Made by a program: the position numbers and the translations under genes. From Candidatus Woesearchaeota archaeon (GTDB taxonomy: Archaea > Nanobdellota > Nanobdellia > SCGC-AAA011-G17 > JAPLZO01): 61,482 bases of DNA. The stretch is taken from contig JAZDLF010000037.1 in NCBI GenBank assembly GCA_043802295.1, positions 1 to 61,482 of the forward strand, read 5' to 3'. Of this stretch, positions 1 through 61,482 are shown in pieces; the stretch's first letter is position 1; the number at the start of each line of letters is the position of its first letter. Below the pieces are notes generated by a model. That model ran no database searches. It had not been told where the DNA came from and was given only the letters and a program-made list of their open reading frames with translations.

Positions 1-74
1 AAATTAGCACATAACATCACGCTTAAAATTATCATTAAACTAAATAAAGAACCCATTAATATCTTTTTATTCAT
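1..74 (-). CDS. 5' end of a CDS running off the window; signal-peptide-like N-terminus (MNKKILMGSLFSLMIILSVMLCAN...)
   Basis: ATG at 74..72 on the minus strand, preceded by a GAGGTGGA Shine-Dalgarno-like motif 6 nt upstream. Hydrophobic N-terminus, open to the window edge. Absent from the ORF track because it is truncated. Confidence 0.4.
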   Translation of the reverse strand, partial: MNKKILMGSLFSLMIILSVMLCAN

Positions 75-240
75 TTGATTTCCACCTCTCACACTTTCTT
101 TTTTGATAAATATTTTAGGATATAATTAAAATTATGTAAACAGAGCTAATATATAAAACTTTCGGCAATCAAGGAAAAATATGACTATCATTAAGTAATT
201 AAAGAAAATTTTAGCTTTTATTTTGTTACTACTTCAAAGT

Positions 241-783
241 TTATTTTTTTCTATTTTTTAGAATTAAAATTAGGATTATTATTAATATAATTAGTCCTAT
301 AATACCAGCAATTATAAAATTTGTATCTTCATAGAATTTCTTAGGACTAGGATTTAAAACTCTACCAGTTAATTGACTTATATATTGTTCATTAACTTCT
401 TCAAAAATTAACCAAACTTTGTTATCTTTAATTTGAACTAAACTAACTTTTAAATCTCTTACACCATTTTTATCTAAATCAATTTTAAGAGTATTTGCTT
501 TTTCATTTAAAGTAACGTAATCAACACCACCTTCTCTAATATTTTGATAAAAAGAATAAATCTCTAATTCAACAGTCTTACCCTCAGAAGTATCTTTAAT
601 ACCATGAATTATAATTGTATGTTCATCATCAAGTAGATTAAATCTAACTCTATCCCCTTCTAAAAAAGGATAAATATATTTTGGTTCTTGACTAAAATCT
701 AAATCAATAGTTCTACCAGGACCAGCTAATACTATTGGTGCTATTAATAAAAATATCAAAATAAATGCAATAATATTTTTCAT
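241..783 (-). CDS. Hypothetical surface protein with N-terminal signal/TM and C-terminal TM anchor
   Basis: 180 aa. N-terminal hydrophobic segment (IIAFILIFLLIAPIVLA) and C-terminal TM followed by a basic tail (FIIAGIIGLIILIIILILILKNRKK). No recognisable catalytic motif. Confidence 0.6.
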   Translation of the reverse strand: MKNIIAFILIFLLIAPIVLAGPGRTIDLDFSQEPKYIYPFLEGDRVRFNLLDDEHTIIIHGIKDTSEGKTVELEIYSFYQNIREGGVDYVTLNEKANTLKIDLDKNGVRDLKVSLVQIKDNKVWLIFEEVNEQYISQLTGRVLNPSPKKFYEDTNFIIAGIIGLIILIIILILILKNRKK

Positions 784-816
784 AATCTTTTAGAAATATC
801 AACTTCTTTTTAAACT

Positions 817-2313
817 TTATGATATTTCAACAATTTTATCATTTTCATTAAATATATCTAATGTATAAGCTAATTTTTTATTATCTTTAGAATAAACTGT
901 AAATAATACATCATTATCTTTAACTAAATCACCTTTTTTAACATGTAGATAAATACCAGCTTCTTTATCTTTAGGAGCACCAGATATTCTAGCAATTTTA
1001 GCTATTGCTTTATTATCTACATTTTTAACATAACCCTCTTTTTTAGCAGTAACATTATATGAAAATTTACCCAATTTTATTTCATCTATTGTTATATCAG
1101 GATCTCCACCTTGTTCTTTTATGATTTCTTTCATTTTTATATAAGCTCTTCCAGACTCTAAAATTTCCTTAGCTTTTTTTTCATCACCTTTATCAATCAT
1201 ATTTAACATTAAACCAGCAATTTTGATAGATTTATTCTTTAAATCTTTAGGAGCATCATATTTATTTTGTAAAACTTTTAAAACATCTCTTGCTTCTAAA
1301 TTAGGCCCTATTCCATTACCTAAAGGTTCAGAACCATCATTAATAAAAATTTTAATTTTTAAACCAAACTTTTTACCTAATTGAATAAATTTTTTACCAA
1401 GTTTTTTAGCTTCTCTTTTTGTTTGAATCTTAGCATCTTCTTTTTCTTCACCAATAGGAATATCTATTAAAACATGAGTTGCATTAACAGAAATTTTTTT
1501 GGATAAAACACTTGCTAATAATAAACTTTCACTATCTAAACTTAATGGTCTTTCAATTTTAATTAATTTATCATCAGCTCCAGCTAATTCATTAGCACCA
1601 CCCCAAACAATACAACCATTTGTTTTTTCAACAACTTGTTTTATTTTTTCAATTGATAATTCAACAGGCGCTAGAACTTCCATTGTATCAGCGGTTCCAG
1701 CAGCACTTGTAATAGCTCTAGAACTAGTTTTTGGTATTGTTGCACCAGCAGCTGCTAATATTGGAACAATTATCATAGTTGTTCTATTTCCAGGAACTCC
1801 TCCAATTGAATGTTTATCAACTATAATCTTTTTATCTTTTAATTCTAATTTTCCACCGCTTTCTAAAATAGCTTTAATTAAATTTATAGTTTCATCTTTG
1901 CTTAGTTTATTTGAATAACAAGCAGAAACAAAATATGTTAATTCTATATCACTTAATTCATTATTAACTATACTTTTTATAATGCTAAAAATTTCTTCTT
2001 TATTCAAATATTCATTTTTTAATTTTTTCTTAATATAACTTATACACTCAGGTTTTTTTTCTAAAAGAATTTCTACAAGTGTATTATTTTTAACATTTAA
2101 TCTTTTAGAAACTTCTTGAAATAAACCAATTTCACCAGGTTTTACAATTTTATTAGAAATATCCAAAGTTGCTATTATATCTTTTTTGCCATATATTATC
2201 TTAACTCGATCTAATGCAAACACATCTAATTTTCTTGCATCATCTTCATTTAAAATAGCTATAAATGGCCCTTCTTCTGTAGAAAGATCTAATACTTTAG
2301 CCTTTAGCTTCAT
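817..2313 (-). CDS. deoA: AMP phosphorylase (archaeal thymidine-phosphorylase-family enzyme of the AMP salvage pathway)
   Basis: Conserved blocks HSIGGVPGNRTT, IPKTSSRAITSAAGTADTME and VWGG, with the N-terminal extra domain typical of archaeal AMPpase. The track start at 2322 is GTG; the first ATG (MKLKAKVLDL) is at 2313. Confidence 0.85.
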   Translation of the reverse strand: MKLKAKVLDLSTEEGPFIAILNEDDARKLDVFALDRVKIIYGKKDIIATLDISNKIVKPGEIGLFQEVSKRLNVKNNTLVEILLEKKPECISYIKKKLKNEYLNKEEIFSIIKSIVNNELSDIELTYFVSACYSNKLSKDETINLIKAILESGGKLELKDKKIIVDKHSIGGVPGNRTTMIIVPILAAAGATIPKTSSRAITSAAGTADTMEVLAPVELSIEKIKQVVEKTNGCIVWGGANELAGADDKLIKIERPLSLDSESLLLASVLSKKISVNATHVLIDIPIGEEKEDAKIQTKREAKKLGKKFIQLGKKFGLKIKIFINDGSEPLGNGIGPNLEARDVLKVLQNKYDAPKDLKNKSIKIAGLMLNMIDKGDEKKAKEILESGRAYIKMKEIIKEQGGDPDITIDEIKLGKFSYNVTAKKEGYVKNVDNKAIAKIARISGAPKDKEAGIYLHVKKGDLVKDNDVLFTVYSKDNKKLAYTLDIFNENDKIVEIS

Positions 2314-3322
2314 TTTTTTCACTTAAATAAGTTTCAATAAATAACATTAAAATAGACAATATTAAAGGTCCAACAACCATTCCAATTAAACCAAATACTT
2401 GTAATCCACCAATTATTCCAATTAAAACTAAAATTGGATGTATGTTTGCTTTTCTTCCAATTAATTTAGGTCTTATTACATTATCAATAGTGCTTACAAT
2501 TATTAATCCATACAAAAATAATCCAAATCCATTATAAAAATCACCATTTGATATTTTTATAATAGCAGCAGGTAACCATATAAAATAAGCTCCTAAAAAT
2601 GGGATCATAGACAATACTGTCATTACAATACCCCATGTTATAGGTGAACTAACCTTAAAATACCATAACCCTATAGTCCCAATAGCACCTTGAACTATTG
2701 CTGTAAGAACAACACCATATAATACTGCATAAATTGTATCACCAAAATTTTTATATAATTTTATTTTATGATTTTCTTTTAAAGATAAAGCACTCAAAAT
2801 TTTATTACTTATATATTCACCATCTTTAAACAAATAGTATATTGTAAAAAACATAACAAATAAACTAAGAATTAATTGTGGGATACTAAATAAAAAATTA
2901 GATGTTTTTTGGATTACATAAACAGATAGCCTATTCATTAAATCTTTTAAGTATGCATTTACATCTAATGTTCCTCCTAAATATCTAGAAATTTTATCAG
3001 CAAACACACCCAAATTAATTTGTGGAGCATTATAAAAAAATTTTACAGATTCATTCAACAAGGAATTAAATATAAATATCAAAGGAATAGTCATTATTAA
3101 TAATATCAAAATAGATGTTATAAGTGAAGATATTGTTTTATTTTTAAGATATCTAACTATAAATTTATAAATCGGATAAAAAAGAAAAGTTAATATTATT
3201 GCACCAATCAATGCTATGATATATTTTTTTATTAAAAAAAATGATATCACTATCAAACCTAAAAATAAAACTCCTAATATATATTTAGATTGCTTTGAAT
3301 AACCCAACCTCTTTTCTGCCAT
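2297..3322 (-). CDS. AI-2E family (PerM/UPF0118) transporter
   Basis: 341 aa polytopic protein with the family-typical C-terminal block DNVIRPKLIGRKANIHPILVLIGIIGGLQVFGLIGMVVGP. Confidence 0.8.
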   Translation of the reverse strand: MAEKRLGYSKQSKYILGVLFLGLIVISFFLIKKYIIALIGAIILTFLFYPIYKFIVRYLKNKTISSLITSILILLIMTIPLIFIFNSLLNESVKFFYNAPQINLGVFADKISRYLGGTLDVNAYLKDLMNRLSVYVIQKTSNFLFSIPQLILSLFVMFFTIYYLFKDGEYISNKILSALSLKENHKIKLYKNFGDTIYAVLYGVVLTAIVQGAIGTIGLWYFKVSSPITWGIVMTVLSMIPFLGAYFIWLPAAIIKISNGDFYNGFGLFLYGLIIVSTIDNVIRPKLIGRKANIHPILVLIGIIGGLQVFGLIGMVVGPLILSILMLFIETYLSEKNEAKG

Positions 3323-3392
3323 ATAAAATTATTTCTTATTTATATTTATAAACCTTTTGATAAATAAATCAAGAATAAAAATAAAAAAAGAA

Positions 3393-3821
3393 TTACCAAT
3401 TAGGGTGTATTAACTTAGGATTTTGAGTAACAGTAAAATCAGTTCTTACATAATCTTTTATACCATAGTCATAAACAGCTACACTATAAACATCTGGCTT
3501 CCATGACACAGGTATCATAAAAGTCATTGTTTCTGAATCAAAACATTTACCACTTGATCTATTTTTATTTTGTTCCTTACAAAATAAATTACTAATCATT
3601 TTTCTAGAATTACCAAACATAAAATATAAATTTTTTCTAGCACCTTTTTCTCCAGGTGTTACTGTAATTGTTATTTTATTACCTTGTTGTACAGTAGTTG
3701 GTTCTACTGTAATTTTTGTAATTGAAGGTGTAGAAACCTTTCCAGTTATATCTAAATTAAATGTTACTAATGCTATTAATAATATTAATACTGCTCCCAA
3801 TAAAATATTTTTATTTTCCAT
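3393..3821 (-). CDS. Small secreted/anchored protein, tandem paralog 3 of 3
   Basis: N-terminal TM (ILLGAVLILLIALV), TKITVEP...ITITVTPGEKG block, a Cys pair, and C-terminal VYDYGIKDYVRTDFTVT shared with the two upstream paralogs. Confidence 0.65.
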   Translation of the reverse strand: MENKNILLGAVLILLIALVTFNLDITGKVSTPSITKITVEPTTVQQGNKITITVTPGEKGARKNLYFMFGNSRKMISNLFCKEQNKNRSSGKCFDSETMTFMIPVSWKPDVYSVAVYDYGIKDYVRTDFTVTQNPKLIHPNW

Positions 3822-3830
3822 TTCATTACC

Positions 3831-4283
3831 TCATTTTTCATATACTAAAGGATATAATTTAGCTCTTGGATTTAAATTATAAGGATATGTGACTTTAAAA
3901 TCAGTTCTTATATAATTACCTGAATAATAATCAAATACTTGTGCATAATAATTATTAGGTTCCCATGCACTTGATGTAGGATAAACTATTGTTATAGGTT
4001 CACTACATCTATAACCACTAACACAAACAGCTCCACTTTTACCTTTTCTAATAGTTCCTTGATAAAAATTAATATATCTATTCACACCACTTTTCCCAGG
4101 AATTATCTTAATAGTCAAATCTTCTCCAGCTCTTATTTCTTTAGGACTAATTATCATTCTTGTTACTTTAGAATCTTCACTAATATTATAACCAGTAAAT
4201 CCTAAAAAATTAAATGAGATCATAGTTATAAGTAATATTAACAGCGCACCTATAACAATCTTTTTTTCATTATTAATGTTCAT
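3831..4283 (-). CDS. Small secreted/anchored protein, tandem paralog 2 of 3
   Basis: N-terminal TM, LTIKIIPGKSG block, Cys pair (CVSGYRC), and C-terminal VFDYYSGNYIRTDFKVT. Confidence 0.65.
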   Translation of the reverse strand: MNINNEKKIVIGALLILLITMISFNFLGFTGYNISEDSKVTRMIISPKEIRAGEDLTIKIIPGKSGVNRYINFYQGTIRKGKSGAVCVSGYRCSEPITIVYPTSSAWEPNNYYAQVFDYYSGNYIRTDFKVTYPYNLNPRAKLYPLVYEK

Positions 4284-4679
4284 TTAACTCACCAAAAACC
4301 TTTCTCTAATATATTCTCCTGAATAATAATCAAATATTTGTATATAATAATCTCCAGATTTATAGTACTCTGGAACTATAAAAAAATAACTAGTTGGATT
4401 TACACATTTAACATTATCACATAATTGATCACTTTGTCCAACATAAACATAACCATTTTCACTCAATTTATAAAATGATAAAGTATTTGGTATTCCATCT
4501 TTACCAGGTTGTATTGTGATTTGTAATTCATCATTAGAAATAACCATTATTGGCTCAATAGTAATTTTTGTTACACCAGATTTTACACTATGCCCGGTAA
4601 TACCAAAACTTAAAGTAAAAATAGCAATCACAAATATTATAATAGCACCAAGAATAACCTCTTTTTCTTTTTTATCCAT
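4284..4679 (-). CDS. Small secreted/anchored protein, tandem paralog 1 of 3
   Basis: N-terminal TM, TKITIEP...LQITIQPGKDG block, Cys pair (CDNVKC), and C-terminal IFDYYSGEYIRERFLVS. Its stop directly abuts the start of the next paralog (4283/4284). Confidence 0.65.
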   Translation of the reverse strand: MDKKEKEVILGAIIIFVIAIFTLSFGITGHSVKSGVTKITIEPIMVISNDELQITIQPGKDGIPNTLSFYKLSENGYVYVGQSDQLCDNVKCVNPTSYFFIVPEYYKSGDYYIQIFDYYSGEYIRERFLVS

Positions 4680-4704
4680 TTATAGGGACACCTCTATAAT
4701 AATA

Positions 4705-5466
4705 TCACAAATTTACTAATTTAAATAGTTTTTGCTTAATAAACGTCAATATACTTTTAAAAAAACTTGGTTTTTCTTCATTCAAATTATCTTTATTTTC
4801 AAGATTTTCAATGCTTTTATTTTCCTCTTTTATCTCATCAACTTCTTGTTTACAATTATCAATTTTTTTATTATAACAAGAATTACTTACACATTCATCT
4901 TTAGTACAATTATTTTTATCATCACAATCTTGATTATTTTTACATTCTGTAACAATTGTATGAATACATTTTTTAGGAGTCCCAGTACATAAATCTAAAG
5001 TAGCAATATTATTATCATCACAATCATCATTTCCAGAACATTCTCCAGTATTTATTAACTCACAATAATTATCCACACATTTGTATCCAGAACTACAACC
5101 ACAATCTTTACAGCATTTTTCTATTTCACCAGTTTCACATTTACCATTACCACATTCATAATCAAATAATTCAAATACATCAAAATTAACAAATCTTTCT
5201 TCTACTTCTTCTACAAAAAATATCTCATTTACAAATATCTTTACACCATCTATTTGTTTTTCTTCATATGCTTTAATTGCTTGTTTTTCTCCACCAACAT
5301 CAAATACAACATTGCTAGATGTTATTCTCACAACTTTTATTGTTTTACCTTCAAATTCAGCGCTTTCACCACTTTTTAATTTGTTAGTAGAATTTGTAGA
5401 AGCATAAATAATACTTATTGTAAACAATAAAAAAACAAAATAGATTATTACTTTTTTTATTTCCAT
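4705..5466 (-). CDS. Secreted cysteine-rich repeat protein
   Basis: N-terminal TM/signal, then about 24 Cys in repeated CxxDxDCDDxNxCTxDxC-like units (CGNGKCETGEIEKCCKDCGC; GECSGNDDCDDNN; ECKNNQDCDDKNNCTKDEC). Acidic, low-complexity C-terminus. The start is either ATG 5481 or ATG 5466; both overlap the end of rbcL. Confidence 0.6.
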   Translation of the reverse strand: MEIKKVIIYFVFLLFTISIIYASTNSTNKLKSGESAEFEGKTIKVVRITSSNVVFDVGGEKQAIKAYEEKQIDGVKIFVNEIFFVEEVEERFVNFDVFELFDYECGNGKCETGEIEKCCKDCGCSSGYKCVDNYCELINTGECSGNDDCDDNNIATLDLCTGTPKKCIHTIVTECKNNQDCDDKNNCTKDECVSNSCYNKKIDNCKQEVDEIKEENKSIENLENKDNLNEEKPSFFKSILTFIKQKLFKLVNL

Positions 5467-6710
5467 TGTTCTAAAGCACATTTTAATTCTTTATGATTTT
5501 TAGAGTATTCTTGAAGTGGAATTTTTTTAATACTAGATTCTATAGCATCCATCATTGCTTTTGCTCCTCCTTTAGTACCATATTTATTTCCATGAATACC
5601 TCCACCAGCTTGTATTATTATATTATTACCCATTATATCAATTAATTTGGGTACTAATCTAGGATGCAAACCACCAGAACAAACAGCAATAACAGGTTTA
5701 ATATTATACCATCTTTGTTCTAAAAAATGTTCTTTTTTATTCTCTAAAATTAAATTTTTTTCAATTTCTTCTTCAATATCATAAATAGTATTTTTAGAAC
5801 CTTCCATTTTACCAATAGCTGTTCCAATATGTAAACTATCAACACCAATTAATCTAGCAATTTTAGCTATTGTCAACATTGAAATACCATGTTTTTTATT
5901 TCTTGTCAAAATAGCATGTCCAGCTCTATGTGCATGTAATGGTAAATTAAATTCTTTATTTCTTACAGTTTGTAAAGAACTCCATCCAAGAGTTATAATA
6001 TCTAACATTAAATAATTACCATGATTTTTTTTAACAAATTCGCCTCTTTTAATCATCTCATTAGTTTCAGCAGTTATATTTGGTAAATATGCTTTTTTTT
6101 GTCCAGTTTCTTTTTCAGCCTCTTCTTTTAATTTTAAAGTCTCTATAACTCTTTTTTTGAATAAATTAAAATTTTGATTACTTAAATTTTCATCATCTTT
6201 AACAATATCACATCCACCAATCCACGCCTCATAAGCAACCCTAGCATGATTTTTGTAATCTAAACCAATCTTTGGCTTTATTATTGTCCCTAATAATGGT
6301 CTTTTTTTAATGCCTAAATTTTTTCTAATTCCTTGAATTCCAAATTTTGGTCCTTTAAAACTATTTATAATTTTTTTAGGAAATTCAATATCAAGTAATC
6401 TCAAATTTTTAACAGATTTCATTCCAAAAATATTTCCAGCTATGCTAGATAATATTTCAGGCATATTACCTAATTCAAATAATTCATAAGGATAAGCAAT
6501 TTTTACATATTTTCCATTAATATTAAAAACTCTTGCTCTTAATTTCATAATTTTTTTGTTCATAGTACTAACATTAGTCCATGTTCCAATAGAGCTTTCA
6601 GCAGCAATATCATTACAAACTTGTTTTATAGAACTAGAATTTGGTTCAACATAATACTCACAAATCAAATCATTTTTATTGGGTTTATATTTTAAATCTA
6701 TATAATCCAT
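5457..6710 (-). CDS. rbcL: Ribulose-1,5-bisphosphate carboxylase/oxygenase large subunit, form III-type
   Basis: All canonical catalytic blocks are present: GTIIKPKIGL (K175/K177 equivalents), DIVKDDENL (carbamylated Lys plus D/E metal ligands), LHAHRAGH, HIGTAIGKMEG, SGGLHP and AGGGIHG. No small-subunit or PRK gene is nearby. It sits with AMPpase and R15P isomerase. Confidence 0.9.
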   Translation of the reverse strand: MDYIDLKYKPNKNDLICEYYVEPNSSSIKQVCNDIAAESSIGTWTNVSTMNKKIMKLRARVFNINGKYVKIAYPYELFELGNMPEILSSIAGNIFGMKSVKNLRLLDIEFPKKIINSFKGPKFGIQGIRKNLGIKKRPLLGTIIKPKIGLDYKNHARVAYEAWIGGCDIVKDDENLSNQNFNLFKKRVIETLKLKEEAEKETGQKKAYLPNITAETNEMIKRGEFVKKNHGNYLMLDIITLGWSSLQTVRNKEFNLPLHAHRAGHAILTRNKKHGISMLTIAKIARLIGVDSLHIGTAIGKMEGSKNTIYDIEEEIEKNLILENKKEHFLEQRWYNIKPVIAVCSGGLHPRLVPKLIDIMGNNIIIQAGGGIHGNKYGTKGGAKAMMDAIESSIKKIPLQEYSKNHKELKCALEQWK

Positions 6711-6741
6711 ATTAACCTCTTTTTATTTAATTAATGCTTAC

Positions 6742-7395
6742 TTATTTATTAATATTTCTTAATAATTTAGGTAAGTAACCTATATCTTTTATAACATAAT
6801 TAGGCTTATATTTTTTTAATTTATTTTTGGTAGAAACTCCAGTTAAGACAGATATAACTTTTACTCTTGCTCTTTTTGCAGCAATTATATCATAAATAGA
6901 ATCACCAACATGATAATCAGCCTTTATATTCAATAATTTTTCAGCTTTAAAAATTTCATCAGGATATGGCTTACTTCTTTTAACATCATCATGCCCTATT
7001 ATAACATCAAATAATTTTTTATTTATTTGGGTATGTCTTAACAAAGGTTCTAATTCTTTATGAGTGCAATTTGTAACTAATGCAATTTTATAATTTTTCT
7101 TTAATTCTTTTAAAGTCTTAACAACATTATTTATTTGTCTAGCATACTTTGCTGTTTTTTTAACATAATTATGATGCAATTCTCTTAATCTTATTATTTT
7201 TTCTTCAGGTAATTTTGGTAATAATGCTCTCAAAACTTCACCAGCATGTCTTCCATCTAATAAAGGTCTTAATTTTTTTAAAGTTATCAAAGGTAAATTC
7301 AATTTTTTAAAAGCTAAATTAAATGCTTTTAAATGAGCTATTTTAGTTTCAATTAATGTTTGATCTAAATCAAAACAAATCAAATCACTTTTCAT
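6742..7395 (-). CDS. HAD-superfamily hydrolase, subfamily IA (phosphoglycolate-phosphatase-like)
   Basis: Motif I FDLDQTL (DxDxT), motif II LVTNCT, motif III Lys (RSKPYP), motif IV GDSIYDIIAA. Its start overlaps the stop of the upstream isomerase by 4 nt (7392-7395). Confidence 0.8.
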   Translation of the reverse strand: MKSDLICFDLDQTLIETKIAHLKAFNLAFKKLNLPLITLKKLRPLLDGRHAGEVLRALLPKLPEEKIIRLRELHHNYVKKTAKYARQINNVVKTLKELKKNYKIALVTNCTHKELEPLLRHTQINKKLFDVIIGHDDVKRSKPYPDEIFKAEKLLNIKADYHVGDSIYDIIAAKRARVKVISVLTGVSTKNKLKKYKPNYVIKDIGYLPKLLRNINK

Positions 7396-8204
7396 TTTTT
7401 AGAAATCCATGGATAAACTTGTTTAACTTTTCTAACAAAATCTTTTGGTTTTAAAATTCCTAATTCAGATATTATTGCAGTTACATATTTATTTTCAGTT
7501 ATATCAAACGATAAATCTTCCACTTTAACTTTTTTAGGTGCATTTTTCCAAACTTCTCTAAAATCTCTTATTTCAATCTTAATTGGCCTTGGTGTAAATT
7601 TCCAAGAATTACCAGCAATATAAACTGGTATTTTATGATCATAACATATTTCTGCAAACATACTAGTTCCAACTTTATTTACAACATCTCCATTATTAAA
7701 GATAGCATCACAACCAATTAACATTAAGTCAGCTTCTTTCAACAATTTATCTTTTTTCAAAGCAGCGCCAGCTGCAGAATCAATAATGGTTGTAACTTTA
7801 ATTCCATATTTACTTAACTCTTTAGCTGTTTTTCTTCCTTGATATAAAGGTCTTGTTTCTGTATTATAAACCTCAAATTTTTTCTTTTGTCTTTTAGCTT
7901 CTTTTAATATTTCTAGAACAGTTGAACTATGACAATGTGTAAAAACAATGCCTCTTATTTTTTTGCTACCTAGTTTTGCAATTTCCCATTTATCATTTTT
8001 TATATGATCAATCGTTTGTTCTTGTCCATAAATTTTAGCATATTTTAATGCATTCCTTAACATAGGTTCTGTTGGTCTTGCATGAATAATCTTTTTATAA
8101 GAAAAATTTTTTAAAGATAAAGCATTTACACCAGCAATTGCAATATTTTCTGCACCTTGTATCTTTATCTTTTTTATTCTATTAATAACCTCTTTAAATT
8201 GCAT
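7392..8204 (-). CDS. e2b2: Ribose-1,5-bisphosphate isomerase (eIF-2B alpha/beta/delta-like family)
   Basis: Family blocks THCHSSTV, NTETRPLYQGR, IGCDAIFNNGDVVNKVGTS and PVYIAGNSWKF. At 270 aa it is shorter than the roughly 320-aa characterised enzymes. Context with rbcL and AMPpase supports the call. Confidence 0.8.
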   Translation of the reverse strand: MQFKEVINRIKKIKIQGAENIAIAGVNALSLKNFSYKKIIHARPTEPMLRNALKYAKIYGQEQTIDHIKNDKWEIAKLGSKKIRGIVFTHCHSSTVLEILKEAKRQKKKFEVYNTETRPLYQGRKTAKELSKYGIKVTTIIDSAAGAALKKDKLLKEADLMLIGCDAIFNNGDVVNKVGTSMFAEICYDHKIPVYIAGNSWKFTPRPIKIEIRDFREVWKNAPKKVKVEDLSFDITENKYVTAIISELGILKPKDFVRKVKQVYPWISKK

Positions 8205-8301
8205 ATTATTAATATCTTATAAAAATTTATAAAACTTGTTATTTATTTTTAGGTTGCAACAATCATAAACTATTTAAATTATCATTTAGATTTTTATAAA
8301 A

Positions 8302-9804
8302 ATGAAAGATAAACTCGATAAAATACTATTGTTCCCAATTATAATAATGGGAGTTTATTTTATATATCGTTTGATTGATCAATCTCAAATTATAACAAAT
8401 TTTCCTTTAGATTATACTAATGACATTTCTGCATATATTACTATGTTATTTTTTCTAGCTAAATATGGTTATAATGCATTAATTCCAAATTGGTACAATG
8501 GTTTTATTTTATTTAAAATAATACAACCAGGTTGGTATCTTTATACATTACCAATATATCTATTAACAAAAAATATTTTATTAGCAACTTATATTTCATT
8601 GGTATCATTATTTATTATAGGTTTAATCTTATTATTTATAATAGGAAAAAATAATAATTTTTCATTAATCAAAATTTTGGCTTTTTTTACTTTCTTTTTT
8701 GCTGTAGCAACAAATCTTGGTAATTGGATAAGATTGGGTCGTGTAACAGAATTATTTGGTTGGATTTCATTTATAGCATTAGCTATGATTGTATTATATT
8801 ATAAAGATAGACCTATAGACAAAAAATTTCTATTTTTATTTATTCCTATTCATTTTATAACAGTAATATCTCATTTTTCAGAAACAATAGTTTCACAATT
8901 TTTAGTTTTAATGTTATTTTTAATTAAACCAAAAAAAGAGAAAAATCTATTAATTTTATATACAATTATTAGCTTGATTTTATCTTCATTCTGGTGGTTT
9001 CCTTTTTTACTAAATGCATTTAAATTAAATATCTCATCAGATCTAACTTATTTTTATATTTTTAGATTATTAAATTTTAACTCTGAATGGATATTAAGAA
9101 ATATAGCAAGTTTTATTATACCATTTATTTTATGGTTCACATTTTATTATTATTGGAAGTCTCAAGACAAGCCTAAAAAAGAATTAATTTTTATTTCTCC
9201 AATTATAATCTTTAGTATTTTATTTATAACAAGGCTAATAATATTCATCCCAATTTTTAATAGAATTTACCCAGATGCTCATCTAAATTTATACCTATTT
9301 TTTGGAATATTTTATTTTTTAAAAACCCCATATAATATTTATTCTAAAAAATTAAGAAGCATAATTCTACTAATACTAATAATCTTACCTATTATTAGTA
9401 TTTCTATAAATATTATTCATACTCCACTATTCAAAATACCAGGTCAATTAGAAAATGAAACACTATCAATTTTACAAAAAGTAAATGACAAATATTTAAT
9501 TGTAGCAACACCAGAAGCAATTAAAACATCTTTTCCAAGAGCATATTATTCTTATGGTGCTATTTATTATAATCTATCAACATCATCTGGTTGGTATGAT
9601 CCAGTGAAAGAATCCTATTATATTAACATGACTGATAGTCTTCCATTATATGTTAAAGATAAAAACTGTAAAGATCTAATTAAAACTTTAAAAAAATTAA
9701 ACACAACAAAAATAATAACCTATGATGATTATTGTAATAATCTAAAATCTTGTAATCTAAAACAAAAAATAAAACAAGATAGAGTTTGTTTGTATTCTAC
9801 TTAA
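8302..9804 (+). CDS. Large polytopic membrane protein, possible GT-C-fold glycosyltransferase
   Basis: 500 aa with more than 10 predicted TM segments followed by a roughly 110-aa soluble C-terminal domain. No firm family motif recognised; the call rests on architecture and location at the edge of the glycan locus. Confidence 0.4.
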   Translation: MKDKLDKILLFPIIIMGVYFIYRLIDQSQIITNFPLDYTNDISAYITMLFFLAKYGYNALIPNWYNGFILFKIIQPGWYLYTLPIYLLTKNILLATYISLVSLFIIGLILLFIIGKNNNFSLIKILAFFTFFFAVATNLGNWIRLGRVTELFGWISFIALAMIVLYYKDRPIDKKFLFLFIPIHFITVISHFSETIVSQFLVLMLFLIKPKKEKNLLILYTIISLILSSFWWFPFLLNAFKLNISSDLTYFYIFRLLNFNSEWILRNIASFIIPFILWFTFYYYWKSQDKPKKELIFISPIIIFSILFITRLIIFIPIFNRIYPDAHLNLYLFFGIFYFLKTPYNIYSKKLRSIILLILIILPIISISINIIHTPLFKIPGQLENETLSILQKVNDKYLIVATPEAIKTSFPRAYYSYGAIYYNLSTSSGWYDPVKESYYINMTDSLPLYVKDKNCKDLIKTLKKLNTTKIITYDDYCNNLKSCNLKQKIKQDRVCLYST

Positions 9805-11223
9805 CTACATTCCAATTATAGCTTTAAAACCAGCCCAATATCTATTTATATCTTCAAAAGATCTAATATTAGTAATCTGTTTTGCTAAATATCTTGGTCT
9901 TAAATAATATTTTTTATAGGCATTATCAATAAACTTTTTATATTCTTCTTTATCTATTCCATCCGGAACATACATTATAATAGAGTGATCTAATTGACTA
10001 CAACTTTTACTAAAATCAAATTTATATCCTTTATCAATTAAAATTTTATAAAGTTCAGTTCCAGGATAAGGTGTAAATTTATTAAAATGTGCTAAGTCCA
10101 TATTCATTTTAATTGCAAAATCTAAAGTTTTTTGCATGCTTTCTAAAGTATCACCAGGAGTACCAATAATAAAATCAGCTCTAACACTTAAACCAACTTC
10201 ATGAGCCCATTTTACTGCTTGTTCATTTTGTGCAACAGTAGTTCCTTTTTTTAATAATCGTAAAATTTTATCATCACCAGATTCTAAACCATATAGAACC
10301 TGCCAACATCCAGCATCTTTCATTCTTTGTAACATTTCTTTAGTTACATGATTTGTTCTTGTTAAACAGCACCAACCAATTTTGATGCCACGTTCTTTCA
10401 TTAAATCAAATATTTCATATAATCTTTTTTTGTCTAATGTAAATGTATCATCAAAGAATTTAAGTTCTTTAGCACCATATTTATTTATTAATTCTTCAAT
10501 TTCATCAACAACATTTTTCGCACTCCTAAATCTATAACTAGTTCCAAAAATAGCTCTATCACAAAATGTACACTGATAAGGGCAACCTCTTGAAGTCATC
10601 AAAACACCTAATGGCAATTTCCTATAAGAAGCAGGTGTTGGATGATAATCTTTTAATGGAGGTAATAAATGTCTTGCAGGAAATGGTATACTGTCTAAGT
10701 CTTTAATAAATTCTCTCGGTTTTGTAAAAACAATTTTTTCTTTTTCTTTATACACAATTCCATTAACTTTTTTTAAACTAGAACTCTTTTCAAAAACCTT
10801 AATCAATTCCAAATAAGTTACTTCACCTTCACCAATAACACCAATATCAAAACAATCATCTTGAATAGCTTCTTTTGGTAAAGCAGTAACATGAGACCCA
10901 CCAATTATAACTTTAATATTTTTATCAATATCCTTAATATCTTTAGCAACTTTTATTACACTTTCGAATGTGGGTGTAGTTGTAGTTATTCCAACAATAT
11001 CAGGTTTTTCATTCCTAATATATTCTTTAATCTGAGAATGAGTCATAAAATTTCCTTCAGCAATCTTAACATAATAACCTTCTTTTTCTAAAACAGCAGC
11101 AATATAAGCAATACCCAATGGTTGTATTATATTCATAACATCTTTCATACTCTTAGTTTCACCAACTATATCTTCCATACTAAATGGAGGATTTACCAAG
11201 ATTGTTTTAATTTTTTTGTCCAT
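9805..11223 (-). CDS. B12-binding-domain radical SAM enzyme (class B)
   Basis: N-terminal Rossmann-like cobalamin-binding region (DIVGITTTTP...VIIGGSHVTALP), radical SAM cluster motif SRGCPYQCTFC, and GLESGDDKIL block. Confidence 0.8.
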   Translation of the reverse strand: MDKKIKTILVNPPFSMEDIVGETKSMKDVMNIIQPLGIAYIAAVLEKEGYYVKIAEGNFMTHSQIKEYIRNEKPDIVGITTTTPTFESVIKVAKDIKDIDKNIKVIIGGSHVTALPKEAIQDDCFDIGVIGEGEVTYLELIKVFEKSSSLKKVNGIVYKEKEKIVFTKPREFIKDLDSIPFPARHLLPPLKDYHPTPASYRKLPLGVLMTSRGCPYQCTFCDRAIFGTSYRFRSAKNVVDEIEELINKYGAKELKFFDDTFTLDKKRLYEIFDLMKERGIKIGWCCLTRTNHVTKEMLQRMKDAGCWQVLYGLESGDDKILRLLKKGTTVAQNEQAVKWAHEVGLSVRADFIIGTPGDTLESMQKTLDFAIKMNMDLAHFNKFTPYPGTELYKILIDKGYKFDFSKSCSQLDHSIIMYVPDGIDKEEYKKFIDNAYKKYYLRPRYLAKQITNIRSFEDINRYWAGFKAIIGM

Positions 11224-11224
11224 T

Positions 11225-12625
11225 TTAATAATAATCAGTTCTCAAATCTTCTTTTTTAATGCTTAAAAAATTTATTAAGCTTTTTAATCCATTAATCATA
11301 TGATCTGGATGTGAAAATAACATCTTAGTCTTTTTTGCTATATATTTTGGTCTAAAATAGAACTCTTTATAAAATTTTTTTTCCCATTCAATAAAATTAT
11401 TATTCTTATTTTTAAATTCAGATGTATAAGGAAATAAACTAAAGTTAATATTGCACTTTAATTGATTAAATAAATTAGTTCCAGGGTAAGGTATTAATTG
11501 ACTAACAACAACATAATCAAAATTAATCTCTTTTGCTAATTCTAAACTTTTATTGAAATCATTTTCATCTTCATTTGGAGCACCAACAATAAAAAAACCC
11601 ATAGTCTCTATACCAACGTCTTGAACCATTTTAACTTGATCTTTTATTTTGTAAGAATCATAACCTTTCTTATATAAATCTAAAATTTTTTGAGAACCAC
11701 TTTCAATACCAATTTGTATTCTTATACAACCTGCTTTTTTCATAATTTCTAAAGTTTCTTTGTCTAAAGTATCAACTCTGCTTAAACAAATCCATTTAAT
11801 TTTTAAATTTTTATCAATTATTTTTTGACATATATCTTTTATTCTTTGTTTATTAACATTAAATGTATCGTCTATAATCTTAAAATATTTTATACCATAT
11901 TTATTTACACATTCTTCAATCTCTTTAACAACATTATCAACAGATCTATAAACAATCATTGATCCATATGTATGTACACAATAACTACATTGATATGGAC
12001 ATCCTCTTGAAGTTTGTATAATAGTAAATGGTTTTTTCATTAAGAACTCAGAATATAATTCACTTTTAATCAAATCTCTTGATGGAAATGGTAATCTGTC
12101 TAACTCTAAAACTCTGATTGCATCTTTATTTATAAATATTCTTTTACCTTTCCTATACGCAATTCCTCTAATATCTTTTACATTTATATTATCTTTAATA
12201 GCATCATATAAATTAGAAAAAACCAATTCAGGTTCTCCTTTTATTATGTAATCTATTTTAGAATTATTAAGAACCTCTTTAGGAAATATTGTTGGTAAAT
12301 AACCAAAAACTATAATATTTAAATTAGATAATTCATTTTTTATTTTTTCAATATTGTCAATATCCTCTTGAAATACTTCAAATCCAGTTATTGTAACTAA
12401 GATGTTAGCATTAAATTCTTTAATTTTATTTATAACATCTTCAATATTTAGTTTCTCAGCAATTGCATCTATTAAAATTATATCATCTTTCTTCCATTCT
12501 TTAACAATAGCAGAAACATACATTAATTCTAGTGGTGGATATAAAAAATTAGGAGCATTATATGAACACATATATCTCCTTACAACTTGGTTTTTATTTG
12601 GTAAATTTAATACAACCGTTTTCAT
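11225..12625 (-). CDS. B12-binding-like radical SAM enzyme (divergent N-terminal domain)
   Basis: SRGCPYQCSYC (CxxxCxxC), GIESGSQKIL, and an N-terminal Rossmann-like region (ILVTITGFE...IIVFGYLPTIFP). 1 nt from the next rSAM gene. Confidence 0.7.
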   Translation of the reverse strand: MKTVVLNLPNKNQVVRRYMCSYNAPNFLYPPLELMYVSAIVKEWKKDDIILIDAIAEKLNIEDVINKIKEFNANILVTITGFEVFQEDIDNIEKIKNELSNLNIIVFGYLPTIFPKEVLNNSKIDYIIKGEPELVFSNLYDAIKDNINVKDIRGIAYRKGKRIFINKDAIRVLELDRLPFPSRDLIKSELYSEFLMKKPFTIIQTSRGCPYQCSYCVHTYGSMIVYRSVDNVVKEIEECVNKYGIKYFKIIDDTFNVNKQRIKDICQKIIDKNLKIKWICLSRVDTLDKETLEIMKKAGCIRIQIGIESGSQKILDLYKKGYDSYKIKDQVKMVQDVGIETMGFFIVGAPNEDENDFNKSLELAKEINFDYVVVSQLIPYPGTNLFNQLKCNINFSLFPYTSEFKNKNNNFIEWEKKFYKEFYFRPKYIAKKTKMLFSHPDHMINGLKSLINFLSIKKEDLRTDYY

Positions 12626-12665
12626 TTTTAATTTTCATAGTAGAATATTTATTAACATTATGTAT

Positions 12666-13361
12666 TTATTTTCTTAATCTGTACCACACTCTAAAAGTAT
12701 TCAACAAAGTTTTAGGGCCATGCTTAAAAACATTAAATGACCCACCATACCAATGACTATATTTTACTGGTATCTCTTCCATTTTATAACCAGCTTTTTT
12801 TAATTTAGCAAATAATTCAACATGTATATCAAATTTATTACTTTCTAAATTTATATTATCTAGCGCTTTTTTCTTAAAAATGACAAAACCACTACCAATA
12901 TCTTCTATGTCTAATCCAAACAAAATTTTATTTATCATATTATAAATTCTACTAGGATAAACCCTAGAAAATGGTATATCTCTATTTTTTCTTTCATATC
13001 TTGATGCTATTACAACATCATTATGATTCATTTTACTTATAAAATTATTTAGTAAACTCAAATCAAAACACAAATAAGCATCAGCATCAAAATAGATAAT
13101 ATATTCTCCTATAGAATCTTTAAATAAATTTTTTAAAGTGTAACCCAAACCTTTATTTTCTTCATTAAAAAAAACTCTTACATTTTTTTTCTTAGACAAT
13201 TTATTTAAAATATCTTTACTATTATCTTTACTACCATCATCTCTAAACAAAATCTCATATTTATCTGTAATTTTTTTTAGTTCATTATCAATATTAGAAT
13301 ATGTTCCATTCAAAATTTTACCAGAGTTATAAACCGGAATAACAGCAGATATTTTCATCAT
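12666..13361 (-). CDS. GT2-family glycosyltransferase (GT-A fold)
   Basis: ISAVIPVYNSG start, DDGSKDNS, and the DxD-type block YFDADA. 231 aa, soluble. Confidence 0.75.
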   Translation of the reverse strand: MMKISAVIPVYNSGKILNGTYSNIDNELKKITDKYEILFRDDGSKDNSKDILNKLSKKKNVRVFFNEENKGLGYTLKNLFKDSIGEYIIYFDADAYLCFDLSLLNNFISKMNHNDVVIASRYERKNRDIPFSRVYPSRIYNMINKILFGLDIEDIGSGFVIFKKKALDNINLESNKFDIHVELFAKLKKAGYKMEEIPVKYSHWYGGSFNVFKHGPKTLLNTFRVWYRLRK

Positions 13362-13771
13362 AATACCTCATGCTTATAAGTATCAGGGTCTTCTTCAAAA
13401 GGTCTTGTAGCATATGAAAAAAATATTACAGGATTAAACCCTTTTATTGCATGAGCAATATTTTTACCAATTCTAATTCGATCACCGACAGACATAATAA
13501 TTCCCTCTAGTCTTTCTTTTGTATTTATATCTTCTAGATAAACTTTAGCTTTACCCTTTAATATTATAATATATTCTTCTTTATTTTTGTGATAATGATT
13601 ACCTCTAATTTTACCTTTTATAATACTACCACCATAAATTGTACCAAAATCAATATGACTACCATTATTTTTTAGTTCATCTCTAGTCAAGCATTGAATT
13701 AGAGTACCTTTTCTATCAACAAAGACCTTTTTTTTAATTTCAAGACTTAACCTATTAATTTTATAATCCAT
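13358..13771 (-). CDS. Cupin-fold protein, sugar ketoisomerase/epimerase-like (WxcM/FdtA-like)
   Basis: The GNHYHKNKEEYIIILKGKAKVYL block resembles the RGxHxHK...E motif of cupin sugar isomerases. The track start at 13795 is TTG; the first ATG is at 13771. 4-nt overlap with the downstream GT2. Confidence 0.5.
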   Translation of the reverse strand: MDYKINRLSLEIKKKVFVDRKGTLIQCLTRDELKNNGSHIDFGTIYGGSIIKGKIRGNHYHKNKEEYIIILKGKAKVYLEDINTKERLEGIIMSVGDRIRIGKNIAHAIKGFNPVIFFSYATRPFEEDPDTYKHEVL

Positions 13772-13874
13772 AAAACACCTTATGCATCCCTTCAAATATT
13801 ACTTTATAATATTTATGGTTTTTTATACTACAAATCCAAAAGTCTTATAAACAATTTATTCAAGTTTAAAGATA

Positions 13875-15266
13875 ATGAAATCTTTAAAAAATATATTAAT
13901 ACCATTATGTTTATTTACTTTATTTTTATTAATATTTAATATATTTTCAATTAGAATAATACTTACTGATACACCACAATATATTGGTGTTGCTAAAGAA
14001 TTTGCAGGAATAAGTTTATCAAAAGTACGTGCAACATCATCTTTTGTTTATGGTTTTTTTCTAGGACAATTTTTAAAAATAGCTCCTTTTTTATTAACAA
14101 TTAAAATTGTAAATATGTTATTCTTGGTTTTTGATGCAATATTAATTTATTTTATAACAAAAAGAAAAGAATCATTTTTACTATGGATATTCTCACCAAT
14201 TGTTTGGTATATGGCCCCATATATTAGTCCAATCTTACCAGTATCATTTTTATTTCTTTTAGCTTATTATACACTAAAAAAATATGAAGGAGAAAATAAG
14301 TTCATACATTTTATACTTTCATCATTATCTTTAGGGATAGCATGTAGTTTATGGTCAGCTTCAATATATTTAACAATATTTTTTTTAGTATCATTTTTCT
14401 ATGATAAAAAGTTAATACAATTAATTTTATATTTGATACCATTAGCAATTGGGTTTTCTATAAGACTTTTGATTGATTATTATTATTTTGGATTTCCATT
14501 TTTATCACTTATAACTGGAATAGGCAGTAACGTTATTTACTTATTAGGAAAAGCCAATATTGACGTTGCATATATACCTCCTAAAACACCATTTTACATT
14601 TTGTATCTAATAACTATAATTATAATATCACCTTTTTTATATAAATTATATAAATTAAATATCCAAGAAAATAAAAAAGAATTAATTTTTTTATTTTTGA
14701 CTTCTATTTTGCTACTTAATCCATACAATTTTCAATTAAGATATTTATTAGTAATATCCCCTTTTTTAATAATACCACTAAGTAAATTGATTAATAAAAA
14801 AGAATTAATAATAAGCATAATAATATCTTTAATAATTATATTTGGAGCGACACATAATTACTTTACAGATAAAAAAGATAAACTTATGGAGCAAGACCTT
14901 AGTAATATAGCTAAAGAATATCCAAATCAAATTTTTATATCAGGTACATCAAATAAATATATATATTCATTTACTTTCTCAACTTTATATTGGGGGGAAG
15001 GTATTAAAAAATTTATTGCATTTGATGAATATTATTTATATAAAACAAATCAATCTACATTCTCAGATTACAGATTTGAAGTAAAACCTAAAATAGATAT
15101 ATTAAAAAAATTGAAGTTAATAATATCATATGAAAAAACAGATGATATAAATTTTGATCAAATAAAATATTTAATAACCGAAAGAGATGATAAGAAACCA
15201 CCAGCACCTAAAGAGTTCAAGTTAATCAAAAAATATAATATCTTAGATCTTTATAAAAAAGAATAA
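13875..15266 (+). CDS. Polytopic membrane protein, candidate GT-C glycosyltransferase
   Basis: 463 aa with about 10 TM segments plus a C-terminal soluble domain. First loop has TDTPQYIGVAKEF (acidic-x-x-x-Tyr, as in PMT/ArnT-type first loops). Call is by architecture and context. Confidence 0.45.
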   Translation: MKSLKNILIPLCLFTLFLLIFNIFSIRIILTDTPQYIGVAKEFAGISLSKVRATSSFVYGFFLGQFLKIAPFLLTIKIVNMLFLVFDAILIYFITKRKESFLLWIFSPIVWYMAPYISPILPVSFLFLLAYYTLKKYEGENKFIHFILSSLSLGIACSLWSASIYLTIFFLVSFFYDKKLIQLILYLIPLAIGFSIRLLIDYYYFGFPFLSLITGIGSNVIYLLGKANIDVAYIPPKTPFYILYLITIIIISPFLYKLYKLNIQENKKELIFLFLTSILLLNPYNFQLRYLLVISPFLIIPLSKLINKKELIISIIISLIIIFGATHNYFTDKKDKLMEQDLSNIAKEYPNQIFISGTSNKYIYSFTFSTLYWGEGIKKFIAFDEYYLYKTNQSTFSDYRFEVKPKIDILKKLKLIISYEKTDDINFDQIKYLITERDDKKPPAPKEFKLIKKYNILDLYKKE

Positions 15267-15308
15267 TAATTCAAAAGATTTTTATATAGAACATTGGGCT
15301 ACTCAAAA

Positions 15309-16244
15309 ATGAAATTAAGCATTGTATTACCAATTTATAATGAAGAACTTAATATAAAACCTCTTTATAATAGCCTTAAATCTGTTTTAAATTCTATGAA
15401 GTGTAAATATGAAATAATATATGTAGATGATGGATCTACTGATAATAGTTTAAAAAATATTAAGGAATTAAGAAGAAAAGACAAAAATGTAAAAATAATA
15501 AAATTTAGAAGAAATTTTGGTCAAGCAACAGCATTAAATGTAGGTTTAAAACACGCAATAGGAGATTATATGATAATTCTAGATGCAGATTTACAAAATG
15601 ATCCTAAAGATATTCCAAGACTAATTGAAAAAATAAAAGAAGGTTATGACTTAGTTGTAGGATGGAGATATGATAGAAAAGATTCATTTTTTAAAAGATT
15701 ATTTTCATCATTTGCAGGATTATTAAAAAGATTAATTCTAAAAGAAAAGATACACGATTCAGGTTGTACATTGAAAGCTTTAACAAAAAATGCAGCAAAA
15801 GAACTAAATATATATCATGAAATGCATCGCTATATAGCTGCTTTATTAAGTTTAAAAGGATATAAAATTACAGAAATTAAAGTGAGACACTTACCAAGAG
15901 TTCATGGAAAAACAAAATATAATAGCAAAAGACTAATTAAAGGTTTTTTAGATTTATTAATAATAAAATTCTGGATGGATTATTCAACAAGACCAATACA
16001 TTTTTTTGGAGGATTAGGAATACTGTCTTCTTTAATTGGTTTTATTTTAGGCACTTATTTAATAATAGATAAATTTATTTTTAATCAGCCTATAGGAAAT
16101 AGACCTCTATTATTATTTTCAGCTTTATTGATAATACTAGGTTTTTTATTAATAATATTTGGATTTTTAGCAGATATAATGGTAAAAATTTATTATAATC
16201 AAAAAAATGAAGAACCATATAGCATAGAATATAAACAATTTTAA
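15309..16244 (+). CDS. Polyprenyl-phosphate glycosyltransferase (GtrB/ArnC/DPM-synthase-like GT2 with C-terminal TM pair)
   Basis: LSIVLPIYNEE, VDDGSTDNS, ILDADLQNDP, plus two C-terminal TM helices, the architecture of lipid-phosphate sugar synthases. The track start at 15294 is TTG; ATG is at 15309. Confidence 0.8.
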   Translation: MKLSIVLPIYNEELNIKPLYNSLKSVLNSMKCKYEIIYVDDGSTDNSLKNIKELRRKDKNVKIIKFRRNFGQATALNVGLKHAIGDYMIILDADLQNDPKDIPRLIEKIKEGYDLVVGWRYDRKDSFFKRLFSSFAGLLKRLILKEKIHDSGCTLKALTKNAAKELNIYHEMHRYIAALLSLKGYKITEIKVRHLPRVHGKTKYNSKRLIKGFLDLLIIKFWMDYSTRPIHFFGGLGILSSLIGFILGTYLIIDKFIFNQPIGNRPLLLFSALLIILGFLLIIFGFLADIMVKIYYNQKNEEPYSIEYKQF

Positions 16245-16245
16245 T

Positions 16246-17013
16246 ATGGACAAATCTAAATTAAATGAAATAAAATTACATGATACATTATCAGATAAAT
16301 ATAAAAATATTAGATTTAAGAATAAAAATGGATCATATTATAATAAGATCTGGTCAGAAAAAATTTTAAATAAAATCTCTAAAAATTTTAAAAATATCCT
16401 AGATTATGGTTGTGGAGTTTGTTCATTTTATAAATACATAAATTCAAAATATGTTGATATAAGTTATATTGGAACAGATATATCATTTTCCATGATAAAT
16501 ATTGGAAAAAAAGAATTTAAAAATATTAATTTAGTCGTAGCTGATGGAGAAATACTACCTTTTAAGAATAATTCTTTTGATTTGGTTATAGGCCGTGGAA
16601 TTTTACACCATTTACCAAATCCTGAAAAAGGCATTAAAGAAATATCACGAATATTAAAAAATAATCAACAGATAATCTTCTCAGAGCCTAATAACAATAT
16701 ATTATTGAGTATACCAAGATTTATTGCTAAAAAAATAACAAAACATTTTACAGAAACTCATATTAGCTTCAAAAGAAAAGAACTAATTAAAATGCTCAAA
16801 AATAATGACTTTGAGATTAAATCCATTGAAAATTTTGGTTATTTCGCATTTCCATTTGGTTTACCAGACATAATATCAATTTTAAGATTAATGCCTTTAT
16901 CATTCTTTAAAATATTGATAAAAATAGATAATATTCTATCTAAAATTCCATATATCAAAACATTAAGTTGGCATATTATAATTTTAGCTGAAAAGGATAC
17001 AAAAACTATATAA
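16246..17013 (+). CDS. Class I SAM-dependent methyltransferase
   Basis: Motif I ILDYGCGVCSF and post-I/II blocks VVADGEILPF, GRGILHHLPNPEKGIKEISRILK. Confidence 0.8.
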   Translation: MDKSKLNEIKLHDTLSDKYKNIRFKNKNGSYYNKIWSEKILNKISKNFKNILDYGCGVCSFYKYINSKYVDISYIGTDISFSMINIGKKEFKNINLVVADGEILPFKNNSFDLVIGRGILHHLPNPEKGIKEISRILKNNQQIIFSEPNNNILLSIPRFIAKKITKHFTETHISFKRKELIKMLKNNDFEIKSIENFGYFAFPFGLPDIISILRLMPLSFFKILIKIDNILSKIPYIKTLSWHIIILAEKDTKTI

Positions 17014-17037
17014 ACTCTTTTTTATTGGATTTGATTA

Positions 17038-17901
17038 ATGGTACTTGAATCAATAGTAACACCAATAAAAGCTGAAAAAAAACCATGGGACATGTTCTTT
17101 ATAGGTCTATTATATTCTTCAGTAGCCATGTTTTTAGCTTTGTGGATATTTAGAGATCAAGCTAGTTTAGTTATGGTCTTTTTAACAGTAACAGCTACAG
17201 TTCCATTAATGTATAATACTTTAAAATTTGAAGAAGAAAAAGATTTATCCATAGAAAAAGAAAGAACTTTACTTAAAGAGCATAGTAAAGCATTATCTTT
17301 TTTTATGTTTTTATTTTTGGGTTTTTTATTAGCATTTGCTATTTGGTATGTTTTTTTACCAGAAAAAGTAATAGAACAAACATTTAATATCCAGTTACAA
17401 ACCATAAAATCAATAAACTCAAAAATATTAGGACATTCTATAACATCATCTTCATTAGCATCTGATGTTTTATTACAAATATTTTCAAATAATGTTAAAG
17501 TATTACTCTTTTGTATATTTTTTTCATTTTTTTATGGAGCTGGCGCTATATTCATTTTAACTTGGAATGCATCTGTAATAAGTGCGGCTATTGGAACTTT
17601 TATAAGAAATAACATTAGTATGTATGCTGATTCTATTGGTTTAACAAAAATAGCTGGTTATTTTGGTGTTTTTTCACTAGGTTTATTAAGATATTCTATC
17701 CATGGTATTCCAGAAATATTAGCTTACTTTATAGGGGGGTTAGCAGGTGGAATTATTTCAGTTGCTGTAATAAGACATGATTTTGGAAGTGGTCACTTTA
17801 AAAAAATATTATTTGATTCGTTAGACTTAATTATTTTAGGAATATTTGTCTTATTTATTGCAGCATTGCTTGAAGTATTTGTAACACCTTTATTTTTCTA
17901 A
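17038..17901 (+). CDS. SpoIIM-like (DUF95) integral membrane protein
   Basis: Multi-TM protein with the family-typical IHGIPEILAYFIGGLAGG block. Ends 3 nt before aglB. Confidence 0.6.
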   Translation: MVLESIVTPIKAEKKPWDMFFIGLLYSSVAMFLALWIFRDQASLVMVFLTVTATVPLMYNTLKFEEEKDLSIEKERTLLKEHSKALSFFMFLFLGFLLAFAIWYVFLPEKVIEQTFNIQLQTIKSINSKILGHSITSSSLASDVLLQIFSNNVKVLLFCIFFSFFYGAGAIFILTWNASVISAAIGTFIRNNISMYADSIGLTKIAGYFGVFSLGLLRYSIHGIPEILAYFIGGLAGGIISVAVIRHDFGSGHFKKILFDSLDLIILGIFVLFIAALLEVFVTPLFF

Positions 17902-17904
17902 AAC

Positions 17905-20529
17905 ATGTCAAATGAAATTGAACAAAGAAAAGAAAATATACTCAAAGTAATAAAAGAAAATGAGAAATGGATAATATATTCTTTATTATTTTTAATAATA
18001 ATATCTGGTTTTTATATAAGAATAGAAAATTTACCTTTGCTTAAAGATATTACAACAAATAAGTATATACCAATGGAATTAGATTCTTTTGTTTATTTAA
18101 GATATGCTCAATATATACTAGAACAAGGTAAATTATATGACATTGATACAATGAGGTATTATCCTCTAGGTGCAGATATGTCAATGGAAACCACGTTTTT
18201 ATCATATTTTATAGTTTATTTATACAAATTTATTCATTTTTTTATACCCAATGTAACAATAGAATTAATAGATATTATTTATCCGCCAATAGCGTTTGCT
18301 ATATCTACATTATTTTTCTTTTTATTAATTCGAAGATTATTCAATGCAAGATTTGCTTTATTATCATGCGCATTTTTAACAGTTATACCTACATTTTTAT
18401 CAAGAACAATAACTGGATTTTCAGATAAAGAAGCTCTAGGAATTTTATTTATGTTTATTGCTTTTTATTTGTATATTGTTGCATGGCAATCTAAGAAGAT
18501 TATTAATAATATAATTTTTGGATCCTTAGCTGGACTTTTTACAGGATTAATGTCTTTGGCATGGGGTGGTGTAAGTTATGTAACAATGACAATTTCATTT
18601 TTTACCTTAGTTGAATTATTTTTAAATAAATTTGATAAAAAAGATTCTTATATATATACATCTTGGTTTATTTTTACAATATTATTCATGTCATTTTTAA
18701 CAAAAAAATATAGTGGTCTTTTAGGTTTATTGCATACATCTACATATAGCATGTTATTTTTTACTTTTTTATTGGTAATTATAGATTATATTATAATAAA
18801 ATTAGATTCTTTTAAAATCAAAGAAAAAATAGATAAAAAAATTCCATCAGGAATATTTACTTTTTTAATATCTTTACTACTAACAATAATAGTAACTATA
18901 ATTACTTCTGATTTTATGGTGTTATTAAAACAAATTAAATATCTTTTCTTAAAAATGATAGGTTCTATGAATATAGAAACAAGATTTGGCTTAACAGTTC
19001 AAGAATCTATGAGGCCATATGTTTCAACATGGATATCTGATGTAGGCTGGATATTTACATTTTTGTTTATTTTAGGATCAATAATACTATTTTATGATAT
19101 GATCAAACATATAAAACATAAAACTAAATTATTCACTTTTTTATATGGAATAACTATACTTTCATTTATATTTGCAAGATATTCAAGCAATTCTATCTTG
19201 AATGGTGATTCAAATTTATCACTCTTACTTTTTTTAGTAATACCCGGTTTTTTTATTTTAATCCTAATCTATATTTATATTCAAACGTTTTATAAAAATA
19301 AAGAATTGTTTAAAGAAATTTTAAACACTGATAAAAAATACCTTTTTATATTTATTATATTTATTTTAATGAGTGTTGCAGCCTTATCTGCAATTAGAAA
19401 TGTATTTACTTTATCTATAATCATATCATTTTTAGGATCTTATGCTTTAGTTCGTGGCTTAGAAATAGCATCTAATTTAAAAGATAAATTAACAAAATAT
19501 AGTATCATTGTTTTAGTATTAATATTACTATTTGCACCATTTATAAATGGTAGTTTAGTAAATGACACCCAAGATGTTTACATTTCAGCAAAAAATACAG
19601 GTCCAGGTTATAACCAACAATGGCAACTAGGAATGGATTGGGTTAGAAAAAACACTCCTAAAGATGCAGTATTCGCACATTGGTGGGATTATGGTTACTG
19701 GGTTCAAGAAGGTGGTGAAAGGGCAACAGTAACTGATGGAGGCAATTGGATTTCTGTATGGAACTACTATTTAGGAAGATATTTATTAACAGCCCAAAAT
19801 GAAACAGAGGCTTTAGAATTTTTAAAGACACATAATGCATCTTATGTTTTAATAATACCTGATGAAATTGGTAAATATGGGGCTTATTCTAGTATAGGTT
19901 CTGATGAAAATTATGATAGATTATCTCAAGTGGGAACATTTATTATGGAACCAAAAGCCACACAAGAAACAAGAAATGAAACAGTGTATCTATATACAGG
20001 AGATTTTCCATTAGATGAAGATTTGATATATCAAGGAAAATTATTGCCAAGAGGTAAAGCAGTTATAGCTGGTATAATTTTACCAATACAAACTACAAAT
20101 GAATCTTTAACTATTGGTCAACCAGTAGTAGCAATAATTTATCAAAATCAAAGAATAGATTTATCAATACAATGTGTATTCTTTAATGAACAAGAAATTA
20201 ATTTTCCAACTTATGATTTAAAAGGATGCTTTAGAATAATTCCACAATTACAACCCAATGGTCAAGGTAACATTATTGGTGGAGGACTTTATTTATCCGA
20301 AAAAGTAAGAAGAACATTATTTGCACAGCTCTATTTATTAGATAAAAAATGGCCCAATTTTACAGAAGTTTATAATGATAAAGATAAATGGCCTTTAGTT
20401 TTTTATATGGGAAATATAATTGGCCCATTTAAAATATGGAAAGTAACTTACCCACCAGATATAAAACCAAATGAAGACTATTTATTAAAAACATTTCCAA
20501 ATAAGCAAATACAATATGCAGAAGGTTGA
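17905..20529 (+). CDS. aglB: Archaeal oligosaccharyltransferase AglB (STT3 family)
   Basis: 874 aa with about 13 TM segments plus a C-terminal globular domain. Catalytic WWDYGYW at 19681-19701, and an acidic first-loop motif PMELDSFVYLRYA. Confidence 0.9.
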   Translation: MSNEIEQRKENILKVIKENEKWIIYSLLFLIIISGFYIRIENLPLLKDITTNKYIPMELDSFVYLRYAQYILEQGKLYDIDTMRYYPLGADMSMETTFLSYFIVYLYKFIHFFIPNVTIELIDIIYPPIAFAISTLFFFLLIRRLFNARFALLSCAFLTVIPTFLSRTITGFSDKEALGILFMFIAFYLYIVAWQSKKIINNIIFGSLAGLFTGLMSLAWGGVSYVTMTISFFTLVELFLNKFDKKDSYIYTSWFIFTILFMSFLTKKYSGLLGLLHTSTYSMLFFTFLLVIIDYIIIKLDSFKIKEKIDKKIPSGIFTFLISLLLTIIVTIITSDFMVLLKQIKYLFLKMIGSMNIETRFGLTVQESMRPYVSTWISDVGWIFTFLFILGSIILFYDMIKHIKHKTKLFTFLYGITILSFIFARYSSNSILNGDSNLSLLLFLVIPGFFILILIYIYIQTFYKNKELFKEILNTDKKYLFIFIIFILMSVAALSAIRNVFTLSIIISFLGSYALVRGLEIASNLKDKLTKYSIIVLVLILLFAPFINGSLVNDTQDVYISAKNTGPGYNQQWQLGMDWVRKNTPKDAVFAHWWDYGYWVQEGGERATVTDGGNWISVWNYYLGRYLLTAQNETEALEFLKTHNASYVLIIPDEIGKYGAYSSIGSDENYDRLSQVGTFIMEPKATQETRNETVYLYTGDFPLDEDLIYQGKLLPRGKAVIAGIILPIQTTNESLTIGQPVVAIIYQNQRIDLSIQCVFFNEQEINFPTYDLKGCFRIIPQLQPNGQGNIIGGGLYLSEKVRRTLFAQLYLLDKKWPNFTEVYNDKDKWPLVFYMGNIIGPFKIWKVTYPPDIKPNEDYLLKTFPNKQIQYAEG

Positions 20530-20531
20530 AA

Positions 20532-21518
20532 ATGTATGAAATAATAATATCTTCATTAATCAGTTTTTTTGTAACATTAATAGCAATACCTAAACTAATA
20601 AAATATCTTAAAAAAATTAATCTAGAAGTTAAAGATCAAAATAAACAAAATAAACCTTTAGTACCATCATCAGGTGGAATAGCTGTAATGGCTGGAATAT
20701 TTATGGCAATAATGTTCTTTGTTGCAGTCTCTTTTTATAATTATAAAGATAATATAATACATGTCTTAGGTGGGATTTTAACAATAGTAATGATAACTTT
20801 TATAGGATTTGTAGATGATTTAATAATAAAAAAGAATAAAGAATCATCTTATGGTTTAAAACAATGGCAAAAACCATTACTTACATTAGTAGCTGCAATT
20901 CCATTAATAACTGTTTATTCAGGAGGTACAATAGTAAAAATTCCTATTATAGGTAGTTTTATAGGTAGAACAGATTTTGGGATAATCTATATTTTAGCAT
21001 TAATACCCATAGGAATTGTTGGAGCAGCTAACATGATCAATTTATTAGCAGGTTTTAATGGATTAGAAGCAGGAATGGGAATTATTTATACTGGAGTGTT
21101 GTCTTTATATGCTTATATAAATAATAGACCAATAGGATTATTATTTTCTTTAATAACATTCTCTGCATTAATCGCTTTTTATATTTATAATAAATATCCA
21201 GCCAAAATACTCCCAGGAGATTCTTTGACTTATTTACTAGGAGCATCACTTGCATGTATCGCTATTTTAGGTGATATGGAAAAACCAGCATTAATATGTT
21301 CAATACCATTTTTTATTGAGTTTATTTTAAAAGCACGTAGTAAATTTAAGGCTCAAAGTTATGGTTACTATAAAGATAATAAGATACATTCACAATATAA
21401 AAAAATATATTCTGTTACACATATATTAACAAGAACAGGTAAATTTACAGAAAAACAAATAACATATATTCTAATATTTTTTGAATTAATGATATCAGCC
21501 TTAGTTTTTATAATATAA
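20532..21518 (+). CDS. UDP-GlcNAc:polyprenyl-phosphate GlcNAc-1-phosphate transferase (MraY/WecA/GPT family, AglH-like)
   Basis: Polytopic protein with GFVDDL, NMINLLAGFNGLEAG and ILPGDSLTYLLG blocks. The track start at 20526 is TTG overlapping the aglB stop; ATG is at 20532. Confidence 0.8.
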   Translation: MYEIIISSLISFFVTLIAIPKLIKYLKKINLEVKDQNKQNKPLVPSSGGIAVMAGIFMAIMFFVAVSFYNYKDNIIHVLGGILTIVMITFIGFVDDLIIKKNKESSYGLKQWQKPLLTLVAAIPLITVYSGGTIVKIPIIGSFIGRTDFGIIYILALIPIGIVGAANMINLLAGFNGLEAGMGIIYTGVLSLYAYINNRPIGLLFSLITFSALIAFYIYNKYPAKILPGDSLTYLLGASLACIAILGDMEKPALICSIPFFIEFILKARSKFKAQSYGYYKDNKIHSQYKKIYSVTHILTRTGKFTEKQITYILIFFELMISALVFII

Positions 21519-21520
21519 AA

Positions 21521-22213
21521 ATGAAAAAAGATTTTACATTGATAATACCTGCATATAATGAAGAAAATAGAATTGAACAGACATTAAATTCTATACATAA
21601 CTCTTTTAATGATTCAATTGATGTTATTATTGTTTCTAATGGTAGTATTGATAATACTATTAATATATTAAAAAAATACAAATTAAAATATAAAAATTTT
21701 GATTATTTAGACTTCAAAGAAAAATTAGGTAAAGGTGGTGCAATTTTAGAAGGTTTAAAAAAAACAAGAACAAAATATATTGGATTTATAGATGCAGATG
21801 ATGCTTTTGATTTAATTTATATAAAAGAAATAATAAAAGATTTAAAAAATAATGATGTTATAATTGCATCAAAGTGGAAACATCAATCTTTCTTTGAAGT
21901 TAATGAACCATTTTTAAGAAAAATTATGAGTAGAGGCTGGAATATATTAGTAAAAATACTACTTAAACTTAATTTTAGAGATACTCAAGCAGGCGCAAAA
22001 TTTTTTAAAAAATCAGCCTTTGATAAGATAAATACACCCTTCATAAGCAAAAAATTTGCATTCGATGCAGAGCTTTTATATAAATTTAAAAAAAATAGAT
22101 TTTTTATAAAAGAAGTATATACTCCTTCTGTATATAAAGCTGAGACAACATTTAGATTTAAGGATATATTTTCTATGTTTACAGATTTAATAAAAATATG
22201 GTGGTCAAAATAA
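21521..22213 (+). CDS. GT2 glycosyltransferase, dolichyl-phosphate beta-glucosyl/mannosyl-transferase-like
   Basis: TLIIPAYNEENRI, GKGGAILEGL, IGFIDADDAF and RDTQAGAKFF blocks (Alg5/DPM-like). Confidence 0.75.
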   Translation: MKKDFTLIIPAYNEENRIEQTLNSIHNSFNDSIDVIIVSNGSIDNTINILKKYKLKYKNFDYLDFKEKLGKGGAILEGLKKTRTKYIGFIDADDAFDLIYIKEIIKDLKNNDVIIASKWKHQSFFEVNEPFLRKIMSRGWNILVKILLKLNFRDTQAGAKFFKKSAFDKINTPFISKKFAFDAELLYKFKKNRFFIKEVYTPSVYKAETTFRFKDIFSMFTDLIKIWWSK

Positions 22214-22989
22214 AAAAATTTATTTGTCTAACATTTGATATTGAAGAATTTGATTTAGTTAATAATAAAAATGATCAATTTAATTTAAGTTATATTGGTA
22301 CATTAAATATATTAAGGCTATTAAATAAAAATAATATAAGATCAACATTTTTCATTACATCTACTTTTGCTGAGAAATATCCAAGTTTAATAAAAGAAAT
22401 TTCAAAAAAACATGAAATTGCTAATCATGGTTATTCACATGAACATAACTACAAAAAAATGGATAGTCAACAGGCTTTAGACTTTATAAAAAAATCTAAA
22501 TTTATAATCGAAAAAATAATAGGTAAAAAAATATATGGATTTAGAGCACCAGGATTATTTGCTCCAAAATATAAAGTTATAAAAGAATCAGGTCATGAAT
22601 ATGATAGTTCATTACATCCAACATTTGGATTTTTTCATTACAATAATTTTTTTAAAAAAAGAAAAATTTATGTAGAGGAAGGCATTAAAATAATTCCAGT
22701 ATCAGTCACACCATTAATAAGAGCTCCTTTGTTTTGGTTTGCTTTTAAAAATTTTGGTTTAACTTATATTAAAACATGTACAAAATTTTGTTTTATAGAT
22801 CAAAATTATGTAAATATGTATTTTCATTCATGGGAATTTAGTGATTTAAAAAAACAAAAAATTAACTATTTTTATAAAAGAAATAGTGGATTAATATTAG
22901 AAAAAAAATTAAATAAATATATAACATGGTGTTTATCAAATAATTATGAATTTATAACTATTAAAAATTATATAAATAAAATAAAATGA
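22198..22989 (+). CDS. Polysaccharide deacetylase (CE4-like)
   Basis: LTFDIEEFD, TFFITSTFAEKYP and IANHGYSHE blocks. Overlaps its neighbours by 16 nt and 4 nt. Confidence 0.7.
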   Translation: MVVKIKKFICLTFDIEEFDLVNNKNDQFNLSYIGTLNILRLLNKNNIRSTFFITSTFAEKYPSLIKEISKKHEIANHGYSHEHNYKKMDSQQALDFIKKSKFIIEKIIGKKIYGFRAPGLFAPKYKVIKESGHEYDSSLHPTFGFFHYNNFFKKRKIYVEEGIKIIPVSVTPLIRAPLFWFAFKNFGLTYIKTCTKFCFIDQNYVNMYFHSWEFSDLKKQKINYFYKRNSGLILEKKLNKYITWCLSNNYEFITIKNYINKIK

Positions 22990-24707
22990 ATAAAATAAAA
23001 GACAATAATATTTATTTATTAGTACCCTTAATAATATTTGGATTTATAATAGGTACAATTTTTGCATTACATATAAAAATAATGCCTGATGAATCAATTT
23101 ATGCTGGTAGAGCTATTAATTTTTTTAAGTCTAATCAATTATCAACAATTGATCAACAACCATTATTTTTTTATTTAACAGATGTATTCTATAATTTATT
23201 TGGAGTTAATCTATTTGGAGCAAGATTTTTAGCATTATTTTTTGGTTATATATTATCAATACCTTTAATATTTTTAATTACTAGAAAATTATATGATAGC
23301 AAGATAGCTATATTATCATCATTTATATTTACATTTTCACCTTTATATTTAAAAGTAATAACTGGTGTTGCAGATGAGGGTATGGTTTTCTTTTCTTTAT
23401 TAAGTATATATTTTTTTATTAAAACAATAAAAGATAATAATAAATTTATAATTTTAAGCTTATTATTTTTAGGCATAGCTATATTATTAAAACCAATTGC
23501 ATTACTTTTTTTATTATCTTATTTTATGTATCTAATATATTTATCCTATAAAGATAAAGAAACCAAATTTTTTAGTAAAAATAAATTTAAAAATTATATT
23601 ATTGCTATATTAATTTTATTAATAACATTATTACCAATATTTACTTATAATTACTTATTTTATAAAGATAAACAAAAAACGGATATTTTAGTTAATAGAT
23701 TTTTAGAATTAAATATTCAAGATTATGCCGAACTTGGTGGTGCTAGTGAAGGAATACATTTATTAGATTTACCTCAAGGTCTAACATCAATTTTATTAAG
23801 ATTAATAAAGTGGGATCCATTATTATTTTTATTTTTTATAGGAGGTTTATCTTTATTGATATACAAAAAAGATAAATGGGCTAAATTTTTGATTTTATGT
23901 TTAATGCCATTATTATTATTTTTTATGACTACAGAAACTTCAACGGTTCATTTGACAATTTTAGTACCATTAATGGCAATTTTTGCTTCTCATTTTTTAT
24001 TAACTTTATCAAATTATTTAAATAAATTAACAAATAAACAAACTTTAAAGTTTTTTTTGATATTGTTTATAATAGTAAACATACTTCTAAGTCTAAGTGT
24101 AATATTTTCTACCTCAAATTTTAGTGCACTAAAATCATATGTAAAATCTGAAATCCCAGAAAATTCATTAGTAGTTGTGGACTCAAGAATTTACAGAGGA
24201 TTTATTGCATTTGCATTTAATGATAGACATTATTTAGAAGCAAATTTGTTTTCTGAAGCTACAGATAAAATAAAAGATTTGCCTAATAAACAAAATATCC
24301 CTGTTTATTTTGTAGAATGTTTATCAGATGATTGTGGATGGGCTACTGTTAAAGATAATCCACAATTTAATCAATCTATGGAAAGCCTAGTACAATTTTT
24401 TAACAAAAACTCATATAATAAAATAACTTTTAATCAAGAACCAGAACCATATTATAGAGTATATATATCTGGTTTTGAACTTAGCCCAACTATTCTACAA
24501 CTAGCAGATTCAACTCATTATTTTTATTTTAATCCAGTAGCATGGAAAAATCCAAATCAATTTGATATATATCAAATTAAAACAACATTTGATTCATTTT
24601 TACAAAAATTTTCATTTTTTGTTTTATATTTAACAATATTTATATCATTATTATCACCAATATTAATTATATACATTATATACAAAGAAAATAAAAATGG
24701 ATCTTAG
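22986..24707 (+). CDS. GT-C glycosyltransferase, ArnT/PMT_2-like
   Basis: 573 aa polytopic protein. First-loop motif MPDESIYAGRA (DExxY), many TM segments, and a soluble domain before the final TM. Confidence 0.65.
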   Translation: MNKIKDNNIYLLVPLIIFGFIIGTIFALHIKIMPDESIYAGRAINFFKSNQLSTIDQQPLFFYLTDVFYNLFGVNLFGARFLALFFGYILSIPLIFLITRKLYDSKIAILSSFIFTFSPLYLKVITGVADEGMVFFSLLSIYFFIKTIKDNNKFIILSLLFLGIAILLKPIALLFLLSYFMYLIYLSYKDKETKFFSKNKFKNYIIAILILLITLLPIFTYNYLFYKDKQKTDILVNRFLELNIQDYAELGGASEGIHLLDLPQGLTSILLRLIKWDPLLFLFFIGGLSLLIYKKDKWAKFLILCLMPLLLFFMTTETSTVHLTILVPLMAIFASHFLLTLSNYLNKLTNKQTLKFFLILFIIVNILLSLSVIFSTSNFSALKSYVKSEIPENSLVVVDSRIYRGFIAFAFNDRHYLEANLFSEATDKIKDLPNKQNIPVYFVECLSDDCGWATVKDNPQFNQSMESLVQFFNKNSYNKITFNQEPEPYYRVYISGFELSPTILQLADSTHYFYFNPVAWKNPNQFDIYQIKTTFDSFLQKFSFFVLYLTIFISLLSPILIIYIIYKENKNGS

Positions 24708-25956
24708 TATAATATTACCAACATATAATGAAGAAAGCAATATAAAAGACTTAATAATACAGGTTAAAACTATTCTAAAAAATATTAAAATGTCATATGA
24801 GATTATTGTTATAGATGCTAATTCTAAAGATAATACACAAAAAAATGCAAGAGAATTAGGAGCAAAAGTAATAATTCAAAAAAATCCAGGCTATGGAAGT
24901 GCTTTAAAAGAAGGATTTGAGATCGCTCAAGGGGATTATATACTAACAATGGATTCAGATCTTTCTCATGACCCAAAATGGATAACTACATTATGGAAAA
25001 ATAGGGAATCAGCTGATATATTAATAGCTTCTAGATTTGTAAGAGGTGGAAAAACAGACACATCATTATTTAGAAAAATACTAAGTTTAATTTTAAATAA
25101 TACATTTGCTATAGCTCTCTCAACACCATTTAAAGATTTGTCTATAGGATATAGATTATATAAAAAAAATGTTATACAAGAAATAAAAATAATAGGTCAT
25201 GATTTCAATGTTTTACAAGAAATATTAATAAGATCTTATTCAAGTGGATTTATAATAAAAGAAATACCAGTTCATGTTAAAAAACGTAAAGAAGGAAAAT
25301 CAAAATTACAATTATTTAAATTTGGAATATCATATCTAAAATCTTTATTTAGATTATGGAAACTAAGAACTTCAATCGAATCAGCAGATTATGATTCAAG
25401 AGCATATTATAGTAAAATTCCTTTACAAAGATATTGGCATAGAAAAAGGTACAAAATTATTATGAAATTTCTAAATCATGAAAAAAACATTCTAGATATT
25501 GGCTGTGGAACAAGTAAAATAATTCAAAATTTGCCAACAGCAACAGCTTTAGATTTAAGATTTAACAGATTAAGATTTTTAAAAAAAACAAATAGATATC
25601 TAATTAATGGAGATGTCAATAATCTTCCGTTTAAAGATAAGTCATATAAAGTGATTATATTCTCAAATGTACTAGAACATTTAGAAAATGATCAAAAAGC
25701 CTTAAAAGAAATAAATAGAGTTTTAAAGAATAATTCTATTCTGATATTAAATACACCTGATTATGGTACTTTAATGTGGAGAATAATAGAATTTTTCTAT
25801 ACTAAGATTATTAGCCAAGGTGGGCATTGTCATGAACATAAAAATAAATATACTTATAAAAAATTAAGAGATAGACTATTAAAAGATGGATTTAAGATTA
25901 TAGATCACAAATACATTTTTGGTTCTGAATTAGCCGTTAAATGTATAAAAATTTAA
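24697..25956 (+). CDS. Bifunctional GT2 glycosyltransferase / class I SAM methyltransferase fusion
   Basis: The N-terminal half carries LSIILPTYNEE, IDANSKDNT and TMDSDLSHDP (GT2). The C-terminal half carries ILDIGCGTSK, NNLPFKD and FSNVLEHL (methyltransferase motifs I-III). Confidence 0.8.
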   Translation: MDLSIILPTYNEESNIKDLIIQVKTILKNIKMSYEIIVIDANSKDNTQKNARELGAKVIIQKNPGYGSALKEGFEIAQGDYILTMDSDLSHDPKWITTLWKNRESADILIASRFVRGGKTDTSLFRKILSLILNNTFAIALSTPFKDLSIGYRLYKKNVIQEIKIIGHDFNVLQEILIRSYSSGFIIKEIPVHVKKRKEGKSKLQLFKFGISYLKSLFRLWKLRTSIESADYDSRAYYSKIPLQRYWHRKRYKIIMKFLNHEKNILDIGCGTSKIIQNLPTATALDLRFNRLRFLKKTNRYLINGDVNNLPFKDKSYKVIIFSNVLEHLENDQKALKEINRVLKNNSILILNTPDYGTLMWRIIEFFYTKIISQGGHCHEHKNKYTYKKLRDRLLKDGFKIIDHKYIFGSELAVKCIKI

Positions 25957-26819
25957 AGAATATATCTCAATCCTTTATCTAGGTTTATTGGACTAAAATT
26001 TAAATCTCTTTTTATAAAATTAATATCACAAATCTTATCCTTATTTAACAATTTTATAGATTCATAATTAACTGAGCCTCTAAAAATAAATCCATATAAC
26101 TTTAGAGGTAGAAACAATAACCATAAAGGGAAATGTATTTTAATAATTTTTTTTGAATATAGACTTGCAATTTTGTCTATAAAATCATTCATACTAATTT
26201 TTTCTTCTCCAGCAACATAATACAATTTATTTTTAATTTTACTATTAATTAATTTGATTATAATATCACAAACATCATCAACATAAACAGGTTGCAACCT
26301 AGATTTACCATCTCCTATAATAGGTATGAAAGAAAATTTTTTAATTAAATTGGTTAACATCGTAATATCTTGTGAATTTTTTCCATAAATCAATGAAGGT
26401 CTTAATATCACATAATTAATACCTGAATTTATAATTATATCTTCACCTAATTTCTTAGATTTACCATAAACATTAGTATCATTTAATCCAGCATCTAAAG
26501 AACTGATATAAATTATCTTTTTAATTTTATTTTTTATACATGCGTCAACTAAATTTTTTGTACCTTCAACATTTATATTTATAAATTCCTTAGAATTAGA
26601 TGATTTTATTATTGCAGCTAAATGTATAACTATATTTACATTTTGTGTTGCTTTATCTAAACTATCTTTATTAAGAAGATCACCTTCTATAACATTTAAT
26701 TTAGTATTACCTATTTTTCTTTTGCCTCTAACTAAACATCTAACTTTTATATTTTTATCAATTATACTTTTTAACAAATTTTGTCCAACAAAACCTGTAG
26801 ATCCAGTTATAAGTATCAT
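25953..26819 (-). CDS. NAD-dependent epimerase/dehydratase (extended SDR)
   Basis: ILITGSTGFVG Rossmann motif and catalytic YGKSK (YxxxK). Confidence 0.8.
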   Translation of the reverse strand: MILITGSTGFVGQNLLKSIIDKNIKVRCLVRGKRKIGNTKLNVIEGDLLNKDSLDKATQNVNIVIHLAAIIKSSNSKEFININVEGTKNLVDACIKNKIKKIIYISSLDAGLNDTNVYGKSKKLGEDIIINSGINYVILRPSLIYGKNSQDITMLTNLIKKFSFIPIIGDGKSRLQPVYVDDVCDIIIKLINSKIKNKLYYVAGEEKISMNDFIDKIASLYSKKIIKIHFPLWLLFLPLKLYGFIFRGSVNYESIKLLNKDKICDINFIKRDLNFSPINLDKGLRYIL

Positions 26820-28108
26820 TTTAATTTCCTCACTAAATGTTTTAAAATAAACTTTGGTCTTATATAATAATGGACTATTGCATATTCTTGAAATTTGCGC
26901 AATTCATCTGCTGAAAGATTTTTATGTTTAAAAACAGGATGAAAATTATCAAATTTTTCCCAATCTTTTTCATATATTCTATTCTTTATTTGATCATAGT
27001 ATTCAGTTCCAGGAATAGGTGTACAAATTGTAAAATTAGCAAAATTAGTATTTAATTTTTGAGCATATTTTATAGTGTTTATAATAGATTCTCTCGTATC
27101 ATTCTCCAATCCAATTATATAAAACGCAATTACTCTAATACCTATTTTATCACAAAATTTTATTATTTTTTCTTGATGTTCTATTTCAATAGGTTTTCTT
27201 TTTTGATTTTCTAAAATATTTGGATTTGAAGATTCTATACCAACTTTAATTGCTCTTAATCCAGACTTATACAATAAATTTAATAAATCAATATCAAGAT
27301 TATCCAATCGTGTCTCACAACCCCATTCAATTTCTATTTTTCTTTTTATTATTTCATTAGCAATATCAGCTGCTCTTTTCTTATTAAGTGAAAAACATGG
27401 ATCCCTAAACATAATTCCCTTTATTTTAAATTCTTTTATAAGATATTCAATTTCATCAACAACATTTTTGGCATTTCTTTCTCTATATAATCCAAAAACT
27501 TTATAGGGACAATAATTACAAGTGTATATACAACCTCTACTACTTTGAATAAATGTAAATGGTTTTTTATTAATTATAGGATTATATGAAAATTTTTCAA
27601 TTGGAAAAACACTCCAATCTGGGAATGGTAAAATATCTAAATTCATTATGGGTTTACTTTTAATAATACCTCTAGGAATTTTATTACCTTTTATTTTAAG
27701 TGCAACTTCTTCAGGTTCACCTTGAATAATAAAATCAACATAATTTTTAAAAAGATTAGGTTTTACAGAAGCAAAAGGCCCTATTAACCCTATTTTAGAA
27801 TTAGTTTGTTCTCTAATTCTTTTAATAAACTCTAATTCAAGATTATATCTAACTAAAGAACATTGAATAATTATTAAATCAGAATTTTTTGGTATCTCAT
27901 TTGTTAAAATATTAACAATATGCCCATTTTTTTTAAAAATACTTGCTAAGTATCCATAAGACATTAATGGAAAATATTCTCCACTAGCTCTTTTTTTTTC
28001 TAATAATTTTGCTAAAAAAGAGTTACCTATTTGAAATGTGGTACCAAAACCACCATTATAATCTTTATTATCCCCTTCCTTCTGTATATTGAGTAAGGTT
28101 ATCTTCAT
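26816..28108 (-). CDS. Radical SAM enzyme with B12-binding-like N-terminal domain (divergent)
   Basis: SSRGCIYTCNYC (CxxxCxxC) and a VGIESSNPNIL block. N-terminal Rossmann-like segment (DLIIIQCSL...IGLIGPFASVKP). 4-nt overlaps on both sides. Confidence 0.7.
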   Translation of the reverse strand: MKITLLNIQKEGDNKDYNGGFGTTFQIGNSFLAKLLEKKRASGEYFPLMSYGYLASIFKKNGHIVNILTNEIPKNSDLIIIQCSLVRYNLELEFIKRIREQTNSKIGLIGPFASVKPNLFKNYVDFIIQGEPEEVALKIKGNKIPRGIIKSKPIMNLDILPFPDWSVFPIEKFSYNPIINKKPFTFIQSSRGCIYTCNYCPYKVFGLYRERNAKNVVDEIEYLIKEFKIKGIMFRDPCFSLNKKRAADIANEIIKRKIEIEWGCETRLDNLDIDLLNLLYKSGLRAIKVGIESSNPNILENQKRKPIEIEHQEKIIKFCDKIGIRVIAFYIIGLENDTRESIINTIKYAQKLNTNFANFTICTPIPGTEYYDQIKNRIYEKDWEKFDNFHPVFKHKNLSADELRKFQEYAIVHYYIRPKFILKHLVRKLK

Positions 28109-29589
28109 TTTTTATAAATAGGCTCATAAATAATTACTATTGGTTGTTTTTGTTCTTGATCTAAGAAATAAATTTGAACAGGTTTTAATTTATCTTGATT
28201 TTCTTGAACCCATTTTAATGACCACTCTGGCTGTCTTTCTAAACCAGTTAAAACTATATATTTAGGTTTTACTTTATTAAATTCATCAATAAATTGTTGA
28301 GTAGTATTAAAAACATTATAGGATATAGTTTCTCTTTCAGAATAATATGTGTTTTGTGGCCATGCAGAATTAAATATTATATCATTTTTATTAGAATTTT
28401 CTTTTATCCATAAACCAGCTTCTTTTAATTGTATCTGACCAAGAGACTTATATTTTATCAAAGAATCAGCATAATTAATTTGCTGATATGCGGATATTCC
28501 TAAAATTATAATTATAATACCAATAGCAATTTCTTTGTGATGTAGCTTTAATTTATCATAGAACCTAATTAATAAATTACTTATAATAAAAAAAGTTGAG
28601 GGAAATATAAAAATTAAATATCTAGATTCAACCATACCAATAAAAAATGCATGATAAGTAAATACTGTTAGAATTACTAGAATATTCATAAAATCACTTC
28701 TTAATTTACTATCATTTTTAATTAAATCAAACCCAATTATCAAATTTATCAATACTAAAACTAAGCCTATTAAAAACAAAATTAAAAGAATGTGGATTCC
28801 ACCACCTATATAGGGTATTGGACTATAAAAAACATCAGGAAATTGAGCTATATATTCTTTTAATCTTATTGCCTGACCATAGACACCACTAGCTGCTATA
28901 ATGCCTATAGTTTTATATTTTATAAGACTGTATATCAAATAAGGCAATGTTGTTAAAAAACCAATAAAAACACCAATCCATAAATTTTTATTTTTTAAGA
29001 AATTTAGTTTTTCATTAATGATTAAATATATTAATATTACTAAAACAACTAAACCTGCTGTGAACTTCATCATTATAGCTAATGCACCAAAAAAACCCAT
29101 CCACCATAAATTATATTTAGATTTTTTATTTACATACCCTACCCAAAAGAAATACAATGTAAACAAAGAAAATGTTAATGCTGGTATATCAACCATTATT
29201 CTTGCTGTATAAAATAACACTAACCAAAAAAATGACATTATAAAAGAGCTTATTAATCCAACTTTTTCATTATACATCTCTTTTCCAAGTAAATATGTTC
29301 CATAAACTGCACCTAATGATACTATCATTTCTATAACTCTAAAGGTTAATTCATTAGCTCCTAATTTATATAAAAAAGCTGCAAATGCTGGAAAATAAAG
29401 AGCTCTTAATATACTAATATTAGCTTGAATACCAAAAGCCCAATGCTTAGCTATGCTTAAATATTCAGCCTCGTCCCACCAAAGACTTTTATTTATTGTT
29501 AGATATAATAATCTTAATATTAAAGCAAATAACAAAATTCCAATTAGGTAAAGATTGTTTTTATTTGAAAAAAACTTTTTAATATTCAT
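28105..29589 (-). CDS. GT-C glycosyltransferase, ArnT/PMT_2-like
   Basis: First-loop motif LWWDEAEYLSIAKHWAFG, about 11 TM segments, and a C-terminal soluble domain. Confidence 0.7.
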   Translation of the reverse strand: MNIKKFFSNKNNLYLIGILLFALILRLLYLTINKSLWWDEAEYLSIAKHWAFGIQANISILRALYFPAFAAFLYKLGANELTFRVIEMIVSLGAVYGTYLLGKEMYNEKVGLISSFIMSFFWLVLFYTARIMVDIPALTFSLFTLYFFWVGYVNKKSKYNLWWMGFFGALAIMMKFTAGLVVLVILIYLIINEKLNFLKNKNLWIGVFIGFLTTLPYLIYSLIKYKTIGIIAASGVYGQAIRLKEYIAQFPDVFYSPIPYIGGGIHILLILFLIGLVLVLINLIIGFDLIKNDSKLRSDFMNILVILTVFTYHAFFIGMVESRYLIFIFPSTFFIISNLLIRFYDKLKLHHKEIAIGIIIIILGISAYQQINYADSLIKYKSLGQIQLKEAGLWIKENSNKNDIIFNSAWPQNTYYSERETISYNVFNTTQQFIDEFNKVKPKYIVLTGLERQPEWSLKWVQENQDKLKPVQIYFLDQEQKQPIVIIYEPIYKK

Positions 29590-29625
29590 TCTTTAAAAAT
29601 AAAGTATTACTAATTATAAATATAT

Positions 29626-30027
29626 CTATTCAATATTATAAGCTTTTTTTATCTCTTCATCTAATTCAGAGATATGTTCATAATCTTTAAATTTTCTAGG
29701 ATCAATCCACTTGAAATCATCAAGTTCCTCATTTAATATTACTTCTTCTTTATTAGTAAAAACTAAAAAACAAAAACCTAATGTGACCCCACCATTAAGT
29801 CTATCATAAACATAATCTGAAATATAAATCTTTTTATTATCTATATTTAGGTTAACCTCTTCTTTGATTTCTCTTGTTAAACAATCCATTATACTTTCCC
29901 CTTCTTCTAGAATGCCTCCAGGAAATACCCACAAACCAGCATGAATATCAGAATTTTTTGATCTTTTAACTATTAAAAACTTATTTGTTTTCTTATTTTT
30001 TATAATTGCAGTCACAACAATTTTCAT
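29626..30027 (-). CDS. NUDIX hydrolase
   Basis: The Nudix box GGILEEGESIMDCLTREIKEEVNL matches GX5EX7REUXEEXGU. Confidence 0.85.
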   Translation of the reverse strand: MKIVVTAIIKNKKTNKFLIVKRSKNSDIHAGLWVFPGGILEEGESIMDCLTREIKEEVNLNIDNKKIYISDYVYDRLNGGVTLGFCFLVFTNKEEVILNEELDDFKWIDPRKFKDYEHISELDEEIKKAYNIE

Positions 30028-31082
30028 TTGAATTCTTTTATTTTTTCATAAACTTGTTCAGCAGATATACTATTAACAAGTTCTTCAGAATATTCATCTG
30101 TATACCAATATTTTTTTAATAAAGGACTTACTATTTTTTTAATTCTATCATAACATTCAACTTCCCAATCAGGAGTACAAAAGAATAGTGCAATAGTTGG
30201 TTTCTTCAAAGCAGCTGCAAGGTGTAAAGTCATAGTATCACCCGTAATTACTAATTTTGCTTTATTCACAACATCAATAAAATCTTTTAAAGTATTATCA
30301 CAATTATTTGCTAAAACTTGGATGCCATTCCTTTTTAGTTCGCTAACTATTTTAGGTTGCAATTCTTTTTCCTTAGGTCCTCCCGTAATAATAATCTTAT
30401 CATTTAGTTTTTTAGCTAGCTCAATTATATTTTTAGGGTCCCATTGTTTTGAAGGCCATCTTATATCAGAACCAATATTTATCAAAATATATTCCCCTTC
30501 CTGAGGTTTAAATTTAAAATCATAATCTTCTTTATTATAATCTAATTCAGCAACTTCAAACATCATTTCTTGATATGTTTTTCTATTACTTTTATTTATT
30601 TTATCAGACAATGCTCTTTCAAGATAATAATCAGCAGCTTCATTAAAAGTATCTGTATGACTATCTTCATTAAGATAATAGCCATACTTTTCATTTGCTT
30701 TTATAAAACCAGCAATTGCAGTTCCAGGAACATCTATTTCTAAGCTTATCAAAACATCAAATTCTTCTTTCATTAATCTTAACACATTTTCAAGATTATA
30801 CTCTAAAACTCTATCAATTCTAGAACTGTTTAAAAAATCTTTACTTTCTTTATTAACAAGCCATGTAATATGAGAATTTTCATATTTATTTTTTAAAGCT
30901 TTTAATAAAGGAGTAGTTCTTAACACATCACCCATAGCACCTAATTTAATAATCAAAATCTTCTTTTCAATAGGGTCATAAAATTTACAATCTTCACAAC
31001 TTGTATAATCCTCTAATCTAATTGAATCACAAGCATATTTTCCTAAATATGACCTACAATCTCTATTCCACTTATATTCCAT
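30024..31082 (-). CDS. GT9-family (heptosyltransferase-like) glycosyltransferase with Cys-rich N-terminal extension
   Basis: ILIIKLGAMGDVLRTTPLLKALK and the C-terminal VITGDTMTLHLAAAL block are typical of GT9. About 40 extra N-terminal residues carry 5 Cys (CRSYLGKYAC...CEDC). Confidence 0.7.
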   Translation of the reverse strand: MEYKWNRDCRSYLGKYACDSIRLEDYTSCEDCKFYDPIEKKILIIKLGAMGDVLRTTPLLKALKNKYENSHITWLVNKESKDFLNSSRIDRVLEYNLENVLRLMKEEFDVLISLEIDVPGTAIAGFIKANEKYGYYLNEDSHTDTFNEAADYYLERALSDKINKSNRKTYQEMMFEVAELDYNKEDYDFKFKPQEGEYILINIGSDIRWPSKQWDPKNIIELAKKLNDKIIITGGPKEKELQPKIVSELKRNGIQVLANNCDNTLKDFIDVVNKAKLVITGDTMTLHLAAALKKPTIALFFCTPDWEVECYDRIKKIVSPLLKKYWYTDEYSEELVNSISAEQVYEKIKEFK

Positions 31083-31139
31083 AAATATTAAAAACCTTAA
31101 TAAATAATGTTTTTAAACTTAATGAATTATAATACAATC

Positions 31140-31541
31140 ATGAAAGCTTATATAGCAGGCCCTTTATTAACGCCTAAAAATCAAGAATTATTAGAGAAAA
31201 TAAGCAATATTTGTAAAGAGTTTAATATAGACACTTTTCTGCCTCATATAGATGTAGGTGTTTACCAAACAGGTCAAGATTCAAAAAGATTTTTTAAAGG
31301 AGATTCAGAGCCTTTAAATGAATGTTCTTTTGTTATAGCAGTTCTTGATTGGAAAGGTATTGGCTCAGGAACAGCCTGGGAAATAGGATATGCTTATGCT
31401 AAAGGTATTCCTATAATAGGTTTAGTAGAAGACATAAACTCATTAAAAAGACAAGAAAGAATGTGTGTAATGTGTTATAATTCAGTTATACTTATTGATG
31501 GTTTAGATAAATTAAGAGATGAAATCAAAAAATTAATCTAG
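31140..31541 (+). CDS. Nucleoside 2-deoxyribosyltransferase-like protein
   Basis: KAYIAGPL start and the GTAWEIGYAYAKGIPIIGL block (catalytic Glu context). The start may instead be the upstream ATG at 31107. Confidence 0.6.
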   Translation: MKAYIAGPLLTPKNQELLEKISNICKEFNIDTFLPHIDVGVYQTGQDSKRFFKGDSEPLNECSFVIAVLDWKGIGSGTAWEIGYAYAKGIPIIGLVEDINSLKRQERMCVMCYNSVILIDGLDKLRDEIKKLI

Positions 31542-32444
31542 AGGTTTAGTACTATCGGTTTCATTAACTCTCCAACCATCTTGATAAACTTGTTTTTTAA
31601 GTTTAACATCATAAAATGCTCCTGTCCAAGCTCTTAATCTCGCATACATTGCAGTTATAACCCAAAAAAATTCTTTAATATTCTTAGGATATGTAAACAA
31701 AACTTTAATACCTCTAAAAGACTCACTAAGAAAATCACTTTCTTTAGTATATACTATATTAATTTGATTTTTTAAACTTAATCTACCCTTAATATTTCTC
31801 TTTTTTTGTAATAAATAATCTTTCATATTTTGAGGATTTAAAACATATACTTTTGCATCCTCACTATAACCTATTTTATAGCCTTTATTCCAAAATAAAG
31901 AAGGAATTACTTTATCCTCATTTGTTTCTGTAGGAAATTGCTTCACAACACCATTTTTCATAGCAAATAGATATCCTGAAATCAAAAAAAATTTGTTTTG
32001 ATTAAATAAATTTACTCTTGTTTTATTCATTTCATCAAAAAACATATGTGACCAAAATCCAAACATATTATTTCTAGAATTCATAGAAACAGGATGCCCA
32101 CAAACTATTCCAATTTTTGGATCTTTAAACATTTTTAATAAGGCCTCTAAACTATTATTTCCTAAAAAAACATCACCATCAGTAAAAACAAGAATATCAT
32201 TGTTATTATCATTGTAATACATTTCTAATAACATATTCAAAGCATTACTTTTACCTTCATCAGGATCAAGAAAAAATTCAATTCTTTTATCGTCTCCAAA
32301 TTTCTCTTTAATATATTTTTTAACATTAATAAAAGGATCGCAAACAGTAACTTTTAGATCTTTAACACCTTGGTTTAGTATGTTTTTGATTGCTTGTTCT
32401 GTTGCTTTAGGCTCTCCTCTAGCAGTAATTATTACTCTTAACAT
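31533..32444 (-). CDS. GT2-like glycosyltransferase
   Basis: GT-A features: VIITARGEP, DEGKSNALN, and VFTDGDV (DxD). The track start at 32468 is TTG; the first ATG is at 32444, 10 nt after the upstream stop. Confidence 0.65.
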   Translation of the reverse strand: MLRVIITARGEPKATEQAIKNILNQGVKDLKVTVCDPFINVKKYIKEKFGDDKRIEFFLDPDEGKSNALNMLLEMYYNDNNNDILVFTDGDVFLGNNSLEALLKMFKDPKIGIVCGHPVSMNSRNNMFGFWSHMFFDEMNKTRVNLFNQNKFFLISGYLFAMKNGVVKQFPTETNEDKVIPSLFWNKGYKIGYSEDAKVYVLNPQNMKDYLLQKKRNIKGRLSLKNQINIVYTKESDFLSESFRGIKVLFTYPKNIKEFFWVITAMYARLRAWTGAFYDVKLKKQVYQDGWRVNETDSTKPLD

Positions 32445-32454
32445 TTTTGAAAGT

Positions 32455-32652
32455 TTAAGGAACCTCAATAGTATCTTCAGCTATTTTTATCACTACTTTT
32501 TTTTCACCCTTATCATTAACAGCCTCTATCCTACATTTTGATTTTCCATGTTTTCCAATGTTAGAAAATTCTATGTTCTCAATCTTATATTTAGAATCAT
32601 CAATTAAAATAAACTCTCCCTTCCTCAAATCTTTAACTTCCTTTTCAGACAT
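32455..32652 (-). CDS. aIF5A-like protein consisting only of the N-terminal (hypusine-loop) domain
   Basis: VKDLRKGEFILIDDSKYKIENIEFSNIGKHGKSKCRIEAV...IEVP aligns by eye with the aIF5A N-domain, including the GKHG hypusination loop. The ORF stops at the domain boundary. The alternative upstream ATG at 32685 adds 11 non-homologous residues. Confidence 0.65.
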   Translation of the reverse strand: MSEKEVKDLRKGEFILIDDSKYKIENIEFSNIGKHGKSKCRIEAVNDKGEKKVVIKIAEDTIEVP

Positions 32653-32751
32653 AAAATAATATCCATTAAAACCATTTATAAGCATTATGGAATTATTATT
32701 TATTAAGTAGTTTTCATAATCTTTATATAATGAACAAGAAGTTTTCTAAAT

Positions 32752-33477
32752 ATGGTTATGAATAATACAATAATAATTTGTTCAGGTGGATTTGATAGTG
32801 TAATTACTGCTTATCATATAAAAAAACAAAACCCCAAAAAAATCATTTTATTATTTTTTGATTATAATCAAAGACCATTAAAAGAAGAATTATATTGTGC
32901 AAAAAAAACTGCAAAATCCTTGAATGCAGAATTTAAAATAATTAAACTACCTTGGTTAGGTGAACTAAGCACATCAATTATTAATAAGAATAAAAAATTT
33001 AAGCCAACAACAGATGATGATTTAAAAGATATCAAAAAATCAAAAGAAGACATAATTAATTGGTGGGTGCCTACACGTAATACAATATTTTCAACAGCAG
33101 CATTAGCACTAGCAGAGTCTCTATTTTTAAAAACCAAAGAAAAATATGATATATATATCGGATTAAAAAATGAAGGTCAAGTTCATTTTAAAGATACAAC
33201 ACCAGAATTTATTAATGAAATGAATAATTTAGTAAATGTTGCAACAAATGATGGAAATTATAAAATAATTGCACCATTCATAAATAAAGATAAAGATGAA
33301 CTAACAAAAATTGGTGAAGAATTGAAAGTCCCTTTTAAATATACTTATAGTTGTTATATAGAAAATGGTTTTAAAAAAGATTTGCCTATTCACTGTGGAA
33401 AATGCTTAAACTGTGTTTTAAGAAAAAAAGCATTTTATTGGTCAAATATTAAAGATCCAACATTATACAAGAATTAA
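32752..33477 (+). CDS. queC: 7-cyano-7-deazaguanine synthase
   Basis: PP-loop CSGGFDSV and a C-terminal Zn-binding cluster C...HCGKCLNCVLRKKAF. Confidence 0.85.
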   Translation: MVMNNTIIICSGGFDSVITAYHIKKQNPKKIILLFFDYNQRPLKEELYCAKKTAKSLNAEFKIIKLPWLGELSTSIINKNKKFKPTTDDDLKDIKKSKEDIINWWVPTRNTIFSTAALALAESLFLKTKEKYDIYIGLKNEGQVHFKDTTPEFINEMNNLVNVATNDGNYKIIAPFINKDKDELTKIGEELKVPFKYTYSCYIENGFKKDLPIHCGKCLNCVLRKKAFYWSNIKDPTLYKN

Positions 33478-33488
33478 TACAAATAAAA

Positions 33489-33692
33489 ATGTGCAGCCCA
33501 ATTGAAGTAAAATGTTTTAAATGTGGTAAGTGGTTTAAAAAAACAAAAAAAACCATAAGATGTAAAAAATGTAAAGATTGGAAATGTCCTTACTGTAATT
33601 ATTGTATTTGCAATTTTAAACATAAAGAAACAAAAAAAGCAATAATGGCAATGCTTGCAACATATGAAAGATTTCTAAAAAATAAAAAATAA
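33489..33692 (+). CDS. Small zinc-ribbon protein (four CxxC pairs)
   Basis: 67 aa with CFKCGKWF, CKKCKDWKCPYCNYC and a basic, helical C-terminus. Confidence 0.55.
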   Translation: MCSPIEVKCFKCGKWFKKTKKTIRCKKCKDWKCPYCNYCICNFKHKETKKAIMAMLATYERFLKNKK

Positions 33693-35225
33693 TTAAACCC
33701 TATATCTCACTTTATCATACCAAATTTTAAAATCAGTTGGCATACTTCTATATATTGGTTTAGCAACTTTTTCTCTTAAAAGATCAGCACCTTGCACAAT
33801 ATAACCTGTACCATAAGTAAACATCAAATGTTTACTATTAAATTTAATATTTTTTTCCTTAATTAAATATTTTAAAACAGGTGCTGGTAAAACACCATAT
33901 CTTTTTTCTGTTACAACCCCCCTCATCAAATTTAAAATCAAATTCAAATAGGCATTTCTTTTTTTTAATTTGATATGTTTAAATCTATCCCAATAATTTA
34001 AATCAAAAGCACTATCTTTTTGACTTTTAATAACACCATCTCTTAAAGCTTTTTCATATAATTCTGTTCCTGTAAAAAATACTAAATTATTAACAGATAA
34101 GAAATATGGTTTAGGTAATTTTATTAATAAATTAATTAAACTCAAAACATTCTTTTCACTTTCATAAGGATTACTGGTTATAACATCATACATAACAGCT
34201 AATTTATTTTTATATTTATTAACAATGTTAGCAGCTTTAATTACTTGTTCATCTTTAATATATCTCTTATAAATTCCATAATTAACAGTTTCACAACCTT
34301 GTATTCCAATTATTATATCAGTTAAACCAGCATCTATAAACAACTTTAATTTTTCTTCATTCATTGTTGGAGGATCAGCTAAACACTTAAACCTTATATC
34401 AATATACTTTTTATATTTATAACAAAAATCTTTAACTTCATCTAATGACATTATAAATAAAGTTTCAGCTCTAAAATCAATTGTACCCAAAGTTTTAAAT
34501 CTATTTTTTAATTGTAATAATTCTTTTATTACATAATCAACATTTAATTTTCTTATTATAGCACCTTTATCATGATACAAATTTTTTAAATATCTATTAC
34601 TGCAATAAGTACAAGAATTAGGACAACCTCTAATAGTTTGATAAAATATTTGTCCATTCAAATGTTTCTCTTCAAATTGTACAATTTTTCCTTTTTCTAA
34701 TATATAATGGTTCTTTACATCATAATCTGCAAATGGCAATTTATTCAAATCTTCTATTAAAGGTCTTACATCATTTTTTATGATTTTACCATCTTTTTTA
34801 ACCCATAAATTCTTGATATTAGTAATATCTTCTTTATATTTAATTGCATCAGCTAACTCAACAATAGCTTCTTCTCCTTCACCAATACAAACAATATTAT
34901 TTTCTTTAATACATAAATCAGGAGATATCGTAGCATGTATCCCACCATAAACTATGGGTATATTCAATTTTTTTAAATAATTTATAACTTGAGTAGCTCT
35001 TATTGAAGTAGAAGCATATGAAGCTATTCCTATTAATAAAGAATCTTTACAAATATTTTCTAATTGTTTTAAAACTTGATTAGAGTATTTTTTACTATAA
35101 TCTTCTTGTTCAGGTAAAAAAATTATCTTACTATTATAACCAGCTTGCTTTAAACAACTACTTATAATCCTTAAACCCTGATCACTAGGGTAAGTACTAG
35201 TTGAAATTAGAACTATTTTATTCAT
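33693..35225 (-). CDS. B12-binding-domain radical SAM enzyme (class B), subfamily shared with 42249-43697
   Basis: IGIASYAS...IVYGGIHATISP (cobalamin-binding-type domain), IRGCPNSCTYC, and the NLWVKKDGKIIKNDVRP block shared with the paralog. Confidence 0.8.
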   Translation of the reverse strand: MNKIVLISTSTYPSDQGLRIISSCLKQAGYNSKIIFLPEQEDYSKKYSNQVLKQLENICKDSLLIGIASYASTSIRATQVINYLKKLNIPIVYGGIHATISPDLCIKENNIVCIGEGEEAIVELADAIKYKEDITNIKNLWVKKDGKIIKNDVRPLIEDLNKLPFADYDVKNHYILEKGKIVQFEEKHLNGQIFYQTIRGCPNSCTYCSNRYLKNLYHDKGAIIRKLNVDYVIKELLQLKNRFKTLGTIDFRAETLFIMSLDEVKDFCYKYKKYIDIRFKCLADPPTMNEEKLKLFIDAGLTDIIIGIQGCETVNYGIYKRYIKDEQVIKAANIVNKYKNKLAVMYDVITSNPYESEKNVLSLINLLIKLPKPYFLSVNNLVFFTGTELYEKALRDGVIKSQKDSAFDLNYWDRFKHIKLKKRNAYLNLILNLMRGVVTEKRYGVLPAPVLKYLIKEKNIKFNSKHLMFTYGTGYIVQGADLLREKVAKPIYRSMPTDFKIWYDKVRYRV

Positions 35226-36364
35226 TTTTTCAATTTTATAGCTTCATCATATATATTCATATACTTTTTGTATATTAAATCCCAACTATAATTTTTAGAT
35301 TTCTTGATATTATTTTCACCAATCTTTTTTCTTAATTTTTCATTATCAATTAACATTAATATTTTTTCTTTTAAACCTTCAATATCGCCATATTTTACAA
35401 AAAAACCATTTTCAGGTTCTTTTATAGCATAAGGAACACCATTTACAGGACTAGCAATTATTGGTAAACCACATGCCATTGCTTCAAATAAAGTTAATGG
35501 TAAACCTTCTCTATAACTTGGTAAAACATAAATATCACATGCTTGATACATTTCTGCTATTATAGGTATACCTCTTATAGCTCCTAAATACATCATATTT
35601 TTTTGATCTTTTATTATTTCTCTAACTTCATCAAGTTTACCTTCATCAGGTCCAATAAAAACAAAATATATATCATCTCTATTTTTTAAAATTTCTTTAC
35701 CAGCTAAAGCCAATTTTTCAGGCCCCTTAGTTGGATTTAATCTACCAAAAAATAAAACAGTTTTTCCTTTAATATTATGATTTTTTTTAAAATTATTAGG
35801 TACAATTTTTTTAAATAAACCATCATCCATTCCATTTTCTATAACAACAATTTTATTTTTATCAACCCATTTTTCTAGTGTACTTAATTCCCACGGTGTT
35901 ATTGCTATAATTTTGTCCATTAAACTAAAAGACCATCTATTAAAGATTTTATCATTTAACCATAAAAAAGGTTTCAGTATTTTAGGCCTAAATGCATCTG
36001 TCCATGGACAATGAGTTGTATGAACATAAGCAGCTTTTTTCTTGCTTAAACCAGCAAACAAATGATAAGCATGCCCTGAAACATGACTATGTATTATATC
36101 AAAATCATATTTTCTTAATTTCCATAATAAAGAAGGCCATATATGAGTACTTAATGATAATCTAAACCAATATTTTAATCTATGAACATGTACACCATCT
36201 ATTATTTCTTCTTTAATTTTTATTCTATTATTTTTATCAGAATCACAGCAAAATACATGAACATCATGACCATCTTTAACTTGTCTTTTAGCTAACTCAT
36301 ACATTACTTGTTCTACCCCACCAAACGTTGGTAAATAAAACATATTGATATGTGCTATTTTCAT
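35222..36364 (-). CDS. GT4-family (GT-B) glycosyltransferase
   Basis: FGGVEQV near the N-terminus and the EX7E block YREGLPLTLFEAMACGLPIIAS. The track start at 36409 is TTG; ATG (MKIAHINMF) is at 36364. Confidence 0.8.
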   Translation of the reverse strand: MKIAHINMFYLPTFGGVEQVMYELAKRQVKDGHDVHVFCCDSDKNNRIKIKEEIIDGVHVHRLKYWFRLSLSTHIWPSLLWKLRKYDFDIIHSHVSGHAYHLFAGLSKKKAAYVHTTHCPWTDAFRPKILKPFLWLNDKIFNRWSFSLMDKIIAITPWELSTLEKWVDKNKIVVIENGMDDGLFKKIVPNNFKKNHNIKGKTVLFFGRLNPTKGPEKLALAGKEILKNRDDIYFVFIGPDEGKLDEVREIIKDQKNMMYLGAIRGIPIIAEMYQACDIYVLPSYREGLPLTLFEAMACGLPIIASPVNGVPYAIKEPENGFFVKYGDIEGLKEKILMLIDNEKLRKKIGENNIKKSKNYSWDLIYKKYMNIYDEAIKLKK

Positions 36365-36426
36365 ATGCAAAATTGCAGAATTTAGCTTTAAAAAGCTTAT
36401 GTACAACAAGAAATATATAATGTAAT

Positions 36427-37173
36427 CTATTTTTTAATTAAACCAATACCAGCCCAACCTTGATTTTTATCCTCGATAATTTCTTCAGATTTATAATTAG
36501 ACTTTATTTCATCCCAAAATTTATTGACTTTACAATCACTTTGTAAAGGATGTTTTGCAATATCATGAAGAGCTATTATACCTCCTTTTTTAACTAAAGG
36601 ACTATACATTCCAAAATCTTTCTTAACACCATCATATGTATGATCCCCATCTATAAATAAAAAATCAAGCTTATTTTTTCCTAATAAAGATTTAACATTT
36701 TCTAAAGTTGTATTATCATGTGAATTAGCTCTAATTAAATTAATCTTTTGATTTATTTTTACAAATGATTTATATAATTTAATTTTCCAACTAGGATATC
36801 CTGCACCAAATTTTCCTCCAGGTAAATCAACGCTTATTATAAAAGCATCATCATAAGCTATTTTAGAAAACAAAAATAAAGTACCTCCTTTTGCAGTACC
36901 TATCTCAAGTAAAAACTTTGGTTTTTGTTTATCTAATATTTTCAAAAGTTCTGAAATCTCATATTCAACTTGAGCAGGTTTAATTAAACCATGACAATCA
37001 TTAAAAACAAAATTAATTAAATTTTTTATATTAAAACTATTAAACTTCTTTACCTTAGAAAAACAAATTGGATAATAAATAAATTTTGTAGTTTTATTAA
37101 AAGACTTCTTAGTAAGTATTAATAGACCATCTTTCTTCAAAATCTCAATTGCTTTTTTTAATTTAGTGGACAT
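36427..37173 (-). CDS. Class I SAM methyltransferase, CmcI/Methyltransf_24-like
   Basis: LLEIGTAKGGTLFLFS (motif I) and the FLFIDGDHTYDGVKKDF block, typical of this sugar/antibiotic O-methyltransferase group. Confidence 0.65.
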   Translation of the reverse strand: MSTKLKKAIEILKKDGLLILTKKSFNKTTKFIYYPICFSKVKKFNSFNIKNLINFVFNDCHGLIKPAQVEYEISELLKILDKQKPKFLLEIGTAKGGTLFLFSKIAYDDAFIISVDLPGGKFGAGYPSWKIKLYKSFVKINQKINLIRANSHDNTTLENVKSLLGKNKLDFLFIDGDHTYDGVKKDFGMYSPLVKKGGIIALHDIAKHPLQSDCKVNKFWDEIKSNYKSEEIIEDKNQGWAGIGLIKK

Positions 37174-37218
37174 AATTGATCGATAACCAAATAATTTATA
37201 AATTTAACTTTTATAATA

Positions 37219-38148
37219 TTATAAATCATCTAAACCATCAATAAAACTTCTTTTATTATAACTAGTCTCATTATACAAAAAACCAAGCCAAACACCATTT
37301 ATTTGAGCTTTAATTAAATCATACCTTTCACTTAATATAAATCTCATTATATTTAAGGGTATAATTAAAAATACACTAAAAATAAAGATATAATAGACTA
37401 ATTTACTAGAATGAAGTTTCATAAATGTAATCTTATCCCTTATCATATGATAAAATGAAAAACTACTCAATTTTTTTTCTATACCACCTTTTTTAGCTTT
37501 AGCTGTTGGAACATATAAAACTTTAAAACCATTTTTTTTAGCATTTAAACACCAATCTACTTCGCTATAATATAAAATATATCTTCCATTAAAACCACCA
37601 ATTTTTTTTATAACATTCATTTTCATCATCATTGCTCCACCAATTAAACTGTCTACTTCCATAATTTTATTATACTGCCCTTTATCAGTTTCATCTCTAC
37701 CAATAATTTTACTTTTATAAGTTAATTTATTAATCTTAATACCTAAAGCTCTTATTTTATGATAATTAGGGTAATATAATTTACAACCAACAGCAGCAAT
37801 ATCATTATATTGTATAATGACTTTGATTAATTCACTTAAAACATTTTTTTCATAGATAGTATCTTGATCAGTCCTAAATACATATTCACCTCTAGCTATT
37901 TTTATACCATTATTACAAGTTCCAATAACACTACCCCTCTTTTTATTTTTAAGTATAGTAATATTTTTATATTTATCAAATCTTTTCTTTATAAACTCAT
38001 AAGAACCATCATTTGATATATCATCTATAACTATAATCTCAAAATTTTTATAATTTTGATTAATCAAAGATTTAATACAATCATAAACACCAGCTTTGAT
38101 ACCATTATAAACAGGTAAGATTATCGATACTAATGGAGTTTTCATCAT
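37219..38148 (-). CDS. GT2-family glycosyltransferase
   Basis: VSIILPVYNG, IDDISNDGS and RTDQD blocks, with a C-terminal TM. The track start at 38247 is TTG; tandem ATGs lie at 38148/38145. Confidence 0.75.
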   Translation of the reverse strand: MMKTPLVSIILPVYNGIKAGVYDCIKSLINQNYKNFEIIVIDDISNDGSYEFIKKRFDKYKNITILKNKKRGSVIGTCNNGIKIARGEYVFRTDQDTIYEKNVLSELIKVIIQYNDIAAVGCKLYYPNYHKIRALGIKINKLTYKSKIIGRDETDKGQYNKIMEVDSLIGGAMMMKMNVIKKIGGFNGRYILYYSEVDWCLNAKKNGFKVLYVPTAKAKKGGIEKKLSSFSFYHMIRDKITFMKLHSSKLVYYIFIFSVFLIIPLNIMRFILSERYDLIKAQINGVWLGFLYNETSYNKRSFIDGLDDL

Positions 38149-38202
38149 AAAATTTATAAATTGACCACTTATAAATTTAATGAATATAAATTCAACACTA
38201 AA

Positions 38203-39171
38203 ATGATTAATAGAACTAAAATAAAAAATGTTATCCAAAAAAGCCAAATATCTAGAAATTTCTATAATTCTTATCTAAAATCTAAAATTTATTTGTATTT
38301 TAAACTATTAAATTTAGAAAATATAAAAGATATAGCTTTAGATGTTTTAGGCATAGAGTTTACTTCAATTTGTGATCTAAAATGTAAATGGTGTTCGCTT
38401 GATAATTCAAGGGCAAAAGGTTTTATGGAACCCAGATTATTCAAAAAAATATTAGATGACATATCTCAATCAGATATAAAAATAAAACATATTACATTAC
38501 ATCATGCTGGAGAAACATTATTACATCCAAAATTTAGAGAAATGTTAGAAATTTTAGGTGAAAAAAAGAAAAATACCCCAAATTTTCCTTATATTTCATT
38601 ATTAACTAATGCAACAACATTAAATGATAATAAAATAAATGCAATTTTAGAAACTGATTCAATTGATTGGATGAGATTTAGTATAGATGGTGGCAATAAA
38701 AAGGATTTTGAAGCTATACGAATAGGAGCAAAATGGGAAAATGTTTTATCTAATGTAAACAAATTTTTAGATAAAAATAAAAAAACAGGTAAAAATATCA
38801 AAACTTCTATATTATGTTTAATGACCAATCCTTCTAAACAAATTTCAGAAGAATTTAAAAAATTATTAGAAAAAGTAGATGAATATAGAATAAATCCACC
38901 ACATAACTGGGATGGTTCTAAAAACCTAGGTTTAAAATCTAAATTTATAAAAGGTGGTTGTTGGAGAGCATTAAAAAGTATGGCTATATTATGGGATGGT
39001 CGTGTTGTACCTTGTTGTGCTGATTTAAATGGAAGAGGTATTATAGGTGATTTAAAAACACAAAAACTATATAAGGTATACTTAGGTAAAGAAAGACTTA
39101 AAATATTAAACAAAATGAAAAATAATCAACGTAGTAAAATAGAATTATGTAAAAACTGTAGTAATTTTTAA
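38203..39171 (+). CDS. Radical SAM enzyme with SPASM/twitch-like C-terminal Cys domain
   Basis: FTSICDLKCKWCS (CxxxCxxC). The C-terminus has CWRALKSMAILWDGRVVPCCADLNG...CKNC. The track start at 38161 is TTG; ATG is at 38203. Confidence 0.75.
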   Translation: MINRTKIKNVIQKSQISRNFYNSYLKSKIYLYFKLLNLENIKDIALDVLGIEFTSICDLKCKWCSLDNSRAKGFMEPRLFKKILDDISQSDIKIKHITLHHAGETLLHPKFREMLEILGEKKKNTPNFPYISLLTNATTLNDNKINAILETDSIDWMRFSIDGGNKKDFEAIRIGAKWENVLSNVNKFLDKNKKTGKNIKTSILCLMTNPSKQISEEFKKLLEKVDEYRINPPHNWDGSKNLGLKSKFIKGGCWRALKSMAILWDGRVVPCCADLNGRGIIGDLKTQKLYKVYLGKERLKILNKMKNNQRSKIELCKNCSNF

Positions 39172-39173
39172 AA

Positions 39174-40031
39174 ATGAAAATAGTTCAAAAACCATTTAAA
39201 TATGCATATAAACTTTTAGAAGGTAGAGGATTAAGTAAAATTTCATTTGTGAAATCTTTTTACAATTATATTTATCCAAAAGTTATACCAGAAAGAATAG
39301 TTTTAAAGGAGATACAAGGAAATAAAATGCACTTAGACCTTAATGATAAAATAGTTTCTACAAAATTATTTATGAATAATATATGGGAAGAAACAGAAAC
39401 TAAATTATTTAAAGATATGATCCAAGAAAATATGACAGTTATTGATATAGGTGCGCATATAGGTTATTATACCCTAATTGCTGCTAAATTAATTGGTAAA
39501 AAAGGCAAAGTATATTCTTTTGAACCAAATCCAGATAATTTTGCACTACTTAAAAAAAATATTGAAGAGAATGGATATAAGAATGTTACTTTAATAAACA
39601 AAGCAATTTCAAATAAAAAAGGATTTCTTAAACTATTTATTAATCCTGAAAGTAGTGGTGGTGCAAGTATTTATGAAAAAGAAAATGCTAAATATTACAC
39701 AAATATTATAGCAACAACCTTAGACGAATCACTTAAAAATATTAAAAAAATTGACATCATTAAAATGGATATTGAGGGAGCAGAGATATTAGCTTTGGAA
39801 GGAATGAGTAATATAATAAAAAGAAATAAAAATATAAAATTAATTATTGAATTTAATCCTGAAGGGATTAAAAAGTTGGGTTATGAACCAATAAATTTAA
39901 TAAACAAACTTAAAAATTTTGGATTTACAATTAAAGTTATTGATGAAAAAAATAAATCTATAATACCAGTTGAATATAATAATATAATCTTTAACAATAA
40001 AGAATCTATAAATCTACTTTGTGAAAAATAA
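39174..40031 (+). CDS. FkbM-family methyltransferase
   Basis: VIDIGAHIGYYTL, VYSFEPNPDNFALLKKNI and IDIIKMDIEGAE blocks. Confidence 0.8.
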   Translation: MKIVQKPFKYAYKLLEGRGLSKISFVKSFYNYIYPKVIPERIVLKEIQGNKMHLDLNDKIVSTKLFMNNIWEETETKLFKDMIQENMTVIDIGAHIGYYTLIAAKLIGKKGKVYSFEPNPDNFALLKKNIEENGYKNVTLINKAISNKKGFLKLFINPESSGGASIYEKENAKYYTNIIATTLDESLKNIKKIDIIKMDIEGAEILALEGMSNIIKRNKNIKLIIEFNPEGIKKLGYEPINLINKLKNFGFTIKVIDEKNKSIIPVEYNNIIFNNKESINLLCEK

Positions 40032-40082
40032 TTATTGATTTAAATTAATTTTAAAATTGAGTATTATAAAAATGGTTTATAA

Positions 40083-40676
40083 TTATAGATAAGCCTTCCA
40101 TTCAGATCCAAATTTTAATGATACCATCACAGCATCTGGTTTAAAATTTAACAATTTCATTTGTGAAATATACTTCTGTATATCTTCAGGTCTACCTAAT
40201 ACATCTGGGGAAACAATGCATGTCTTAAAACCAATAAGTTCTTTTGCAATCTTTTTATCTATTGGAAGTTTTGTGTTAGTATCTATCCATACCCAATCAA
40301 CAAGATTTTTATGTGCTAATGTAAATTCAATTGGTTCAGCTTCAGAGTATCTTACTGCAATTTTTTTAAAGTTATTCTTTCTAGTTGCTCTGTATATAAA
40401 AGGATATTCAACATCAAGTAAAAAATAGTCTTTAATATTATATCTCTCAGCTAGATTGATTACATCTTGTTCTATTCCTGTTTCTTTAATATTAAATATT
40501 ATAAAACTATGTTTATAATATTTCAAATATTCTTCTAAATCATCTCCATCTTGATGGGGTTCATGATTCAATATCAATCTATTTCCATTAGCTCTTATAT
40601 CTATTTCAACACCATATTTAAATGGAATTTTTTTTAATTCATCTATTTTATTTATTCTATGAATAATTATTATCAT
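40083..40676 (-). CDS. GDPD/PI-PLC-like phosphodiesterase (putative)
   Basis: The N-terminal IIHRINK...GVEIDIRANGNRLILNHEP resembles the HR...ExD...H catalytic pattern of glycerophosphodiester phosphodiesterases. Short, at 197 aa. Confidence 0.45.
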   Translation of the reverse strand: MIIIIHRINKIDELKKIPFKYGVEIDIRANGNRLILNHEPHQDGDDLEEYLKYYKHSFIIFNIKETGIEQDVINLAERYNIKDYFLLDVEYPFIYRATRKNNFKKIAVRYSEAEPIEFTLAHKNLVDWVWIDTNTKLPIDKKIAKELIGFKTCIVSPDVLGRPEDIQKYISQMKLLNFKPDAVMVSLKFGSEWKAYL

Positions 40677-42241
40677 TTTAACTCGTACACTGTTATTTCC
40701 AATTGATCTGAGGAAGGTGCAGGAGCAACATAAACTTTTCTATAACCTAATTTTAAAAGTGTATCAATTATTATTTTTTTATTTTTTGAATCTTTAGCTG
40801 CATAAATTTCCTCTAAAACTACAGATGGTTTATTTTTAGTTATATATTTTTCTATTATTGGTATATCTTTATCAAATAAGTTTGAACCTTCATGAAACCA
40901 GAGATGCAAACCTTTTGGTGGTTCTACATTGTAATCACAATAAAGAAAATTATATTCACTTAAACTAATAAAACTTTTATTATTTCTCTCTATAATATTT
41001 CGTATTTCTTTAAGATCTTTTGCATGAATATCTATATTAAAAAAACTAGCTCCTTTATAACAACCTTGATCTATTTTATTATGTGAATATAAAATATTGT
41101 ATACCTGTCCTATTGGTGTTGTAAAATATGAGTATCTTGTAAAAGTAAAGGGTTCTAAATAATTAAATTGCATTAATATAACAAAAAATATTATAATATA
41201 AGTTAACATTTTTTTACTAATAAAAAAAGATTTATTTATATCCAAATAATTAATGTTTTTATTTTTGATTAACAAATAAAATAAAAATAACATTATTGGT
41301 AAAGCCATAATCCTCATTTGATTTCTCATACCAGAAGAAACACTAGTTATAACAAAAAGAGAATTTATTATTATTAAAATACTTATTATTTTTTTATTTT
41401 TTATATTATCCTCTTTAAAAAATAGGAATAGCAAAAATATTAACAAATAAAAATTGAATGAATATAATGTTACACTCAGACCATATAAAGAAAAGATTTG
41501 ATATACAATTGAAGAATGTGGATATTGTTCTAATCCACCACCTTGTCCTAAGCTAAATTGATGCTCAAAATCACTAAAACTACTAAATATAACAAATATT
41601 AAAGAAGTTAATATCAAAAAAGGTAAGACATATTGAACTAATATCTTTTTAAAATCTTTTCTATAATAATAAACAAAATATAAAAATAATAAACCAAATT
41701 GCATTAAACCTGTATCTTGTTTTGAATAAAATGATAATATTGTTAGAATAGCAGATAATACTAAAATTTTTGTTTTAGCCTCTTTAACATCTAAATATTT
41801 AATCAAAATTAAAATGTTCAATAAAAAAAAGAAAAGGGCCATTTCATTATACCATGGAAGAGCAATCACTCCATAATATGAATAATAAAGAGCAATAGAC
41901 ATAAATATACTAAAAATATTGCCAAAATATTTTACAATGATAAAATAGAATATTATTGCTAAAATTGATGATAGAAATGCAACATGCATAGCCATTGCAA
42001 TTAAATTTGGGCCAAATATATGATTAAATAAAGCTTGTATATAAAATACAATTGGACCAACTGGAATAAAAAAATCTTTATATGGCACTTGACCTAAATA
42101 TATCCTATATCCACCAGCATATGTAGCAGAGAAATCACGAAGAAAATTTGTTCCAAAAGCACCTATCAAAGAAAAAATTACTATAAAAGAGATTATAACA
42201 AAACATGCAATAGAATGTTTAATTATGTTTTTTTTGTCCAT
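40673..42241 (-). CDS. Polytopic membrane protein, candidate GT-C glycosyltransferase
   Basis: 522 aa with about 12 TM segments plus a roughly 130-aa C-terminal soluble domain. Early loop GQVPYKDFFIPVGP is reminiscent of GT-C (DUF2029/GT87-like) proteins. 4-nt overlap with the downstream gene. Confidence 0.45.
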   Translation of the reverse strand: MDKKNIIKHSIACFVIISFIVIFSLIGAFGTNFLRDFSATYAGGYRIYLGQVPYKDFFIPVGPIVFYIQALFNHIFGPNLIAMAMHVAFLSSILAIIFYFIIVKYFGNIFSIFMSIALYYSYYGVIALPWYNEMALFFFLLNILILIKYLDVKEAKTKILVLSAILTILSFYSKQDTGLMQFGLLFLYFVYYYRKDFKKILVQYVLPFLILTSLIFVIFSSFSDFEHQFSLGQGGGLEQYPHSSIVYQIFSLYGLSVTLYSFNFYLLIFLLFLFFKEDNIKNKKIISILIIINSLFVITSVSSGMRNQMRIMALPIMLFLFYLLIKNKNINYLDINKSFFISKKMLTYIIIFFVILMQFNYLEPFTFTRYSYFTTPIGQVYNILYSHNKIDQGCYKGASFFNIDIHAKDLKEIRNIIERNNKSFISLSEYNFLYCDYNVEPPKGLHLWFHEGSNLFDKDIPIIEKYITKNKPSVVLEEIYAAKDSKNKKIIIDTLLKLGYRKVYVAPAPSSDQLEITVYELK

Positions 42242-42248
42242 TTTAAGA

Positions 42249-43697
42249 TTAAACAGTTACTTTTTTCATTCTATGTTTGAAAATATATTTAAGCAAATAA
42301 CCCCAAGAAGCATTGACATGATGTCTATTTGTAAAATAACCATCACTTAATCTCCAAAGTATTCTATATGCAACATTATCAGGTGTGTTAATTATAACAT
42401 TTTTAATAAACTCTCTCATCAATGGAAAGTTAATATATATTTGAGACCATCTAGAAAGTAATATTATTTTCTTACCATCTTTATCTCTTCTAAAACAATC
42501 ATAAAAATTCATGGTTGTATCACCAATCATACTTGAATCTTGAATCAATGTTTTGTCATACTGACCAATTTTAACACCATATTCAGTTATACTAAGTCTT
42601 GGAAATGGTTTAAAAATATTTACAGCAACAACAGAGTTTTTAGAAGATATTTTAGCAGCAAAATCCAAAGTTTCAAAAGCATTTTCTAAAGTCTCTCCAG
42701 GTAATCCTAACATAATAGACATTGAATATTTAAGATTATACTTCTTAAAAAGATCAGTTGCTTTAATATACTGCTCATTAGTTAATTTTTTATTAAGAGT
42801 AGTCATTCTAAATTTTTCATTACCTGTTTCTAAGCCTAATCTAATTATAAAACATTTTTTTGTATCTGCCAACAATTTACAATATTCATCATCAACCTCA
42901 TTAACAGTAGAATTAATAGTAAAAGGAAGATCAACTTTTTCTTTATATTTATTTAAAAATTCTCTTAACCATTTTTTATCATAACCTAAAGTACTATCAT
43001 TAAAAAATATATTTTTTATTTTATATTTTTCTTTTATCATAACACATTCTTTTATAACATTATCAACATCTCTTAAAGCACAATATTTTTTGTCTACATG
43101 AGCATACATTTCACGATATTTATGATTAAAACAATAAGAGCAGCTATAAGGACAGCCTCTTCCAACCATTACTAAACCAAATTCGATATCTCTAAAATAA
43201 GAAGAATAATCTCTATAAATCTCTCTATCTTCAAATAATCTTTCATTTACATCCTTAAAAGGTCTAATATCATTTTTAATTATTTTTCCATCTTTTTTAA
43301 CCCATAAATTAAGTATTTTTGAGTAATCTTGTTTTTTGTCTATTGCATCAGCTAATTCTACAATAACATCATCACCTTCTCCTCTACAAATAATATCAAT
43401 ATATGGGTTTTGAATTATTTCTGGAAAAAAAGATGCATCATGTCCACCAACAACAATCAGAGCTTTTATTTCATTTTGCCTTATTAATTTAGCAGTATCC
43501 ATCATATATTTTCTGTTTGCAGTTATAACAGAAAAAGCAATAATATCAGGATCAAATTCTTTTATTTCTCTTATTACTTTTTCATCCTCACCAATAGACA
43601 AACCAACTTTATGACCAGCATTTTTTAAAGCAGCAGAAAGTGTTCCAACTGCTTCAAAAGGGAACCATAAATTTTGAACAAATATAACTTTAGTCAT
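42249..43697 (-). CDS. B12-binding-domain radical SAM enzyme (class B), paralog of 33693-35225
   Basis: DIIAFSVITAN...IVVGGHDASFFP, GRGCPYSCSYC and NLWVKKDGKIIKNDIRP. Confidence 0.8.
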   Translation of the reverse strand: MTKVIFVQNLWFPFEAVGTLSAALKNAGHKVGLSIGEDEKVIREIKEFDPDIIAFSVITANRKYMMDTAKLIRQNEIKALIVVGGHDASFFPEIIQNPYIDIICRGEGDDVIVELADAIDKKQDYSKILNLWVKKDGKIIKNDIRPFKDVNERLFEDREIYRDYSSYFRDIEFGLVMVGRGCPYSCSYCFNHKYREMYAHVDKKYCALRDVDNVIKECVMIKEKYKIKNIFFNDSTLGYDKKWLREFLNKYKEKVDLPFTINSTVNEVDDEYCKLLADTKKCFIIRLGLETGNEKFRMTTLNKKLTNEQYIKATDLFKKYNLKYSMSIMLGLPGETLENAFETLDFAAKISSKNSVVAVNIFKPFPRLSITEYGVKIGQYDKTLIQDSSMIGDTTMNFYDCFRRDKDGKKIILLSRWSQIYINFPLMREFIKNVIINTPDNVAYRILWRLSDGYFTNRHHVNASWGYLLKYIFKHRMKKVTV

Positions 43698-43794
43698 AAA
43701 ACATTTTTTATAAAGAGGGGTATATAAATTTTATTATATATAGGTACAATTAAAATTTATTTCATCTAAGAAAAAGATATATCCATAATTTATC

Positions 43795-44625
43795 TTATTT
43801 TTTAAAATATTTTTTCCATAAAGGGAGCAACCTCTTTTCTTCTTCATTTATATCTAAAGGTATTACATTATTCTTAATTATAAACTCTATTCTTTCGTAA
43901 TCATATAAATCATCTGGCTTTCCCCACCCAACAAATAAATCAACATCAAAAATAATAGATTTTTTACCAATTTTTTTTAAAAATTTTGGAATTGAATCTA
44001 CATAAAATTCATTATTAGTTCTATAATTTTCTTTAATCATCAAATTTGATGCATCAATAAAATATTTCGCCTTTTTAAAATAAAAAGTACCTACAACAGC
44101 ATGATCATTATAAGAATTATTAGAAACAGGGACCTTTATTGATATATCTTTTATAGTTTCATTATCATCCTCAAGTATATACCACCCCCATGCATTTGGA
44201 TTTCTTCTAAGAGTTTCTCTTTTAGTAAATGTTAAGACTATACAATCAACATCTTTTTTTTCTCTTAATTCATCAAATTTATTTTTATTATAAAGAAAAC
44301 CAATATCACAAGATGCTATAATAAGATCATCATCTAAATCAAGATATTTTTCAGCAAGCATACAAGTACATGCCTGCCCTTCAGTTGTTTTATCTATCGC
44401 TATTATTATTGCATTGGGTATTTCTCTTTTAATAATCTTATCAACACCATAATCGATATGCTCTTGTCTCATAACAAAAATCCACTTATTTGCTTTTGGT
44501 AAATCCTTTATAACATTTAATATCATTGGTTTACCAGAAACAGATATTAATGACTTTAAAAGTTTATAACCAACTTGTGAAAACCTTGTCCCAAGTCCAG
44601 CCATTGGTATTAATATTGTTGTCAT
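43795..44625 (-). CDS. Sugar-phosphate nucleotidyltransferase-family protein
   Basis: ILIPMAGLGTRF (GxGTR signature). Paralogous to both halves of the upstream 524-aa protein. Confidence 0.7.
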   Translation of the reverse strand: MTTILIPMAGLGTRFSQVGYKLLKSLISVSGKPMILNVIKDLPKANKWIFVMRQEHIDYGVDKIIKREIPNAIIIAIDKTTEGQACTCMLAEKYLDLDDDLIIASCDIGFLYNKNKFDELREKKDVDCIVLTFTKRETLRRNPNAWGWYILEDDNETIKDISIKVPVSNNSYNDHAVVGTFYFKKAKYFIDASNLMIKENYRTNNEFYVDSIPKFLKKIGKKSIIFDVDLFVGWGKPDDLYDYERIEFIIKNNVIPLDINEEEKRLLPLWKKYFKK

Positions 44626-44642
44626 ATTGATTAATACAAAAA

Positions 44643-46211
44643 TTATTGAAGCATTTTGGAATATGGATGGTAGCTTAACTTATCAAAATAATCTTGCCAA
44701 TACATCATCTCTTTATAATTTATTATATTTCTAATTGGAACAAATCTATCTACCTCAAATATAGCTACCTTTCTTTTCTTTATAATATTATTAATACAAC
44801 TTAAATAATATATTTTTCCTGTTTTATTATTTTTAATTTCCTCTTCAATGCTATCAAATAAATATTTTGCTTTTTTAAATATGGTAGTGCCAGTAAGTGC
44901 ATGATCTAAGTAAGGATTATTTGATAATGTTCTCTTTTCTATGATCTGTTCAACCTCAATATTATTTTTTAATTTTGCATATGCAAAACCATCTGGATTT
45001 CTTAATACACATTCATGATGGGTAAAAGAAAATAAAATTATATCTATATCTTCTTTCTCCATTAAATTCATCATTTTCTTTTCATTATAATTTAAGATAT
45101 ATGTAGATCCACAAATACATACTGGTGATTCGGGGTCTATTTTATCTTTTAATTCATATATAGTTGAAGCATTACCTCTCTTTATATCATCAATATAAAC
45201 AACTTCTGAAGAATAATCTTTACATATAGGCAAATTATCAAAATATTCTTTTTCTTTATTCAATCCTATAAAAACATTTTTTATACCTCTTGGATTTGAT
45301 CTAAAAGAATAATCTATAAGTGTTTTATTCATTATTGGTATCATAAAATTAGGCACATCATATCCTATATCCTTAAAATCTTTTTCACCACCAGCTAAAG
45401 GAAAAATATTTGTTACATTTAAGTTTACATTATCAAAAGTTATGAAATTTGGTGCATATTGAAGGAAAAATTCAGACCAAAATTTATAAAGTGAATAATC
45501 TCTTGGAGTACCTAAACAAATAAATTTCTTAACTTCAAAATTTAATATTTTTAAAGAATCTTGAATCATCAATTTAAATGGTAAACTCATATAGAATTCT
45601 CCATTAATTGCATTTGCTGGATTATCAATTAATTTTTTAACATATTCTTTAAATAATTTACCATTAGAAAAATAGTAGGTACCTGTAGAGCCATAATCAT
45701 CCATTTTATTTTTTGAAAAGCTTTCTTTTTCTTTTATATCCTTAACAAAGCCTTCATCATTAACTTTCATATATGCATAAAGAGTATCCCCCAAAGATGA
45801 AGGATGAAAACCTTTAAAACTAACAATTGCACCCGCAGGATTTTTTTCTTTTAATATTTCACAAAATTTATTATAATCCCACTCCTGAATAAAATCACAA
45901 TAATTTACAATTATATCTTCATCATCAGATATATCATCAAATGCTGCAAGGCAAGTATATGCAGGACCATGTAGCATATCTTCACCCACACTTATAATCT
46001 TAGATGAAGGAGAAATTCTTTTTAATACTTTTGATATATTAGTTTTATTTAAGTGATCCTGATTACATAAAAATATAAATTCACTTTTTCTAGGAAAATA
46101 ATTTACTATATGTTCCATCATTGGTTTTCCATCTACTTGTATTAATGGTTTAGCTGATAAAAAATCACCAAACCTTTTTCCTTTTCCAGCCATAGGAATT
46201 ATTATTTTCAT
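44643..46211 (-). CDS. Tandem double nucleotidyltransferase-like protein
   Basis: The N-terminal module has IIIPMAGKGKRF. The second module has IFPLAGGEKDF. Both modules share later blocks with the 276-aa neighbour (DHALTGTTIFKKAKYLF vs DHAVVGTFYFKKAKYFI). The track start at 46217 is TTG; ATG is at 46211. Confidence 0.7.
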   Translation of the reverse strand: MKIIIPMAGKGKRFGDFLSAKPLIQVDGKPMMEHIVNYFPRKSEFIFLCNQDHLNKTNISKVLKRISPSSKIISVGEDMLHGPAYTCLAAFDDISDDEDIIVNYCDFIQEWDYNKFCEILKEKNPAGAIVSFKGFHPSSLGDTLYAYMKVNDEGFVKDIKEKESFSKNKMDDYGSTGTYYFSNGKLFKEYVKKLIDNPANAINGEFYMSLPFKLMIQDSLKILNFEVKKFICLGTPRDYSLYKFWSEFFLQYAPNFITFDNVNLNVTNIFPLAGGEKDFKDIGYDVPNFMIPIMNKTLIDYSFRSNPRGIKNVFIGLNKEKEYFDNLPICKDYSSEVVYIDDIKRGNASTIYELKDKIDPESPVCICGSTYILNYNEKKMMNLMEKEDIDIILFSFTHHECVLRNPDGFAYAKLKNNIEVEQIIEKRTLSNNPYLDHALTGTTIFKKAKYLFDSIEEEIKNNKTGKIYYLSCINNIIKKRKVAIFEVDRFVPIRNIINYKEMMYWQDYFDKLSYHPYSKMLQ

Positions 46212-46230
46212 ATTCAAATATTATCAATTA

Positions 46231-46941
46231 TTAGTTTAATCTACCTATTCTAATCCCCCATATATCTTTTATGAATGATTTAATATTATCCATCTTACCC
46301 ATTATAGAATAAGTCCATTTAGATAATCCATATATTCTTTTAGTAAACATAACATCAAAAGGAATTATTTTATAATCATTTTTAATTGCTTTATACTGAA
46401 CATATAAATCATAAGAAAAACCTTTTGGGGGGCTTTTGAATGTTTTTATTAATTCTTTATCAAATATCTTAGGCTGACCATTAATATCATCAAAATATTT
46501 TAATAAAATTATACTTGATAAAATTTGTAGACCATACGTTAAAATTAAAGATTTCCAATCTCTCATTTTACGATGTCCCTTTACCAACATATTACCATTA
46601 GATTTTTTGTATATATCATATCCTATAAAAATATCTTCTGGAGAACATTGCAAATCTCCATGAGACCATCCAACAATTTTACTATCACAATTTTGTAAAC
46701 CTATATTTATACCATTTCCATATCCAATATTATCTTTAATTCTAATAAGTTTTATAAAATCATATTCTTTTCTAATTTTTTGTATATATTTCCAAGTATT
46801 ATCTTTAGAACCATTGTCTACTATAACTAATTGAAATTTTATTTTTTTCTTTGCTTTTTCATATTTTTCAATAAGTAAAGGTAATGATTTTAATTCATTA
46901 AAACAAGGTATTGTTATAGATAATTCATATTCTTCAATCAT
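46231..46941 (-). CDS. GT2-family glycosyltransferase
   Basis: LSITIPCFNE and VDNGSKDNT blocks. The likely start is M24 (ATG 46941), which gives an 8-nt ATGATTGA overlap with the upstream rSAM stop. The track start at 47010 lies inside that gene. Confidence 0.75.
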   Translation of the reverse strand: MIEEYELSITIPCFNELKSLPLLIEKYEKAKKKIKFQLVIVDNGSKDNTWKYIQKIRKEYDFIKLIRIKDNIGYGNGINIGLQNCDSKIVGWSHGDLQCSPEDIFIGYDIYKKSNGNMLVKGHRKMRDWKSLILTYGLQILSSIILLKYFDDINGQPKIFDKELIKTFKSPPKGFSYDLYVQYKAIKNDYKIIPFDVMFTKRIYGLSKWTYSIMGKMDNIKSFIKDIWGIRIGRLN

Positions 46942-48460
46942 AGTTTTTAACCTGTAGGATATTTTTATTATTTTTCTTATCAAAAAAATCACTTTCAGGA
47001 TTTGTTGCATCTAAACCCGAACCTGATTTTGATATTGAAATGAATGTTTTTAATACATTAAATATAACAAAAGGATGGTTTATCATAAAGAAGAATATAT
47101 TTTTTATTCCATCCCAATTTTTTATATATGAAATGATATAATAAGATCTAGAGAGTTTACTAGAATTTTTAAAACTGTCTAGAATTAAATGCTTAGCCTT
47201 TACTATTTCTTCTTTAGACATATCAGAAATATCTATATAAAATGTATCATCTTTAAGATGATGCATTGAACTCCAGTCAATTTTTTCAGGTAATTTTTTT
47301 TCATTTTGTAATTGATTAAAAAGATAAGTACCTGGATAAGGAGTAGTTATAGAAACATATATTGAAAAAGGTTTAATTTTTTTTACAAGTTCAATAGTCT
47401 TATTAACATCATCCATATTTTCTGTTGGGTTACCTACCATCAAAAATGCATGTGTAAAAATTCCTACTTTTCTACAATCATTAAATTGTTTTATAACATC
47501 TTCTATTCTAAGGCTTTTATTGATAGCATTTAATATTTTCTGTGAACCACTTTCTACTCCAAAAGCTATATTTACACAACCAGCTTTTTTCATTAATTTT
47601 AGTAATTTTTTATCTAAACAAGCTCTTGCCTGACATCTCCAAATAATTCTTAGTTTCCTATTAATAAATTCTTTACATAGATTTTCTATATAATTTGGGT
47701 TTACCATATCATCACAAAAGAAAAATATATCGGGATTATATTTCTTTTTTAACTGCTCAATTTCATCAACTACATTTTTAGGTGATCTATATCTAATTTT
47801 ATTACCAAACATTTTCTTTAAATATGGTTGACAAAAAATGCAATTAAAAGGACATCCTCTAGATGTGATAATGTTTAATTCTTTAATTGGTTTGGATTTT
47901 ATATAAGTTTGAATAGGGAAAAGATCATAATTTGGGAAAGGTAATTCATCAAGGTTTTCAATAAATTCAGCTGCTCCTGTAAAATGTACAACTTTATTAT
48001 CTTTATAATACACTCCAGGTATATTCTTAACTGATTCATTTTTTAAAATTGTGTTACATAAATTATAAAATGTTTTTTCACCTTCACCAAATATTAAATA
48101 GTCTATATCCTTATTATTAATCAATTGTTGTGGCATATTAGTTGCATGGACACCTCCAACAATAATTATATTATTTTTATTTATTTCTTTTATCTTTTTG
48201 ATAACTTTTTCAGCTATATTTAATATAGGTGTAGTTATACTAACTCCATAAATTGCTCTTTCTTTACTTAATTCAAGATTGGAATTAAATGTATAATCAT
48301 AAATCCTAATATTAAGTCCTTGTTTTATTAGATATGAAGCAATATAACCTAAACCCAATGGAGGTAATACAGCTGACCCACTCTTATAATCGTTTGGCCA
48401 AACAAGATTAATTGTATTTGATAATTTGTCTTTCATTTTATGCCTATAAATTTTTTGCAT
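46934..48460 (-). CDS. B12-binding-domain radical SAM enzyme (class B)
   Basis: IYGVSITTP...IIVGGVHATNMP, SRGCPFNCIFC and GVESGSQKIL. Confidence 0.8.
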   Translation of the reverse strand: MQKIYRHKMKDKLSNTINLVWPNDYKSGSAVLPPLGLGYIASYLIKQGLNIRIYDYTFNSNLELSKERAIYGVSITTPILNIAEKVIKKIKEINKNNIIIVGGVHATNMPQQLINNKDIDYLIFGEGEKTFYNLCNTILKNESVKNIPGVYYKDNKVVHFTGAAEFIENLDELPFPNYDLFPIQTYIKSKPIKELNIITSRGCPFNCIFCQPYLKKMFGNKIRYRSPKNVVDEIEQLKKKYNPDIFFFCDDMVNPNYIENLCKEFINRKLRIIWRCQARACLDKKLLKLMKKAGCVNIAFGVESGSQKILNAINKSLRIEDVIKQFNDCRKVGIFTHAFLMVGNPTENMDDVNKTIELVKKIKPFSIYVSITTPYPGTYLFNQLQNEKKLPEKIDWSSMHHLKDDTFYIDISDMSKEEIVKAKHLILDSFKNSSKLSRSYYIISYIKNWDGIKNIFFFMINHPFVIFNVLKTFISISKSGSGLDATNPESDFFDKKNNKNILQVKNYD

Positions 48461-48463
48461 TTA

Positions 48464-49369
48464 TTAGTCATATTCTTTTAATGCATTTTTCCAATAATCT
48501 ACTGACTCTTTTAGATGTTGTAATACAAGACTATCATGTGGTTCTCTTTCTCTAAATGAAAGTTCTAAAAGCAAAATTGTATCCATAGATCTTTTTTCTT
48601 TTAATATTGCTATAATATCTTTAGGATTTATTTTCCCTATTTTATTATACTCTTCAATAAAAGGATAATGCCCACCTTTATCAGTTAATGATTGTTTTAT
48701 ATGCAAAAAAGGTGTAATATTTGCAAAGGTCTTTAACCACGTTTTATAATCATAGTCAGCTGGATTTTTAGATGTTATATCACCATGATCTACATCAAGA
48801 CAAAGGTTTATTGGTAATGCACTTCCTTCAAAAAGTTTTTGTATTCGTTCTGTTTCTTCTATAGTTTCTCCATATTCTCTTTTAATGGACATAGGCTCCC
48901 AACTTAAAGAAGATAACCCTATTTTTTTACAGTATTCAGCTAGTTCTCTCCATGCATTTATAGTTTCTTTTAGAATAAAGTTTCTTTTATTTCCATTATA
49001 AAGATCTTCATAACACATTATTCCTAAATGGCTTGATAGATTATTAGCACCTAATCTAGCTGTTATATCTGCTAATTTCTTAAACCATTTTTTCCAGTAA
49101 ATTCTCATATTTTCATCTGGATGAGAAAAATGATTAATTCTAGTAAATGCACCAGTCATAATACTTTCTATATTTATATTATATTCTAGTTTACACTTAT
49201 TTATACGTTTTACTAAATCATCTATAATAAAATTACCCCAAGCCGGATTTATCAAATCTGCTGTTAATTGTATATATTTTAAATTAAGCTCTTTTCCAAT
49301 AATCCTCATCCATTGTTCAGGAATAGGGTACCTATTTACCGCAAATCCAGTATTAATTCCGAGTTTCAT
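48464..49369 (-). CDS. Sugar phosphate isomerase/epimerase (xylose-isomerase-like TIM barrel)
   Basis: 301 aa. The pattern LGANNLSSHLG...WEP...LCLDVDHGD is typical of AP-endonuclease-2/xylose-isomerase-like TIM barrels. Confidence 0.6.
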   Translation of the reverse strand: MKLGINTGFAVNRYPIPEQWMRIIGKELNLKYIQLTADLINPAWGNFIIDDLVKRINKCKLEYNINIESIMTGAFTRINHFSHPDENMRIYWKKWFKKLADITARLGANNLSSHLGIMCYEDLYNGNKRNFILKETINAWRELAEYCKKIGLSSLSWEPMSIKREYGETIEETERIQKLFEGSALPINLCLDVDHGDITSKNPADYDYKTWLKTFANITPFLHIKQSLTDKGGHYPFIEEYNKIGKINPKDIIAILKEKRSMDTILLLELSFREREPHDSLVLQHLKESVDYWKNALKEYD

Positions 49370-49373
49370 GGTA

Positions 49374-50423
49374 TTATGGATTTATAACTATCTTAAGGTT
49401 TGATTTATCCTCCCTCAATTCTTTTATGGCTTCATTAAAGTCATCTAATTTAAATTTTTTACTTATTATATTAGAAAGATTTATTTTTCTTTTTTTTATT
49501 AATTCCACAGCCTTTTTATGTTGTAAAGGTGTTGAACCATGAGATCCAGTTATAAATATTTCATTATAATGTATAATATTTGATTTAAAAGAAATATCTC
49601 TATCAGTTCCAGGTAATCCTGCAAAAAAATTAATAATCCCCTTTCTTTTAATTAACTTTAGTGAAATTTCTTGTGCATCAACTGAAGGACAAGCAACAAT
49701 TATTATATCAAATCCTTGTCCATTTGTATATTTTTTATATATTTCCATCAAATTTTCATTAGTTGATAATACATATTCATCTGCATGAATAGATTTCTTT
49801 GCTATATTGATTCTTATTGGGTCTATATCTGTTAAAATTACTGTTGAAGCACCCATAATATAACCCAATTCTGATAACATACATCCCATTGGTCCTGCAC
49901 CAATTATTAAAACTTTATGCCCTAATTTTATATTACATAATTCATAACCGTTAATACAACAAGCAAGAGGTTCTGATAAAGAATATTCATCTTGGCGATT
50001 TTCAGTATCATCAATAATACATAATGGGCCATAATTTATGATTCTCTCATCTATTTTTAGATATTCAGCAAAACCTCCTTGAGTTTCATATCCAAAAGCA
50101 ATTGTATTTGAACAATGATTACCAACCCCATTTTTACACCATTCACATAAACCACAAGGAATATCAGCAGATAATGCAACCTTATCTCCTATTTTGAATT
50201 TTTTATTTACTTTTTTTCCTATTTCGACTATTTTTCCAGCTATTTCATGACCTAATATTTGGGGAAACTTAATTCTAGAACTTCCATTAGCAATTATCCT
50301 AAGATCACTTCCACAAATACTACAACTGTCTATCTTTATAAGTATATCATTGTCACTTATACTTGGTTTGGGTACTTCTTCTATATGTACATTATTAATA
50401 TCATACATTATTGCAGCTTTCAT
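49374..50423 (-). CDS. Zn-dependent medium-chain dehydrogenase/reductase (polyol or polyol-phosphate dehydrogenase-like)
   Basis: CSICGSD, GHEIAGKIVEIG, structural-Zn Cys cluster CGLCEWCKNGVGNHC, and NAD motif LIIGAGPMG. Confidence 0.8.
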   Translation of the reverse strand: MKAAIMYDINNVHIEEVPKPSISDNDILIKIDSCSICGSDLRIIANGSSRIKFPQILGHEIAGKIVEIGKKVNKKFKIGDKVALSADIPCGLCEWCKNGVGNHCSNTIAFGYETQGGFAEYLKIDERIINYGPLCIIDDTENRQDEYSLSEPLACCINGYELCNIKLGHKVLIIGAGPMGCMLSELGYIMGASTVILTDIDPIRINIAKKSIHADEYVLSTNENLMEIYKKYTNGQGFDIIIVACPSVDAQEISLKLIKRKGIINFFAGLPGTDRDISFKSNIIHYNEIFITGSHGSTPLQHKKAVELIKKRKINLSNIISKKFKLDDFNEAIKELREDKSNLKIVINP

Positions 50424-50424
50424 T

Positions 50425-52179
50425 TTACGGATTGATTATAACTTTTATAAATTCTATATCTTTATTTTTTATTATATTAAGAACTTTATCTATTTGATCT
50501 AATGAAAAAGTATGTGTGATTATATTATCTATTTTTATTTCATTTTTAGATATGTAATCTATACAAAATTTCCAATCATCATTATGTTTATCATTTATAA
50601 CCGAATTCCAAGAAGAGATTATATTTAACTCACCCCTCATAATATTTGACATAGAAGAAGGATTTAATGTAATACCTTGTTCATAATTGGCTAACATTAA
50701 TATTGTAGATTGTTTATCAACATATTTTAATGCATCATTAAATAGCTCTGAAGACCCACTACAATCAATTAACAAATCAAATTTTTTATCTTCAAAACTT
50801 TCAAAGGTTGGAAAGCATTCATCAAATTCCATATTCTTTGCTACATTTAATCTATAATTATTTTTATCAATTCCTACTATTTTTCCAGCTCCAAATCTTT
50901 TTAAGAGAATTCCTGTTAATAACCCTATTGGACCTAACCCCAAAATAAGTGCATTTGAATTGACTATTTTATTTATCTTTTTTAATCCATTATATACAAC
51001 AGCAAGCGGTTCTATAAGACATGCATTGTTATAATTAATATTATTGGGTAATATAAATACATTTTCTGCAGGAACAATACATATTTCAGCAAAGCCACCA
51101 TCACATCTAGAACCAAGATAATTATATTTCTCGCATAAATTATATTTTCCCATTTGGCAGAATTTACAATTCTTGCAAGGTATTAAAGGATATACGACTA
51201 CTCTTTGGTTCAAAAGATATCTATTTTTCTCTTTTGTCTTTACAACTAATCCTGAGAATTCATGTCCGGGTACTAAATTATTTGAATACATTCCTTTTTC
51301 AAATACTCTTGTAATATCCGAGCTACAAATACCACAACTCATCACTTTTACCACCACTTCATCCTCTTGAGGTGGCATTAATTCTTTATCTTCTAAAAAA
51401 ATATTACCTATCTGTTTTAAAACAGCCGCTTTGTAAGTTTTTTTTAAAGACGTAACTATATTATTTGAAATTTTTCTCTTTGATGGATCAAAAATTATAC
51501 CCTTAAATCTTTCAATATTATTACTTAATCCATCCTCATTAAATATTAAAGAACTTCCAGCAACAACTATATCAGCACCACTATCATATAATCTTTGGAT
51601 ATGTTCTAATCTAATGCCGCCATCTGATACAATTTGTACCTTTAATTTATTATTTTGAATATATGAGTATAAATCATTTATTTTTTTATAAACAACATCA
51701 TTAAAAGGTAAGCCTGAAAATCCTGTTTTTACATTCATTACTAAAACATAATCTATATATGGTAAATACTCTTCAATTTCATTAATAGTAGTTTCTAAAT
51801 TTATAGCTAATCCTACTTGAACTTCTTTTGATTTTAAATAATTTATATTTTTAAGAATATCTTCTTTTGTTTCTACATGAAATATTATGATATCCACATC
51901 ATATTTTATTAACTGATCAAAATATTTAGATGGTTCTCGAACCATTAGATGCACATCAAAAGGTATTCTGGTTAATTCTCTACATTCTTTTATTATCCCA
52001 ATATTAAATGCCAAATTATCAGCAAATAAACCATCAATTATATCAATATGAAGATAATCTATCCCTGATTTAACTAATGAAATCACATTCCTCATTATAT
52101 GCTTTTGATCAGCACACATTAATGATGCAGCAATTTTCATAGCATTTTCACTCCTAAAGTCTTGAATTTTTATATTCAT
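50425..52179 (-). CDS. Fusion protein: ribulose-phosphate 3-epimerase domain plus Zn-dependent MDR dehydrogenase domain
   Basis: The N-terminal ~225 aa carry HIDIIDGLFADNLAF, FDVHLMV, IFHVE, VMNVKTGFSG and VSDGGI (Rpe signature blocks). The C-terminal ~335 aa carry CGICSSD, PGHEFSGLVV, CKNCKFCQMGKYNLC and LILGLGPIG (MDR). Confidence 0.8.
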   Translation of the reverse strand: MNIKIQDFRSENAMKIAASLMCADQKHIMRNVISLVKSGIDYLHIDIIDGLFADNLAFNIGIIKECRELTRIPFDVHLMVREPSKYFDQLIKYDVDIIIFHVETKEDILKNINYLKSKEVQVGLAINLETTINEIEEYLPYIDYVLVMNVKTGFSGLPFNDVVYKKINDLYSYIQNNKLKVQIVSDGGIRLEHIQRLYDSGADIVVAGSSLIFNEDGLSNNIERFKGIIFDPSKRKISNNIVTSLKKTYKAAVLKQIGNIFLEDKELMPPQEDEVVVKVMSCGICSSDITRVFEKGMYSNNLVPGHEFSGLVVKTKEKNRYLLNQRVVVYPLIPCKNCKFCQMGKYNLCEKYNYLGSRCDGGFAEICIVPAENVFILPNNINYNNACLIEPLAVVYNGLKKINKIVNSNALILGLGPIGLLTGILLKRFGAGKIVGIDKNNYRLNVAKNMEFDECFPTFESFEDKKFDLLIDCSGSSELFNDALKYVDKQSTILMLANYEQGITLNPSSMSNIMRGELNIISSWNSVINDKHNDDWKFCIDYISKNEIKIDNIITHTFSLDQIDKVLNIIKNKDIEFIKVIINP

Positions 52180-52317
52180 TAATCACCAATTTATAAAAAT
52201 TTTTTAATGATAAAATTCAGTTTTTAAGGCTTTATAAGAATTATGTAATATAATATCATATTCTAGAGAATAATAGAAAAATACCATTAAATTAATTCAG
52301 ATACACAAAAAATACCT

Positions 52318-53817
52318 TTAAAAATTACTATTTTTAAATTTTATTTTTTGTAAAAAAGTTCTTATGATTAATCTATCTTGATAATCCAAACACTTAAAGA
52401 TATATAATAAAAATAAGTATATAATTAAAAATAATAATAAAAGGAAAATAAGTTTATGTAATGATAATACAATAATTTTACTTAATTTATAAATAATAAA
52501 TATAGAAACCAAGCCAATTATAAATATTTTTAAATAAATCCATTTAATTGGCTGTAAATTATTAATCTTATGAGCATAATAAAAAAATAAAACCCCGATT
52601 AAAGTAAAAGATATAAATGTTGAAATAGCAGCACCCATTAATTTGAATTTAGGCACTAAAATAAGACTTAATATTGTACCAGTTATTGCTGCAATTAGTG
52701 TTATATAAAAAATAATCTTAGTCTTTTTTGCTATACTTAAGAGATCAAATGCTATTTTAGATAAAGAATAAAATATATATCCAAGAGATAAAATTGATAG
52801 GGCTAATGCACCTTTACTATATTCACCCCCAAACATTATTCCCAAAATATTTTTGGAAAAAAAGAAAAATACAAGATATATTGGCACTATCATTAAAAAA
52901 ATCCATTTTGTTGTAGTATCATAAATCAATTTTAAATCTTTATTTTTACTGTATCCCTCAGTCATAATAGGAAATGATAATGTAGTTAATGCTATTGGAA
53001 TTAAATACATTAAATCTGCTGTTGACAAAGAAACATTATAAATACCAACAGATGATGCATTTTCAAAATAACCAAGTATAAATGTATTTACCCATCTAAT
53101 AATCATAAAGAAAAAACCAGTAAAAACAAGTGGCAAAGAATATTTTAATATTTCGCTCCTATAATAATGAGTTTTTATTTTAGTAAATATAGAAAAAACT
53201 TTTTTCTCCATTAAATAAAAAGATATTATAAAAGTAGAAACTGCAGCTACAGTATAAGCTATAGAAGCACCATAAACACTTAATCCAAAATAAAACAATA
53301 ATAAAGTTAATAATATATTGACTATTTTTTCAATTATTTCTCTTGCTCCAATAGCATAACCAATCTTATGATATGCTCTTAATACATGTATAAATATATT
53401 ACCCAAAACAAAAAAAGGCACACCAATAATTATTATTCTTAAAATTAATGTTAGACTATCATCATGAAATAAATTTGCAATTTTATCTGCGAATATAAAA
53501 ATAATAGAAGAAAGTAACAAACTTAAAGGCAAAGTAATTTGTAAAGCGGATACAATCGCACCTTTAATTTTGTTTTTATTATTTTTAGCTTTATAAAAAG
53601 ATACATATCTTAAAACACCAATATTTAAACCAAGTAATGCTATTATACCAACAAGAGCATATATACCAAAACCAATATTAAGCAAACCAAATTTATAACT
53701 ACCTAATCTTGCTAATATTAAAACATAAAAATAACCAAGAAGTTTAGAAAATAAACTTCCAATAAAAACGATACCTGCTCCTCCTGCAATTTTTATTAAA
53801 GAATCATGATCATTCAT
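52318..53817 (-). CDS. Wzx-type MOP-superfamily oligosaccharide flippase
   Basis: 499 aa with about 14 TM segments and the N-terminal AGGAGIVFIGSLFSKLLGYFYVLILAR block, typical of polysaccharide biosynthesis (flippase) proteins. Confidence 0.75.
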   Translation of the reverse strand: MNDHDSLIKIAGGAGIVFIGSLFSKLLGYFYVLILARLGSYKFGLLNIGFGIYALVGIIALLGLNIGVLRYVSFYKAKNNKNKIKGAIVSALQITLPLSLLLSSIIFIFADKIANLFHDDSLTLILRIIIIGVPFFVLGNIFIHVLRAYHKIGYAIGAREIIEKIVNILLTLLLFYFGLSVYGASIAYTVAAVSTFIISFYLMEKKVFSIFTKIKTHYYRSEILKYSLPLVFTGFFFMIIRWVNTFILGYFENASSVGIYNVSLSTADLMYLIPIALTTLSFPIMTEGYSKNKDLKLIYDTTTKWIFLMIVPIYLVFFFFSKNILGIMFGGEYSKGALALSILSLGYIFYSLSKIAFDLLSIAKKTKIIFYITLIAAITGTILSLILVPKFKLMGAAISTFISFTLIGVLFFYYAHKINNLQPIKWIYLKIFIIGLVSIFIIYKLSKIIVLSLHKLIFLLLLFLIIYLFLLYIFKCLDYQDRLIIRTFLQKIKFKNSNF

Positions 53818-53864
53818 TTTAATTTATTTTAAATTTCATTTTAAAAACTTTATGTAGCTTAATA

Positions 53865-54215
53865 TTAAGCGCTAATTCCTATTAAAACAACACCTACTAT
53901 TATCAAAATAATGCCTAGCCATTTCATTATATTCATTTTTTCTTTTACAAAATATATTGATAATAAGATTATCCATATATAACCGAGAGATAAAAATGGA
54001 TAAACCATTGTTAATGGACCATATCTTAAAGCTCCTAAAAAAAATAAAGCTGATACTCCATACAAAAATATACCAAATAAAAATTTATAATTTTTAAATA
54101 AACCTTTAAATGTTAGACTAATTTCTTTAGATCCAAGTTTTAAAAATAATGCCCCAAATGCTCCTATAAAAGTTGTAATTATTACTAAAAGTATAATAAA
54201 TATTTTATTAACCAT
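53865..54215 (-). CDS. Small 4-TM EamA/SMR-like transporter, ArnE/ArnF-like (partner 2)
   Basis: About 116 aa with 4 TM segments. Shares the (E/D)xMNIMKWLGI...GV C-terminal block with its neighbour. The track start at 54227 is TTG; ATG at 54215 gives an 8-nt overlap. Confidence 0.65.
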   Translation of the reverse strand: MVNKIFIILLVIITTFIGAFGALFLKLGSKEISLTFKGLFKNYKFLFGIFLYGVSALFFLGALRYGPLTMVYPFLSLGYIWIILLSIYFVKEKMNIMKWLGIILIIVGVVLIGISA

Positions 54216-54567
54216 TTTTACTTCCAAGTCCTATAGAACTTACGCCTCCAATTATAAATGCAATACCTAACCATTTCATTATATTCATGTGATCACTAAA
54301 AAAATAAGGTGAGAGTAAACTAACCCAAACATAAGCTAATGCATTTATAGGATACAAAGAAGATAAATTTCCATATTTTAATGCTATTGTAAAAATTAAA
54401 CCAGATCCAAGATATAAAATAATACCTAATATTAAAATATAATTTGTTAATATACTATTTATATCTAACTTCCAATTGTTCATACCACTTTTTAAAGATA
54501 TTTGACCAAAAGAAATAATTATAGTACCAATTAGAACTATAATAATAGACAATCTCTTTTTATCCAT
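54208..54567 (-). CDS. Small 4-TM EamA/SMR-like transporter, ArnE/ArnF-like (partner 1)
   Basis: 119 aa with 4 TM segments. Paralog of the adjacent gene (DHMNIMKWLGIAFIIGGV). Confidence 0.65.
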   Translation of the reverse strand: MDKKRLSIIIVLIGTIIISFGQISLKSGMNNWKLDINSILTNYILILGIILYLGSGLIFTIALKYGNLSSLYPINALAYVWVSLLSPYFFSDHMNIMKWLGIAFIIGGVSSIGLGSKNG

Positions 54568-54568
54568 G

Positions 54569-55597
54569 TTATTTACCTTTTAATTTAGACATATCTGAAT
54601 CAATCATCATTTTGACTAATTCTTCAAATGAAACTTTGGGTTTCCATCCAAGCTTTTCTTTTGCTTTTGAATGGTCTCCTAATAAATGATTAACCTCAAT
54701 AGGTCTAAAAAGATTAGGATTAATCTTGATTATCAAATTTCCATTTTGATCATACCCTTCTTCATCTAAATATTTACCCTTCCAATTAATTTTTATCCCA
54801 ATATAATTAGCAGATATATCAATAAATTCTCTTACAGAATGATTTTTATTTGTAGAAATAACATAATCATCAGGTAAATCTTGTTGTAACATTAACCACA
54901 TAGCTTCAACATAATCTCCAGCATAACCCCAGTCTCTTTTTGCATCTAAATTTCCTATTTCTAAATAATTTTTTCCAGTTTCTCTTTGTGGTAACCCTAA
55001 TTTTATTCTAACAATACCATCTGTAAATTTTCGTGTAACAAATTCTAAACCTCTTTTAGGAGATTCATGATTAAATAAAATACCACAACATCCAAATAAA
55101 CCATTTTTTCTTTCTCTTACAACAGCTTCATATGCTTTAAGTTTTGCTTTAGCATAAGGACTCACTGGATTAAAAGGAGTTTTTTCATTTTGAGGTGTTT
55201 CTAAAACCTCTCCAAACATTTCACTTGTTGCGGCTTGATAAAATCTAGCATTTGGAACATATTCTTTAACTAACTCTAATAATCTTTCAACACCAAACCA
55301 ATTAATCTCTTTTGTTAGAAATTCTTGATCAAAAGAAATTCTAACCTGAGATTGCGCAGCTAAATTATAAATCTCATCAGGCCTAATATTTCTTATTATT
55401 TTGTCTAAAGAACCAAAATCTAAAAGATCACCACAAACTAAATTTATTTTTCCCTTTAAGTGCTCAATTCTATCAAAATAATGATCTACACTACATCTTC
55501 TATACATTCCATAAACTTCATATCCATTATCTAATAATAATTCAGATAAATAACTGCCATCTTGTCCTGTAATTCCTGTTATCAATGCTTTTTTCAT
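54569..55597 (-). CDS. gmd: GDP-mannose 4,6-dehydratase
   Basis: ALITGITGQDGSYLSELLL, catalytic SPYAKAK (YxxxK), and the HESPKRG block characteristic of Gmd. Confidence 0.85.
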   Translation of the reverse strand: MKKALITGITGQDGSYLSELLLDNGYEVYGMYRRCSVDHYFDRIEHLKGKINLVCGDLLDFGSLDKIIRNIRPDEIYNLAAQSQVRISFDQEFLTKEINWFGVERLLELVKEYVPNARFYQAATSEMFGEVLETPQNEKTPFNPVSPYAKAKLKAYEAVVRERKNGLFGCCGILFNHESPKRGLEFVTRKFTDGIVRIKLGLPQRETGKNYLEIGNLDAKRDWGYAGDYVEAMWLMLQQDLPDDYVISTNKNHSVREFIDISANYIGIKINWKGKYLDEEGYDQNGNLIIKINPNLFRPIEVNHLLGDHSKAKEKLGWKPKVSFEELVKMMIDSDMSKLKGK

Positions 55598-55646
55598 CTC
55601 ACTAATGTTTTAATAACTCTATATAAACTTTATTAATTTATAACTA

Positions 55647-56048
55647 TTATAAATTCCTTATTAACCACATAATAAAAGAAAGTGCTCTTGCTTCCCATAG
55701 CTTTTTTATATACATATCAATTAAATCTAAAATTTCATGAAAGATTATTCCTATAAAAATTAAAAATATTATTTTGTTATAAAAACTCAATATTAACAAT
55801 AAAATAAAAAATTCAATTGTATGAAATATACATAAAACATCTTTAAAATGTCTTTTTTTCTCATATTCTTCAAAATATTTATATGCCTTTTTCAAATTAA
55901 AGCTTTTAAATTTTAAAACATAATAAATATAATGATCAACATCTATTAAAAAACCAGCAAAAAACACCCACAAAACATTTAATGCAAGAAATGGATATAG
56001 TATAACGCTTAATAAAGCGCTGCTAATAACATGGTATTTAGGAAACAT
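55647..56048 (-). CDS. Membrane-bound metal-dependent hydrolase-like protein (YdjM/DUF457-like)
   Basis: Multi-TM protein with the FLIDVDHYIY motif. The track start (56171, TTG) would run antisense through the tRNA; the in-frame ATG at 56048 avoids it. Confidence 0.5.
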   Translation of the reverse strand: MFPKYHVISSALLSVILYPFLALNVLWVFFAGFLIDVDHYIYYVLKFKSFNLKKAYKYFEEYEKKRHFKDVLCIFHTIEFFILLLILSFYNKIIFLIFIGIIFHEILDLIDMYIKKLWEARALSFIMWLIRNL

Positions 56049-56084
56049 TAATACAAAAAATTTAAAAGCATTTAAAAACTTTAT

Positions 56085-56186
56085 GCAGGAGTCGCTTAAT
56101 CTGGTAGAGCGCTGGAATTTAAAAAATAGCGTATCTCGAAAACCAGTTTCCGAAAGGATATACAGGTTCAAATCCTGTCTCCTGCG
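56085..56186 (+). tRNA. tRNA-Ser (anticodon CGA) with an 18-nt intron at non-canonical position 30/31
   Basis: 7-bp acceptor stem GCAGGAG/CTCCTGC, U8, D arm GCTT-AATCTGGTA-GAGC (A14, G18G19, A21), T arm ACAGG-TTCAAAT-CCTGT, a 15-nt class II variable arm (TCC-GAAA-GGA hairpin) and discriminator G. After removal of 56116-56133 the anticodon arm is CTGGT-CTCGAAA-ACCAG. No encoded CCA; followed by TTTTT. Confidence 0.85.
56116..56133 (+). other. tRNA intron flanked by a complete hBHBh' splicing motif
   Basis: Outer helix 56107-56109/56135-56137. 3-nt bulge TAT (56132-56134). Central 4-bp helix 56110-56113/56128-56131. 3-nt bulge GGA (56114-56116). Inner helix 56117-56120/56124-56127 with an AAA loop. 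Confidence 0.75.
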
Positions 56187-56191
56187 TTTTT
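56187..56191 (+). terminator. Oligo-T tract immediately 3' of the tRNA
   Basis: TTTTT directly after the discriminator base. Archaeal RNA polymerase terminates at oligo-T. Weak on its own in this AT-rich DNA. Confidence 0.35.
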
Positions 56192-56211
56192 AAATATATC
56201 AATTTACAAAA

Positions 56212-57621
56212 ATGAAACAAAATAATAAAAAATTAGTAATAATTGCAATTGATGGAGGTAACTTTGAAGTTTTGAATTCTTTTTTCGAAAAAAAATTATT
56301 ACCTAATATAAACAGCCTAAAAAATAGAGATATTTTAAGCTCAACAATACCACCAGCAACAGCTGTTGCATGGGCTAGTTTTGCAACAGGAAATTTACCA
56401 GGAAAAACAGAAATTTATGATTTTACAATTCTTGATGAAGACTCATGGAAAGTAAATTTTATCAATAGGATAAGATTAAAAGGAAAACCCCTTTGGAAAT
56501 ACCTTGATGAATCTAATCTAAGAAGTTGTTTTATCAATATGCCTGTAACTTACCCTCCTGATAAAATTAATGGAGTTATGATATCTGGAATAGAAACTCC
56601 AAGTAAAATGCATAATTATGTTCATCCAATTGAATTAAAAAAAGAGCTTAAGAGGATAGGTTATGAAATAGAGGTATCAGGTCTTAAAAGTAAAAGAGAA
56701 GATATTATTAAAGAAGCGCTTTATATTCTTGACAAAAGATTAGAGACAGTTAGATATTTAATTAAAAAAAATTTTGATTTCTTTTTTATATTATTTAGAG
56801 AAAGTGACATAACCCAACATTTTGCATGGAAAAAATCTCCAGTAGAAGAAGTTTATAAAAAAATTGATGAATTTGTAGGTGAAGTTAAAAAAAATAATGA
56901 TGTAATTGTAATGTCTGATCATGGTTTTGAAAAAATTGATAAAGCTTTTAATGCAAACTCATGGTTAGAAAAAGAAGGTTTTTTAAAAACAAAACTAAAA
57001 AGAAAAAGTATTCTTTCACTTTTAGGCATAAGTCAAAAAAGAATTTTCTGGGTTTTAGAAAAATTAAAATTGAATGTATTAATTCGCCTTGTACCTAGAA
57101 ACCTAGCTAAAAAAATACCTGCAGAAAAAATTAATTTAGAAGAAGCATTATCAACAGGGGTTATTGAATTCGATAAAACAAAAGCTATTGCTAAGCGAGC
57201 TGTTAAAACTGCTCAAATATTTTTAAATACTAAAGAAAGAGGAGGAATTATTGAAAAAAATCAAGAGGATCAATTAAAAAATGAAATTAAAGAAAAGCTC
57301 ATAAAATTCTTTGAAAAAAATAAAATAAAAGTTATTGTTCAAACAAAAGAAGAATTATATGGTAAAAATGCAAAATATGCTCCAGATATAACACTTTATT
57401 TAGAAGAAAAAGGATATGATACTTACTGTTTTTTTTCACAAGATAATAAAATATTTGTGGAACCTATAGAAAATCAAGATGGAGAACATAGTTTACCGGG
57501 TATAATTTTTACAAATTTAAATTTAAATCTTAAAAATGCAAAAATTATTGATTTGGCTCCAACAATTTTAGATTATTTTAAAATTAAAAAAGGAAAATTT
57601 GATGGAAAAAGTTTGATTTAG
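56212..57621 (+). CDS. Alkaline-phosphatase-superfamily enzyme (type I phosphodiesterase / nucleotide pyrophosphatase-like)
   Basis: VIIAIDGGNFEVL metal-site start, nucleophile region TIPPATAVAWASFATGNLPG, and the later VMSDHGF block. Confidence 0.7.
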   Translation: MKQNNKKLVIIAIDGGNFEVLNSFFEKKLLPNINSLKNRDILSSTIPPATAVAWASFATGNLPGKTEIYDFTILDEDSWKVNFINRIRLKGKPLWKYLDESNLRSCFINMPVTYPPDKINGVMISGIETPSKMHNYVHPIELKKELKRIGYEIEVSGLKSKREDIIKEALYILDKRLETVRYLIKKNFDFFFILFRESDITQHFAWKKSPVEEVYKKIDEFVGEVKKNNDVIVMSDHGFEKIDKAFNANSWLEKEGFLKTKLKRKSILSLLGISQKRIFWVLEKLKLNVLIRLVPRNLAKKIPAEKINLEEALSTGVIEFDKTKAIAKRAVKTAQIFLNTKERGGIIEKNQEDQLKNEIKEKLIKFFEKNKIKVIVQTKEELYGKNAKYAPDITLYLEEKGYDTYCFFSQDNKIFVEPIENQDGEHSLPGIIFTNLNLNLKNAKIIDLAPTILDYFKIKKGKFDGKSLI

Positions 57622-57656
57622 CAAGCTTTTTAAACTAATTTGGTGATTTAATTAAG

Positions 57657-57755
57657 ATGAAACAAAAAAAAGAAAATAAGGAAAAAGAAAACATTTTTAG
57701 TAAAGAAGATGAAGAAATAGTAAAAGAAAGATTAAAAAAATTAGGTTATCTATAA
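57657..57755 (+). CDS. 32-aa ORF duplicating the C-terminal tail of the adjacent RHH protein (possible small protein or gene remnant)
   Basis: MKQKKENKEKENIFSKEDEEIVKERLKKLGYL. The last ~19 aa match the tail FSKKDEEEIKKRLKSLGYL of the 57795-58031 product. Below the ORF-track size cutoff; translated by hand. Confidence 0.35.
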   Translation: MKQKKENKEKENIFSKEDEEIVKERLKKLGYL

Positions 57756-57794
57756 TTAGAAAAGTTTATAATCTTTCTTTAATTATATTTAATT

Positions 57795-58031
57795 ATGAAA
57801 AGACCTAAAAGAAAAGATGAAAATAAAGTAAAATATGGTACAATTTCTTTGCCTATGCCTTTAATTAATATGATTAAAAAAAGAATCAGGGGAACAGGAA
57901 TGAATTCTGTTTCAGCTTATATTGCCTTTATTTTAAGACAAATTCTTTCATCTTCTGAATCAAAAGAGACATTTAGCAAAAAAGATGAAGAAGAAATAAA
58001 AAAAAGATTGAAGAGTTTAGGTTATTTATAA
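57795..58031 (+). CDS. Ribbon-helix-helix (CopG-like) DNA-binding protein
   Basis: KYGTISLPMPLINMIKKRI (beta strand plus helix 1) and SVSAYIAFILRQIL (helix 2), followed by an acidic linker and a KRLKSLGYL tail. Confidence 0.6.
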   Translation: MKRPKRKDENKVKYGTISLPMPLINMIKKRIRGTGMNSVSAYIAFILRQILSSSESKETFSKKDEEEIKKRLKSLGYL

Positions 58032-58091
58032 ACCAATTATTTATGATTCAGAACATTTAAATAATCATTATATATAATTATAGATATTAAA

Positions 58092-59279
58092 ATGAAAAAT
58101 ATAATAATTTTATTAATAGATGCTCTTAGACCAAAAAATATGAGTTTATTTGGATATAATAAAGAAACAGATAAAAACATAAAAGAAATAGCAAAAAATA
58201 ATTTATTATTTAAACAACATTTTTCAACATCTAATGCTACTGCTCCTGCATTAACATCTATACTTACAGCACAATATCCAATCAATCATGGTATAATCCA
58301 TCAACTCCCTTATACAAAACAAGAGGAAATGGATAAAATAGAAGAAGCAGATTTTTGGTTTCCGAGTTATTTAAAGGATAAAGGTTATGAAACAATATGT
58401 ATAGACTGGGTAGGTTTTTGGTTAAAAAAAGGATTTGATTTTTATGGTGAAAAAGATGAAGATCAAGATATAATAGAAAAGCAATCTCTCTTTATTTCAG
58501 CTAAAGATACAGTTGATTTAGCTATTTCTAAAATTAAAAAGTCCAAAAAACCATTTTTCTTATTCACACATTTTTGGGACACTCATTTTCCTTTTCCAAA
58601 TACAAAATACGAATCAAATGGAAATAAAGAAGATAGAGATAAAACTTTAGCAAGTATACAAAATGAAAGCCAAAAAGAATATTTGAGAAAAAGAATTCAA
58701 AATACAAATCTCTATACTATACAAGATATGATTAATAAATATGATTTAGCAATAAAAGAAATAGATCAAGAAATTGGGAGATTGTACACTTTTTTAAAAG
58801 AAGAAAATTTGTGGGAAGACACAATATTTTTTGTTTTAGGTGATCATGGAGATAATTTAATAGGTCATGATATTTATTTTAGTCATGCGGGTTTATATGA
58901 TGATTCTATTCATGTACCAATGATAATTCATCTTCCAGGATATGAAAAAAAAGAAATAAATAAATTTTCACAACATGTTGATATTATTCCAACTATAATA
59001 GATTGTTTACAATTAGAACAACATGATACTTTTGATGGAGTATCATTATTACCTTTAATAAAAAATAATGAAACTGTTAGAGAAAAGATATTTGCTTATG
59101 ATGGTCTTTGTAATGATATTAAAACCGTAAGAACTAAAAATAAAAAATTAATAATTGCAAAAGACAACTTTTGCAATCTATGTAAAGCAAGCCACCATAA
59201 AGATATCGAAGAATATGATCTAGAGAATGACCCTCAAGAAATAAAAAATATCTATTCTAGAGAAGATATTCATTTTTAG
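58092..59279 (+). CDS. Sulfatase/phosphotransferase-like alkaline-phosphatase-superfamily enzyme (no CxPxR motif)
   Basis: IILLIDALRPKNMSLFGY, nucleophile region STSNATAPALTSILTAQYP (Thr/Ser rather than formylglycine Cys) and VLGDHGDNL. Confidence 0.65.
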   Translation: MKNIIILLIDALRPKNMSLFGYNKETDKNIKEIAKNNLLFKQHFSTSNATAPALTSILTAQYPINHGIIHQLPYTKQEEMDKIEEADFWFPSYLKDKGYETICIDWVGFWLKKGFDFYGEKDEDQDIIEKQSLFISAKDTVDLAISKIKKSKKPFFLFTHFWDTHFPFPNTKYESNGNKEDRDKTLASIQNESQKEYLRKRIQNTNLYTIQDMINKYDLAIKEIDQEIGRLYTFLKEENLWEDTIFFVLGDHGDNLIGHDIYFSHAGLYDDSIHVPMIIHLPGYEKKEINKFSQHVDIIPTIIDCLQLEQHDTFDGVSLLPLIKNNETVREKIFAYDGLCNDIKTVRTKNKKLIIAKDNFCNLCKASHHKDIEEYDLENDPQEIKNIYSREDIHF

Positions 59280-59320
59280 ATTAAAACTATGCACTATAGC
59301 ATAGAAATATTTAAATACCT

Positions 59321-59344
59321 TAATTATACATAATTATACATAAT
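59321..59344 (+). repeat. Tandem direct repeat TAATTATACA x2.4 abutting a start codon
   Basis: 59321-59330 and 59331-59340 are identical. 59341-59344 repeats the first 4 nt and runs into the ATG at 59343. Confidence 0.6.
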
Positions 59345-60131
59345 GAACAAAGAATTTATTGATCAAAATAAAATAGAAGAAAGATTCACTAAAGAAAGAT
59401 CTAAAAGATGTGAAGATTTGATGAAACCTGAAGCTAAGGAATGTATCGATTTACCACTTGATGAAAAAATAAAAAAATCACAAGAAGTCATAAAAGAAGC
59501 ACTCAATAAATATAAAAATGTAGGTCTAGGATTCAGTGGAGGTACTGATAGTTTAGTTTTATTACATCTAGTTTTACCATTTAAACCAAACATATCAACT
59601 GTTTTTGTTGATACACAACATGAGTTTCCTAAAACATATGAATTTATAGAAAAAGTAAAAAAAGAATGGAATTTAAAAGATTTTCATGCAGTTAAAGCAG
59701 ATAATAATAAACTAGAAGAATTTAAAAATAAATATGGTCTTAAAACACCTGAATTTACAACAACATGTTGTGAGTATCATAAAATAGCTCCAATGATGAA
59801 AGCAATTGGAGATTTTGGATTTGATGCATTTTTTGTTGGTTTAAGAGGAGTAGAACATGAAGAAAGAGCTAAAGAAGTTTTTTTCTCTCCAAGAAAAAAT
59901 CCAGATCATATTAGAGTACATCCTCTTTTATTTTGGAGACAAGAAGATGTATTAGATTATATTAAAAAATATAAAGTAGAAACAAATCCTCTTTATGAAG
60001 AAGGGTATACATCGTTAGGATGTTATGTATGTACTGAAAAAAATACAGATCCAAATGCACATGAGAGAGCAGGAAGAGGAATTGTAAGAGAATTAGTAAT
60101 GGAACGTTTAAGAGAACTAGGATATACTTAA
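59343..60131 (+). CDS. PAPS-reductase-family PP-loop protein
   Basis: PP-loop GLGFSGGTDSLVLLHL and VFVDTQHEFPKTYEF, with a C-terminal SLGCYVCT. Specific activity cannot be assigned by eye. Confidence 0.65.
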   Translation: MNKEFIDQNKIEERFTKERSKRCEDLMKPEAKECIDLPLDEKIKKSQEVIKEALNKYKNVGLGFSGGTDSLVLLHLVLPFKPNISTVFVDTQHEFPKTYEFIEKVKKEWNLKDFHAVKADNNKLEEFKNKYGLKTPEFTTTCCEYHKIAPMMKAIGDFGFDAFFVGLRGVEHEERAKEVFFSPRKNPDHIRVHPLLFWRQEDVLDYIKKYKVETNPLYEEGYTSLGCYVCTEKNTDPNAHERAGRGIVRELVMERLRELGYT

Positions 60132-60179
60132 AATTTTTTGTTCATAATCTTTAAATAATAATAAAAAAACTTTTTCTAA

Positions 60180-61160
60180 ATGAATATTTTAGTTACAGGT
60201 GGTGCAGGTTATATAGGTTCTCATGTTGTTAGAGAACTATTTGATGATAACAATATAATTGTTTATGATGATTTATCAAAAGGTCATAAAGAATCTTTAC
60301 CTAGTAATATAACGTTTATTCAAGCAAATTTATCAGAAACTCAAAAATTAGATCAAGTTTTTCAAAAATATAAAATAGATTCTGTACTTCATTTTGCTTC
60401 ATTTATCGAAGTTAATGAATCAGTAAATGATCCAAAAAAATATTTTGAGAATAATGTTACAAATGGTTTAAGTTTATTAAATTGTATGATAAAAAACAAT
60501 GTTAAAAAAATAATATATTCTTCAAGTGCAGGAATTTATGGAAATCCTACAAAAATTCCAATAGATGAAGATTCAGAAACAATTCCAAATAACCCATATG
60601 GCCTAACAAAATTAATGTTCGAACAAATTTTACAAAAATATAATAAAGCTTATCAATTAAATTCAGTATGTTTAAGATATTTTAATGCAGCTGGTGCTCA
60701 TATCTCTTCAGAAATCGGAGAAGATCATAAACCAGAATCTCACCTTATACCATTAGTTTTACAAACAGCTCTTGGTTTAAGACCAGTTATTAAAATATTT
60801 GGAACAGATTATAAAACAAAAGATGGAACTTGTGTTCGTGATTATATACATGTTACAGATTTAGCTCAAGCTCACATTCTTGCTCTAAATCATTTAGAAA
60901 ATAATGAAGGTTATTTTTATTATAATCTTGGTAATGAAAATGGTTTTTCAGTTAAAGAAATTATTGATATTGTGTCTGATATTACAAAAATTGATATTCC
61001 AATAGAAAAAACAGATAGAAGACTTGGTGATCCCGCTATTTTAGTTGCTAGCTCTAAAAAAATTAAAAAAGAATTAAATTGGAAGCCAAAGTATAATGAT
61101 ATTAAAACCATAATAAAAACAGCATGGCAATGGCATCAAAAACATCCAAAGGGTTATTGA
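60180..61160 (+). CDS. galE: UDP-glucose 4-epimerase
   Basis: ILVTGGAGYIGSH, SSSAGIYG, catalytic YGLTK, RYFNAAGA and DYIHVTDLA blocks. Confidence 0.85.
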   Translation: MNILVTGGAGYIGSHVVRELFDDNNIIVYDDLSKGHKESLPSNITFIQANLSETQKLDQVFQKYKIDSVLHFASFIEVNESVNDPKKYFENNVTNGLSLLNCMIKNNVKKIIYSSSAGIYGNPTKIPIDEDSETIPNNPYGLTKLMFEQILQKYNKAYQLNSVCLRYFNAAGAHISSEIGEDHKPESHLIPLVLQTALGLRPVIKIFGTDYKTKDGTCVRDYIHVTDLAQAHILALNHLENNEGYFYYNLGNENGFSVKEIIDIVSDITKIDIPIEKTDRRLGDPAILVASSKKIKKELNWKPKYNDIKTIIKTAWQWHQKHPKGY

Positions 61161-61482
61161 TTATTCTTCTAATAAATTTTCAACAATGCTTGCATAAGCT
61201 GGTCTTGTTAAAAATACACCAACACTAATACCAATTATTGTAGTAACAGCAAATCCTCTAATTAATCCAGCACCTGCAAAAAATAATGGAAACATTGCAG
61301 CTAATGTTGCAGCATATGCAGAAAATACAATAAACATAGCCCTTTTTATTTTTTCTTTCCAATTATAATATCTAGATTGTACACTACCTTTTAAAACTTC
61401 ATCTGTAATAACAATCTGATCATCAACACCAGTACCAACAGCAACTATAATTCCTGCAATAGAAGCAACATCTAAATTCCAT
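61161..61482 (-). CDS. 3' end of a SecD/SecF-family protein-export membrane protein (partial)
   Basis: Hand translation of the minus strand gives ...IAGIIVAVGTGVDDQIVITDEVLKGS...GAGLIRGFAVTTIIGISVGVFLTRPAYASIVENLLEE*. The GxGVDxQIvI and GFAxTTxxG...TRP blocks are SecD/F-like. Open to the window edge. Confidence 0.5.
   Translation of the reverse strand, partial: WNLDVASIAGIIVAVGTGVDDQIVITDEVLKGSVQSRYYNWKEKIKRAMFIVFSAYAATLAAMFPLFFAGAGLIRGFAVTTIIGISVGVFLTRPAYASIVENLLEE

What the first reader, a model, noticed from the sequence alone, without database searches (positions are those of the whole stretch)
9805..48460. Five repeated 'cobalamin-type radical SAM + glycosyl/lipid transferase' cassettes inside an archaeal AglB glycan locus
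**Seen:** seven ORFs carry a CxxxCxxC radical SAM motif.
- Four have a canonical B12-binding-type N-terminal domain: IIGGSHVTALP, IVGGVHATNMP, VYGGIHATISP and VVGGHDASFFP.
- Two have a divergent Rossmann-like N-terminal domain.
- One is SPASM-type.

Each of the six B12-type genes lies next to a transferase gene, either translationally coupled or separated by no more than about 100 nt:
- cupin-GT2-rSAM-rSAM (13771 down to 9805)
- GT-C-rSAM-SDR (29589 down to 25953, 4-nt overlaps)
- GT4-rSAM (36364 down to 33693, 4-nt overlap)
- TIM barrel-rSAM-GT2 (49369 down to 46231, 8-nt overlap)
- nucleotidyltransferase-rSAM-GT-C (44625 down to 40673)

**Established:** class B radical SAM enzymes methylate or rearrange unactivated carbon or phosphorus centres (GenK, Fom3 and TsrM types). 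In archaea, radical SAM proteins such as GrsA/GrsB remodel tetraether lipids.

**Inference:** the repeating cassette suggests that each module adds a radically tailored sugar (probably C-methylated), or modifies the polyprenyl carrier. I know of no characterised archaeal surface-glycan pathway built this way. It would also make the envelope cobalamin-dependent, in what looks like a reduced genome.
Basis: partly seen in the sequence, partly recalled or inferred. Interest (0 to 1): 0.8.

Follow-up and report, generated by a model that had tools for sequence, protein, structure and literature searches.

The report
Radical SAM sugar-tailoring genes in archaeal glycan island
A tiny DPANN-type archaeon carries a cell-surface glycosylation gene island packed with seven radical SAM enzymes, each tied to sugar-transfer genes, which points to unusual, uncharacterised sugar chemistry that it shares with other ultra-small microbes.

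Summary
Seven ORFs carry CxxxCxxC. Six are two-domain "class B-type" radical SAM (rSAM) proteins and one is SPASM-type. All sit beside transferase genes in an AglB island of a Woesearchaeota-like archaeon (about 24% GC).

The interpretation needs revising.

- **The cassettes are not repeats.** The six rSAMs are 23-38% identical to each other. R1, R3 and R4 were each searched, and each has orthologues at 50-79% identity in other DPANN archaea and in Omnitrophota, Desulfobacterota or Patescibacteria.
- **Partner genes are conserved per family.**
  - R1 sits next to a polytopic membrane protein in 10 of 12 loci. These are GT-C-like in eight loci and unclassified in the other two, usually with a small ArnC/AglJ-like GT2 nearby.
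  - R3 is followed by an overlapping SDR gene in 18 of 21 orthologous loci.
  - R4 sits next to a GT4.
- **Cobalamin dependence is not uniform.** R3 models as AprD4, a cobalamin-independent sugar 1,2-diol dehydratase that works with a reductase (TM 0.83). R2 and R3 lack the GG motif. Only R1, R4, R6 and R7 look cobalamin-competent.

**Best reading:** these are sugar-tailoring enzymes, probably acting on polyprenyl-phosphate-linked sugars before GT-C or AglB transfer. R3+SDR most likely deoxygenates. The chemistry of the others (C-methylation or HpnJ-like ring contraction) is unresolved. No paper found describes such a pathway.

The parts
9805..11223 (-). R1: two-domain rSAM with a B12-binding-type N-terminal domain (IIGGSHVT) and CPYQCTFC
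   Evidence: PF02310 87.6 bits and PF04055 108.6 bits. Best NCBIfam match is HpnJ at 235 bits against a cut-off of 578. AF2 pLDDT 92. Foldseek matches QCMT, AprD4, TsrM, OxsB, CysS and TokK. Orthologues at 55-63% identity in bacteria and archaea.
11225..12625 (-). R2: two-domain rSAM with a divergent N-terminal domain (GG replaced by FG) and CPYQCSYC
   Evidence: PF02310 is marginal at 36.3 bits. 30% identical to R1. The R2-R1 pair is syntenic in the Woesearchaeota MAG L006 at 89-90% identity.
12666..13361 (-). Small GT2 (231 aa), polyprenyl-phosphate glycosyltransferase-like
   Evidence: PF00535. Best NCBIfam hits are PgfS, PgaC/IcaA (second), ArnC, AglJ, Dol-P-hexose transferase and PpgS, all below their cut-offs.
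13358..13771 (-). Cupin / FdtA-WxcM-like small protein, a possible sugar isomerase or epimerase
   Evidence: PF14667, PF05523 and PF07883 hits. 4-nt overlap with the GT2.
8302..9804 (+). 7-TM membrane protein (500 aa), GT-C-like, convergent with R1
   Evidence: No Pfam hit. hhalign against a PMT_2 profile gives 93% probability. Orthologues lie next to R1 orthologues in L005, L006 and L014.
13875..15266 (+). 8-TM membrane protein (463 aa), GT-C-like, with a TDTPQY motif after TM1
   Evidence: hhalign against a PMT_2 profile gives 97% probability. An orthologue is present in L005.
15294..16244 (+). GT2 with C-terminal TM helices, ArnC/PgfS-like polyprenyl-phosphate glycosyltransferase
   Evidence: ArnC model 178 bits over the full length and PgfS 166 bits, both below their cut-offs. 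PF00535.
17905..20529 (+). AglB (STT3-type oligosaccharyltransferase)
   Evidence: PF02516 and PF21436. 41% identical to the STT3 of the Nanoarchaeota locus L005.
20526..21518 (+). Polyprenyl-phosphate HexNAc-1-P transferase (AglH/GPT type)
   Evidence: PF00953, E = 1.7e-31.
21521..24707 (+). GT2, NodB-type deacetylase and PMT_2 GT-C: a triad that resembles ArnC/ArnD/ArnT
   Evidence: PF00535, PF01522 and PF13231. The genes overlap one another by 16 and 4 nt.
24697..25956 (+). GT2 (AglJ/Dol-P-hexose transferase-like) fused to a class I methyltransferase
   Evidence: PF00535 plus PF08241. AglJ model 118 bits.
25953..26819 (-). SDR (extended, NAD-dependent epimerase/reductase family), translationally coupled partner of R3
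   Evidence: PF01370. 4-nt overlap with R3. An SDR lies immediately downstream of R3 orthologues in 18 of 21 loci at 50% identity or more, and in L026-L028.
26816..28108 (-). R3: AprD4-like rSAM with a degenerate N-terminal Rossmann domain (GP instead of GG) and CIYTCNYC
   Evidence: No PF02310 hit. phmmer against PDB gives AprD4 at 1e-26, with the next hit at 9e-7. AF2 pLDDT 95.5. Foldseek gives AprD4 at TM 0.83/0.79 and E 1e-26, with the next hit at 5e-17.
28105..29589 (-). PMT_2-type GT-C with a WWDEAEY motif, first gene of the GT-C-R3-SDR operon
   Evidence: PF13231 63 bits. 4-nt overlap with R3.
33693..35225 (-). R4: two-domain rSAM (VYGGIHAT, CPNSCTYC), in a subgroup with R6
   Evidence: PF02310 46 bits and PF04055 40 bits. 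Orthologues at 55-68% identity are abundant in Nano-, Woese- and Pacearchaeota and in Patescibacteria.
35222..36364 (-). GT4 (GT-B fold) glycosyltransferase, overlaps R4 by 4 nt
   Evidence: PF00534 and PF13439. A GT4 lies immediately upstream of R4 orthologues in L029, L031 and L032.
38161..39171 (+). R5: SPASM/twitch-type rSAM (CDLKCKWC). The real start is probably Met at about 38203. An FkbM methyltransferase follows at 39174-40031.
   Evidence: PF04055 plus PF13186. FkbM is PF05050. Similar SPASM rSAMs occur in L009, L023, L026 and L031.
40673..42241 (-). GT-C (weak PMT_2 match), 7 nt downstream of R6
   Evidence: PF13231 27.7 bits against a cut-off of 26.1. 9 predicted TM helices.
42249..43697 (-). 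R6: two-domain rSAM (VVGGHDAS, CPYSCSYC)
   Evidence: PF02310 62.7 bits and PF04055 78 bits. The family is sparse: the best representative is 56% identical, then 49% or less.
43795..46217 (-). Two sugar nucleotidyltransferase genes: a 276-aa single unit and a 524-aa tandem duplicate
   Evidence: PF00483 on the 524-aa protein. The 276-aa protein is 31% identical to both halves.
46231..46941 (-). Small GT2, polyprenyl-phosphate glycosyltransferase-like, overlaps the R7 stop by 8 nt
   Evidence: PF00535. PgfS and ArnC are among the best NCBIfam hits (PgaC/IcaA scores about the same), all below their cut-offs.
46934..48460 (-). R7: two-domain rSAM (IVGGVHAT, CPFNCIFC)
   Evidence: PF02310 62 bits and PF04055 86 bits. 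HpnJ model 188 bits and BchE 185 bits, both below their cut-offs.
48464..52179 (-). Xylose-isomerase-like TIM barrel, Zn-ADH, and a ribulose-phosphate 3-epimerase/Zn-ADH fusion: the sugar or polyol precursor branch of the same operon
   Evidence: PF01261, PF08240/PF00107 and PF00834.
52318..54567 (-). Wzx/MurJ-type flippase and a pair of small ArnE/ArnF-like EamA proteins
   Evidence: PF01943 and PF03023. EamA. The two small proteins are 46% identical to each other.

Best explanation
The region is the main cell-surface glycosylation island of a Woesearchaeota-like DPANN archaeon.

**Contents of the island**
- AglB, a GPT-type initiating transferase, a Wzx-type flippase and ArnE/F-like flippases
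- nucleotide-sugar enzymes
- cytoplasmic GT2, GT4 and GT9 glycosyltransferases
- about five small ArnC/AglJ-like GT2s that probably charge polyprenyl phosphate with single sugars
- five GT-C-fold membrane transferases in addition to AglB

**Role of the radical SAM proteins**
The six two-domain rSAMs are sugar-tailoring enzymes from six anciently separated lineages. R1, R3 and R4 were each searched and each belongs to a widespread family. Each of those three keeps its own partner gene:
- R1 with a polytopic membrane transferase plus a small GT2
- R3 with an SDR
- R4 with a GT4

**Proposed mechanism (inferred)**
1. [quoted passage not shown]
2. The rSAM abstracts a hydrogen atom from the sugar and remodels it.
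3. The product is flipped across the membrane.
4. A GT-C enzyme or AglB transfers it to the surface acceptor.

This mirrors AglD/AglR/AglS, ArnC/ArnD/ArnT and HpnI/HpnK/HpnJ.

**Individual enzymes**
- R3+SDR most likely works like AprD4/AprD3. The rSAM dehydrates a vicinal diol to a keto sugar, and the SDR reduces it to a deoxy sugar. No cobalamin is needed.
- R1, R4, R6 and R7 probably bind cobalamin. Their reaction (C-methylation or HpnJ-like rearrangement) cannot be decided from sequence.

**Shown:** gene content, domain architecture, folds and conserved gene partnerships.
**Inferred:** the substrates, the membrane-face topology and the chemistry.
For: **Island content.**

**Divergence and orthology.**
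- The paralogues are 23-38% identical to each other.
- R1 orthologues reach 55-63% identity in Desulfobacterota, Omnitrophota, Chloroflexota, Altiarchaeota and Nanoarchaeota.
- R3 orthologues reach 50-79% identity in DPANN and Omnitrophica.
- R4 orthologues reach 55-68% identity in DPANN and Patescibacteria.

**Conserved partners.**
- In 10 of 12 loci, an R1 orthologue has a 7-12-TM protein within 0-900 bp. These are MEMB500, GT87/MptA-like or PMT_2-like, plus an unclassified pair in two near-identical Desulfobacterota contigs. Small GT2 genes are usually nearby.
- R3 is followed by an SDR, usually with a 4-nt overlap, in 18 of 21 loci at 50% identity or more and in L026-L028.
- A GT4 lies upstream of R4 in L029, L031 and L032.
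- A Nanoarchaeota contig (L005) and L031 reproduce the island type with STT3.

**R3 resembles AprD4.** phmmer E = 1e-26. Foldseek TM 0.83. AprD4 is a sugar 1,2-diol dehydratase with a reductase partner, AprD3 (PMC5461906), and it does not bind cobalamin (PMC12931638).

**GT-C assignment of the unannotated membrane proteins.** hhalign probabilities of 93% and 97% against a PMT_2 profile.

**Small GT2s.** They resemble ArnC, AglJ, PgfS and PpgS.

**Archaeal precedent for a GT2 + flippase + GT-C module.** AglD/AglR/AglS (PMC3871713).

**Precedent for rSAM action on a lipid-linked sugar.** HpnI/HpnK/HpnJ and Cds (PMC13459092).
Against: - No substrate or product is known for any of these families. 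All NCBIfam matches are far below the equivalog cut-offs.
- The idea that the substrate is lipid-linked rests only on gene neighbourhood. R4 is coupled to a GT4, which uses a nucleotide-sugar donor, so its substrate could be a nucleotide sugar or the growing oligosaccharide.
- In the GT2 matches, PgaC/IcaA (a processive synthase) scores about as high as ArnC and AglJ for 12666 and 46231.
- R3 scores higher on the HpnJ and BchE models (162 and 150 bits) than on the AprD4 model (116 bits against a cut-off of 500). It is therefore not an AprD4 orthologue.
- I could not verify which protein family AprD3 belongs to.
- The membrane proteins next to the Desulfobacterota R1 orthologue are not detectably GT-C (hhalign probability 4%).
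- Partner conservation was not tested for R2, R6 or R7.
Confidence: 0.6

Rival explanations
1. One reading: all six are cobalamin-dependent class B methylases, each cassette adds a C-methylated sugar, and the envelope therefore depends on cobalamin.
For: - Most characterised PF02310+PF04055 enzymes are methylases (PMC12931638, PMC9204698).
- R1, R4, R6 and R7 pass the PF02310 gathering score and keep the GG motif.
- The R1 model superposes over its full length on the cobalamin-binding enzymes QCMT, TsrM, OxsB, TokK and CysS.
- GenK and GenD1 show that sugar C-methylation by this class exists (PMC9204698).
Against: - R3 has no PF02310 match and is AprD4-like, meaning cobalamin-independent and a dehydratase.
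- R2 has lost the GG motif.
- The best family match for R1, R2, R3 and R7 is HpnJ, followed by BchE. Neither is a methylase.
- The R1 model fits AprD4 (TM 0.71-0.75) as well as it fits the cobalamin enzymes.
- Five conventional SAM methyltransferase genes or domains already lie in the island.
Confidence: 0.2
2. HpnJ/Cds-type chemistry: some of the rSAMs (R1, R2, R7) contract a lipid-linked hexose or hexosamine ring to a five-membered cyclitol (carbasugar). This would give acid- and glycosidase-resistant surface groups.
For: - HpnJ is the top NCBIfam match for R1 (235 bits), R2 (212 bits) and R7 (188 bits).
- HpnJ works after a GT (HpnI) and a deacetylase (HpnK) on a lipid-linked GlcNAc, and Cds does the same kind of reaction on archaeal lipids (PMC13459092).
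- GT2 + NodB-type deacetylase + R1-like rSAM combinations occur in L014, L018 and L009, and a GT2-deacetylase-GT-C triad is present in the window.
Against: - The scores are less than half the HpnJ cut-off of 578 bits.
- No hopanoid or tetraether-lipid genes are present.
- A deacetylase is not a regular neighbour. It appears in only 2 of 32 long R3-centred loci, and it is not adjacent to R1 in the window.
- The chemistry of HpnJ itself has never been shown in vitro (PMC13459092).
Confidence: 0.12
3. The rSAMs modify lipids rather than sugars. Targets would be the dolichol or polyprenol carrier chain, or scavenged membrane lipids, in the manner of GrsA/B, Tes, Gms and Gmm.
For: - Several archaeal lipid-modifying enzymes are rSAMs, some with B12-binding domains (PMC11214058, PMC13459092).
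- The ladderane-lipid model is the best, though weak, NCBIfam hit for R4 (74 bits).
Against: - R1, R3 and R4 orthologues are common in bacteria that lack archaeal lipids.
- The conserved partners are sugar enzymes (SDR, GT4, GT2, GT-C, aminotransferases), not isoprenoid enzymes.
- Tes/GDGT-MAS is only a marginal PDB hit at 6e-4.
- No lipid-synthesis genes lie in the window.
Confidence: 0.06

Closest known systems
AprD4/AprD3 (apramycin C3'-deoxygenation; PDB 6FD2)
   Same: - R3 has the same two-domain fold (TM 0.83/0.79) and AprD4 is its closest solved sequence relative (E = 1e-26, shared FRDPxFS segment).
- R3 lacks a recognisable cobalamin-binding signature.
- R3 has a dedicated oxidoreductase gene as a conserved, translationally coupled partner.
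- AprD4 also acts on a sugar.
   Different: - R3 reaches only 116 bits on the AprD4 family model, whose cut-off is 500.
- The context is a surface-glycan island with GT2 and GT-C genes, not an aminoglycoside cluster.
- The substrate is unknown.
- I did not verify which protein family AprD3 belongs to.
HpnI/HpnK/HpnJ (hopanoid cyclitol ether) and archaeal calditol synthase Cds
   Same: - A glycosyltransferase puts a sugar on a lipid, an optional deacetylase acts, and then an rSAM remodels the lipid-bound sugar.
- HpnJ is the best-scoring named family for R1, R2, R3 and R7 (PMC13459092).
   Different: - The scores are 28-41% of the HpnJ cut-off.
- No hopanoid or GDGT genes are present.
- Here the products appear to be passed on by GT-C transferases rather than remaining as lipid head groups.
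Cobalamin-dependent (class B) radical SAM enzymes with solved structures: QCMT/MgmA, TsrM, OxsB, TokK, CysS
   Same: - An N-terminal Rossmann domain plus an rSAM barrel.
- The R1 model aligns over its full length with E of 1e-24 to 1e-16.
- PF02310 is above threshold in R1, R2, R4, R6 and R7.
   Different: - Sequence identity is only 16-23%.
- The substrates of the solved enzymes (peptides, nucleotides, carbapenems) are unrelated.
- Cobalamin binding has not been shown here, and the fold is shared with the cobalamin-free AprD4.
Lipid-linked monosaccharide pathways: Haloferax AglD/AglR/AglS and bacterial ArnC/ArnD/ArnE-F/ArnT
   Same: - The same parts list is present: a small GT2 that charges polyprenyl phosphate, tailoring on the lipid-linked sugar (a NodB-type deacetylase, as in ArnD), small EamA-type and Wzx-type flippases, and a GT-C transferase (PMC3871713).
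   Different: - None of the known pathways includes a radical SAM step.
- The GT2 matches are below the equivalog cut-offs.
- Neither the donor sugars nor the acceptors are known here.

Membership tests
Radical SAM superfamily | CxxxCxxC cluster motif within a PF04055 core | tested here: met
   All seven ORFs have the motif and PF04055 at 40-109 bits against a cut-off of 29.5.
Cobalamin-dependent (class B) radical SAM | N-terminal Rossmann-type cobalamin-binding domain (PF02310) preceding the rSAM core | tested here: met
   Met for R1, R4, R6 and R7 (46-88 bits) and marginally for R2 (36.3 bits against 32.1). Not met for R3, which has no hit. The GG motif is kept in R1, R4, R6 and R7 and lost in R2 and R3.
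Cobalamin-dependent (class B) radical SAM | Overall fold like the solved class I B12-rSAM enzymes | tested here: inconclusive
   The R1 model matches QCMT, TsrM, OxsB, CysS and TokK (TM 0.63-0.74). It matches the cobalamin-free AprD4 equally well (TM 0.71-0.75). The fold therefore cannot discriminate.
Cobalamin-dependent (class B) radical SAM | Actual binding and use of cobalamin | not testable with these tools
   This needs purified protein, UV-vis or EPR spectroscopy, or an activity assay with and without hydroxocobalamin. AprD4 and ArsL homologues show that the architecture can be cobalamin-free (PMC12931638).
AprD4 family radical SAM diol dehydratase (NF033070) | Score at or above the curated equivalog cut-off of 500 bits | tested here: not met
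   R3 scores 116.5 bits. R1, R2, R6 and R7 score 39-103 bits and R4 has no reported hit.
AprD4 family radical SAM diol dehydratase (NF033070) | AprD4-type fold across both domains, with AprD4 as the closest solved relative | tested here: met
   For R3, Foldseek gives 6FD2 at TM 0.83/0.79 and E 1e-26, against 5e-17 for the next hit. phmmer gives 1e-26 against 9e-7 for the next hit.
AprD4 family radical SAM diol dehydratase (NF033070) | Dedicated NAD(P)H reductase partner | tested here: met
   An SDR gene overlaps the R3 stop by 4 nt. This is conserved in 18 of 21 orthologous loci and in L026-L028. That the SDR reduces a keto sugar is an inference.
HpnJ (TIGR03471) | Equivalog score of at least 577.6 bits and a hopanoid (hpn/shc) gene context | tested here: not met
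   Scores are R1 235, R2 212, R7 188, R3 162, R6 97 and R4 71 bits. No hpn or shc genes lie in the window.
BchE (TIGR02026) | Equivalog score of at least 481 bits and a bacteriochlorophyll gene context | tested here: not met
   The best score is R1 at 219 bits. No tetrapyrrole genes lie in the window.
Archaeal lipid rSAMs (GrsA/GrsB, Tes, Gms/Gmm, Cds) | Orthology to the characterised proteins | not tested
   No reference sequences or models for GrsA/B, Gms or Cds were available in the tools. Tes/GDGT-MAS (7TOL) is only a marginal PDB hit at E = 6e-4.
AglB-centred archaeal N-glycosylation locus | STT3/AglB oligosaccharyltransferase, an initiating polyprenyl-phosphate transferase, glycosyltransferases and a flippase, all clustered | tested here: met
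   PF02516 and PF21436 at 17905-20529. PF00953 at 20526-21518. Multiple GT2, GT4 and GT9 genes. Wzx-like flippase at 52318-53817.
GT-C fold glycosyltransferases (PMT_2-like) | Polytopic membrane protein with an acidic motif in the first outer loop and a match to PF13231/PF02366 | tested here: met
   22986, 28105 and 40673 pass PF13231. For 13875 and 8302 the evidence is profile-profile only, with hhalign probabilities of 97% and 93%. No structure model was made for them.

The most novel reading that the evidence does not exclude
Ultra-small, host-associated prokaryotes from both domains (DPANN archaea, Patescibacteria, Omnitrophota) may share an uncharacterised toolkit. In it, radical SAM enzymes would remodel polyprenyl-phosphate-linked monosaccharides by deoxygenation, C-methylation or ring contraction to carbasugars. 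GT-C transferases would then place these sugars on the cell surface. This would be a new branch of glycan biosynthesis: radical chemistry on lipid-linked sugars, producing non-standard and possibly glycosidase-resistant surface sugars. R3 orthologues at 66% and R4 orthologues at 59% identity across the two domains suggest that the modules are exchanged between domains.
Probability: 0.3. Interest if true: 0.75.

Novelty: new variant of a known kind. Interest (0 to 1): 0.55.

Why it matters
**Unknown surface chemistry.** The surface glycans of DPANN archaea and other nano-sized symbionts are unknown, yet they probably mediate attachment to hosts. If radical SAM enzymes tailor lipid-linked sugars in these islands, three things follow:
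- radical carbohydrate chemistry, so far known mainly from antibiotic pathways and from two lipid head-group cases, would extend into general cell-envelope biosynthesis
- concrete mass signatures could be looked for: -16 Da for R3+SDR, +14 Da for methylases, and isomeric carbasugars for HpnJ-like enzymes
- several large, conserved and currently unnamed rSAM families would have a testable role

**Cobalamin dependence.** The finding also tempers the idea that the envelope depends on cobalamin. At most four of the six two-domain enzymes (seven rSAMs in all) look cobalamin-competent.

Tried and rejected
1. **Recent duplication of one cassette: rejected.** The paralogues are 23-38% identical. DNA similarity is limited to 60-139-nt motif stretches. 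The 78% R4/R6 stretch is a motif conserved across both families, not gene conversion.
2. **Predicting methylase versus non-methylase from the residue under the corrin: not decisive.**
   - I mapped TokK Trp76, OxsB Asn186 and TsrM Arg69 (PMC12931638) onto R1 through HMMER alignments.
   - They fall in the invariant TTTTP loop (T82/P84). That loop is polar, like those of the non-methylating enzymes.
   - However, loop lengths differ between the enzymes and PDB numbering is uncertain.
3. **Fold comparison as a test of cobalamin binding: inconclusive.** AprD4 shares the fold.
4. **GT-C assignment of the two membrane proteins next to the Desulfobacterota R1 orthologue: failed.** hhalign probability is 4%.
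5. **Searches that returned nothing.**
   - Viral-contig scans for R6 and R7 gave no relatives.
   - Exact look-up of R7 found nothing in the collection.
   - The AprD4/AprD3 primary paper (PMC4943880) is not held, so AprD3's protein family is unverified.
   - Four literature searches linking rSAM with aglB, Woesearchaeota, Omnitrophota or polysaccharide glycosyltransferases found nothing relevant.
6. **Cobalamin synthesis or uptake genes.** None appeared among the roughly 57 window ORFs scanned with Pfam.

Full report
**1. What is in the sequence**

The window has about 24% G+C throughout. Between 9.8 and 48.5 kb, seven ORFs carry CxxxCxxC, and all seven match the radical SAM (rSAM) core PF04055.

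| Name | Coordinates | Strand | PF02310 (B12-binding) | Notes |
|---|---|---|---|---|
| R1 | 9805-11223 | - | 87.6 bits | GG motif kept |
| R2 | 11225-12625 | - | 36.3 bits (cut-off 32.1) | FG instead of GG |
| R3 | 26816-28108 | - | no match | GP instead of GG |
| R4 | 33693-35225 | - | 46.0 bits | GG motif kept |
| R5 | 38161-39171 | + | not applicable | SPASM-type (PF13186) |
| R6 | 42249-43697 | - | 62.7 bits | GG motif kept |
| R7 | 46934-48460 | - | 62.2 bits | GG motif kept |

The substitutions in R2 and R3 are shown.
- Every stated overlap or gap is correct.

The one qualification is that the "repeat" is a repeated pattern of gene types. It is not repeated DNA.

**2. Organism and locus**

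The flanks encode an AMP phosphorylase-like protein, a form III RuBisCO and an eIF2B-like isomerase. The nearest genome match is a Candidatus Woesearchaeota MAG:
- R1 is 90% identical.
- R2 is 89% identical.
- The adjacent membrane protein is 81% identical.
- All three genes are in the same order.

The region is a large glycosylation island containing:
- AglB at 17905-20529
- a GPT-type initiating transferase
- a Wzx-like flippase
- two small ArnE/F-like EamA proteins
- GDP-mannose dehydratase and epimerases
- nucleotidyltransferases
- GT2, GT4 and GT9 glycosyltransferases
- five class I methyltransferase domains
- a NodB-type deacetylase
- three PMT_2 GT-C proteins

Two further polytopic proteins have no Pfam match (8302-9804 and 13875-15266). 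Both align to a PMT_2 profile, with hhalign probabilities of 93% and 97%.

The small GT2s were scanned against NCBIfam:
- 15294 matches ArnC best, over its full length, followed by PgfS.
- 24697 matches AglJ best, followed by Dol-P-hexose transferase and ArnC.
- 12666 and 46231 match PgfS best, and ArnC is also listed.
- All of these are polyprenyl-phosphate glycosyltransferases, and all scores are below the cut-offs.
- For 12666 and 46231, the processive synthase PgaC/IcaA scores about the same as ArnC.

**3. The six two-domain rSAMs are not copies of one another**

Pairwise identity among them is 23-38%. They fall into two subgroups, {R1, R2, R3, R7} and {R4, R6}. Three were searched in depth, and each has much closer relatives in other organisms.
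- **R1.** Orthologues at 55-63% identity, all about 472 aa, occur in Desulfobacterota, Omnitrophota, Chloroflexota, Altiarchaeota, Bathyarchaeia and Nanoarchaeota. Myxococcota orthologues are at 47%.
- **R3.** Orthologues at 50-79% identity occur in DPANN groups and in Omnitrophica.
- **R4.** Orthologues at 55-68% identity occur very widely in Nano-, Woese- and Pacearchaeota, and at 59% in a Patescibacteria contig.
- **R6.** This family is sparser. The best representative is 56% identical, and the rest are 49% or lower.

For comparison, AglB itself is only 41% identical between this window and a Nanoarchaeota contig. The rSAM modules are therefore either under strong constraint or exchanged between domains.

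**4.

*R1.* In 10 of 12 loci with close R1 orthologues, a 7-12-TM protein of 430-570 aa lies within 0-900 bp. These proteins belong to four unrelated families:
- the 8302-type family
- a GT87/MptA-like family
- a PMT_2-like family
- an unclassified pair found in two near-identical Desulfobacterota contigs

A small GT2 is usually nearby. The Desulfobacterota pair could not be shown to be GT-C.

*R3.* An SDR gene starts within a few nucleotides of the R3 stop, typically with a 4-nt overlap. This holds in two Omnitrophica loci, one Aenigmarchaeota locus, and 18 of 21 metagenomic loci whose R3 homologue is at least 50% identical. The pairing fades below about 45% identity. GT2 genes and polytopic membrane proteins each occur in 17 of 32 long loci.

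*R4.* A GT4 lies immediately upstream in two further DPANN contexts. In Patescibacteria a GT9+GT2 fusion lies downstream instead.

*Island type.* Loci L005 and L031 both carry STT3 and an R4-type rSAM.
- L031 also carries GPT, GtrA, PMT_2, a GT4 next to R4, and a SPASM rSAM.
- L005 carries a GT2, an 8302-like and a 13875-like membrane protein, and several R1-type rSAMs.

R2, R6 and R7 were not tested beyond the close relative L006.

**5. Structure and family placement**

*NCBIfam.* None of the six reaches any equivalog cut-off.
- HpnJ and then BchE score best for R1, R2, R3 and R7, at 162-235 bits against cut-offs of 578 and 481.
- BchE scores best for R6, at 105 bits.
- The ladderane-lipid model scores best for R4, at 74 bits.

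*R1 model.* AF2 pLDDT is 92. It superposes over its full length on QCMT/MgmA, AprD4, TsrM, OxsB, CysS and TokK, with E from 1e-24 to 1e-16. The class B architecture is therefore real. The fold does not prove cobalamin binding, because AprD4 shares it and binds no cobalamin (PMC12931638).

*R3 model.* AF2 pLDDT is 95.5. It singles out AprD4 (6FD2):
- Foldseek gives TM 0.83/0.79 and E = 1e-26, against 5e-17 and TM 0.66 for the next hit.
- AprD4 is also by far the closest solved sequence, at 1e-26 against 9e-7 for the next.

AprD4 is an rSAM 1,2-diol dehydratase. It converts a sugar diol to a keto sugar, and its NADPH-dependent partner AprD3 reduces that, giving net deoxygenation (PMC5461906). 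The strictly conserved R3-SDR couple fits this logic.

R3 is not an AprD4 orthologue, however. It scores 116 bits against a cut-off of 500, and its HpnJ and BchE scores are higher.

**6. Most likely mechanism**

*Shown:* the gene content, the folds and the conserved partnerships.

*Inferred:* the rSAMs tailor sugars destined for the cell surface. The proposed sequence is:
1. A small GT2 charges polyprenyl phosphate with a sugar.
2. A tailoring enzyme remodels the lipid-linked sugar. This enzyme could be an rSAM, the deacetylase, an SDR or the cupin.
3. A Wzx-type or ArnE/F-like flippase moves the product across the membrane.
4. A GT-C enzyme adds it to a protein-bound glycan or another acceptor.

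Three known pathways follow parts of this logic:
- Haloferax AglD/AglR/AglS (PMC3871713)
- bacterial ArnC/ArnD/ArnT (from general knowledge)
- HpnI/HpnK/HpnJ and Cds, which show an rSAM acting on a lipid-bound sugar (PMC13459092)

R4, which is coupled to a GT-B-fold GT4, may instead act on the growing lipid-linked oligosaccharide or on a nucleotide sugar.

The chemistry of each enzyme:
- R3+SDR most likely performs deoxygenation. I put this at about 0.45.
- For R1, R2, R4, R6 and R7, C-methylation remains possible, since it is the usual reaction of the class.
- An HpnJ-like rearrangement fits R1, R2 and R7 equally well.
- An attempt to read the residue under the corrin was not decisive.

**7. 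Cobalamin**

At most four enzymes (R1, R4, R6, R7) carry a convincing binding signature. R2 is doubtful and R3 is unlikely to bind it. No cobalamin synthesis or uptake gene was seen among the window ORFs scanned. The rest of the genome could not be examined. "The envelope depends on cobalamin" is therefore a hypothesis, not a finding.

**8. Novelty**

- The protein families already sit in the databases as unnamed "B12-binding domain-containing radical SAM proteins".
- Sugar-tailoring rSAMs are a known kind: AprD4, GenK, HpnJ and Cds.
- No paper in the held library links such enzymes with AglB islands, GT-C modules, DPANN or Omnitrophota surface glycans.
- I rate this a new variant of a known kind and moderately interesting.
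- Its main value is a set of sharply testable predictions, together with the cross-domain sharing of the modules among ultra-small microbes.

Noticed in passing
window 817-8204 (- strand): An AMP phosphorylase-like gene (817-2322), a form III RuBisCO (5457-6710) and an eIF2B-like ribose-1,5-bisphosphate isomerase (7392-8204) lie next to the glycan island. Together they form the archaeal AMP salvage set. A related Woesearchaeota contig (L014) has the eIF2B-like gene and neighbouring genes in the same order.
   Followed up: partly
window 21521-24707 (+ strand): A GT2, a NodB-type polysaccharide deacetylase and a PMT_2 GT-C have overlapping reading frames. This triad resembles ArnC/ArnD/ArnT and sits directly after aglB and the GPT gene.
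   Followed up: partly
window 53865-54567 (- strand): Two tandem small EamA-like membrane proteins of 119-120 aa are 46% identical to each other and overlap by 20 nt. They resemble the ArnE/ArnF flippase pair for lipid-linked monosaccharides.
   Followed up: partly
window 43795-52179 (- strand): One operon combines a ribulose-phosphate 3-epimerase fused to a Zn-ADH, a second Zn-ADH, a xylose-isomerase-like TIM barrel, a tandem-duplicated nucleotidyltransferase and a single-unit copy of it. This looks like a route to a nucleotide-activated pentitol or ketose (TarI/TarJ-like). It feeds the R7 and R6 modules.
   Followed up: no
window 40083-40676 (- strand): A 197-aa protein with no Pfam match overlaps the end of the GT-C gene by 4 nt. 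By eye, its N-terminal HR...E.D.R pattern resembles glycerophosphodiester phosphodiesterases. This was not tested.
   Followed up: no
window 56212-60131 (+ strand): Genes for a type I phosphodiesterase, a sulfatase-family protein and a PAPS-reductase-domain protein lie at the edge of the island. They may add or remove sulfate or phosphate on glycans.
   Followed up: no
window 31107-31541 and 32752-33477: A nucleoside 2-deoxyribosyltransferase-like gene and a QueC (7-cyano-7-deazaguanine synthase) gene sit inside the glycan island. The reason is unexplained.
   Followed up: no
window 17038-17901 (+ strand): A SpoIIM-family membrane protein ends 3 nt before aglB. A 62% identical orthologue lies in the related Woesearchaeota locus L014.
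   Followed up: no
L013 (Omnitrophota, 17 kb) and L026 (Omnitrophica, 13 kb): These bacterial loci are even denser in radical SAM genes. L013 has about nine two-domain paralogues plus a PMT_2-like GT-C. L026 has five rSAMs together with a GT2, aminotransferase, WbqC and SDR genes.
   Followed up: partly
L004 3580-4860 and L011 1317-2669: A contig labelled [Eubacterium] cellulosolvens and a Bathyarchaeia MAG contig carry nearly identical GT87/MptA-like proteins (phmmer E = 1e-245) next to their R1 orthologues. This suggests either mis-binning or very recent transfer.
   Followed up: no
window 34759-34897 and 43258-43396: R4 and R6 share a 139-nt stretch at 78% DNA identity, although the proteins are only 28% identical overall. 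The stretch encodes a motif, LW[VI]K..GKIIKN..RP, that is conserved across both families, so gene conversion is not needed to explain it.
   Followed up: yes

Follow-up and report, generated by a model that had tools for sequence, protein, structure and literature searches.

Ten consecutive minus-strand genes in a Woesearchaeota contig form a cassette for which we propose a biosynthetic function. We hypothesize, with confidence that is about evenly balanced, that the cassette converts a pentulose phosphate to a nucleotide-activated, rare precursor of the ketopentose-1-phosphate type, which would be installed via a lipid carrier. Direct observations comprise the domain identities of the encoded proteins, synteny, the modular exchange of the genes that supply the precursor, and the fold of a 197-amino-acid protein.

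Gene content and conservation of the cassette

The cassette occupies positions 40083-52179 of the window, meaning the entire 61,482-nucleotide stretch of DNA that was analyzed, and is part of an archaeal protein/cell-surface glycosylation island (Table 1). The preliminary description reported ten tightly packed genes in an envelope-glycan context, and both the ORF coordinates and the context are supported. Proceeding from gene 1 to gene 10, the spacers are 1, 4 and 3 nt, an overlap, then 13, 17, 97 and 7 nt, and finally a 4-nt overlap. The 97-nt gap upstream of gene 8 contains a TATA-like box, and the ten genes would constitute one biosynthetic cassette with possibly two transcription units. 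Synteny of this gene set extends to further archaeal contigs, at loci L002, L003, L091, L093 and L107 and in part at L001 and L011, and thus the arrangement is not due to chance. Elsewhere, the window also contains a pentose-bisphosphate pathway (817-8204).

Table 1. Predicted features of the cassette and its upstream flank
Feature	Predicted product	Coordinates	Strand	Remarks
Gene 1	Rpe domain (residues ~20-235) fused to GatD-like Zn-MDR dehydrogenase (~250-584)	50425..52179	-	
Gene 2	Second Zn-MDR dehydrogenase, Tdh/IolM/polyol-dehydrogenase type	49374..50423	-	
Gene 3	EryC-type TIM-barrel epimerase/racemase on keto-polyol phosphates	48464..49369	-	
Gene 4	B12-binding radical SAM enzyme, accessory tailoring	46934..48460	-	PF02310, PF04055
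Gene 5	Small GT2, polyprenyl-phosphate glycosyltransferase type	46231..47010	-	PF00535
Gene 6	Two-domain sugar-phosphate nucleotidyltransferase	44643..46217	-	
Gene 7	Single nucleotidyltransferase, canonical P-loop	43795..44625	-	NCBIfam: weak RmlA/GlmU matches
Gene 8	B12-binding radical SAM enzyme	42249..43697	-	After 97-nt gap
Gene 9	GT-C (PMT_2/ArnT-like) membrane glycosyltransferase	40673..42241	-	PF13231, 27.7 bits (cut-off 26.1)
Gene 10	Cytoplasmic minimal TIM barrel, GDPD/PLC-like fold	40083..40676	-	HR / ExD / H motif pattern
EamA pair	Two small EamA half-transporters	53865..54227 and 54208..54567	-	Best NCBIfam matches ArnF and ArnE
Wzx	Wzx/MOP-family flippase	52318..53817	-	PF01943, PF13440, PF03023; directly upstream of cassette

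Pfam and NCBIfam searches bear out the domains listed earlier: an Rpe and MDR fusion, a second MDR, an AP_endonuc_2 TIM barrel, two B12-binding radical SAM proteins, a GT2, a two-domain NTP_transferase protein, a single nucleotidyltransferase (NCBIfam only, weak) and a PMT_2 GT-C. That list required four corrections, concerning the 197-amino-acid protein, the TIM barrel, domain 2 of the double nucleotidyltransferase, and two gene starts. Gene 1 probably begins at M20 (ATG at 52122) and gene 5 at M24 (46941). The Wzx/MOP-family flippase is part of the surrounding island but only uncertainly a member of the cassette; loci L001, L087 and L091 likewise have a Wzx homologue close to the cassette.

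Supply genes and their exchange between lineages

Gene 1 matches PF00834 at 2e-50, as well as ADH_N and ADH_zinc_N. Its Rpe domain passes the cut-off of NCBIfam NF004076 (202.7 versus 165) and keeps the H/D/H/D metal ligands, which supports the proposed start from a pentulose phosphate. The best characterized relative of the fused dehydrogenase (MDR1), and its top PDB match, is the polyol-phosphate dehydrogenase GatD (4a2c, 145.7 bits), a galactitol-1-phosphate dehydrogenase, and this relationship supports the suggested polyol-phosphate redox step; with the NCBIfam GatD model NF007642, MDR1 scores 166.6, below the cut-off of 550. A kinship to TarJ is not supported, as no TarJ chain is present among the 60 best PDB matches and GatD is closer. 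The metal-binding residues of Rpe, both sets of Zn ligands (catalytic and structural) and the GxGxxG motif do not vary across 21 fusion proteins. Fusion of Rpe to a GatD-like dehydrogenase fits a conversion of pentulose 5-phosphate to pentitol phosphate.

The second dehydrogenase (MDR2, gene 2) is best matched by Tdh (197.6 bits) and IolM (186 bits), both far below cut-offs, and its homologues accompany Rpe and MDR1 in bacterial loci (305-370 bits). Gene 3, previously called a xylose-isomerase-like TIM barrel, is specifically a homologue of the keto-polyol-phosphate racemase EryC. Its homology to Brucella EryC of erythritol catabolism (PDB 4k3z) is full-length (residues 2-294, E 8.7e-74, 251.8 bits). 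EryC is a tetrulose-4-P racemase, and it and gene 3 would share a place in pathways that oxidize a polyol phosphate at the carbon adjacent to the phosphorylated one, giving a keto-polyol phosphate (PMC11508834). Unlike EryC, gene 3 resides in a biosynthetic context with Rpe and lacks EryA/B/H/I partners; given this context, its substrate is probably C5 rather than C4.

Rpe, MDR1 and MDR2, with or without an EryC homologue, also occur in bacteria as adjacent separate genes. No homologue of the cassette nucleotidyltransferases, the small GT2 or the 197-amino-acid protein was found near these loci, and their contexts look catabolic (class II FBP aldolase, RhaA-like and GFO/IDH/MocA proteins). The supply genes therefore resemble a sugar-phosphate interconversion that is complete in itself rather than a pathway that stops at a dead-end alditol.

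In archaea, linkage of the supply genes to the double nucleotidyltransferase was observed at nine or more independent loci. A core consisting of the double nucleotidyltransferase, the GT2 and the 197-amino-acid protein, with or without GtrA, was recovered in 42 metagenome loci (each at least 10 kb), with the 197-amino-acid protein present in 30 and the GT2 in 27. Many bacterial loci carry this core, with two active nucleotidyltransferase domains and GtrA/GT-C. In these 42 loci, the supply module comprises a membrane::phosphoribulokinase fusion (35 loci), a HAD protein (22) and Aldolase_II (27), whereas the archaeal MDR2/EryC-like supply is seen in only two, and the two types never occur together. 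The bacterial module holds the equivalent position beside the same core in a fixed gene order. It includes no reductase, and most bacterial core loci carry no homologue of either MDR dehydrogenase. A third supply variant combines a GtrA::Rpe::His_Phos_1 protein with a LigT-like phosphodiesterase, and one such locus, L086, also carries a true AraD (308 bits versus a cut-off of 257). All three variants are predicted to use ketopentose-phosphate enzymes. MDR1, MDR2, the HAD, the phosphoribulokinase (PRK) domain and the ArnE/F-like proteins fall below curated equivalog cut-offs.

With its PRK domain, HAD and class II aldolase-family protein, the bacterial sister cassette resembles the haloarchaeal non-carboxylating pentose bisphosphate pathway, a catabolic route in which RuBP 5-phosphatase makes ribulose-1-phosphate and an aldolase acts on this product to end in DHAP and glycolaldehyde (PMC9700705). 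The HAD from locus L083, which was the one tested, has RuBP 5-phosphatase as its best NCBIfam match (158 bits, below cut-off). The sister cassette differs in its fixed order with nucleotidyltransferases and GT2, with all scores below equivalog cut-offs, and the cassette of the window has MDR/EryC-type enzymes instead.

Activation and proposed delivery genes

The earlier suggestion of nucleotide activation is supported. Domain 1 of gene 6 has a canonical P-loop (PMAGKGKRF...KPL) and domain 2 a degenerate one (PLAGGEKDF...PNF). Profile searches with gene 6 yield PDB 4evw (71 bits), then GlmU and HddC, and the top Foldseek matches of its AF2 model (pLDDT 92.9) are sugar-1-phosphate nucleotidyltransferases. 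Gene 7 matches each of the two domains of the bacterial double nucleotidyltransferase at 246 bits and is probably the source of the second nucleotidyltransferase activity. A separate single enzyme was seen only in archaeal-type cassettes, whose double-nucleotidyltransferase subfamily carries the degenerate domain 2, and two canonical P-loops are present in either arrangement. The anticipated resemblance to TarI/IspD was not recovered: the matches are instead 4evw, GlmU, RmlA and HddC, and IspD reaches only ~20 bits over the N-terminal loop and does not appear among the 50 best Foldseek matches. The enzymes are of the GlmU/RmlA type. However, among the structural neighbours, CTP:inositol-1-phosphate cytidylyltransferase (IPCT; rank 34, TMt 0.77) scores almost as well as the sugar-1-phosphate enzymes, and thus a polyol phosphate is a possible substrate.

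The description of gene 10 as GDPD-like is borne out by its fold but not by its sequence, which has no match in Pfam (PF03009 included), NCBIfam or PDB sequences. It has 1742 homologues. Its invariant residues, H6, R7, E24, D26 and H38, are located at the C-terminal ends of barrel strands in an AlphaFold model (pLDDT 96.7) whose top Foldseek matches are GDPDs (TMq 0.60-0.72); RefSeq labels the bacterial homologues 'PI-PLC/GDPD family protein'. Compared with GDPDs, the protein is smaller (197 versus ~250 amino acids), cytoplasmic, and fixed beside nucleotidyltransferases. In the fold search, TenI, Rpe and TrpF, which are also phosphate-binding barrels, rank close behind, and an isomerase or cyclase role is therefore possible.

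The gene 5 GT2 is best matched in the PDB by Dol-P-Man synthase (5mlz), GtrB (5ekp) and ArnC, and its homologues (146-317 bits) adjoin the nucleotidyltransferase in cassettes of both archaea and bacteria. Homologues of the GT-C (272-279 bits) adjoin the gene 10 homologue in L086 and L087. The EamA pair, which scores 32-42 bits with ArnF/ArnE (below cut-off), is a probable flippase pair for a lipid-linked intermediate. We infer that this pair belongs to the cassette; a similar pair adjoins the cassette in L091, and GtrA takes its place in others. These components recall the ArnC/ArnE-F/ArnT and GtrA/GtrB/Gtr-type GT-C systems, from which the cassette differs in having its own donor-synthesis module, two nucleotidyltransferase activities, a GDPD-fold protein and, in archaeal versions, B12-binding radical SAM enzymes. 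Gene 4 is HpnJ/BchE-like in NCBIfam (below cut-offs), and its homologue is present in some cassettes and missing from L002 and most bacterial ones; gene 8 homologues (548-740 bits) lie beside gene 10/GT-C genes in L086, L087 and L089.

Proposed pathway and alternative readings

We infer substrates, order of steps, product identity and acceptor, and the chemical steps are assigned by family membership. The Rpe::GatD-like dehydrogenase would take Ru5P/Xu5P and reduce it to pentitol 5-phosphate, MDR2 would re-oxidize a different carbon of this product, and epimerization beside the new keto group would fall to the EryC-type enzyme. The resulting rare ketopentose phosphate would most likely be of the ketose-1-phosphate type, as acted on by EryC. 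Domain 1 of gene 6 and gene 7 would then make the NDP-linked donor or donors, domain 2 being degenerate, and the GDPD-fold protein may process a phosphate ester at this stage. The DPM1/GtrB/ArnC-like GT2 would load the unit onto polyprenyl phosphate, the ArnE/F-like proteins would flip it, and the GT-C would transfer it to a surface glycan, with the radical SAM enzymes tailoring the unit, probably by C-methylation. This model explains neither how a ketose-1-phosphate becomes an anomerically activated GT2 donor nor what the GDPD-fold protein does. It is also possible that an ordinary sugar is what the GT2, flippase and GT-C carry, and that the pentulose-derived unit is added by a different route.

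The preliminary description favored CDP-ribitol-like, teichoic-acid-like chemistry, of which the first step (pentulose 5-phosphate to pentitol phosphate) and the GDPD fold are supported, but kinship to TarI/IspD and a phosphotransferase are not. In a refined form, the cassette would make an NDP-pentitol, either directly or by later reduction of an NDP-ketopentose as in AbpA/AbpB, and link the pentitol phosphate by a phosphodiester to a glycan or lipid-linked sugar as a teichoic-acid-like decoration. The GDPD-fold protein would serve as phosphotransferase or trimming phosphodiesterase, and the GT2, flippase and GT-C would carry the decorated sugar. The fusion of Rpe to a polyol-phosphate-dehydrogenase-like MDR, the presence of two MDRs, the conservation of the GDPD-fold enzyme beside nucleotidyltransferases, a nucleotidyltransferase fold family that includes polyol-phosphate and phosphocholine enzymes (IPCT among them), and two active nucleotidyltransferases that could make a sugar and a polyol-phosphate donor all fit this proposal. 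We nevertheless consider it unlikely. Among window ORFs of at least 110 amino acids, no TagF/TarL, LicD/FKTN, CDP-alcohol phosphotransferase or Stealth domain was found for the transfer step, and we know of no GDPD-family enzyme that transfers polyol phosphate from an NDP donor. The nucleotidyltransferases are not of the TarI/IspD type, MDR1 is nearer GatD than any TarJ chain, and the EryC homologue would act on keto compounds rather than alditols; the original CDP-ribitol model assigns no role to it or to MDR2. Moreover, most bacterial loci run the same core with PRK, HAD and aldolase and without either MDR homologue. Because this supply is free of reductases, alditol phosphate would be an intermediate rather than the transferred group, and its enzymes suggest ribulose-1-phosphate-type intermediates.

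Far less probable is that two unrelated functions lie side by side, with genes 1-3 serving catabolic or salvage interconversion of pentose and pentitol phosphates and the nucleotidyltransferases, GT2 and GT-C serving an ordinary nucleotide sugar. The catabolic-looking bacterial units that lack the core, and the pentose-bisphosphate pathway within the window, are consistent with such a split. However, the genes are closely joined by overlaps or spacers of 1-17 nt, the linkage to the double nucleotidyltransferase recurs across archaeal loci, and in bacteria a different pentulose-phosphate module sits in the equivalent place.

Likeness of the cassette to CDP-ribitol synthesis is thus confined to the first step. 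TarI/TarJ (Staphylococcus aureus, Streptococcus pneumoniae) and AbpA/AbpB, which makes CDP-arabinitol, likewise start from pentulose 5-phosphate and pair a Zn-MDR reductase with a nucleotidyltransferase in an envelope-glycan locus. In contrast with TarI/TarJ, the reductase of the cassette is closest to GatD, its nucleotidyltransferases are GlmU/RmlA/4evw-like, and it has MDR2 and the EryC homologue and lacks a ribitol-phosphate transferase or polymerase, being linked to a GT2, flippase and GT-C. The cassette appears to be undescribed so far, and its bacterial form is carried on plasmids of cultivable organisms, namely E. coli isolates, Hirschia baltica ATCC 49814 and Azospirillum brasilense.

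A conserved cassette within a glycosylation island

Ten minus-strand open reading frames fill positions 40083-52179, separated by spacers of 1, 4, 3, 13, 17, 97 and 7 nt and by two overlaps, in a window whose G+C content is ~24% throughout. In order, these encode an Rpe::MDR fusion (gene 1, whose Zn-dehydrogenase half is termed MDR1), a second MDR dehydrogenase (gene 2, MDR2), an EryC-like barrel, a B12-binding radical SAM protein, a GT2 glycosyltransferase, a double and a single nucleotidyltransferase (genes 6 and 7), a further B12-binding radical SAM protein, a GT-C protein and a 197-aa protein with a GDPD fold (gene 10). The domains listed for these genes in the preliminary description were confirmed by Pfam and NCBIfam searches. 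The same genes are syntenic in the homologous contigs L002 and L003, rearranged in L091, L093 and L107, and partially present in L001 and L011, a recurrence which argues that the ten-gene arrangement is not a chance juxtaposition. The Rpe::MDR fusion is carried by ~20 protein clusters, at least seven of which are on the same contig as a double nucleotidyltransferase, as judged by contigs of identical length. A single-sequence genome scan with this fusion yielded no relatives; these were recovered by an alignment-based scan.

In the 97-nt gap (43698-43794) preceding gene 8, a TTTATATA box occurs ~30 nt before the ATG of this gene and suggests a promoter inside the cassette. Because homologues of genes 8, 9 and 10 are also found together in other loci, these three genes may form a second transcript.

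The whole window is a glycosylation island. In addition to the genes listed in the table, it carries many GT2 and GT4 genes, three PMT_2 GT-C proteins, several methyltransferases and a GDP-mannose dehydratase. None of its seven radical SAM proteins reaches an equivalog cut-off, and several class I and FkbM methyltransferases are located nearby. This abundance of radical SAM proteins and methyltransferases suggests heavy tailoring of glycans, probably C-methylation. A Fom1/Fom3-like phosphonate pathway was considered and dropped, as Pfam scans of the window ORFs returned neither PEP mutase nor any other phosphonate-pathway family.

An archaeal AMP/pentose-bisphosphate pathway that looks complete would provide ribulose 1,5-bisphosphate (RuBP) in the very genome that bears the pentulose-phosphate cassette. 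Its HAD protein was evaluated as a RuBP-5-phosphatase-like enzyme, and this assignment was rejected because the protein matches PpaX and phosphoglycolate phosphatase. The divergent block adjoining the cassette could serve sulfation of surface glycans or transfer of phospho-substituents to them. The glycosyltransferase genes are interrupted by genes for QueC, a NUDIX hydrolase and a protein resembling nucleoside 2-deoxyribosyltransferase; a NUDIX gene also adjoins a homologue of the 197-aa protein in locus L086.

Positions of selected features of the window and of the cassette, with profile scores where available
Feature	Position	Strand	Remark
AMP/pentose-bisphosphate pathway	817-8204	-	complete-looking
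AMP phosphorylase	817-2322	-	584 bits, above cut-off
Type III RuBisCO	5457-6710	-	562 bits, above cut-off
Phosphoglycolate-phosphatase-like HAD	6742-7395	-	
IF-2B family protein resembling ribose-1,5-bisphosphate isomerase	7392-8204	-	163 bits, below cut-off
B12-binding radical SAM protein	9805-11223		
B12-binding radical SAM protein	11225-12625		
AglB/STT3	17905-20529		glycosylation island
AglH-like GT4	20526-21518		glycosylation island
Radical SAM protein	26816-28108		one of the two non-B12 entries has a SPASM domain
NUDIX hydrolase	29626-30027		
Nucleoside 2-deoxyribosyltransferase-like protein	31107-31541		
QueC	32752-33477		
B12-binding radical SAM protein	33693-35225		
Radical SAM protein	38161-39171		see 26816-28108
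197-aa GDPD-fold protein (gene 10)	40083-40676	-	
B12-binding radical SAM protein	42249-43697	-	
Double nucleotidyltransferase (gene 6)	44643-46217	-	
B12-binding radical SAM protein	46934-48460	-	
Divergent block	56212-61160	+	
Type I phosphodiesterase/nucleotide pyrophosphatase family protein	56212-57621	+	
Sulfatase-family protein	58092-59279	+	weak LtaS/EptA-like matches
PAPS-reductase-domain protein	59343-60131	+	
NAD-dependent epimerase/dehydratase family protein	60180-61160	+	

Three supply modules and a common core

The main new result is that the cassette is modular: a core of nucleotidyltransferase, GT2 and 197-aa protein occurs with different sets of supply genes. In bacteria, a fixed cassette comprises a membrane-domain::phosphoribulokinase (PRK) fusion, a HAD protein, Aldolase_II, the double nucleotidyltransferase, GtrA, GT2 and a homologue of the 197-aa protein. 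Component counts were taken over 42 metagenome loci, each 10 kb or longer, carrying the double nucleotidyltransferase family. The PRK fusion is present in 35 of these, the 197-aa protein in 30, GT2 and Aldolase_II in 27 each, and the HAD protein in 22; archaeal supply genes (MDR2/EryC-like) occur in two, and no locus holds both supply types. The bacterial PRK domain scores 181 bits to phosphoribulokinase, and the one HAD protein tested, from locus L083, best matches ribulose-1,5-bisphosphate 5-phosphatase (158 bits, under the cut-off). The haloarchaeal RuBP 5-phosphatase yields ribulose 1-phosphate (PMC9700705).

The PRK-like P-loop kinase follows a ~380-aa membrane domain with many hydrophobic segments (L083, 13365-15413; L084, 6094-8208), which in L084 gives a weak MptA_B (GT-C-like) match. 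If this domain is truly a GT-C, then the fusion would unite the presumed first and last pathway steps in one protein.

A third variant, on Nanoarchaeota-type contigs, consists of a GtrA::Rpe::histidine-phosphatase fusion and a LigT-like cyclic phosphodiesterase, to which L086 adds a true AraD (308 bits, above the cut-off). Its neighbours are a nucleotidyltransferase, GT2, the 197-aa protein, GT-C and a radical SAM enzyme of the gene 8 type.

The supply genes can also stand alone. In Poribacteria, Acidobacteriaceae, Actinomycetes, Caldilineales, Aerophobetes and Anaerolineales, separate adjoining genes encode Rpe, MDR1 and MDR2, sometimes together with the EryC homologue, and no homologue of the cassette nucleotidyltransferase, the small GT2 or the 197-aa protein was found near them. 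Surrounding genes encode, among others, a RhaA-like isomerase, GFO/IDH/MocA oxidoreductases and an aldolase of the class II FBP type. This occurrence without core proteins in several bacterial groups indicates that Rpe, MDR1, MDR2 and the EryC-like protein constitute a self-contained sugar-phosphate interconversion.

Bacterial cassettes are carried by plasmids of E. coli (NZ_CP145712.1, 6022-14984; L168), Hirschia baltica ATCC 49814 (pHbal01, NC_012983.1; L169) and Azospirillum brasilense (NZ_CP032350.1). The plasmid genes encode the double nucleotidyltransferase, GtrA, GT2, a PLC/GDPD-family protein, the membrane::kinase fusion (whose annotation reads uridine kinase or phosphoribulokinase), HAD and class II aldolase. 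The E. coli cassette resides on an IncR plasmid in two of 5426 complete genomes, and both copies are 100% identical.

Putative enzymes of supply, activation and delivery

Translation of gene 1 probably starts at M20, an ATG at 52122 that is used by most homologues and is preceded by GGAG 11 nt upstream. Both halves of the protein look active, judging from residues that do not vary across 21 fusion sequences: in the Rpe half, the metal ligands H44, D46, H77 and D186, and, in the MDR half, the catalytic zinc ligands C285, H306 and E307, four structural-zinc cysteines and the GxGxxG motif. The Rpe domain scores above the NF004076 cut-off (202.7 versus 165) and below that of TIGR01163 (178.8 versus 212.6), and matches the hexulose-phosphate epimerase AlsE at 157 bits, so a hexulose phosphate could also serve as the substrate of gene 1. 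The best PDB match of MDR1 is GatD (4a2c, 145.7 bits). By these comparisons GatD is its closest relative, yet MDR1 lies outside the GatD equivalog NF007642 (galactitol-1-phosphate 5-dehydrogenase), reaching 166.6 bits where 550 are required.

A TarJ crystal structure appears as published in the reference list of PMC12994016 (reference 46), and no TarJ or ribulose-5-phosphate reductase chain is present among the best 60 PDB matches of MDR1 (all at least 59.7 bits). Among 40 sampled records from a tblastn search of plasmids with the MDR1 domain, none is labelled ribulose-5-phosphate reductase; the labels include galactitol-1-phosphate 5-dehydrogenase, idonate dehydrogenase and butanediol dehydrogenase. 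The second MDR, encoded by gene 2, belongs to the Tdh/IolM/polyol-dehydrogenase type and has no equivalog assignment. For gene 3, the generic description as a xylose-isomerase-like barrel was replaced by that of an EryC homologue, based on a full-length alignment to Brucella EryC (4k3z; E = 8.7e-74, 251.8 bits, residues 2-294 versus 25-319). The PDB entry is labelled 'D-erythrulose 4-phosphate dehydrogenase'. EryC is now described as a tetrulose-4-phosphate racemase whose substrate is the keto compound formed when erythritol phosphate is oxidised (PMC11508834).

Sequence comparison identifies genes 6 and 7 as GlmU/RmlA/HddC-like nucleotidyltransferases. In profile searches against the PDB, 4evw (a Vibrio NDP-sugar pyrophosphorylase) scores 71 bits, GlmU 37, IspD ~19-21 and IPCT ~20; in NCBIfam, the IspD model TIGR00453 reaches 15.5 bits, confined to residues 5-44. 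An AlphaFold model (pLDDT 92.9) repeats the profile order, with IPCT at rank 34 and neither IspD nor TarI in the Foldseek top 50, but with IPCT so near to the sugar enzymes in score, structure comparison does not separate sugar-1-phosphate from polyol-phosphate specificity. Domain 2 of gene 6 has lost the P-loop G-x-G-x-R and Lys (residues ~270-300) throughout the archaeal subfamily, whereas both domains are canonical in bacteria, and a separate canonical single nucleotidyltransferase of the gene 7 type is seen only in archaeal-type loci. Domain 2 thus looks like a pseudo-enzyme domain whose loss is compensated by the single nucleotidyltransferase. Since a canonical single enzyme is present where domain 2 is degenerate and the bacterial double enzyme keeps both domains, two active nucleotidyltransferase domains appear to be needed.

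Gene 10 yielded no match to PF03009 or to any other Pfam or NCBIfam family at E values up to 0.01, and sequence and profile searches of the PDB returned only noise, with nothing below E 0.2. Its 1742 homologues (~60% identity), from DPANN archaea and CPR bacteria, are without family annotation. RefSeq names the bacterial ones 'PI-PLC/GDPD family protein'. Some members (within P0241-P0360) are fused to PF14251 (PterinBD-DUF4346). With the predicted structure (pLDDT 96.7) as the query, Foldseek ranks 1-5 are all GDPDs (E 4e-5 to 1e-4, TMq 0.60-0.72). Residues H6, R7, E24, D26 and H38 are invariant; they lie at the ends of strands, and their HR / ExD / H order is typical of GDPDs. The earlier designation of this protein as GDPD-like therefore holds at the level of the fold. 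TenI, Rpe and TrpF-type barrels follow closely in the same search, so an isomerase-like activity may also be considered for the modelled protein. Where the surroundings of homologues were viewed (L085-L087), the neighbours are nucleotidyltransferases, small GT2 proteins, GtrA and GT-C.

The GT2 resembles polyprenyl-phosphate glycosyltransferases: its best PDB matches are the Pyrococcus Dol-P-Man synthase 5mlz (42.6 bits) followed by GtrB (5ekp) and ArnC, and it scores 45.2 bits to PgfS and 40.8 bits to ArnC in NCBIfam. Two EamA proteins (119-120 aa) encoded ~1.7 kb upstream best match ArnF and ArnE (32-42 bits, under cut-offs of 92-99), and GtrA adjoins the cassette in L001, L083, L085 and the E. 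coli and Hirschia plasmids. A 522-aa GT-C of the PMT_2 type (PF13231, 27.7 bits versus a cut-off of 26.1), most of whose sequence is hydrophobic, is encoded by gene 9. The delivery half of the cassette is built like the ArnC/ArnEF/ArnT or GtrABC systems, from a polyprenyl-phosphate-type GT2, a putative small flippase and a GT-C, and by this analogy transfer via a lipid-linked intermediate is favoured.

A candidate route to a rare surface pentose

All three supply modules are made of ketopentose-phosphate enzymes, and reductases occur in the archaeal module only. This is most simply explained if the modules share a ketopentose phosphate, rather than an alditol phosphate, as their conserved precursor. 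A pentitol phosphate would then be, in the window, an intermediate of a redox 'end swap', in which C2 is reduced and the carbon beside the phosphorylated end is subsequently oxidised, giving a ketose 1-phosphate of the EryC substrate class. On paper, the archaeal route could run from D-Ru5P through ribitol-5-P and L-ribulose-1-P and, by 3-epimerisation, to L-xylulose 1-phosphate; the bacterial PRK/RuBP-phosphatase/aldolase-family route could arrive at the same compound from D-Ru5P through RuBP, D-ribulose-1-P and 4-epimerisation.

As a tentative proposal, which we regard as having a small chance of being correct, the cassette would represent an undescribed nucleotide-sugar pathway widespread in DPANN archaea, CPR bacteria and aquatic proteobacteria. 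Ru5P or Xu5P would be converted to a ketopentose 1-phosphate, two successive nucleotidyl transfers and the GDPD-fold enzyme would shift activation to the anomeric carbon, and a lipid-linked rare pentose or pentulofuranose would be added to the surface by the GT-C. The role of the GDPD-fold enzyme here might be that of a cyclising phosphodiesterase or of a ketose-1-P/aldose-1-P isomerase; a phosphotransferase decorating the lipid-linked sugar would likewise fit two nucleotidyltransferase activities.

The preliminary description instead envisaged a phosphodiester-linked pentitol, made by TarI/TarJ-like enzymes and transferred as in teichoic acids, an outcome that we also consider improbable, at roughly one part in five. 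Its starting point agrees with our data, given the Rpe score above the NF004076 cut-off and the kinship of MDR1 to GatD, which would fit a pentulose phosphate and a polyol-phosphate-type reductase; nucleotide activation in an envelope context likewise fits the nucleotidyltransferases and the glycosylation island. The analogy to TarI/TarJ and to teichoic-acid assembly is not supported, because MDR1 is nearest to GatD, and the nucleotidyltransferases, when compared by HMM and structure, favour 4evw and GlmU. Moreover, a Pfam scan covering nearly all window ORFs that are 110 aa or longer (except for two that overlap others or are nested) detected no polyol-phosphate transferase of the TagF/TarK/TarL (PF04464), LicD/FKTN-like (PF04991) or CDP-alcohol phosphotransferase (PF01066) type, which speaks against teichoic-acid-like transfer. 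A phosphodiester-linked pentitol also leaves MDR2 and the EryC-like gene without explanation, and does not account for the reductase-free sister cassettes. No report of a teichoic-acid-like polyol phosphate in Archaea was found in the literature searched; if such a compound were made here, it would be, to our knowledge, the first described in this domain.

No description of the cassette was found in the searchable literature, and we class it as a variant of three-component surface glycosylation of the lipid-linked kind in which the donor-supply chemistry would be new. At least 577 metagenome stretches match the double nucleotidyltransferase, and this number, together with that of the homologues of the 197-aa protein, indicates that the cassette is common rather than a rarity of one genome. 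Rpe, phosphoribulokinase, the RuBP-phosphatase-like HAD, class II aldolase and EryC are by the usual reading enzymes of carbon metabolism, and their recruitment to glycan synthesis would correct many annotations. The question is open to experiment, since the plasmid-borne bacterial version occurs in cultivable E. coli isolates, H. baltica ATCC 49814 and A. brasilense.

The surface decorations of DPANN archaea and CPR bacteria matter for host association, since these organisms live attached to the cells of their hosts. One candidate for a role in this contact would be a new surface unit derived from a pentose or pentitol.

What the first reader, a model, noticed from the sequence alone, without database searches (positions are those of the whole stretch)
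50425..52179. Single polypeptide fusing ribulose-phosphate 3-epimerase to a Zn-dependent MDR dehydrogenase
**Seen:** one uninterrupted 584-aa ORF.
- Residues ~14-225 (about 51507-52140) carry the Rpe signature blocks: HxD...DGxF, DVHLMV, FHVE, VMNVKTGFSG and SDGGI.
- Residues ~250-584 (about 50428-51432) carry the MDR signatures: catalytic Cys, GHE, a four-Cys structural-Zn loop and a GxGxxG motif.

I do not recognise this domain combination from characterised enzymes. A second, stand-alone MDR gene follows 1 nt downstream.

**Inference:** the fusion would channel a ketopentose or ketohexose phosphate epimerisation directly into reduction.
Basis: partly seen in the sequence, partly recalled or inferred. 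Interest (0 to 1): 0.6.

Follow-up and report, generated by a model that had tools for sequence, protein, structure and literature searches.

The report
Sugar-phosphate epimerase fused to polyol dehydrogenase
A tiny DPANN archaeon encodes one protein that joins a sugar-phosphate epimerase to a zinc dehydrogenase; the fusion is real but rare, and it probably carries out the first two steps in making an unidentified nucleotide-activated sugar alcohol or rare sugar for the cell surface.

Summary
The ORF at 50425-52179 (-) carries a complete Rpe-family barrel (residues 15-211) and a complete Zn-MDR dehydrogenase (about 248-584). All catalytic residues are invariant across 20 fused homologues.

It is not an assembly artefact. 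Nineteen other full-length fusions (41-92% identity) come from independent assemblies, and both domain trees show a single origin. The fusion is rare: 2 of 401 sampled genomes of the phylum, and 2 full-length representatives among 1.84 billion protein clusters.

Other archaea carry the same genes unfused in the same cassette: Rpe-like, MDR1, MDR2, an EryC-like barrel, NTP-transferases, GT2 and B12-radical-SAM. In bacteria, the same Rpe-like and MDR lineages are neighbours. They often flank a TarI-type cytidylyltransferase, and once a TarL-like polymerase.

The fusion therefore most likely epimerises a 2-ketose phosphate and reduces it to an alditol phosphate for nucleotide activation.

The substrate is unresolved:
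- Bacterial context favours pentulose-5-P (ribitol-type).
- An AlsE-like beta8 loop, AlsE and GatD as the best solved relatives, and no detected pentose-phosphate-pathway genes favour hexulose-6-P.

Physical channelling is untested, and reads could not be checked. I rate it a new variant of a known kind, of moderate interest.

The parts
50425..52179 (-). Rpe-MDR fusion gene. 584 codons as the longest ORF; the likely true start is the ATG at 52140, giving 571 aa.
51547..52137 (-). N-terminal Rpe/AlsE-type ketose-phosphate 3-epimerase domain (residues 15-211). Metal and catalytic residues are H44, D46, H77 and D186. The beta8 loop reads AGSSLIFN, the same length as in AlsE.
   Evidence: Pfam PF00834, E 2e-50. 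PDB matches AlsE 3ct7 and Rpe 1rpx/2fli at E about 1e-31. Residues invariant. Motif comparison.
51439..51501 (-). Interdomain linker (about residues 227-247). Variable in sequence, in frame in all 20 fusions, and modelled with lower confidence.
50428..51438 (-). C-terminal Zn-dependent MDR polyol-phosphate dehydrogenase domain (residues 248-584). Features: catalytic Zn (C285, H306, E307, E390), structural Zn (C335, C338, C341, C349), GLGPIG Rossmann motif, D438 (NAD-type), and a YLGSR motif shared with GatD.
49374..50423 (-). MDR2, a second Zn-dehydrogenase of a different clade (27% identical to the fused MDR). It is 42-44% identical to the cassette partners in archaea, Poribacteria and an actinomycete.
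48464..49369 (-). EryC-like xylose-isomerase-fold TIM barrel, the closest relative of Brucella tetrulose-4-phosphate racemase.
   Evidence: PDB 4k3z, E 9e-74, 252 bits over the full length. 53% identical to its cassette partner.
46934..48460 (-). B12-binding radical SAM enzyme, a cassette member.
46231..47010 (-). Small GT2 glycosyltransferase, a cassette member.
44643..46217 (-). Double-module NTP-transferase (524 aa), found only in the archaeal cassettes.
43795..44625 (-). Third NTP-transferase-like module (276 aa).
42249..43697 (-). Second B12-binding radical SAM enzyme in the operon.
40673..42241 (-). PMT_2-type GT-C membrane glycosyltransferase.
40083..40676 (-). Conserved 197-aa protein with no Pfam family. 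It is 41-43% identical to the 204-aa and 191-aa proteins of the cassettes in L010 and L002.

Best explanation
**What it is.** The gene is a genuine, single-origin fusion found in DPANN (Woesearchaeota / GTDB Nanoarchaeota) archaea.

**Proposed mechanism.**
1. The N-terminal domain is an active metal-dependent Rpe/AlsE-type 3-epimerase. It inverts C3 of a 2-ketose omega-phosphate.
2. The C-terminal domain is an active, NAD-type, two-zinc MDR of the GatD-like clade. It reduces the C2 carbonyl of that ketose phosphate to give an alditol phosphate.
3. The two steps are consecutive. They open a co-transcribed pathway (MDR2, EryC-like racemase, three NTP-transferase modules, B12-radical-SAM enzymes, GT2, GT-C) that produces a nucleotide-activated alditol or rare-sugar unit for the cell-surface glycan.

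**Preferred substrates.** My preferred assignment is Xu5P <-> Ru5P, followed by reduction to a pentitol-5-phosphate (ribitol-5-P type, a TarJ-like step), at roughly 45%. Fructose-6-P <-> allulose-6-P followed by reduction to a hexitol-6-phosphate is the main alternative, at roughly 30%.

**Shown here.**
- the architecture
- intact catalytic residues
- recurrence of the fusion
- its single origin
- the conserved gene neighbourhoods

**Inferred.**
- substrate identity
- reaction direction
- coupling to nucleotide activation
For: **Domains and residues**
- Both domains are complete, and the metal and catalytic residues are invariant in 20 fusions.
- Both domains model with confidence (pLDDT 86.4).

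**Fusion versus split genes**
- L008/L010 and G171 carry a stand-alone Rpe-like gene (41% identical to the fused domain), MDR1 (39%), MDR2 (42%) and an EryC-like gene (53%). The same NTP-transferases, GT2 and B12-rSAM genes accompany them.
- The cassette order is conserved in L001-L003 and L011.

**Trees**
- The fused MDRs form one clade (SH-aLRT 100), next to the unfused archaeal MDR1.
- The fused Rpe domains form one clade (99), sister to the cassette's stand-alone Rpe. They lie apart from the canonical Rpe of other DPANN.

**Bacterial relatives**
- The same Rpe-like and MDR1 lineages are adjacent in 54 of the 80 retrieved loci, and 51 loci have an IspD/TarI-type cytidylyltransferase beside the MDR.
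- Ruminococcus sp. YE282 has TarI (NF001183, 185.7 bits against a cut-off of 166), then the MDR, then the Rpe-like gene, then a TarL-like polymerase.
- A B. thetaiotaomicron MAG has Rpe-like, MDR and IspD-like genes inside a capsule locus.

**Other fusions of the same parts**
- MDR-MDR (P0213), GDPD-MDR (P0151) and TIM-barrel-Rpe (L016).

**Cofactor and host metabolism**
- D438 is invariant, which points to NAD(H).
- The fusion is the only Rpe-family gene in the 74%-complete genome. No transketolase, RpiA or RpiB was found, so the domain is dedicated to this pathway rather than to a pentose phosphate pathway.
- A possible pentulose-phosphate source is encoded in the same window: AMP phosphorylase, R15P isomerase, RuBisCO III and a HAD phosphatase.
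Against: **No direct test**
- No enzyme assay exists for any member of either lineage.

**Substrate chain length is unresolved**
- The beta1 motif (SLMC) and the beta8 loop (G-T/S-S-x-L-F-N, one residue longer than the canonical GSA(I/V)F) match E. coli AlsE, not canonical Rpe.
- The best solved relatives of the two domains are AlsE and GatD, both hexose-phosphate enzymes.
- The Rpe equivalog model is not reached (178.8 bits against 212.6).

**Weaknesses of the TarJ-type reading**
- I could not show that characterised TarJ belongs to this MDR clade. Public names for the clade are only 'GatD' or 'iditol dehydrogenase'.
- The archaeal cassette has no IspD-type transferase. The genome has no TagF- or LicD-type alditol-phosphate transferase. 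That weakens a teichoic-acid-like end use.

**Hints that the alditol phosphate is not the final product**
- MDR2 and the EryC-like racemase suggest it may be only an intermediate.
- The EryC match hints at C4 chemistry.

**Sampling caveats**
- The ranking of the 80 loci favours loci where an Rpe gene is adjacent.
- The genome is only 74% complete.
Confidence: 0.6

Rival explanations
1. Hexose version. The N-domain is an AlsE-type D-fructose-6-P / D-allulose-6-P 3-epimerase. The MDR is a GatD-type hexitol-6-phosphate 2-dehydrogenase. The fusion would then make allitol-6-P or altritol-6-P (or another hexitol phosphate) from fructose-6-P.
For: - The beta8 loop length and sequence (AGTSxLFN against AlsE VGTSGLFN) and the beta1 motif SLMC match AlsE, not canonical Rpe. 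From my memory of Chan et al. 2008, Biochemistry 47:9608 (not re-read here), that one-residue loop difference sets the hexulose versus pentulose preference.
- The best PDB sequence matches are AlsE 3ct7 and GatD 4a2c.
- The domain lies outside the canonical Rpe clade.
- No pentose-phosphate-pathway genes were found in the genome. Hexose phosphates must be available, because a GDP-mannose dehydratase lies 2.4 kb upstream.
Against: - The AlsE equivalog scores well below its cut-off (157 against 271) and below the Rpe models.
- Of the four AlsE-clade marker changes listed in PMC12216980, only one, the Tyr, is clearly shared by my hand alignment.
- The Poribacteria member of the same Rpe-like group passes the Rpe equivalog cut-off despite having the long loop.
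- The bacterial context is TarI/TarL-like, that is ribitol-type.
- As far as I know, no allitol- or altritol-phosphate polymer has been described.
Confidence: 0.3
2. Tetrose version. The cassette works on C4 sugar phosphates. The Rpe-like domain would interconvert D- and L-erythrulose-4-P. The MDRs would interconvert tetrulose and tetritol phosphates. The EryC-like enzyme would racemise 3-tetrulose-4-P, and the product would be an activated erythritol or threitol phosphate.
For: - The neighbouring TIM barrel matches Brucella EryC at orthologue-like level (E 9e-74, full length).
- It is a constant member of the archaeal cassette.
Against: - No E4P or erythrulose-4-P isomerase (EryH- or EryI-type; no RpiB) and no transketolase was found to supply C4 phosphates.
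- Rpe-family enzymes are not known to act on tetruloses.
- Bacterial Rpe-like/MDR1 pairs mostly lack an EryC-like gene; only 4 of 80 loci have one.
Confidence: 0.08
3. The alditol phosphate is only a transient intermediate of a redox-neutral carbonyl transposition. MDR1 reduces C2 with NADH. MDR2 re-oxidises the carbon next to the phosphate ester with NAD+, giving a ketose-1-phosphate of the opposite series. The EryC-like enzyme epimerises it. The product, not the alditol, is nucleotide-activated and passed to GT2 and GT-C. This refines the best explanation rather than excluding it.
For: - Both MDRs carry the Asp of NAD-type enzymes (D438 in the fusion; LTDID in MDR2).
- MDR2 forms its own clade, conserved alongside Rpe-like and MDR1 in archaea and in 18 bacterial loci.
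- EryC acts on a ketone adjacent to CH2-O-P (established knowledge: Barbier et al. 2014, PNAS).
- The operon carries GT2, GT-C and small EamA/ArnE-like genes rather than TagF or LicD.
- An MDR-MDR fusion exists (P0213).
Against: - A phosphate on C1 of a ketose is not anomeric, so a normal glycosyl transfer from such an NDP-ketose is hard to picture.
- L001 has the fusion and the EryC-like gene but no MDR2.
- All of this rests on homology alone.
Confidence: 0.3
4. Catabolic direction. The protein oxidises an imported or host-derived alditol phosphate to a ketose phosphate and epimerises it into central metabolism. This is what the Rpe plus pentitol-phosphate dehydrogenase operons of Lactobacillus casei and Listeria do (my own knowledge).
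For: - Bacterial loci with Rpe-like, MDR1 and MDR2 but no nucleotidyltransferase (Poribacteria, Acidobacteria, Chloroflexi, an actinomycete) look metabolic rather than glycan-related.
- The NAD-type cofactor signature is typical of catabolic dehydrogenases.
Against: - In the archaea the gene always sits in an operon with NTP-transferases, GT2, a flippase and GT-C, inside a 50-kb glycan island.
- No kinase or transporter is present in the cassette.
- No transketolase or Rpi was found to use the product.
Confidence: 0.07
5. Assembly or annotation artefact. Two adjacent genes were merged by a lost stop codon or an indel, for instance in the A8 run of the linker.
For: - The linker contains an A8 homopolymer.
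- Reads could not be inspected.
- In one relative (L019) the two parts are overlapping ORFs in different frames.
Against: - 19 other full-length fusions come from independent assemblies and four data sources. Their linker sequences are divergent, yet all are in frame.
- A fused copy at 53% identity occurs in a >90%-complete genome (G392).
- Fused sequences are monophyletic in both domain trees.
Confidence: 0.02

Closest known systems
TarI/TarJ CDP-ribitol synthesis (S. aureus, S. pneumoniae) and the Bcs1 bifunctional CDP-ribitol synthase of Haemophilus influenzae
   Same: - A Zn-MDR reduces a ketose phosphate (Ru5P) to an alditol phosphate, which is then nucleotide-activated.
- Bacterial relatives of the fused MDR sit beside TarI-type cytidylyltransferases and, in one case, a TarL-like polymerase.
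- Bcs1 shows that consecutive steps of this route can be fused.
   Different: - Here the fusion partner is the upstream epimerase, not the cytidylyltransferase.
- The archaeal cassette uses PF00483-type NTP-transferases, not IspD-type ones.
- No TagF or LicD transferase is present.
- Membership of characterised TarJ in this MDR clade is not shown.
- The cofactor signature is NAD-type.
E. coli AlsE (D-allulose-6-phosphate 3-epimerase, PDB 3ct7) and canonical Rpe (1rpx, 2fli)
   Same: - Same fold.
- Same His/Asp/His/Asp metal and acid-base residues.
- About 35-40% identity.
- The AlsE-like beta8 loop length and the SLMC motif.
   Different: - The domain falls outside the canonical Rpe clade.
- It scores below both the Rpe and AlsE equivalog cut-offs.
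- It is fused to a dehydrogenase.
E. coli GatD, galactitol-1-phosphate 5-dehydrogenase (PDB 4a2c)
   Same: - Best solved sequence relative of the MDR domain (E 1e-41).
- Two zinc sites.
- NAD-type Asp.
- A shared (Y/F)(L/I)GSRxDGGFAE motif.
   Different: - Scores 166 bits against an equivalog cut-off of 550.
- GatD sits on a long, unresolved branch outside the fused clade.
- GatD is a stand-alone catabolic enzyme.
Pentitol-phosphate catabolic operons of Lactobacillus casei and Listeria monocytogenes (Rpe plus MDR ribitol- or arabitol-phosphate dehydrogenases)
   Same: The same two enzyme families work on consecutive steps: alditol-P <-> ketose-P <-> 3-epimer (my own knowledge, not re-read here).
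   Different: - Those operons have separate genes, are PTS-linked and are catabolic.
- The sequence relationship to the present clades was not tested.
Brucella EryC, tetrulose-4-phosphate racemase (PDB 4k3z); this comparison concerns the neighbouring gene
   Same: Full-length match at 252 bits.
   Different: - Brucella EryC works with EryA, EryB, EryH and EryI in erythritol catabolism, and none of those is present here.
- Here the partners are two MDRs, an Rpe-like domain and NTP-transferases.
RpiB-Rpe fusions (P0075, P0077, P0080; L092, L101)
   Same: They are fusions of Rpe-family domains to the enzyme of an adjacent step.
   Different: The partner is an isomerase, not a dehydrogenase.

Membership tests
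Ribulose-phosphate 3-epimerase family (PF00834) | Full-length match to the family model above the curated threshold | tested here: met
   PF00834 scores 171.3 bits against 21.1, covering model positions 1-197 of 198. NF004076 scores 202.7 against 165.
Ribulose-phosphate 3-epimerase family (PF00834) | Metal-binding and acid-base residues His, Asp, His, Asp (His34/Asp36/His67/Asp176 in the numbering quoted by PMC12216980) | tested here: met
   H44, D46, H77 and D186 align to these residues. They are invariant in 20 fusions.
Canonical pentose-phosphate-pathway Rpe (TIGR01163 equivalog) | Score above the equivalog cut-off, and placement in the clade of canonical Rpe | tested here: not met
   The score is 178.8, below 212.6. 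The fused domains form a separate clade from the canonical references and from 17 of 19 DPANN stand-alone Rpe proteins. The motifs SLMC and G(T/S)SxLF differ from SILSAD and GSA(I/V)F.
AlsE, D-allulose-6-phosphate 3-epimerase (NF007266) | Score above the equivalog cut-off | tested here: not met
   157 bits against a cut-off of 271.
AlsE, D-allulose-6-phosphate 3-epimerase (NF007266) | Loop after beta8 one residue longer than in Rpe (Chan et al. 2008, recalled from memory) | tested here: met
   There are four residues between the Gly and the Phe (GSSLIF; consensus GTSxLF), as in AlsE (GTSGLF). Canonical Rpe has three.
Zn-dependent MDR polyol dehydrogenases (PF08240 + PF00107) | Both Pfam domains, the catalytic Zn ligands Cys/His/Glu(/Glu), a four-Cys structural Zn site, and GxGxxG | tested here: met
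   TM-score to MDR chains is 0.84-0.89.
GatD, galactitol-1-phosphate 5-dehydrogenase (NF007642) | Score above the equivalog cut-off | tested here: not met
   166.6 bits against a cut-off of 550.
TarJ-type ribulose-5-phosphate reductase / CDP-ribitol pathway | Reductase gene adjacent to an IspD-family TarI cytidylyltransferase | tested here: not met
   The window's cassette has PF00483-type NTP-transferases only. IspD-type neighbours occur only in bacterial relatives.
TarJ-type ribulose-5-phosphate reductase / CDP-ribitol pathway | An alditol-phosphate transferase or polymerase (TagF/TarL or LicD family) is present | tested here: not met
   PF04464 and PF04991 are absent from the 74%-complete genome.
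TarJ-type ribulose-5-phosphate reductase / CDP-ribitol pathway | NAD(P)H-dependent reduction of Ru5P to ribitol-5-P | not testable with these tools
   This needs an enzyme assay.
TarJ-type ribulose-5-phosphate reductase / CDP-ribitol pathway | Sequence clade shared with characterised TarJ | not tested
   No characterised TarJ sequence could be obtained. Homologues of the TarI-linked MDR are named only GatD or iditol dehydrogenase.

The most novel reading that the evidence does not exclude
The fusion is the entry enzyme of an undescribed pathway, shared by DPANN archaea and several bacterial phyla.

1. An AlsE-like epimerase and two NAD-type MDRs move the carbonyl of a central ketose phosphate through a transient alditol phosphate.
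2. An EryC-type racemase sets a further stereocentre.
3. B12-radical-SAM enzymes possibly C-methylate the product.
4. A novel double NTP-transferase activates the resulting rare sugar or alditol for lipid-linked, GT-C-mediated decoration of the archaeal surface.

The TarI-linked bacterial relatives would then make a CDP-alditol other than ribitol.
Probability: 0.25. Interest if true: 0.75.

Novelty: new variant of a known kind. Interest (0 to 1): 0.45.

Why it matters
**A natural Rosetta stone.** The fusion ties an uncharacterised, AlsE-like branch of the Rpe family to an uncharacterised, GatD-like branch of Zn-dehydrogenases. The same two branches are neighbours in many bacterial capsule or teichoic-acid-type loci, including gut Lachnospiraceae, Ruminococcus and Bacteroides, and in DPANN glycan islands. 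A single assay of this 571-aa protein would therefore help to annotate many genes now labelled 'ribulose-phosphate 3-epimerase' or 'galactitol-1-phosphate dehydrogenase'.

**DPANN surface chemistry.** The finding also points to a building block of DPANN cell surfaces, whose chemistry is essentially unknown. The organism appears to lack a pentose phosphate pathway.

**Limits.** The fusion itself joins two well-known enzyme types, so it is not a new kind of biology.

Tried and rejected
**Checks that could not be run or found nothing**
- Literature: searches for the fusion, for EryC homologues in glycan loci, for Rpe in tar loci and for the GatD phosphate site returned nothing relevant.
- The AlsE specificity paper (Chan et al. 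2008) is not held, so the beta8-loop argument rests on my memory of it.
- Fold search only recovered single-domain MDR chains.

**Readings considered and rejected**
- The Rpe domain is the cell's housekeeping Rpe. Rejected: no transketolase, RpiA, RpiB or HPS/OMPdecase family was found, and the domain lies outside the canonical clade.
- The fused MDR is a duplicate of the downstream MDR. Rejected: they are 27% identical and fall in separate clades.

**Attempts that were inconclusive**
- Tying the MDR clade to characterised TarJ through database names: only GatD or iditol-dehydrogenase names appear.
- Using the AlsE-clade marker residues from PMC12216980: the result was mixed (by hand alignment).
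- Comparing the TIM barrels beside the actinomycete Rpe/MDR genes with the EryC-like protein: they are unrelated at BLAST level.
Full report
**1. Observation**

The minus-strand ORF at 50425-52179 is uninterrupted.
- Pfam finds a full-length Ribul_P_3_epim domain at residues 15-211 (E 2e-50). It also finds the two MDR halves, ADH_N at 272-378 and ADH_zinc_N at 417-527.
- The NCBIfam 'ribulose-phosphate 3-epimerase' subfamily model NF004076 is passed (202.7 bits against 165).
- The equivalog models are not passed: Rpe (178.8 against 212.6), AlsE (157 against 271) and GatD (166.6 against 550).
- Against solved structures, the N-domain matches E. coli AlsE (3ct7) and Rpe (1rpx, 2fli) about equally, at E around 1e-31.
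- The C-domain matches E. coli GatD (4a2c) best, at E 1e-41.

The likely start is M14, the ATG at 52140.
- Homologues begin there.
- Residues 1-10 model poorly.
- An AGGAG precedes that ATG by 11 nt.

**2. Real or artefact?**

- A word-indexed search of 5.8 billion proteins found 19 other proteins of 564-593 aa with the same three Pfam domains. They are 41-92% identical and come from NCBI, JGI, ENA and Logan assemblies. One is labelled Candidatus Woesearchaeota.
- In the alignment of all 20, the linker (about residues 227-247) varies but stays in frame.
- The following residues are invariant: Rpe residues H44, D46, H77 and D186; MDR catalytic-Zn ligands C285, H306, E307 and E390; structural-Zn cysteines C335, C338, C341 and C349; the GxGxxG motif; and the NAD-type D438.
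- An exhaustive HMMER pass over 1.84 billion 50%-identity representatives found only two full-length fused representatives, plus fragments.
- In 401 sampled genomes of the phylum, only the window's genome and G392 (53% identity, 575-aa frame) carry the fusion.
- AlphaFold models both domains with confidence (mean pLDDT 86.4). The mutual orientation is uncertain (pTM 0.60).
- Foldseek finds no solved chain that spans both domains.

I consider an artefact excluded for practical purposes.

**3. Context in archaea**

The gene opens a ten-gene minus-strand operon:

| Order | Gene | Coordinates |
|---|---|---|
| 1 | Rpe-MDR fusion | 50425-52179 |
| 2 | MDR2 | 49374-50423 |
| 3 | Xylose-isomerase-fold TIM barrel | 48464-49369 |
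| 4 | B12-radical-SAM | 46934-48460 |
| 5 | Small GT2 | 46231-47010 |
| 6 | Two-module NTP-transferase (524 aa) | 44643-46217 |
| 7 | Third NTP-transferase-like module | 43795-44625 |
| 8 | Second B12-radical-SAM | 42249-43697 |
| 9 | PMT_2 GT-C | 40673-42241 |
| 10 | Conserved 197-aa unknown | 40083-40676 |

- The TIM barrel matches Brucella EryC (PDB 4k3z, deposited as 'D-erythrulose 4-phosphate dehydrogenase') at E 9e-74 over its full length.
- The same order recurs around fused homologues in L001, L002, L003 and L011: fusion, MDR2, EryC-like, GT2, double NTP-transferase, B12-rSAM. GtrA-like or flippase genes are often nearby.
- In L008/L010 (another Woesearchaeota contig) and in G171, the same cassette carries the two halves as separate genes.
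- There, a 257-aa Rpe-like protein is 41% identical to the fused domain. It sits next to a 204-aa unknown and the double NTP-transferase.
- About 10 kb away in that cassette lie MDR1 (39%), MDR2 (42%) and the EryC-like gene (53%).
- This is a classical fusion versus split-gene relationship.

**4. Context in bacteria**

A pattern scan of one genome per species returned 80 loci.
- Only L011 is a single ORF. In L019 the two parts are overlapping ORFs.
- In bacteria the Rpe-like gene and the MDR are separate but close. 54 of the 80 loci hold an Rpe-like gene. The ranking favours such loci, so this is not an unbiased frequency.

Two bacterial module types appear.

(a) An IspD-family cytidylyltransferase lies beside the MDR in 51 loci, from Lachnospiraceae, Ruminococcus, Bacteroides and Alistipes.
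- In Ruminococcus sp. YE282 the order is cytidylyltransferase, MDR, Rpe-like, TagF-family enzyme.
- That cytidylyltransferase passes NCBI's 'D-ribitol-5-phosphate cytidylyltransferase' threshold (185.7 against 166).
- That TagF-family enzyme matches TarL best.
- In a B. thetaiotaomicron MAG the trio lies in a capsule locus with UDP-glucose dehydrogenase and GT2.

(b) Rpe-like, MDR1 and MDR2, with or without a TIM barrel and with no nucleotidyltransferase.
- This type occurs in Poribacteria, Acidobacteriaceae, Chloroflexi, Aerophobetes, Hydrogenedentota and an actinomycete. There, MDR2 is 44% identical to the window's MDR2.
- EryC-like genes proper occur in only 4 of the 80 loci.

Other fusions of the same parts exist: MDR-MDR (P0213), GDPD-MDR (P0151) and TIM-barrel-Rpe (L016, 579 aa).

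**5. Phylogeny**

MDR tree:
- The fused domains form one clade (SH-aLRT 100), next to the unfused archaeal MDR1.
- Two bacterial stand-alone MDRs (the P0020/P0022 type, from loci with split transketolase and a TAL/FSA aldolase) are nested inside the fused clade.
- The bacterial MDR1 proteins form a sister clade (96), within which the cytidylyltransferase-linked ones are nested.
- MDR2 is a separate clade. GatD is a long, unresolved branch.

Rpe tree:
- The fused domains are monophyletic (99) and sister to the cassette's stand-alone Rpe.
- 17 of 19 stand-alone Rpe proteins of other DPANN genomes cluster with canonical Rpe references (98).

The fusion therefore arose once, from a specialised Rpe paralogue rather than from the housekeeping enzyme.

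**6. Which substrate?**

*Evidence for a pentulose-5-phosphate (Xu5P <-> Ru5P, then a pentitol-5-P)*
- The bacterial context is TarI/TarL-like.
- The Rpe models score higher than the AlsE model.
- Established biochemistry includes TarJ and the pentitol-phosphate operons (my own knowledge).
- The same window encodes AMP phosphorylase (817-2322), R15P isomerase (7392-8204), form III RuBisCO (5457-6710) and an operonic HAD phosphatase (6742-7395). Together these could supply pentulose phosphates. The supply route is an inference.

*Evidence for a hexulose-6-phosphate (F6P <-> allulose-6-P, then a hexitol-6-P)*
- Every MDR-linked Rpe-like protein, archaeal or bacterial, has S(L/V/M)MC in beta1.
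- Each also has a beta8 loop one residue longer than canonical Rpe. The motif is G-(T/S)-(S/T)-x-(L/V/I)-(F/Y), exactly as in AlsE (GTSGLF).
- As I recall Chan et al. 2008, that extra residue is what shifts preference to the hexulose. I could not re-read the paper.
- The best solved relatives of both domains are hexose-phosphate enzymes.
- The 74%-complete genome shows no transketolase, RpiA, RpiB or HPS/OMPdecase family.

*Evidence for tetrose chemistry*
- The EryC-like neighbour keeps a tetrose reading alive, but no supply route is visible.

My weighting is pentose about 45%, hexose about 30%, tetrose about 8% and other for the remainder.

**7. What happens next in the pathway**

- Both MDRs have the NAD-type Asp.
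- MDR2 and an EryC-type racemase, which acts on a ketone next to CH2-O-P, follow the fusion.
- The genome lacks TagF and LicD families, while the operon has GT2 and GT-C.

A redox-neutral route is therefore plausible: ketose-P, then alditol-P, then an isomeric ketose-P, then racemisation, then NDP-activation. In that case the alditol phosphate is an intermediate and not the final building block. I give this refinement about 30%. It rests only on homology and gene order.

**8. Comparison with what is known, and novelty**

- The parts are known enzyme types, and the two-step logic has precedents: TarJ with a Ru5P supply, and catabolic Rpe plus pentitol-phosphate dehydrogenase.
- I found no described enzyme with this architecture, and neither lineage has a characterised member.
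- Public annotations call these proteins 'ribulose-phosphate 3-epimerase', 'L-iditol 2-dehydrogenase' or 'galactitol-1-phosphate 5-dehydrogenase'.

I rate it a new variant of a known kind, of moderate interest. Its value lies in linking two uncharacterised lineages and in flagging an unknown activated sugar or alditol in DPANN and gut-bacterial glycans.

**9. Earlier notes of this scan**

- The notes describe the same operon (e1-3320896), a second fused copy in another genome (e1-3588612) and the unfused cassette elsewhere (e1-3332882, e1-1121919).
- They agree on an NDP-alditol or rare-sugar reading and on EryC as the closest relative of the TIM barrel.
- I treated them as leads only. My evidence is independent of them.

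Noticed in passing
window 817-8204 (-): The archaeal AMP/pentose-bisphosphate salvage set is present: AMP phosphorylase-like (817-2322), form III RuBisCO (5457-6710), a HAD_2 phosphatase (6742-7395) overlapping the R15P isomerase / IF-2B family gene (7392-8204). The HAD could be a phosphoglycolate or pentulose-bisphosphate phosphatase. If the latter, it would supply pentulose monophosphates to the cassette.
   Followed up: partly
window 9805-11223, 11225-12625, 33693-35225, 42249-43697, 46934-48460: Five B12-binding radical SAM paralogues, plus one SPASM radical SAM gene (38161-39171), lie in a single 40-kb glycan island. In the related locus L010, a pterin-binding DUF4346 protein and small ferredoxins sit beside them.
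   Followed up: no
P0151, P0213, L016:7005-8741, L092: Other fusions involve the same parts: GDPD-MDR (599 aa), MDR-MDR (671 aa), TIM-barrel-Rpe (579 aa, Acidobacteriaceae), and RpiB fused to a cassette-type Rpe-like domain (G011).
   Followed up: partly
L005:10001-11032, L006:10001-11032: Bacterial stand-alone MDRs, 48% identical to the fused MDR, nest inside the fused archaeal clade. They sit in glycan loci with split transketolase, a TAL/FSA aldolase, HAD or NUDIX genes and C-methyltransferase-like genes. This suggests transfer between domains and a different ketose-phosphate supply.
   Followed up: partly
window 40083-40676 (-): A 197-aa protein with no Pfam family is a conserved cassette member, 41-43% identical to L010:9390-10004 and L002:14386-14961. 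In L010 it lies between the stand-alone Rpe-like gene and the double NTP-transferase.
   Followed up: partly
window 52140-52179: The longest ORF probably over-extends the gene by 13 codons. Homologues start at the second ATG, which has an AGGAG 11 nt upstream. A TTTATAAA box lies about 10 nt before the first ATG.
   Followed up: partly
L019:6077-7838: In a Nanoarchaeota MAG, the Rpe-like and MDR1 ORFs overlap by 29 nt in different frames. They may be separate genes or a frameshifted fusion. This copy branches at the base of the archaeal clade.
   Followed up: no
window 17905-20529 (+) and 22986-24707 (+): AglB/STT3 oligosaccharyltransferase and a further PMT-type GT-C lie in the same island, confirming an archaeal protein- or lipid-linked glycosylation locus.
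   Followed up: no
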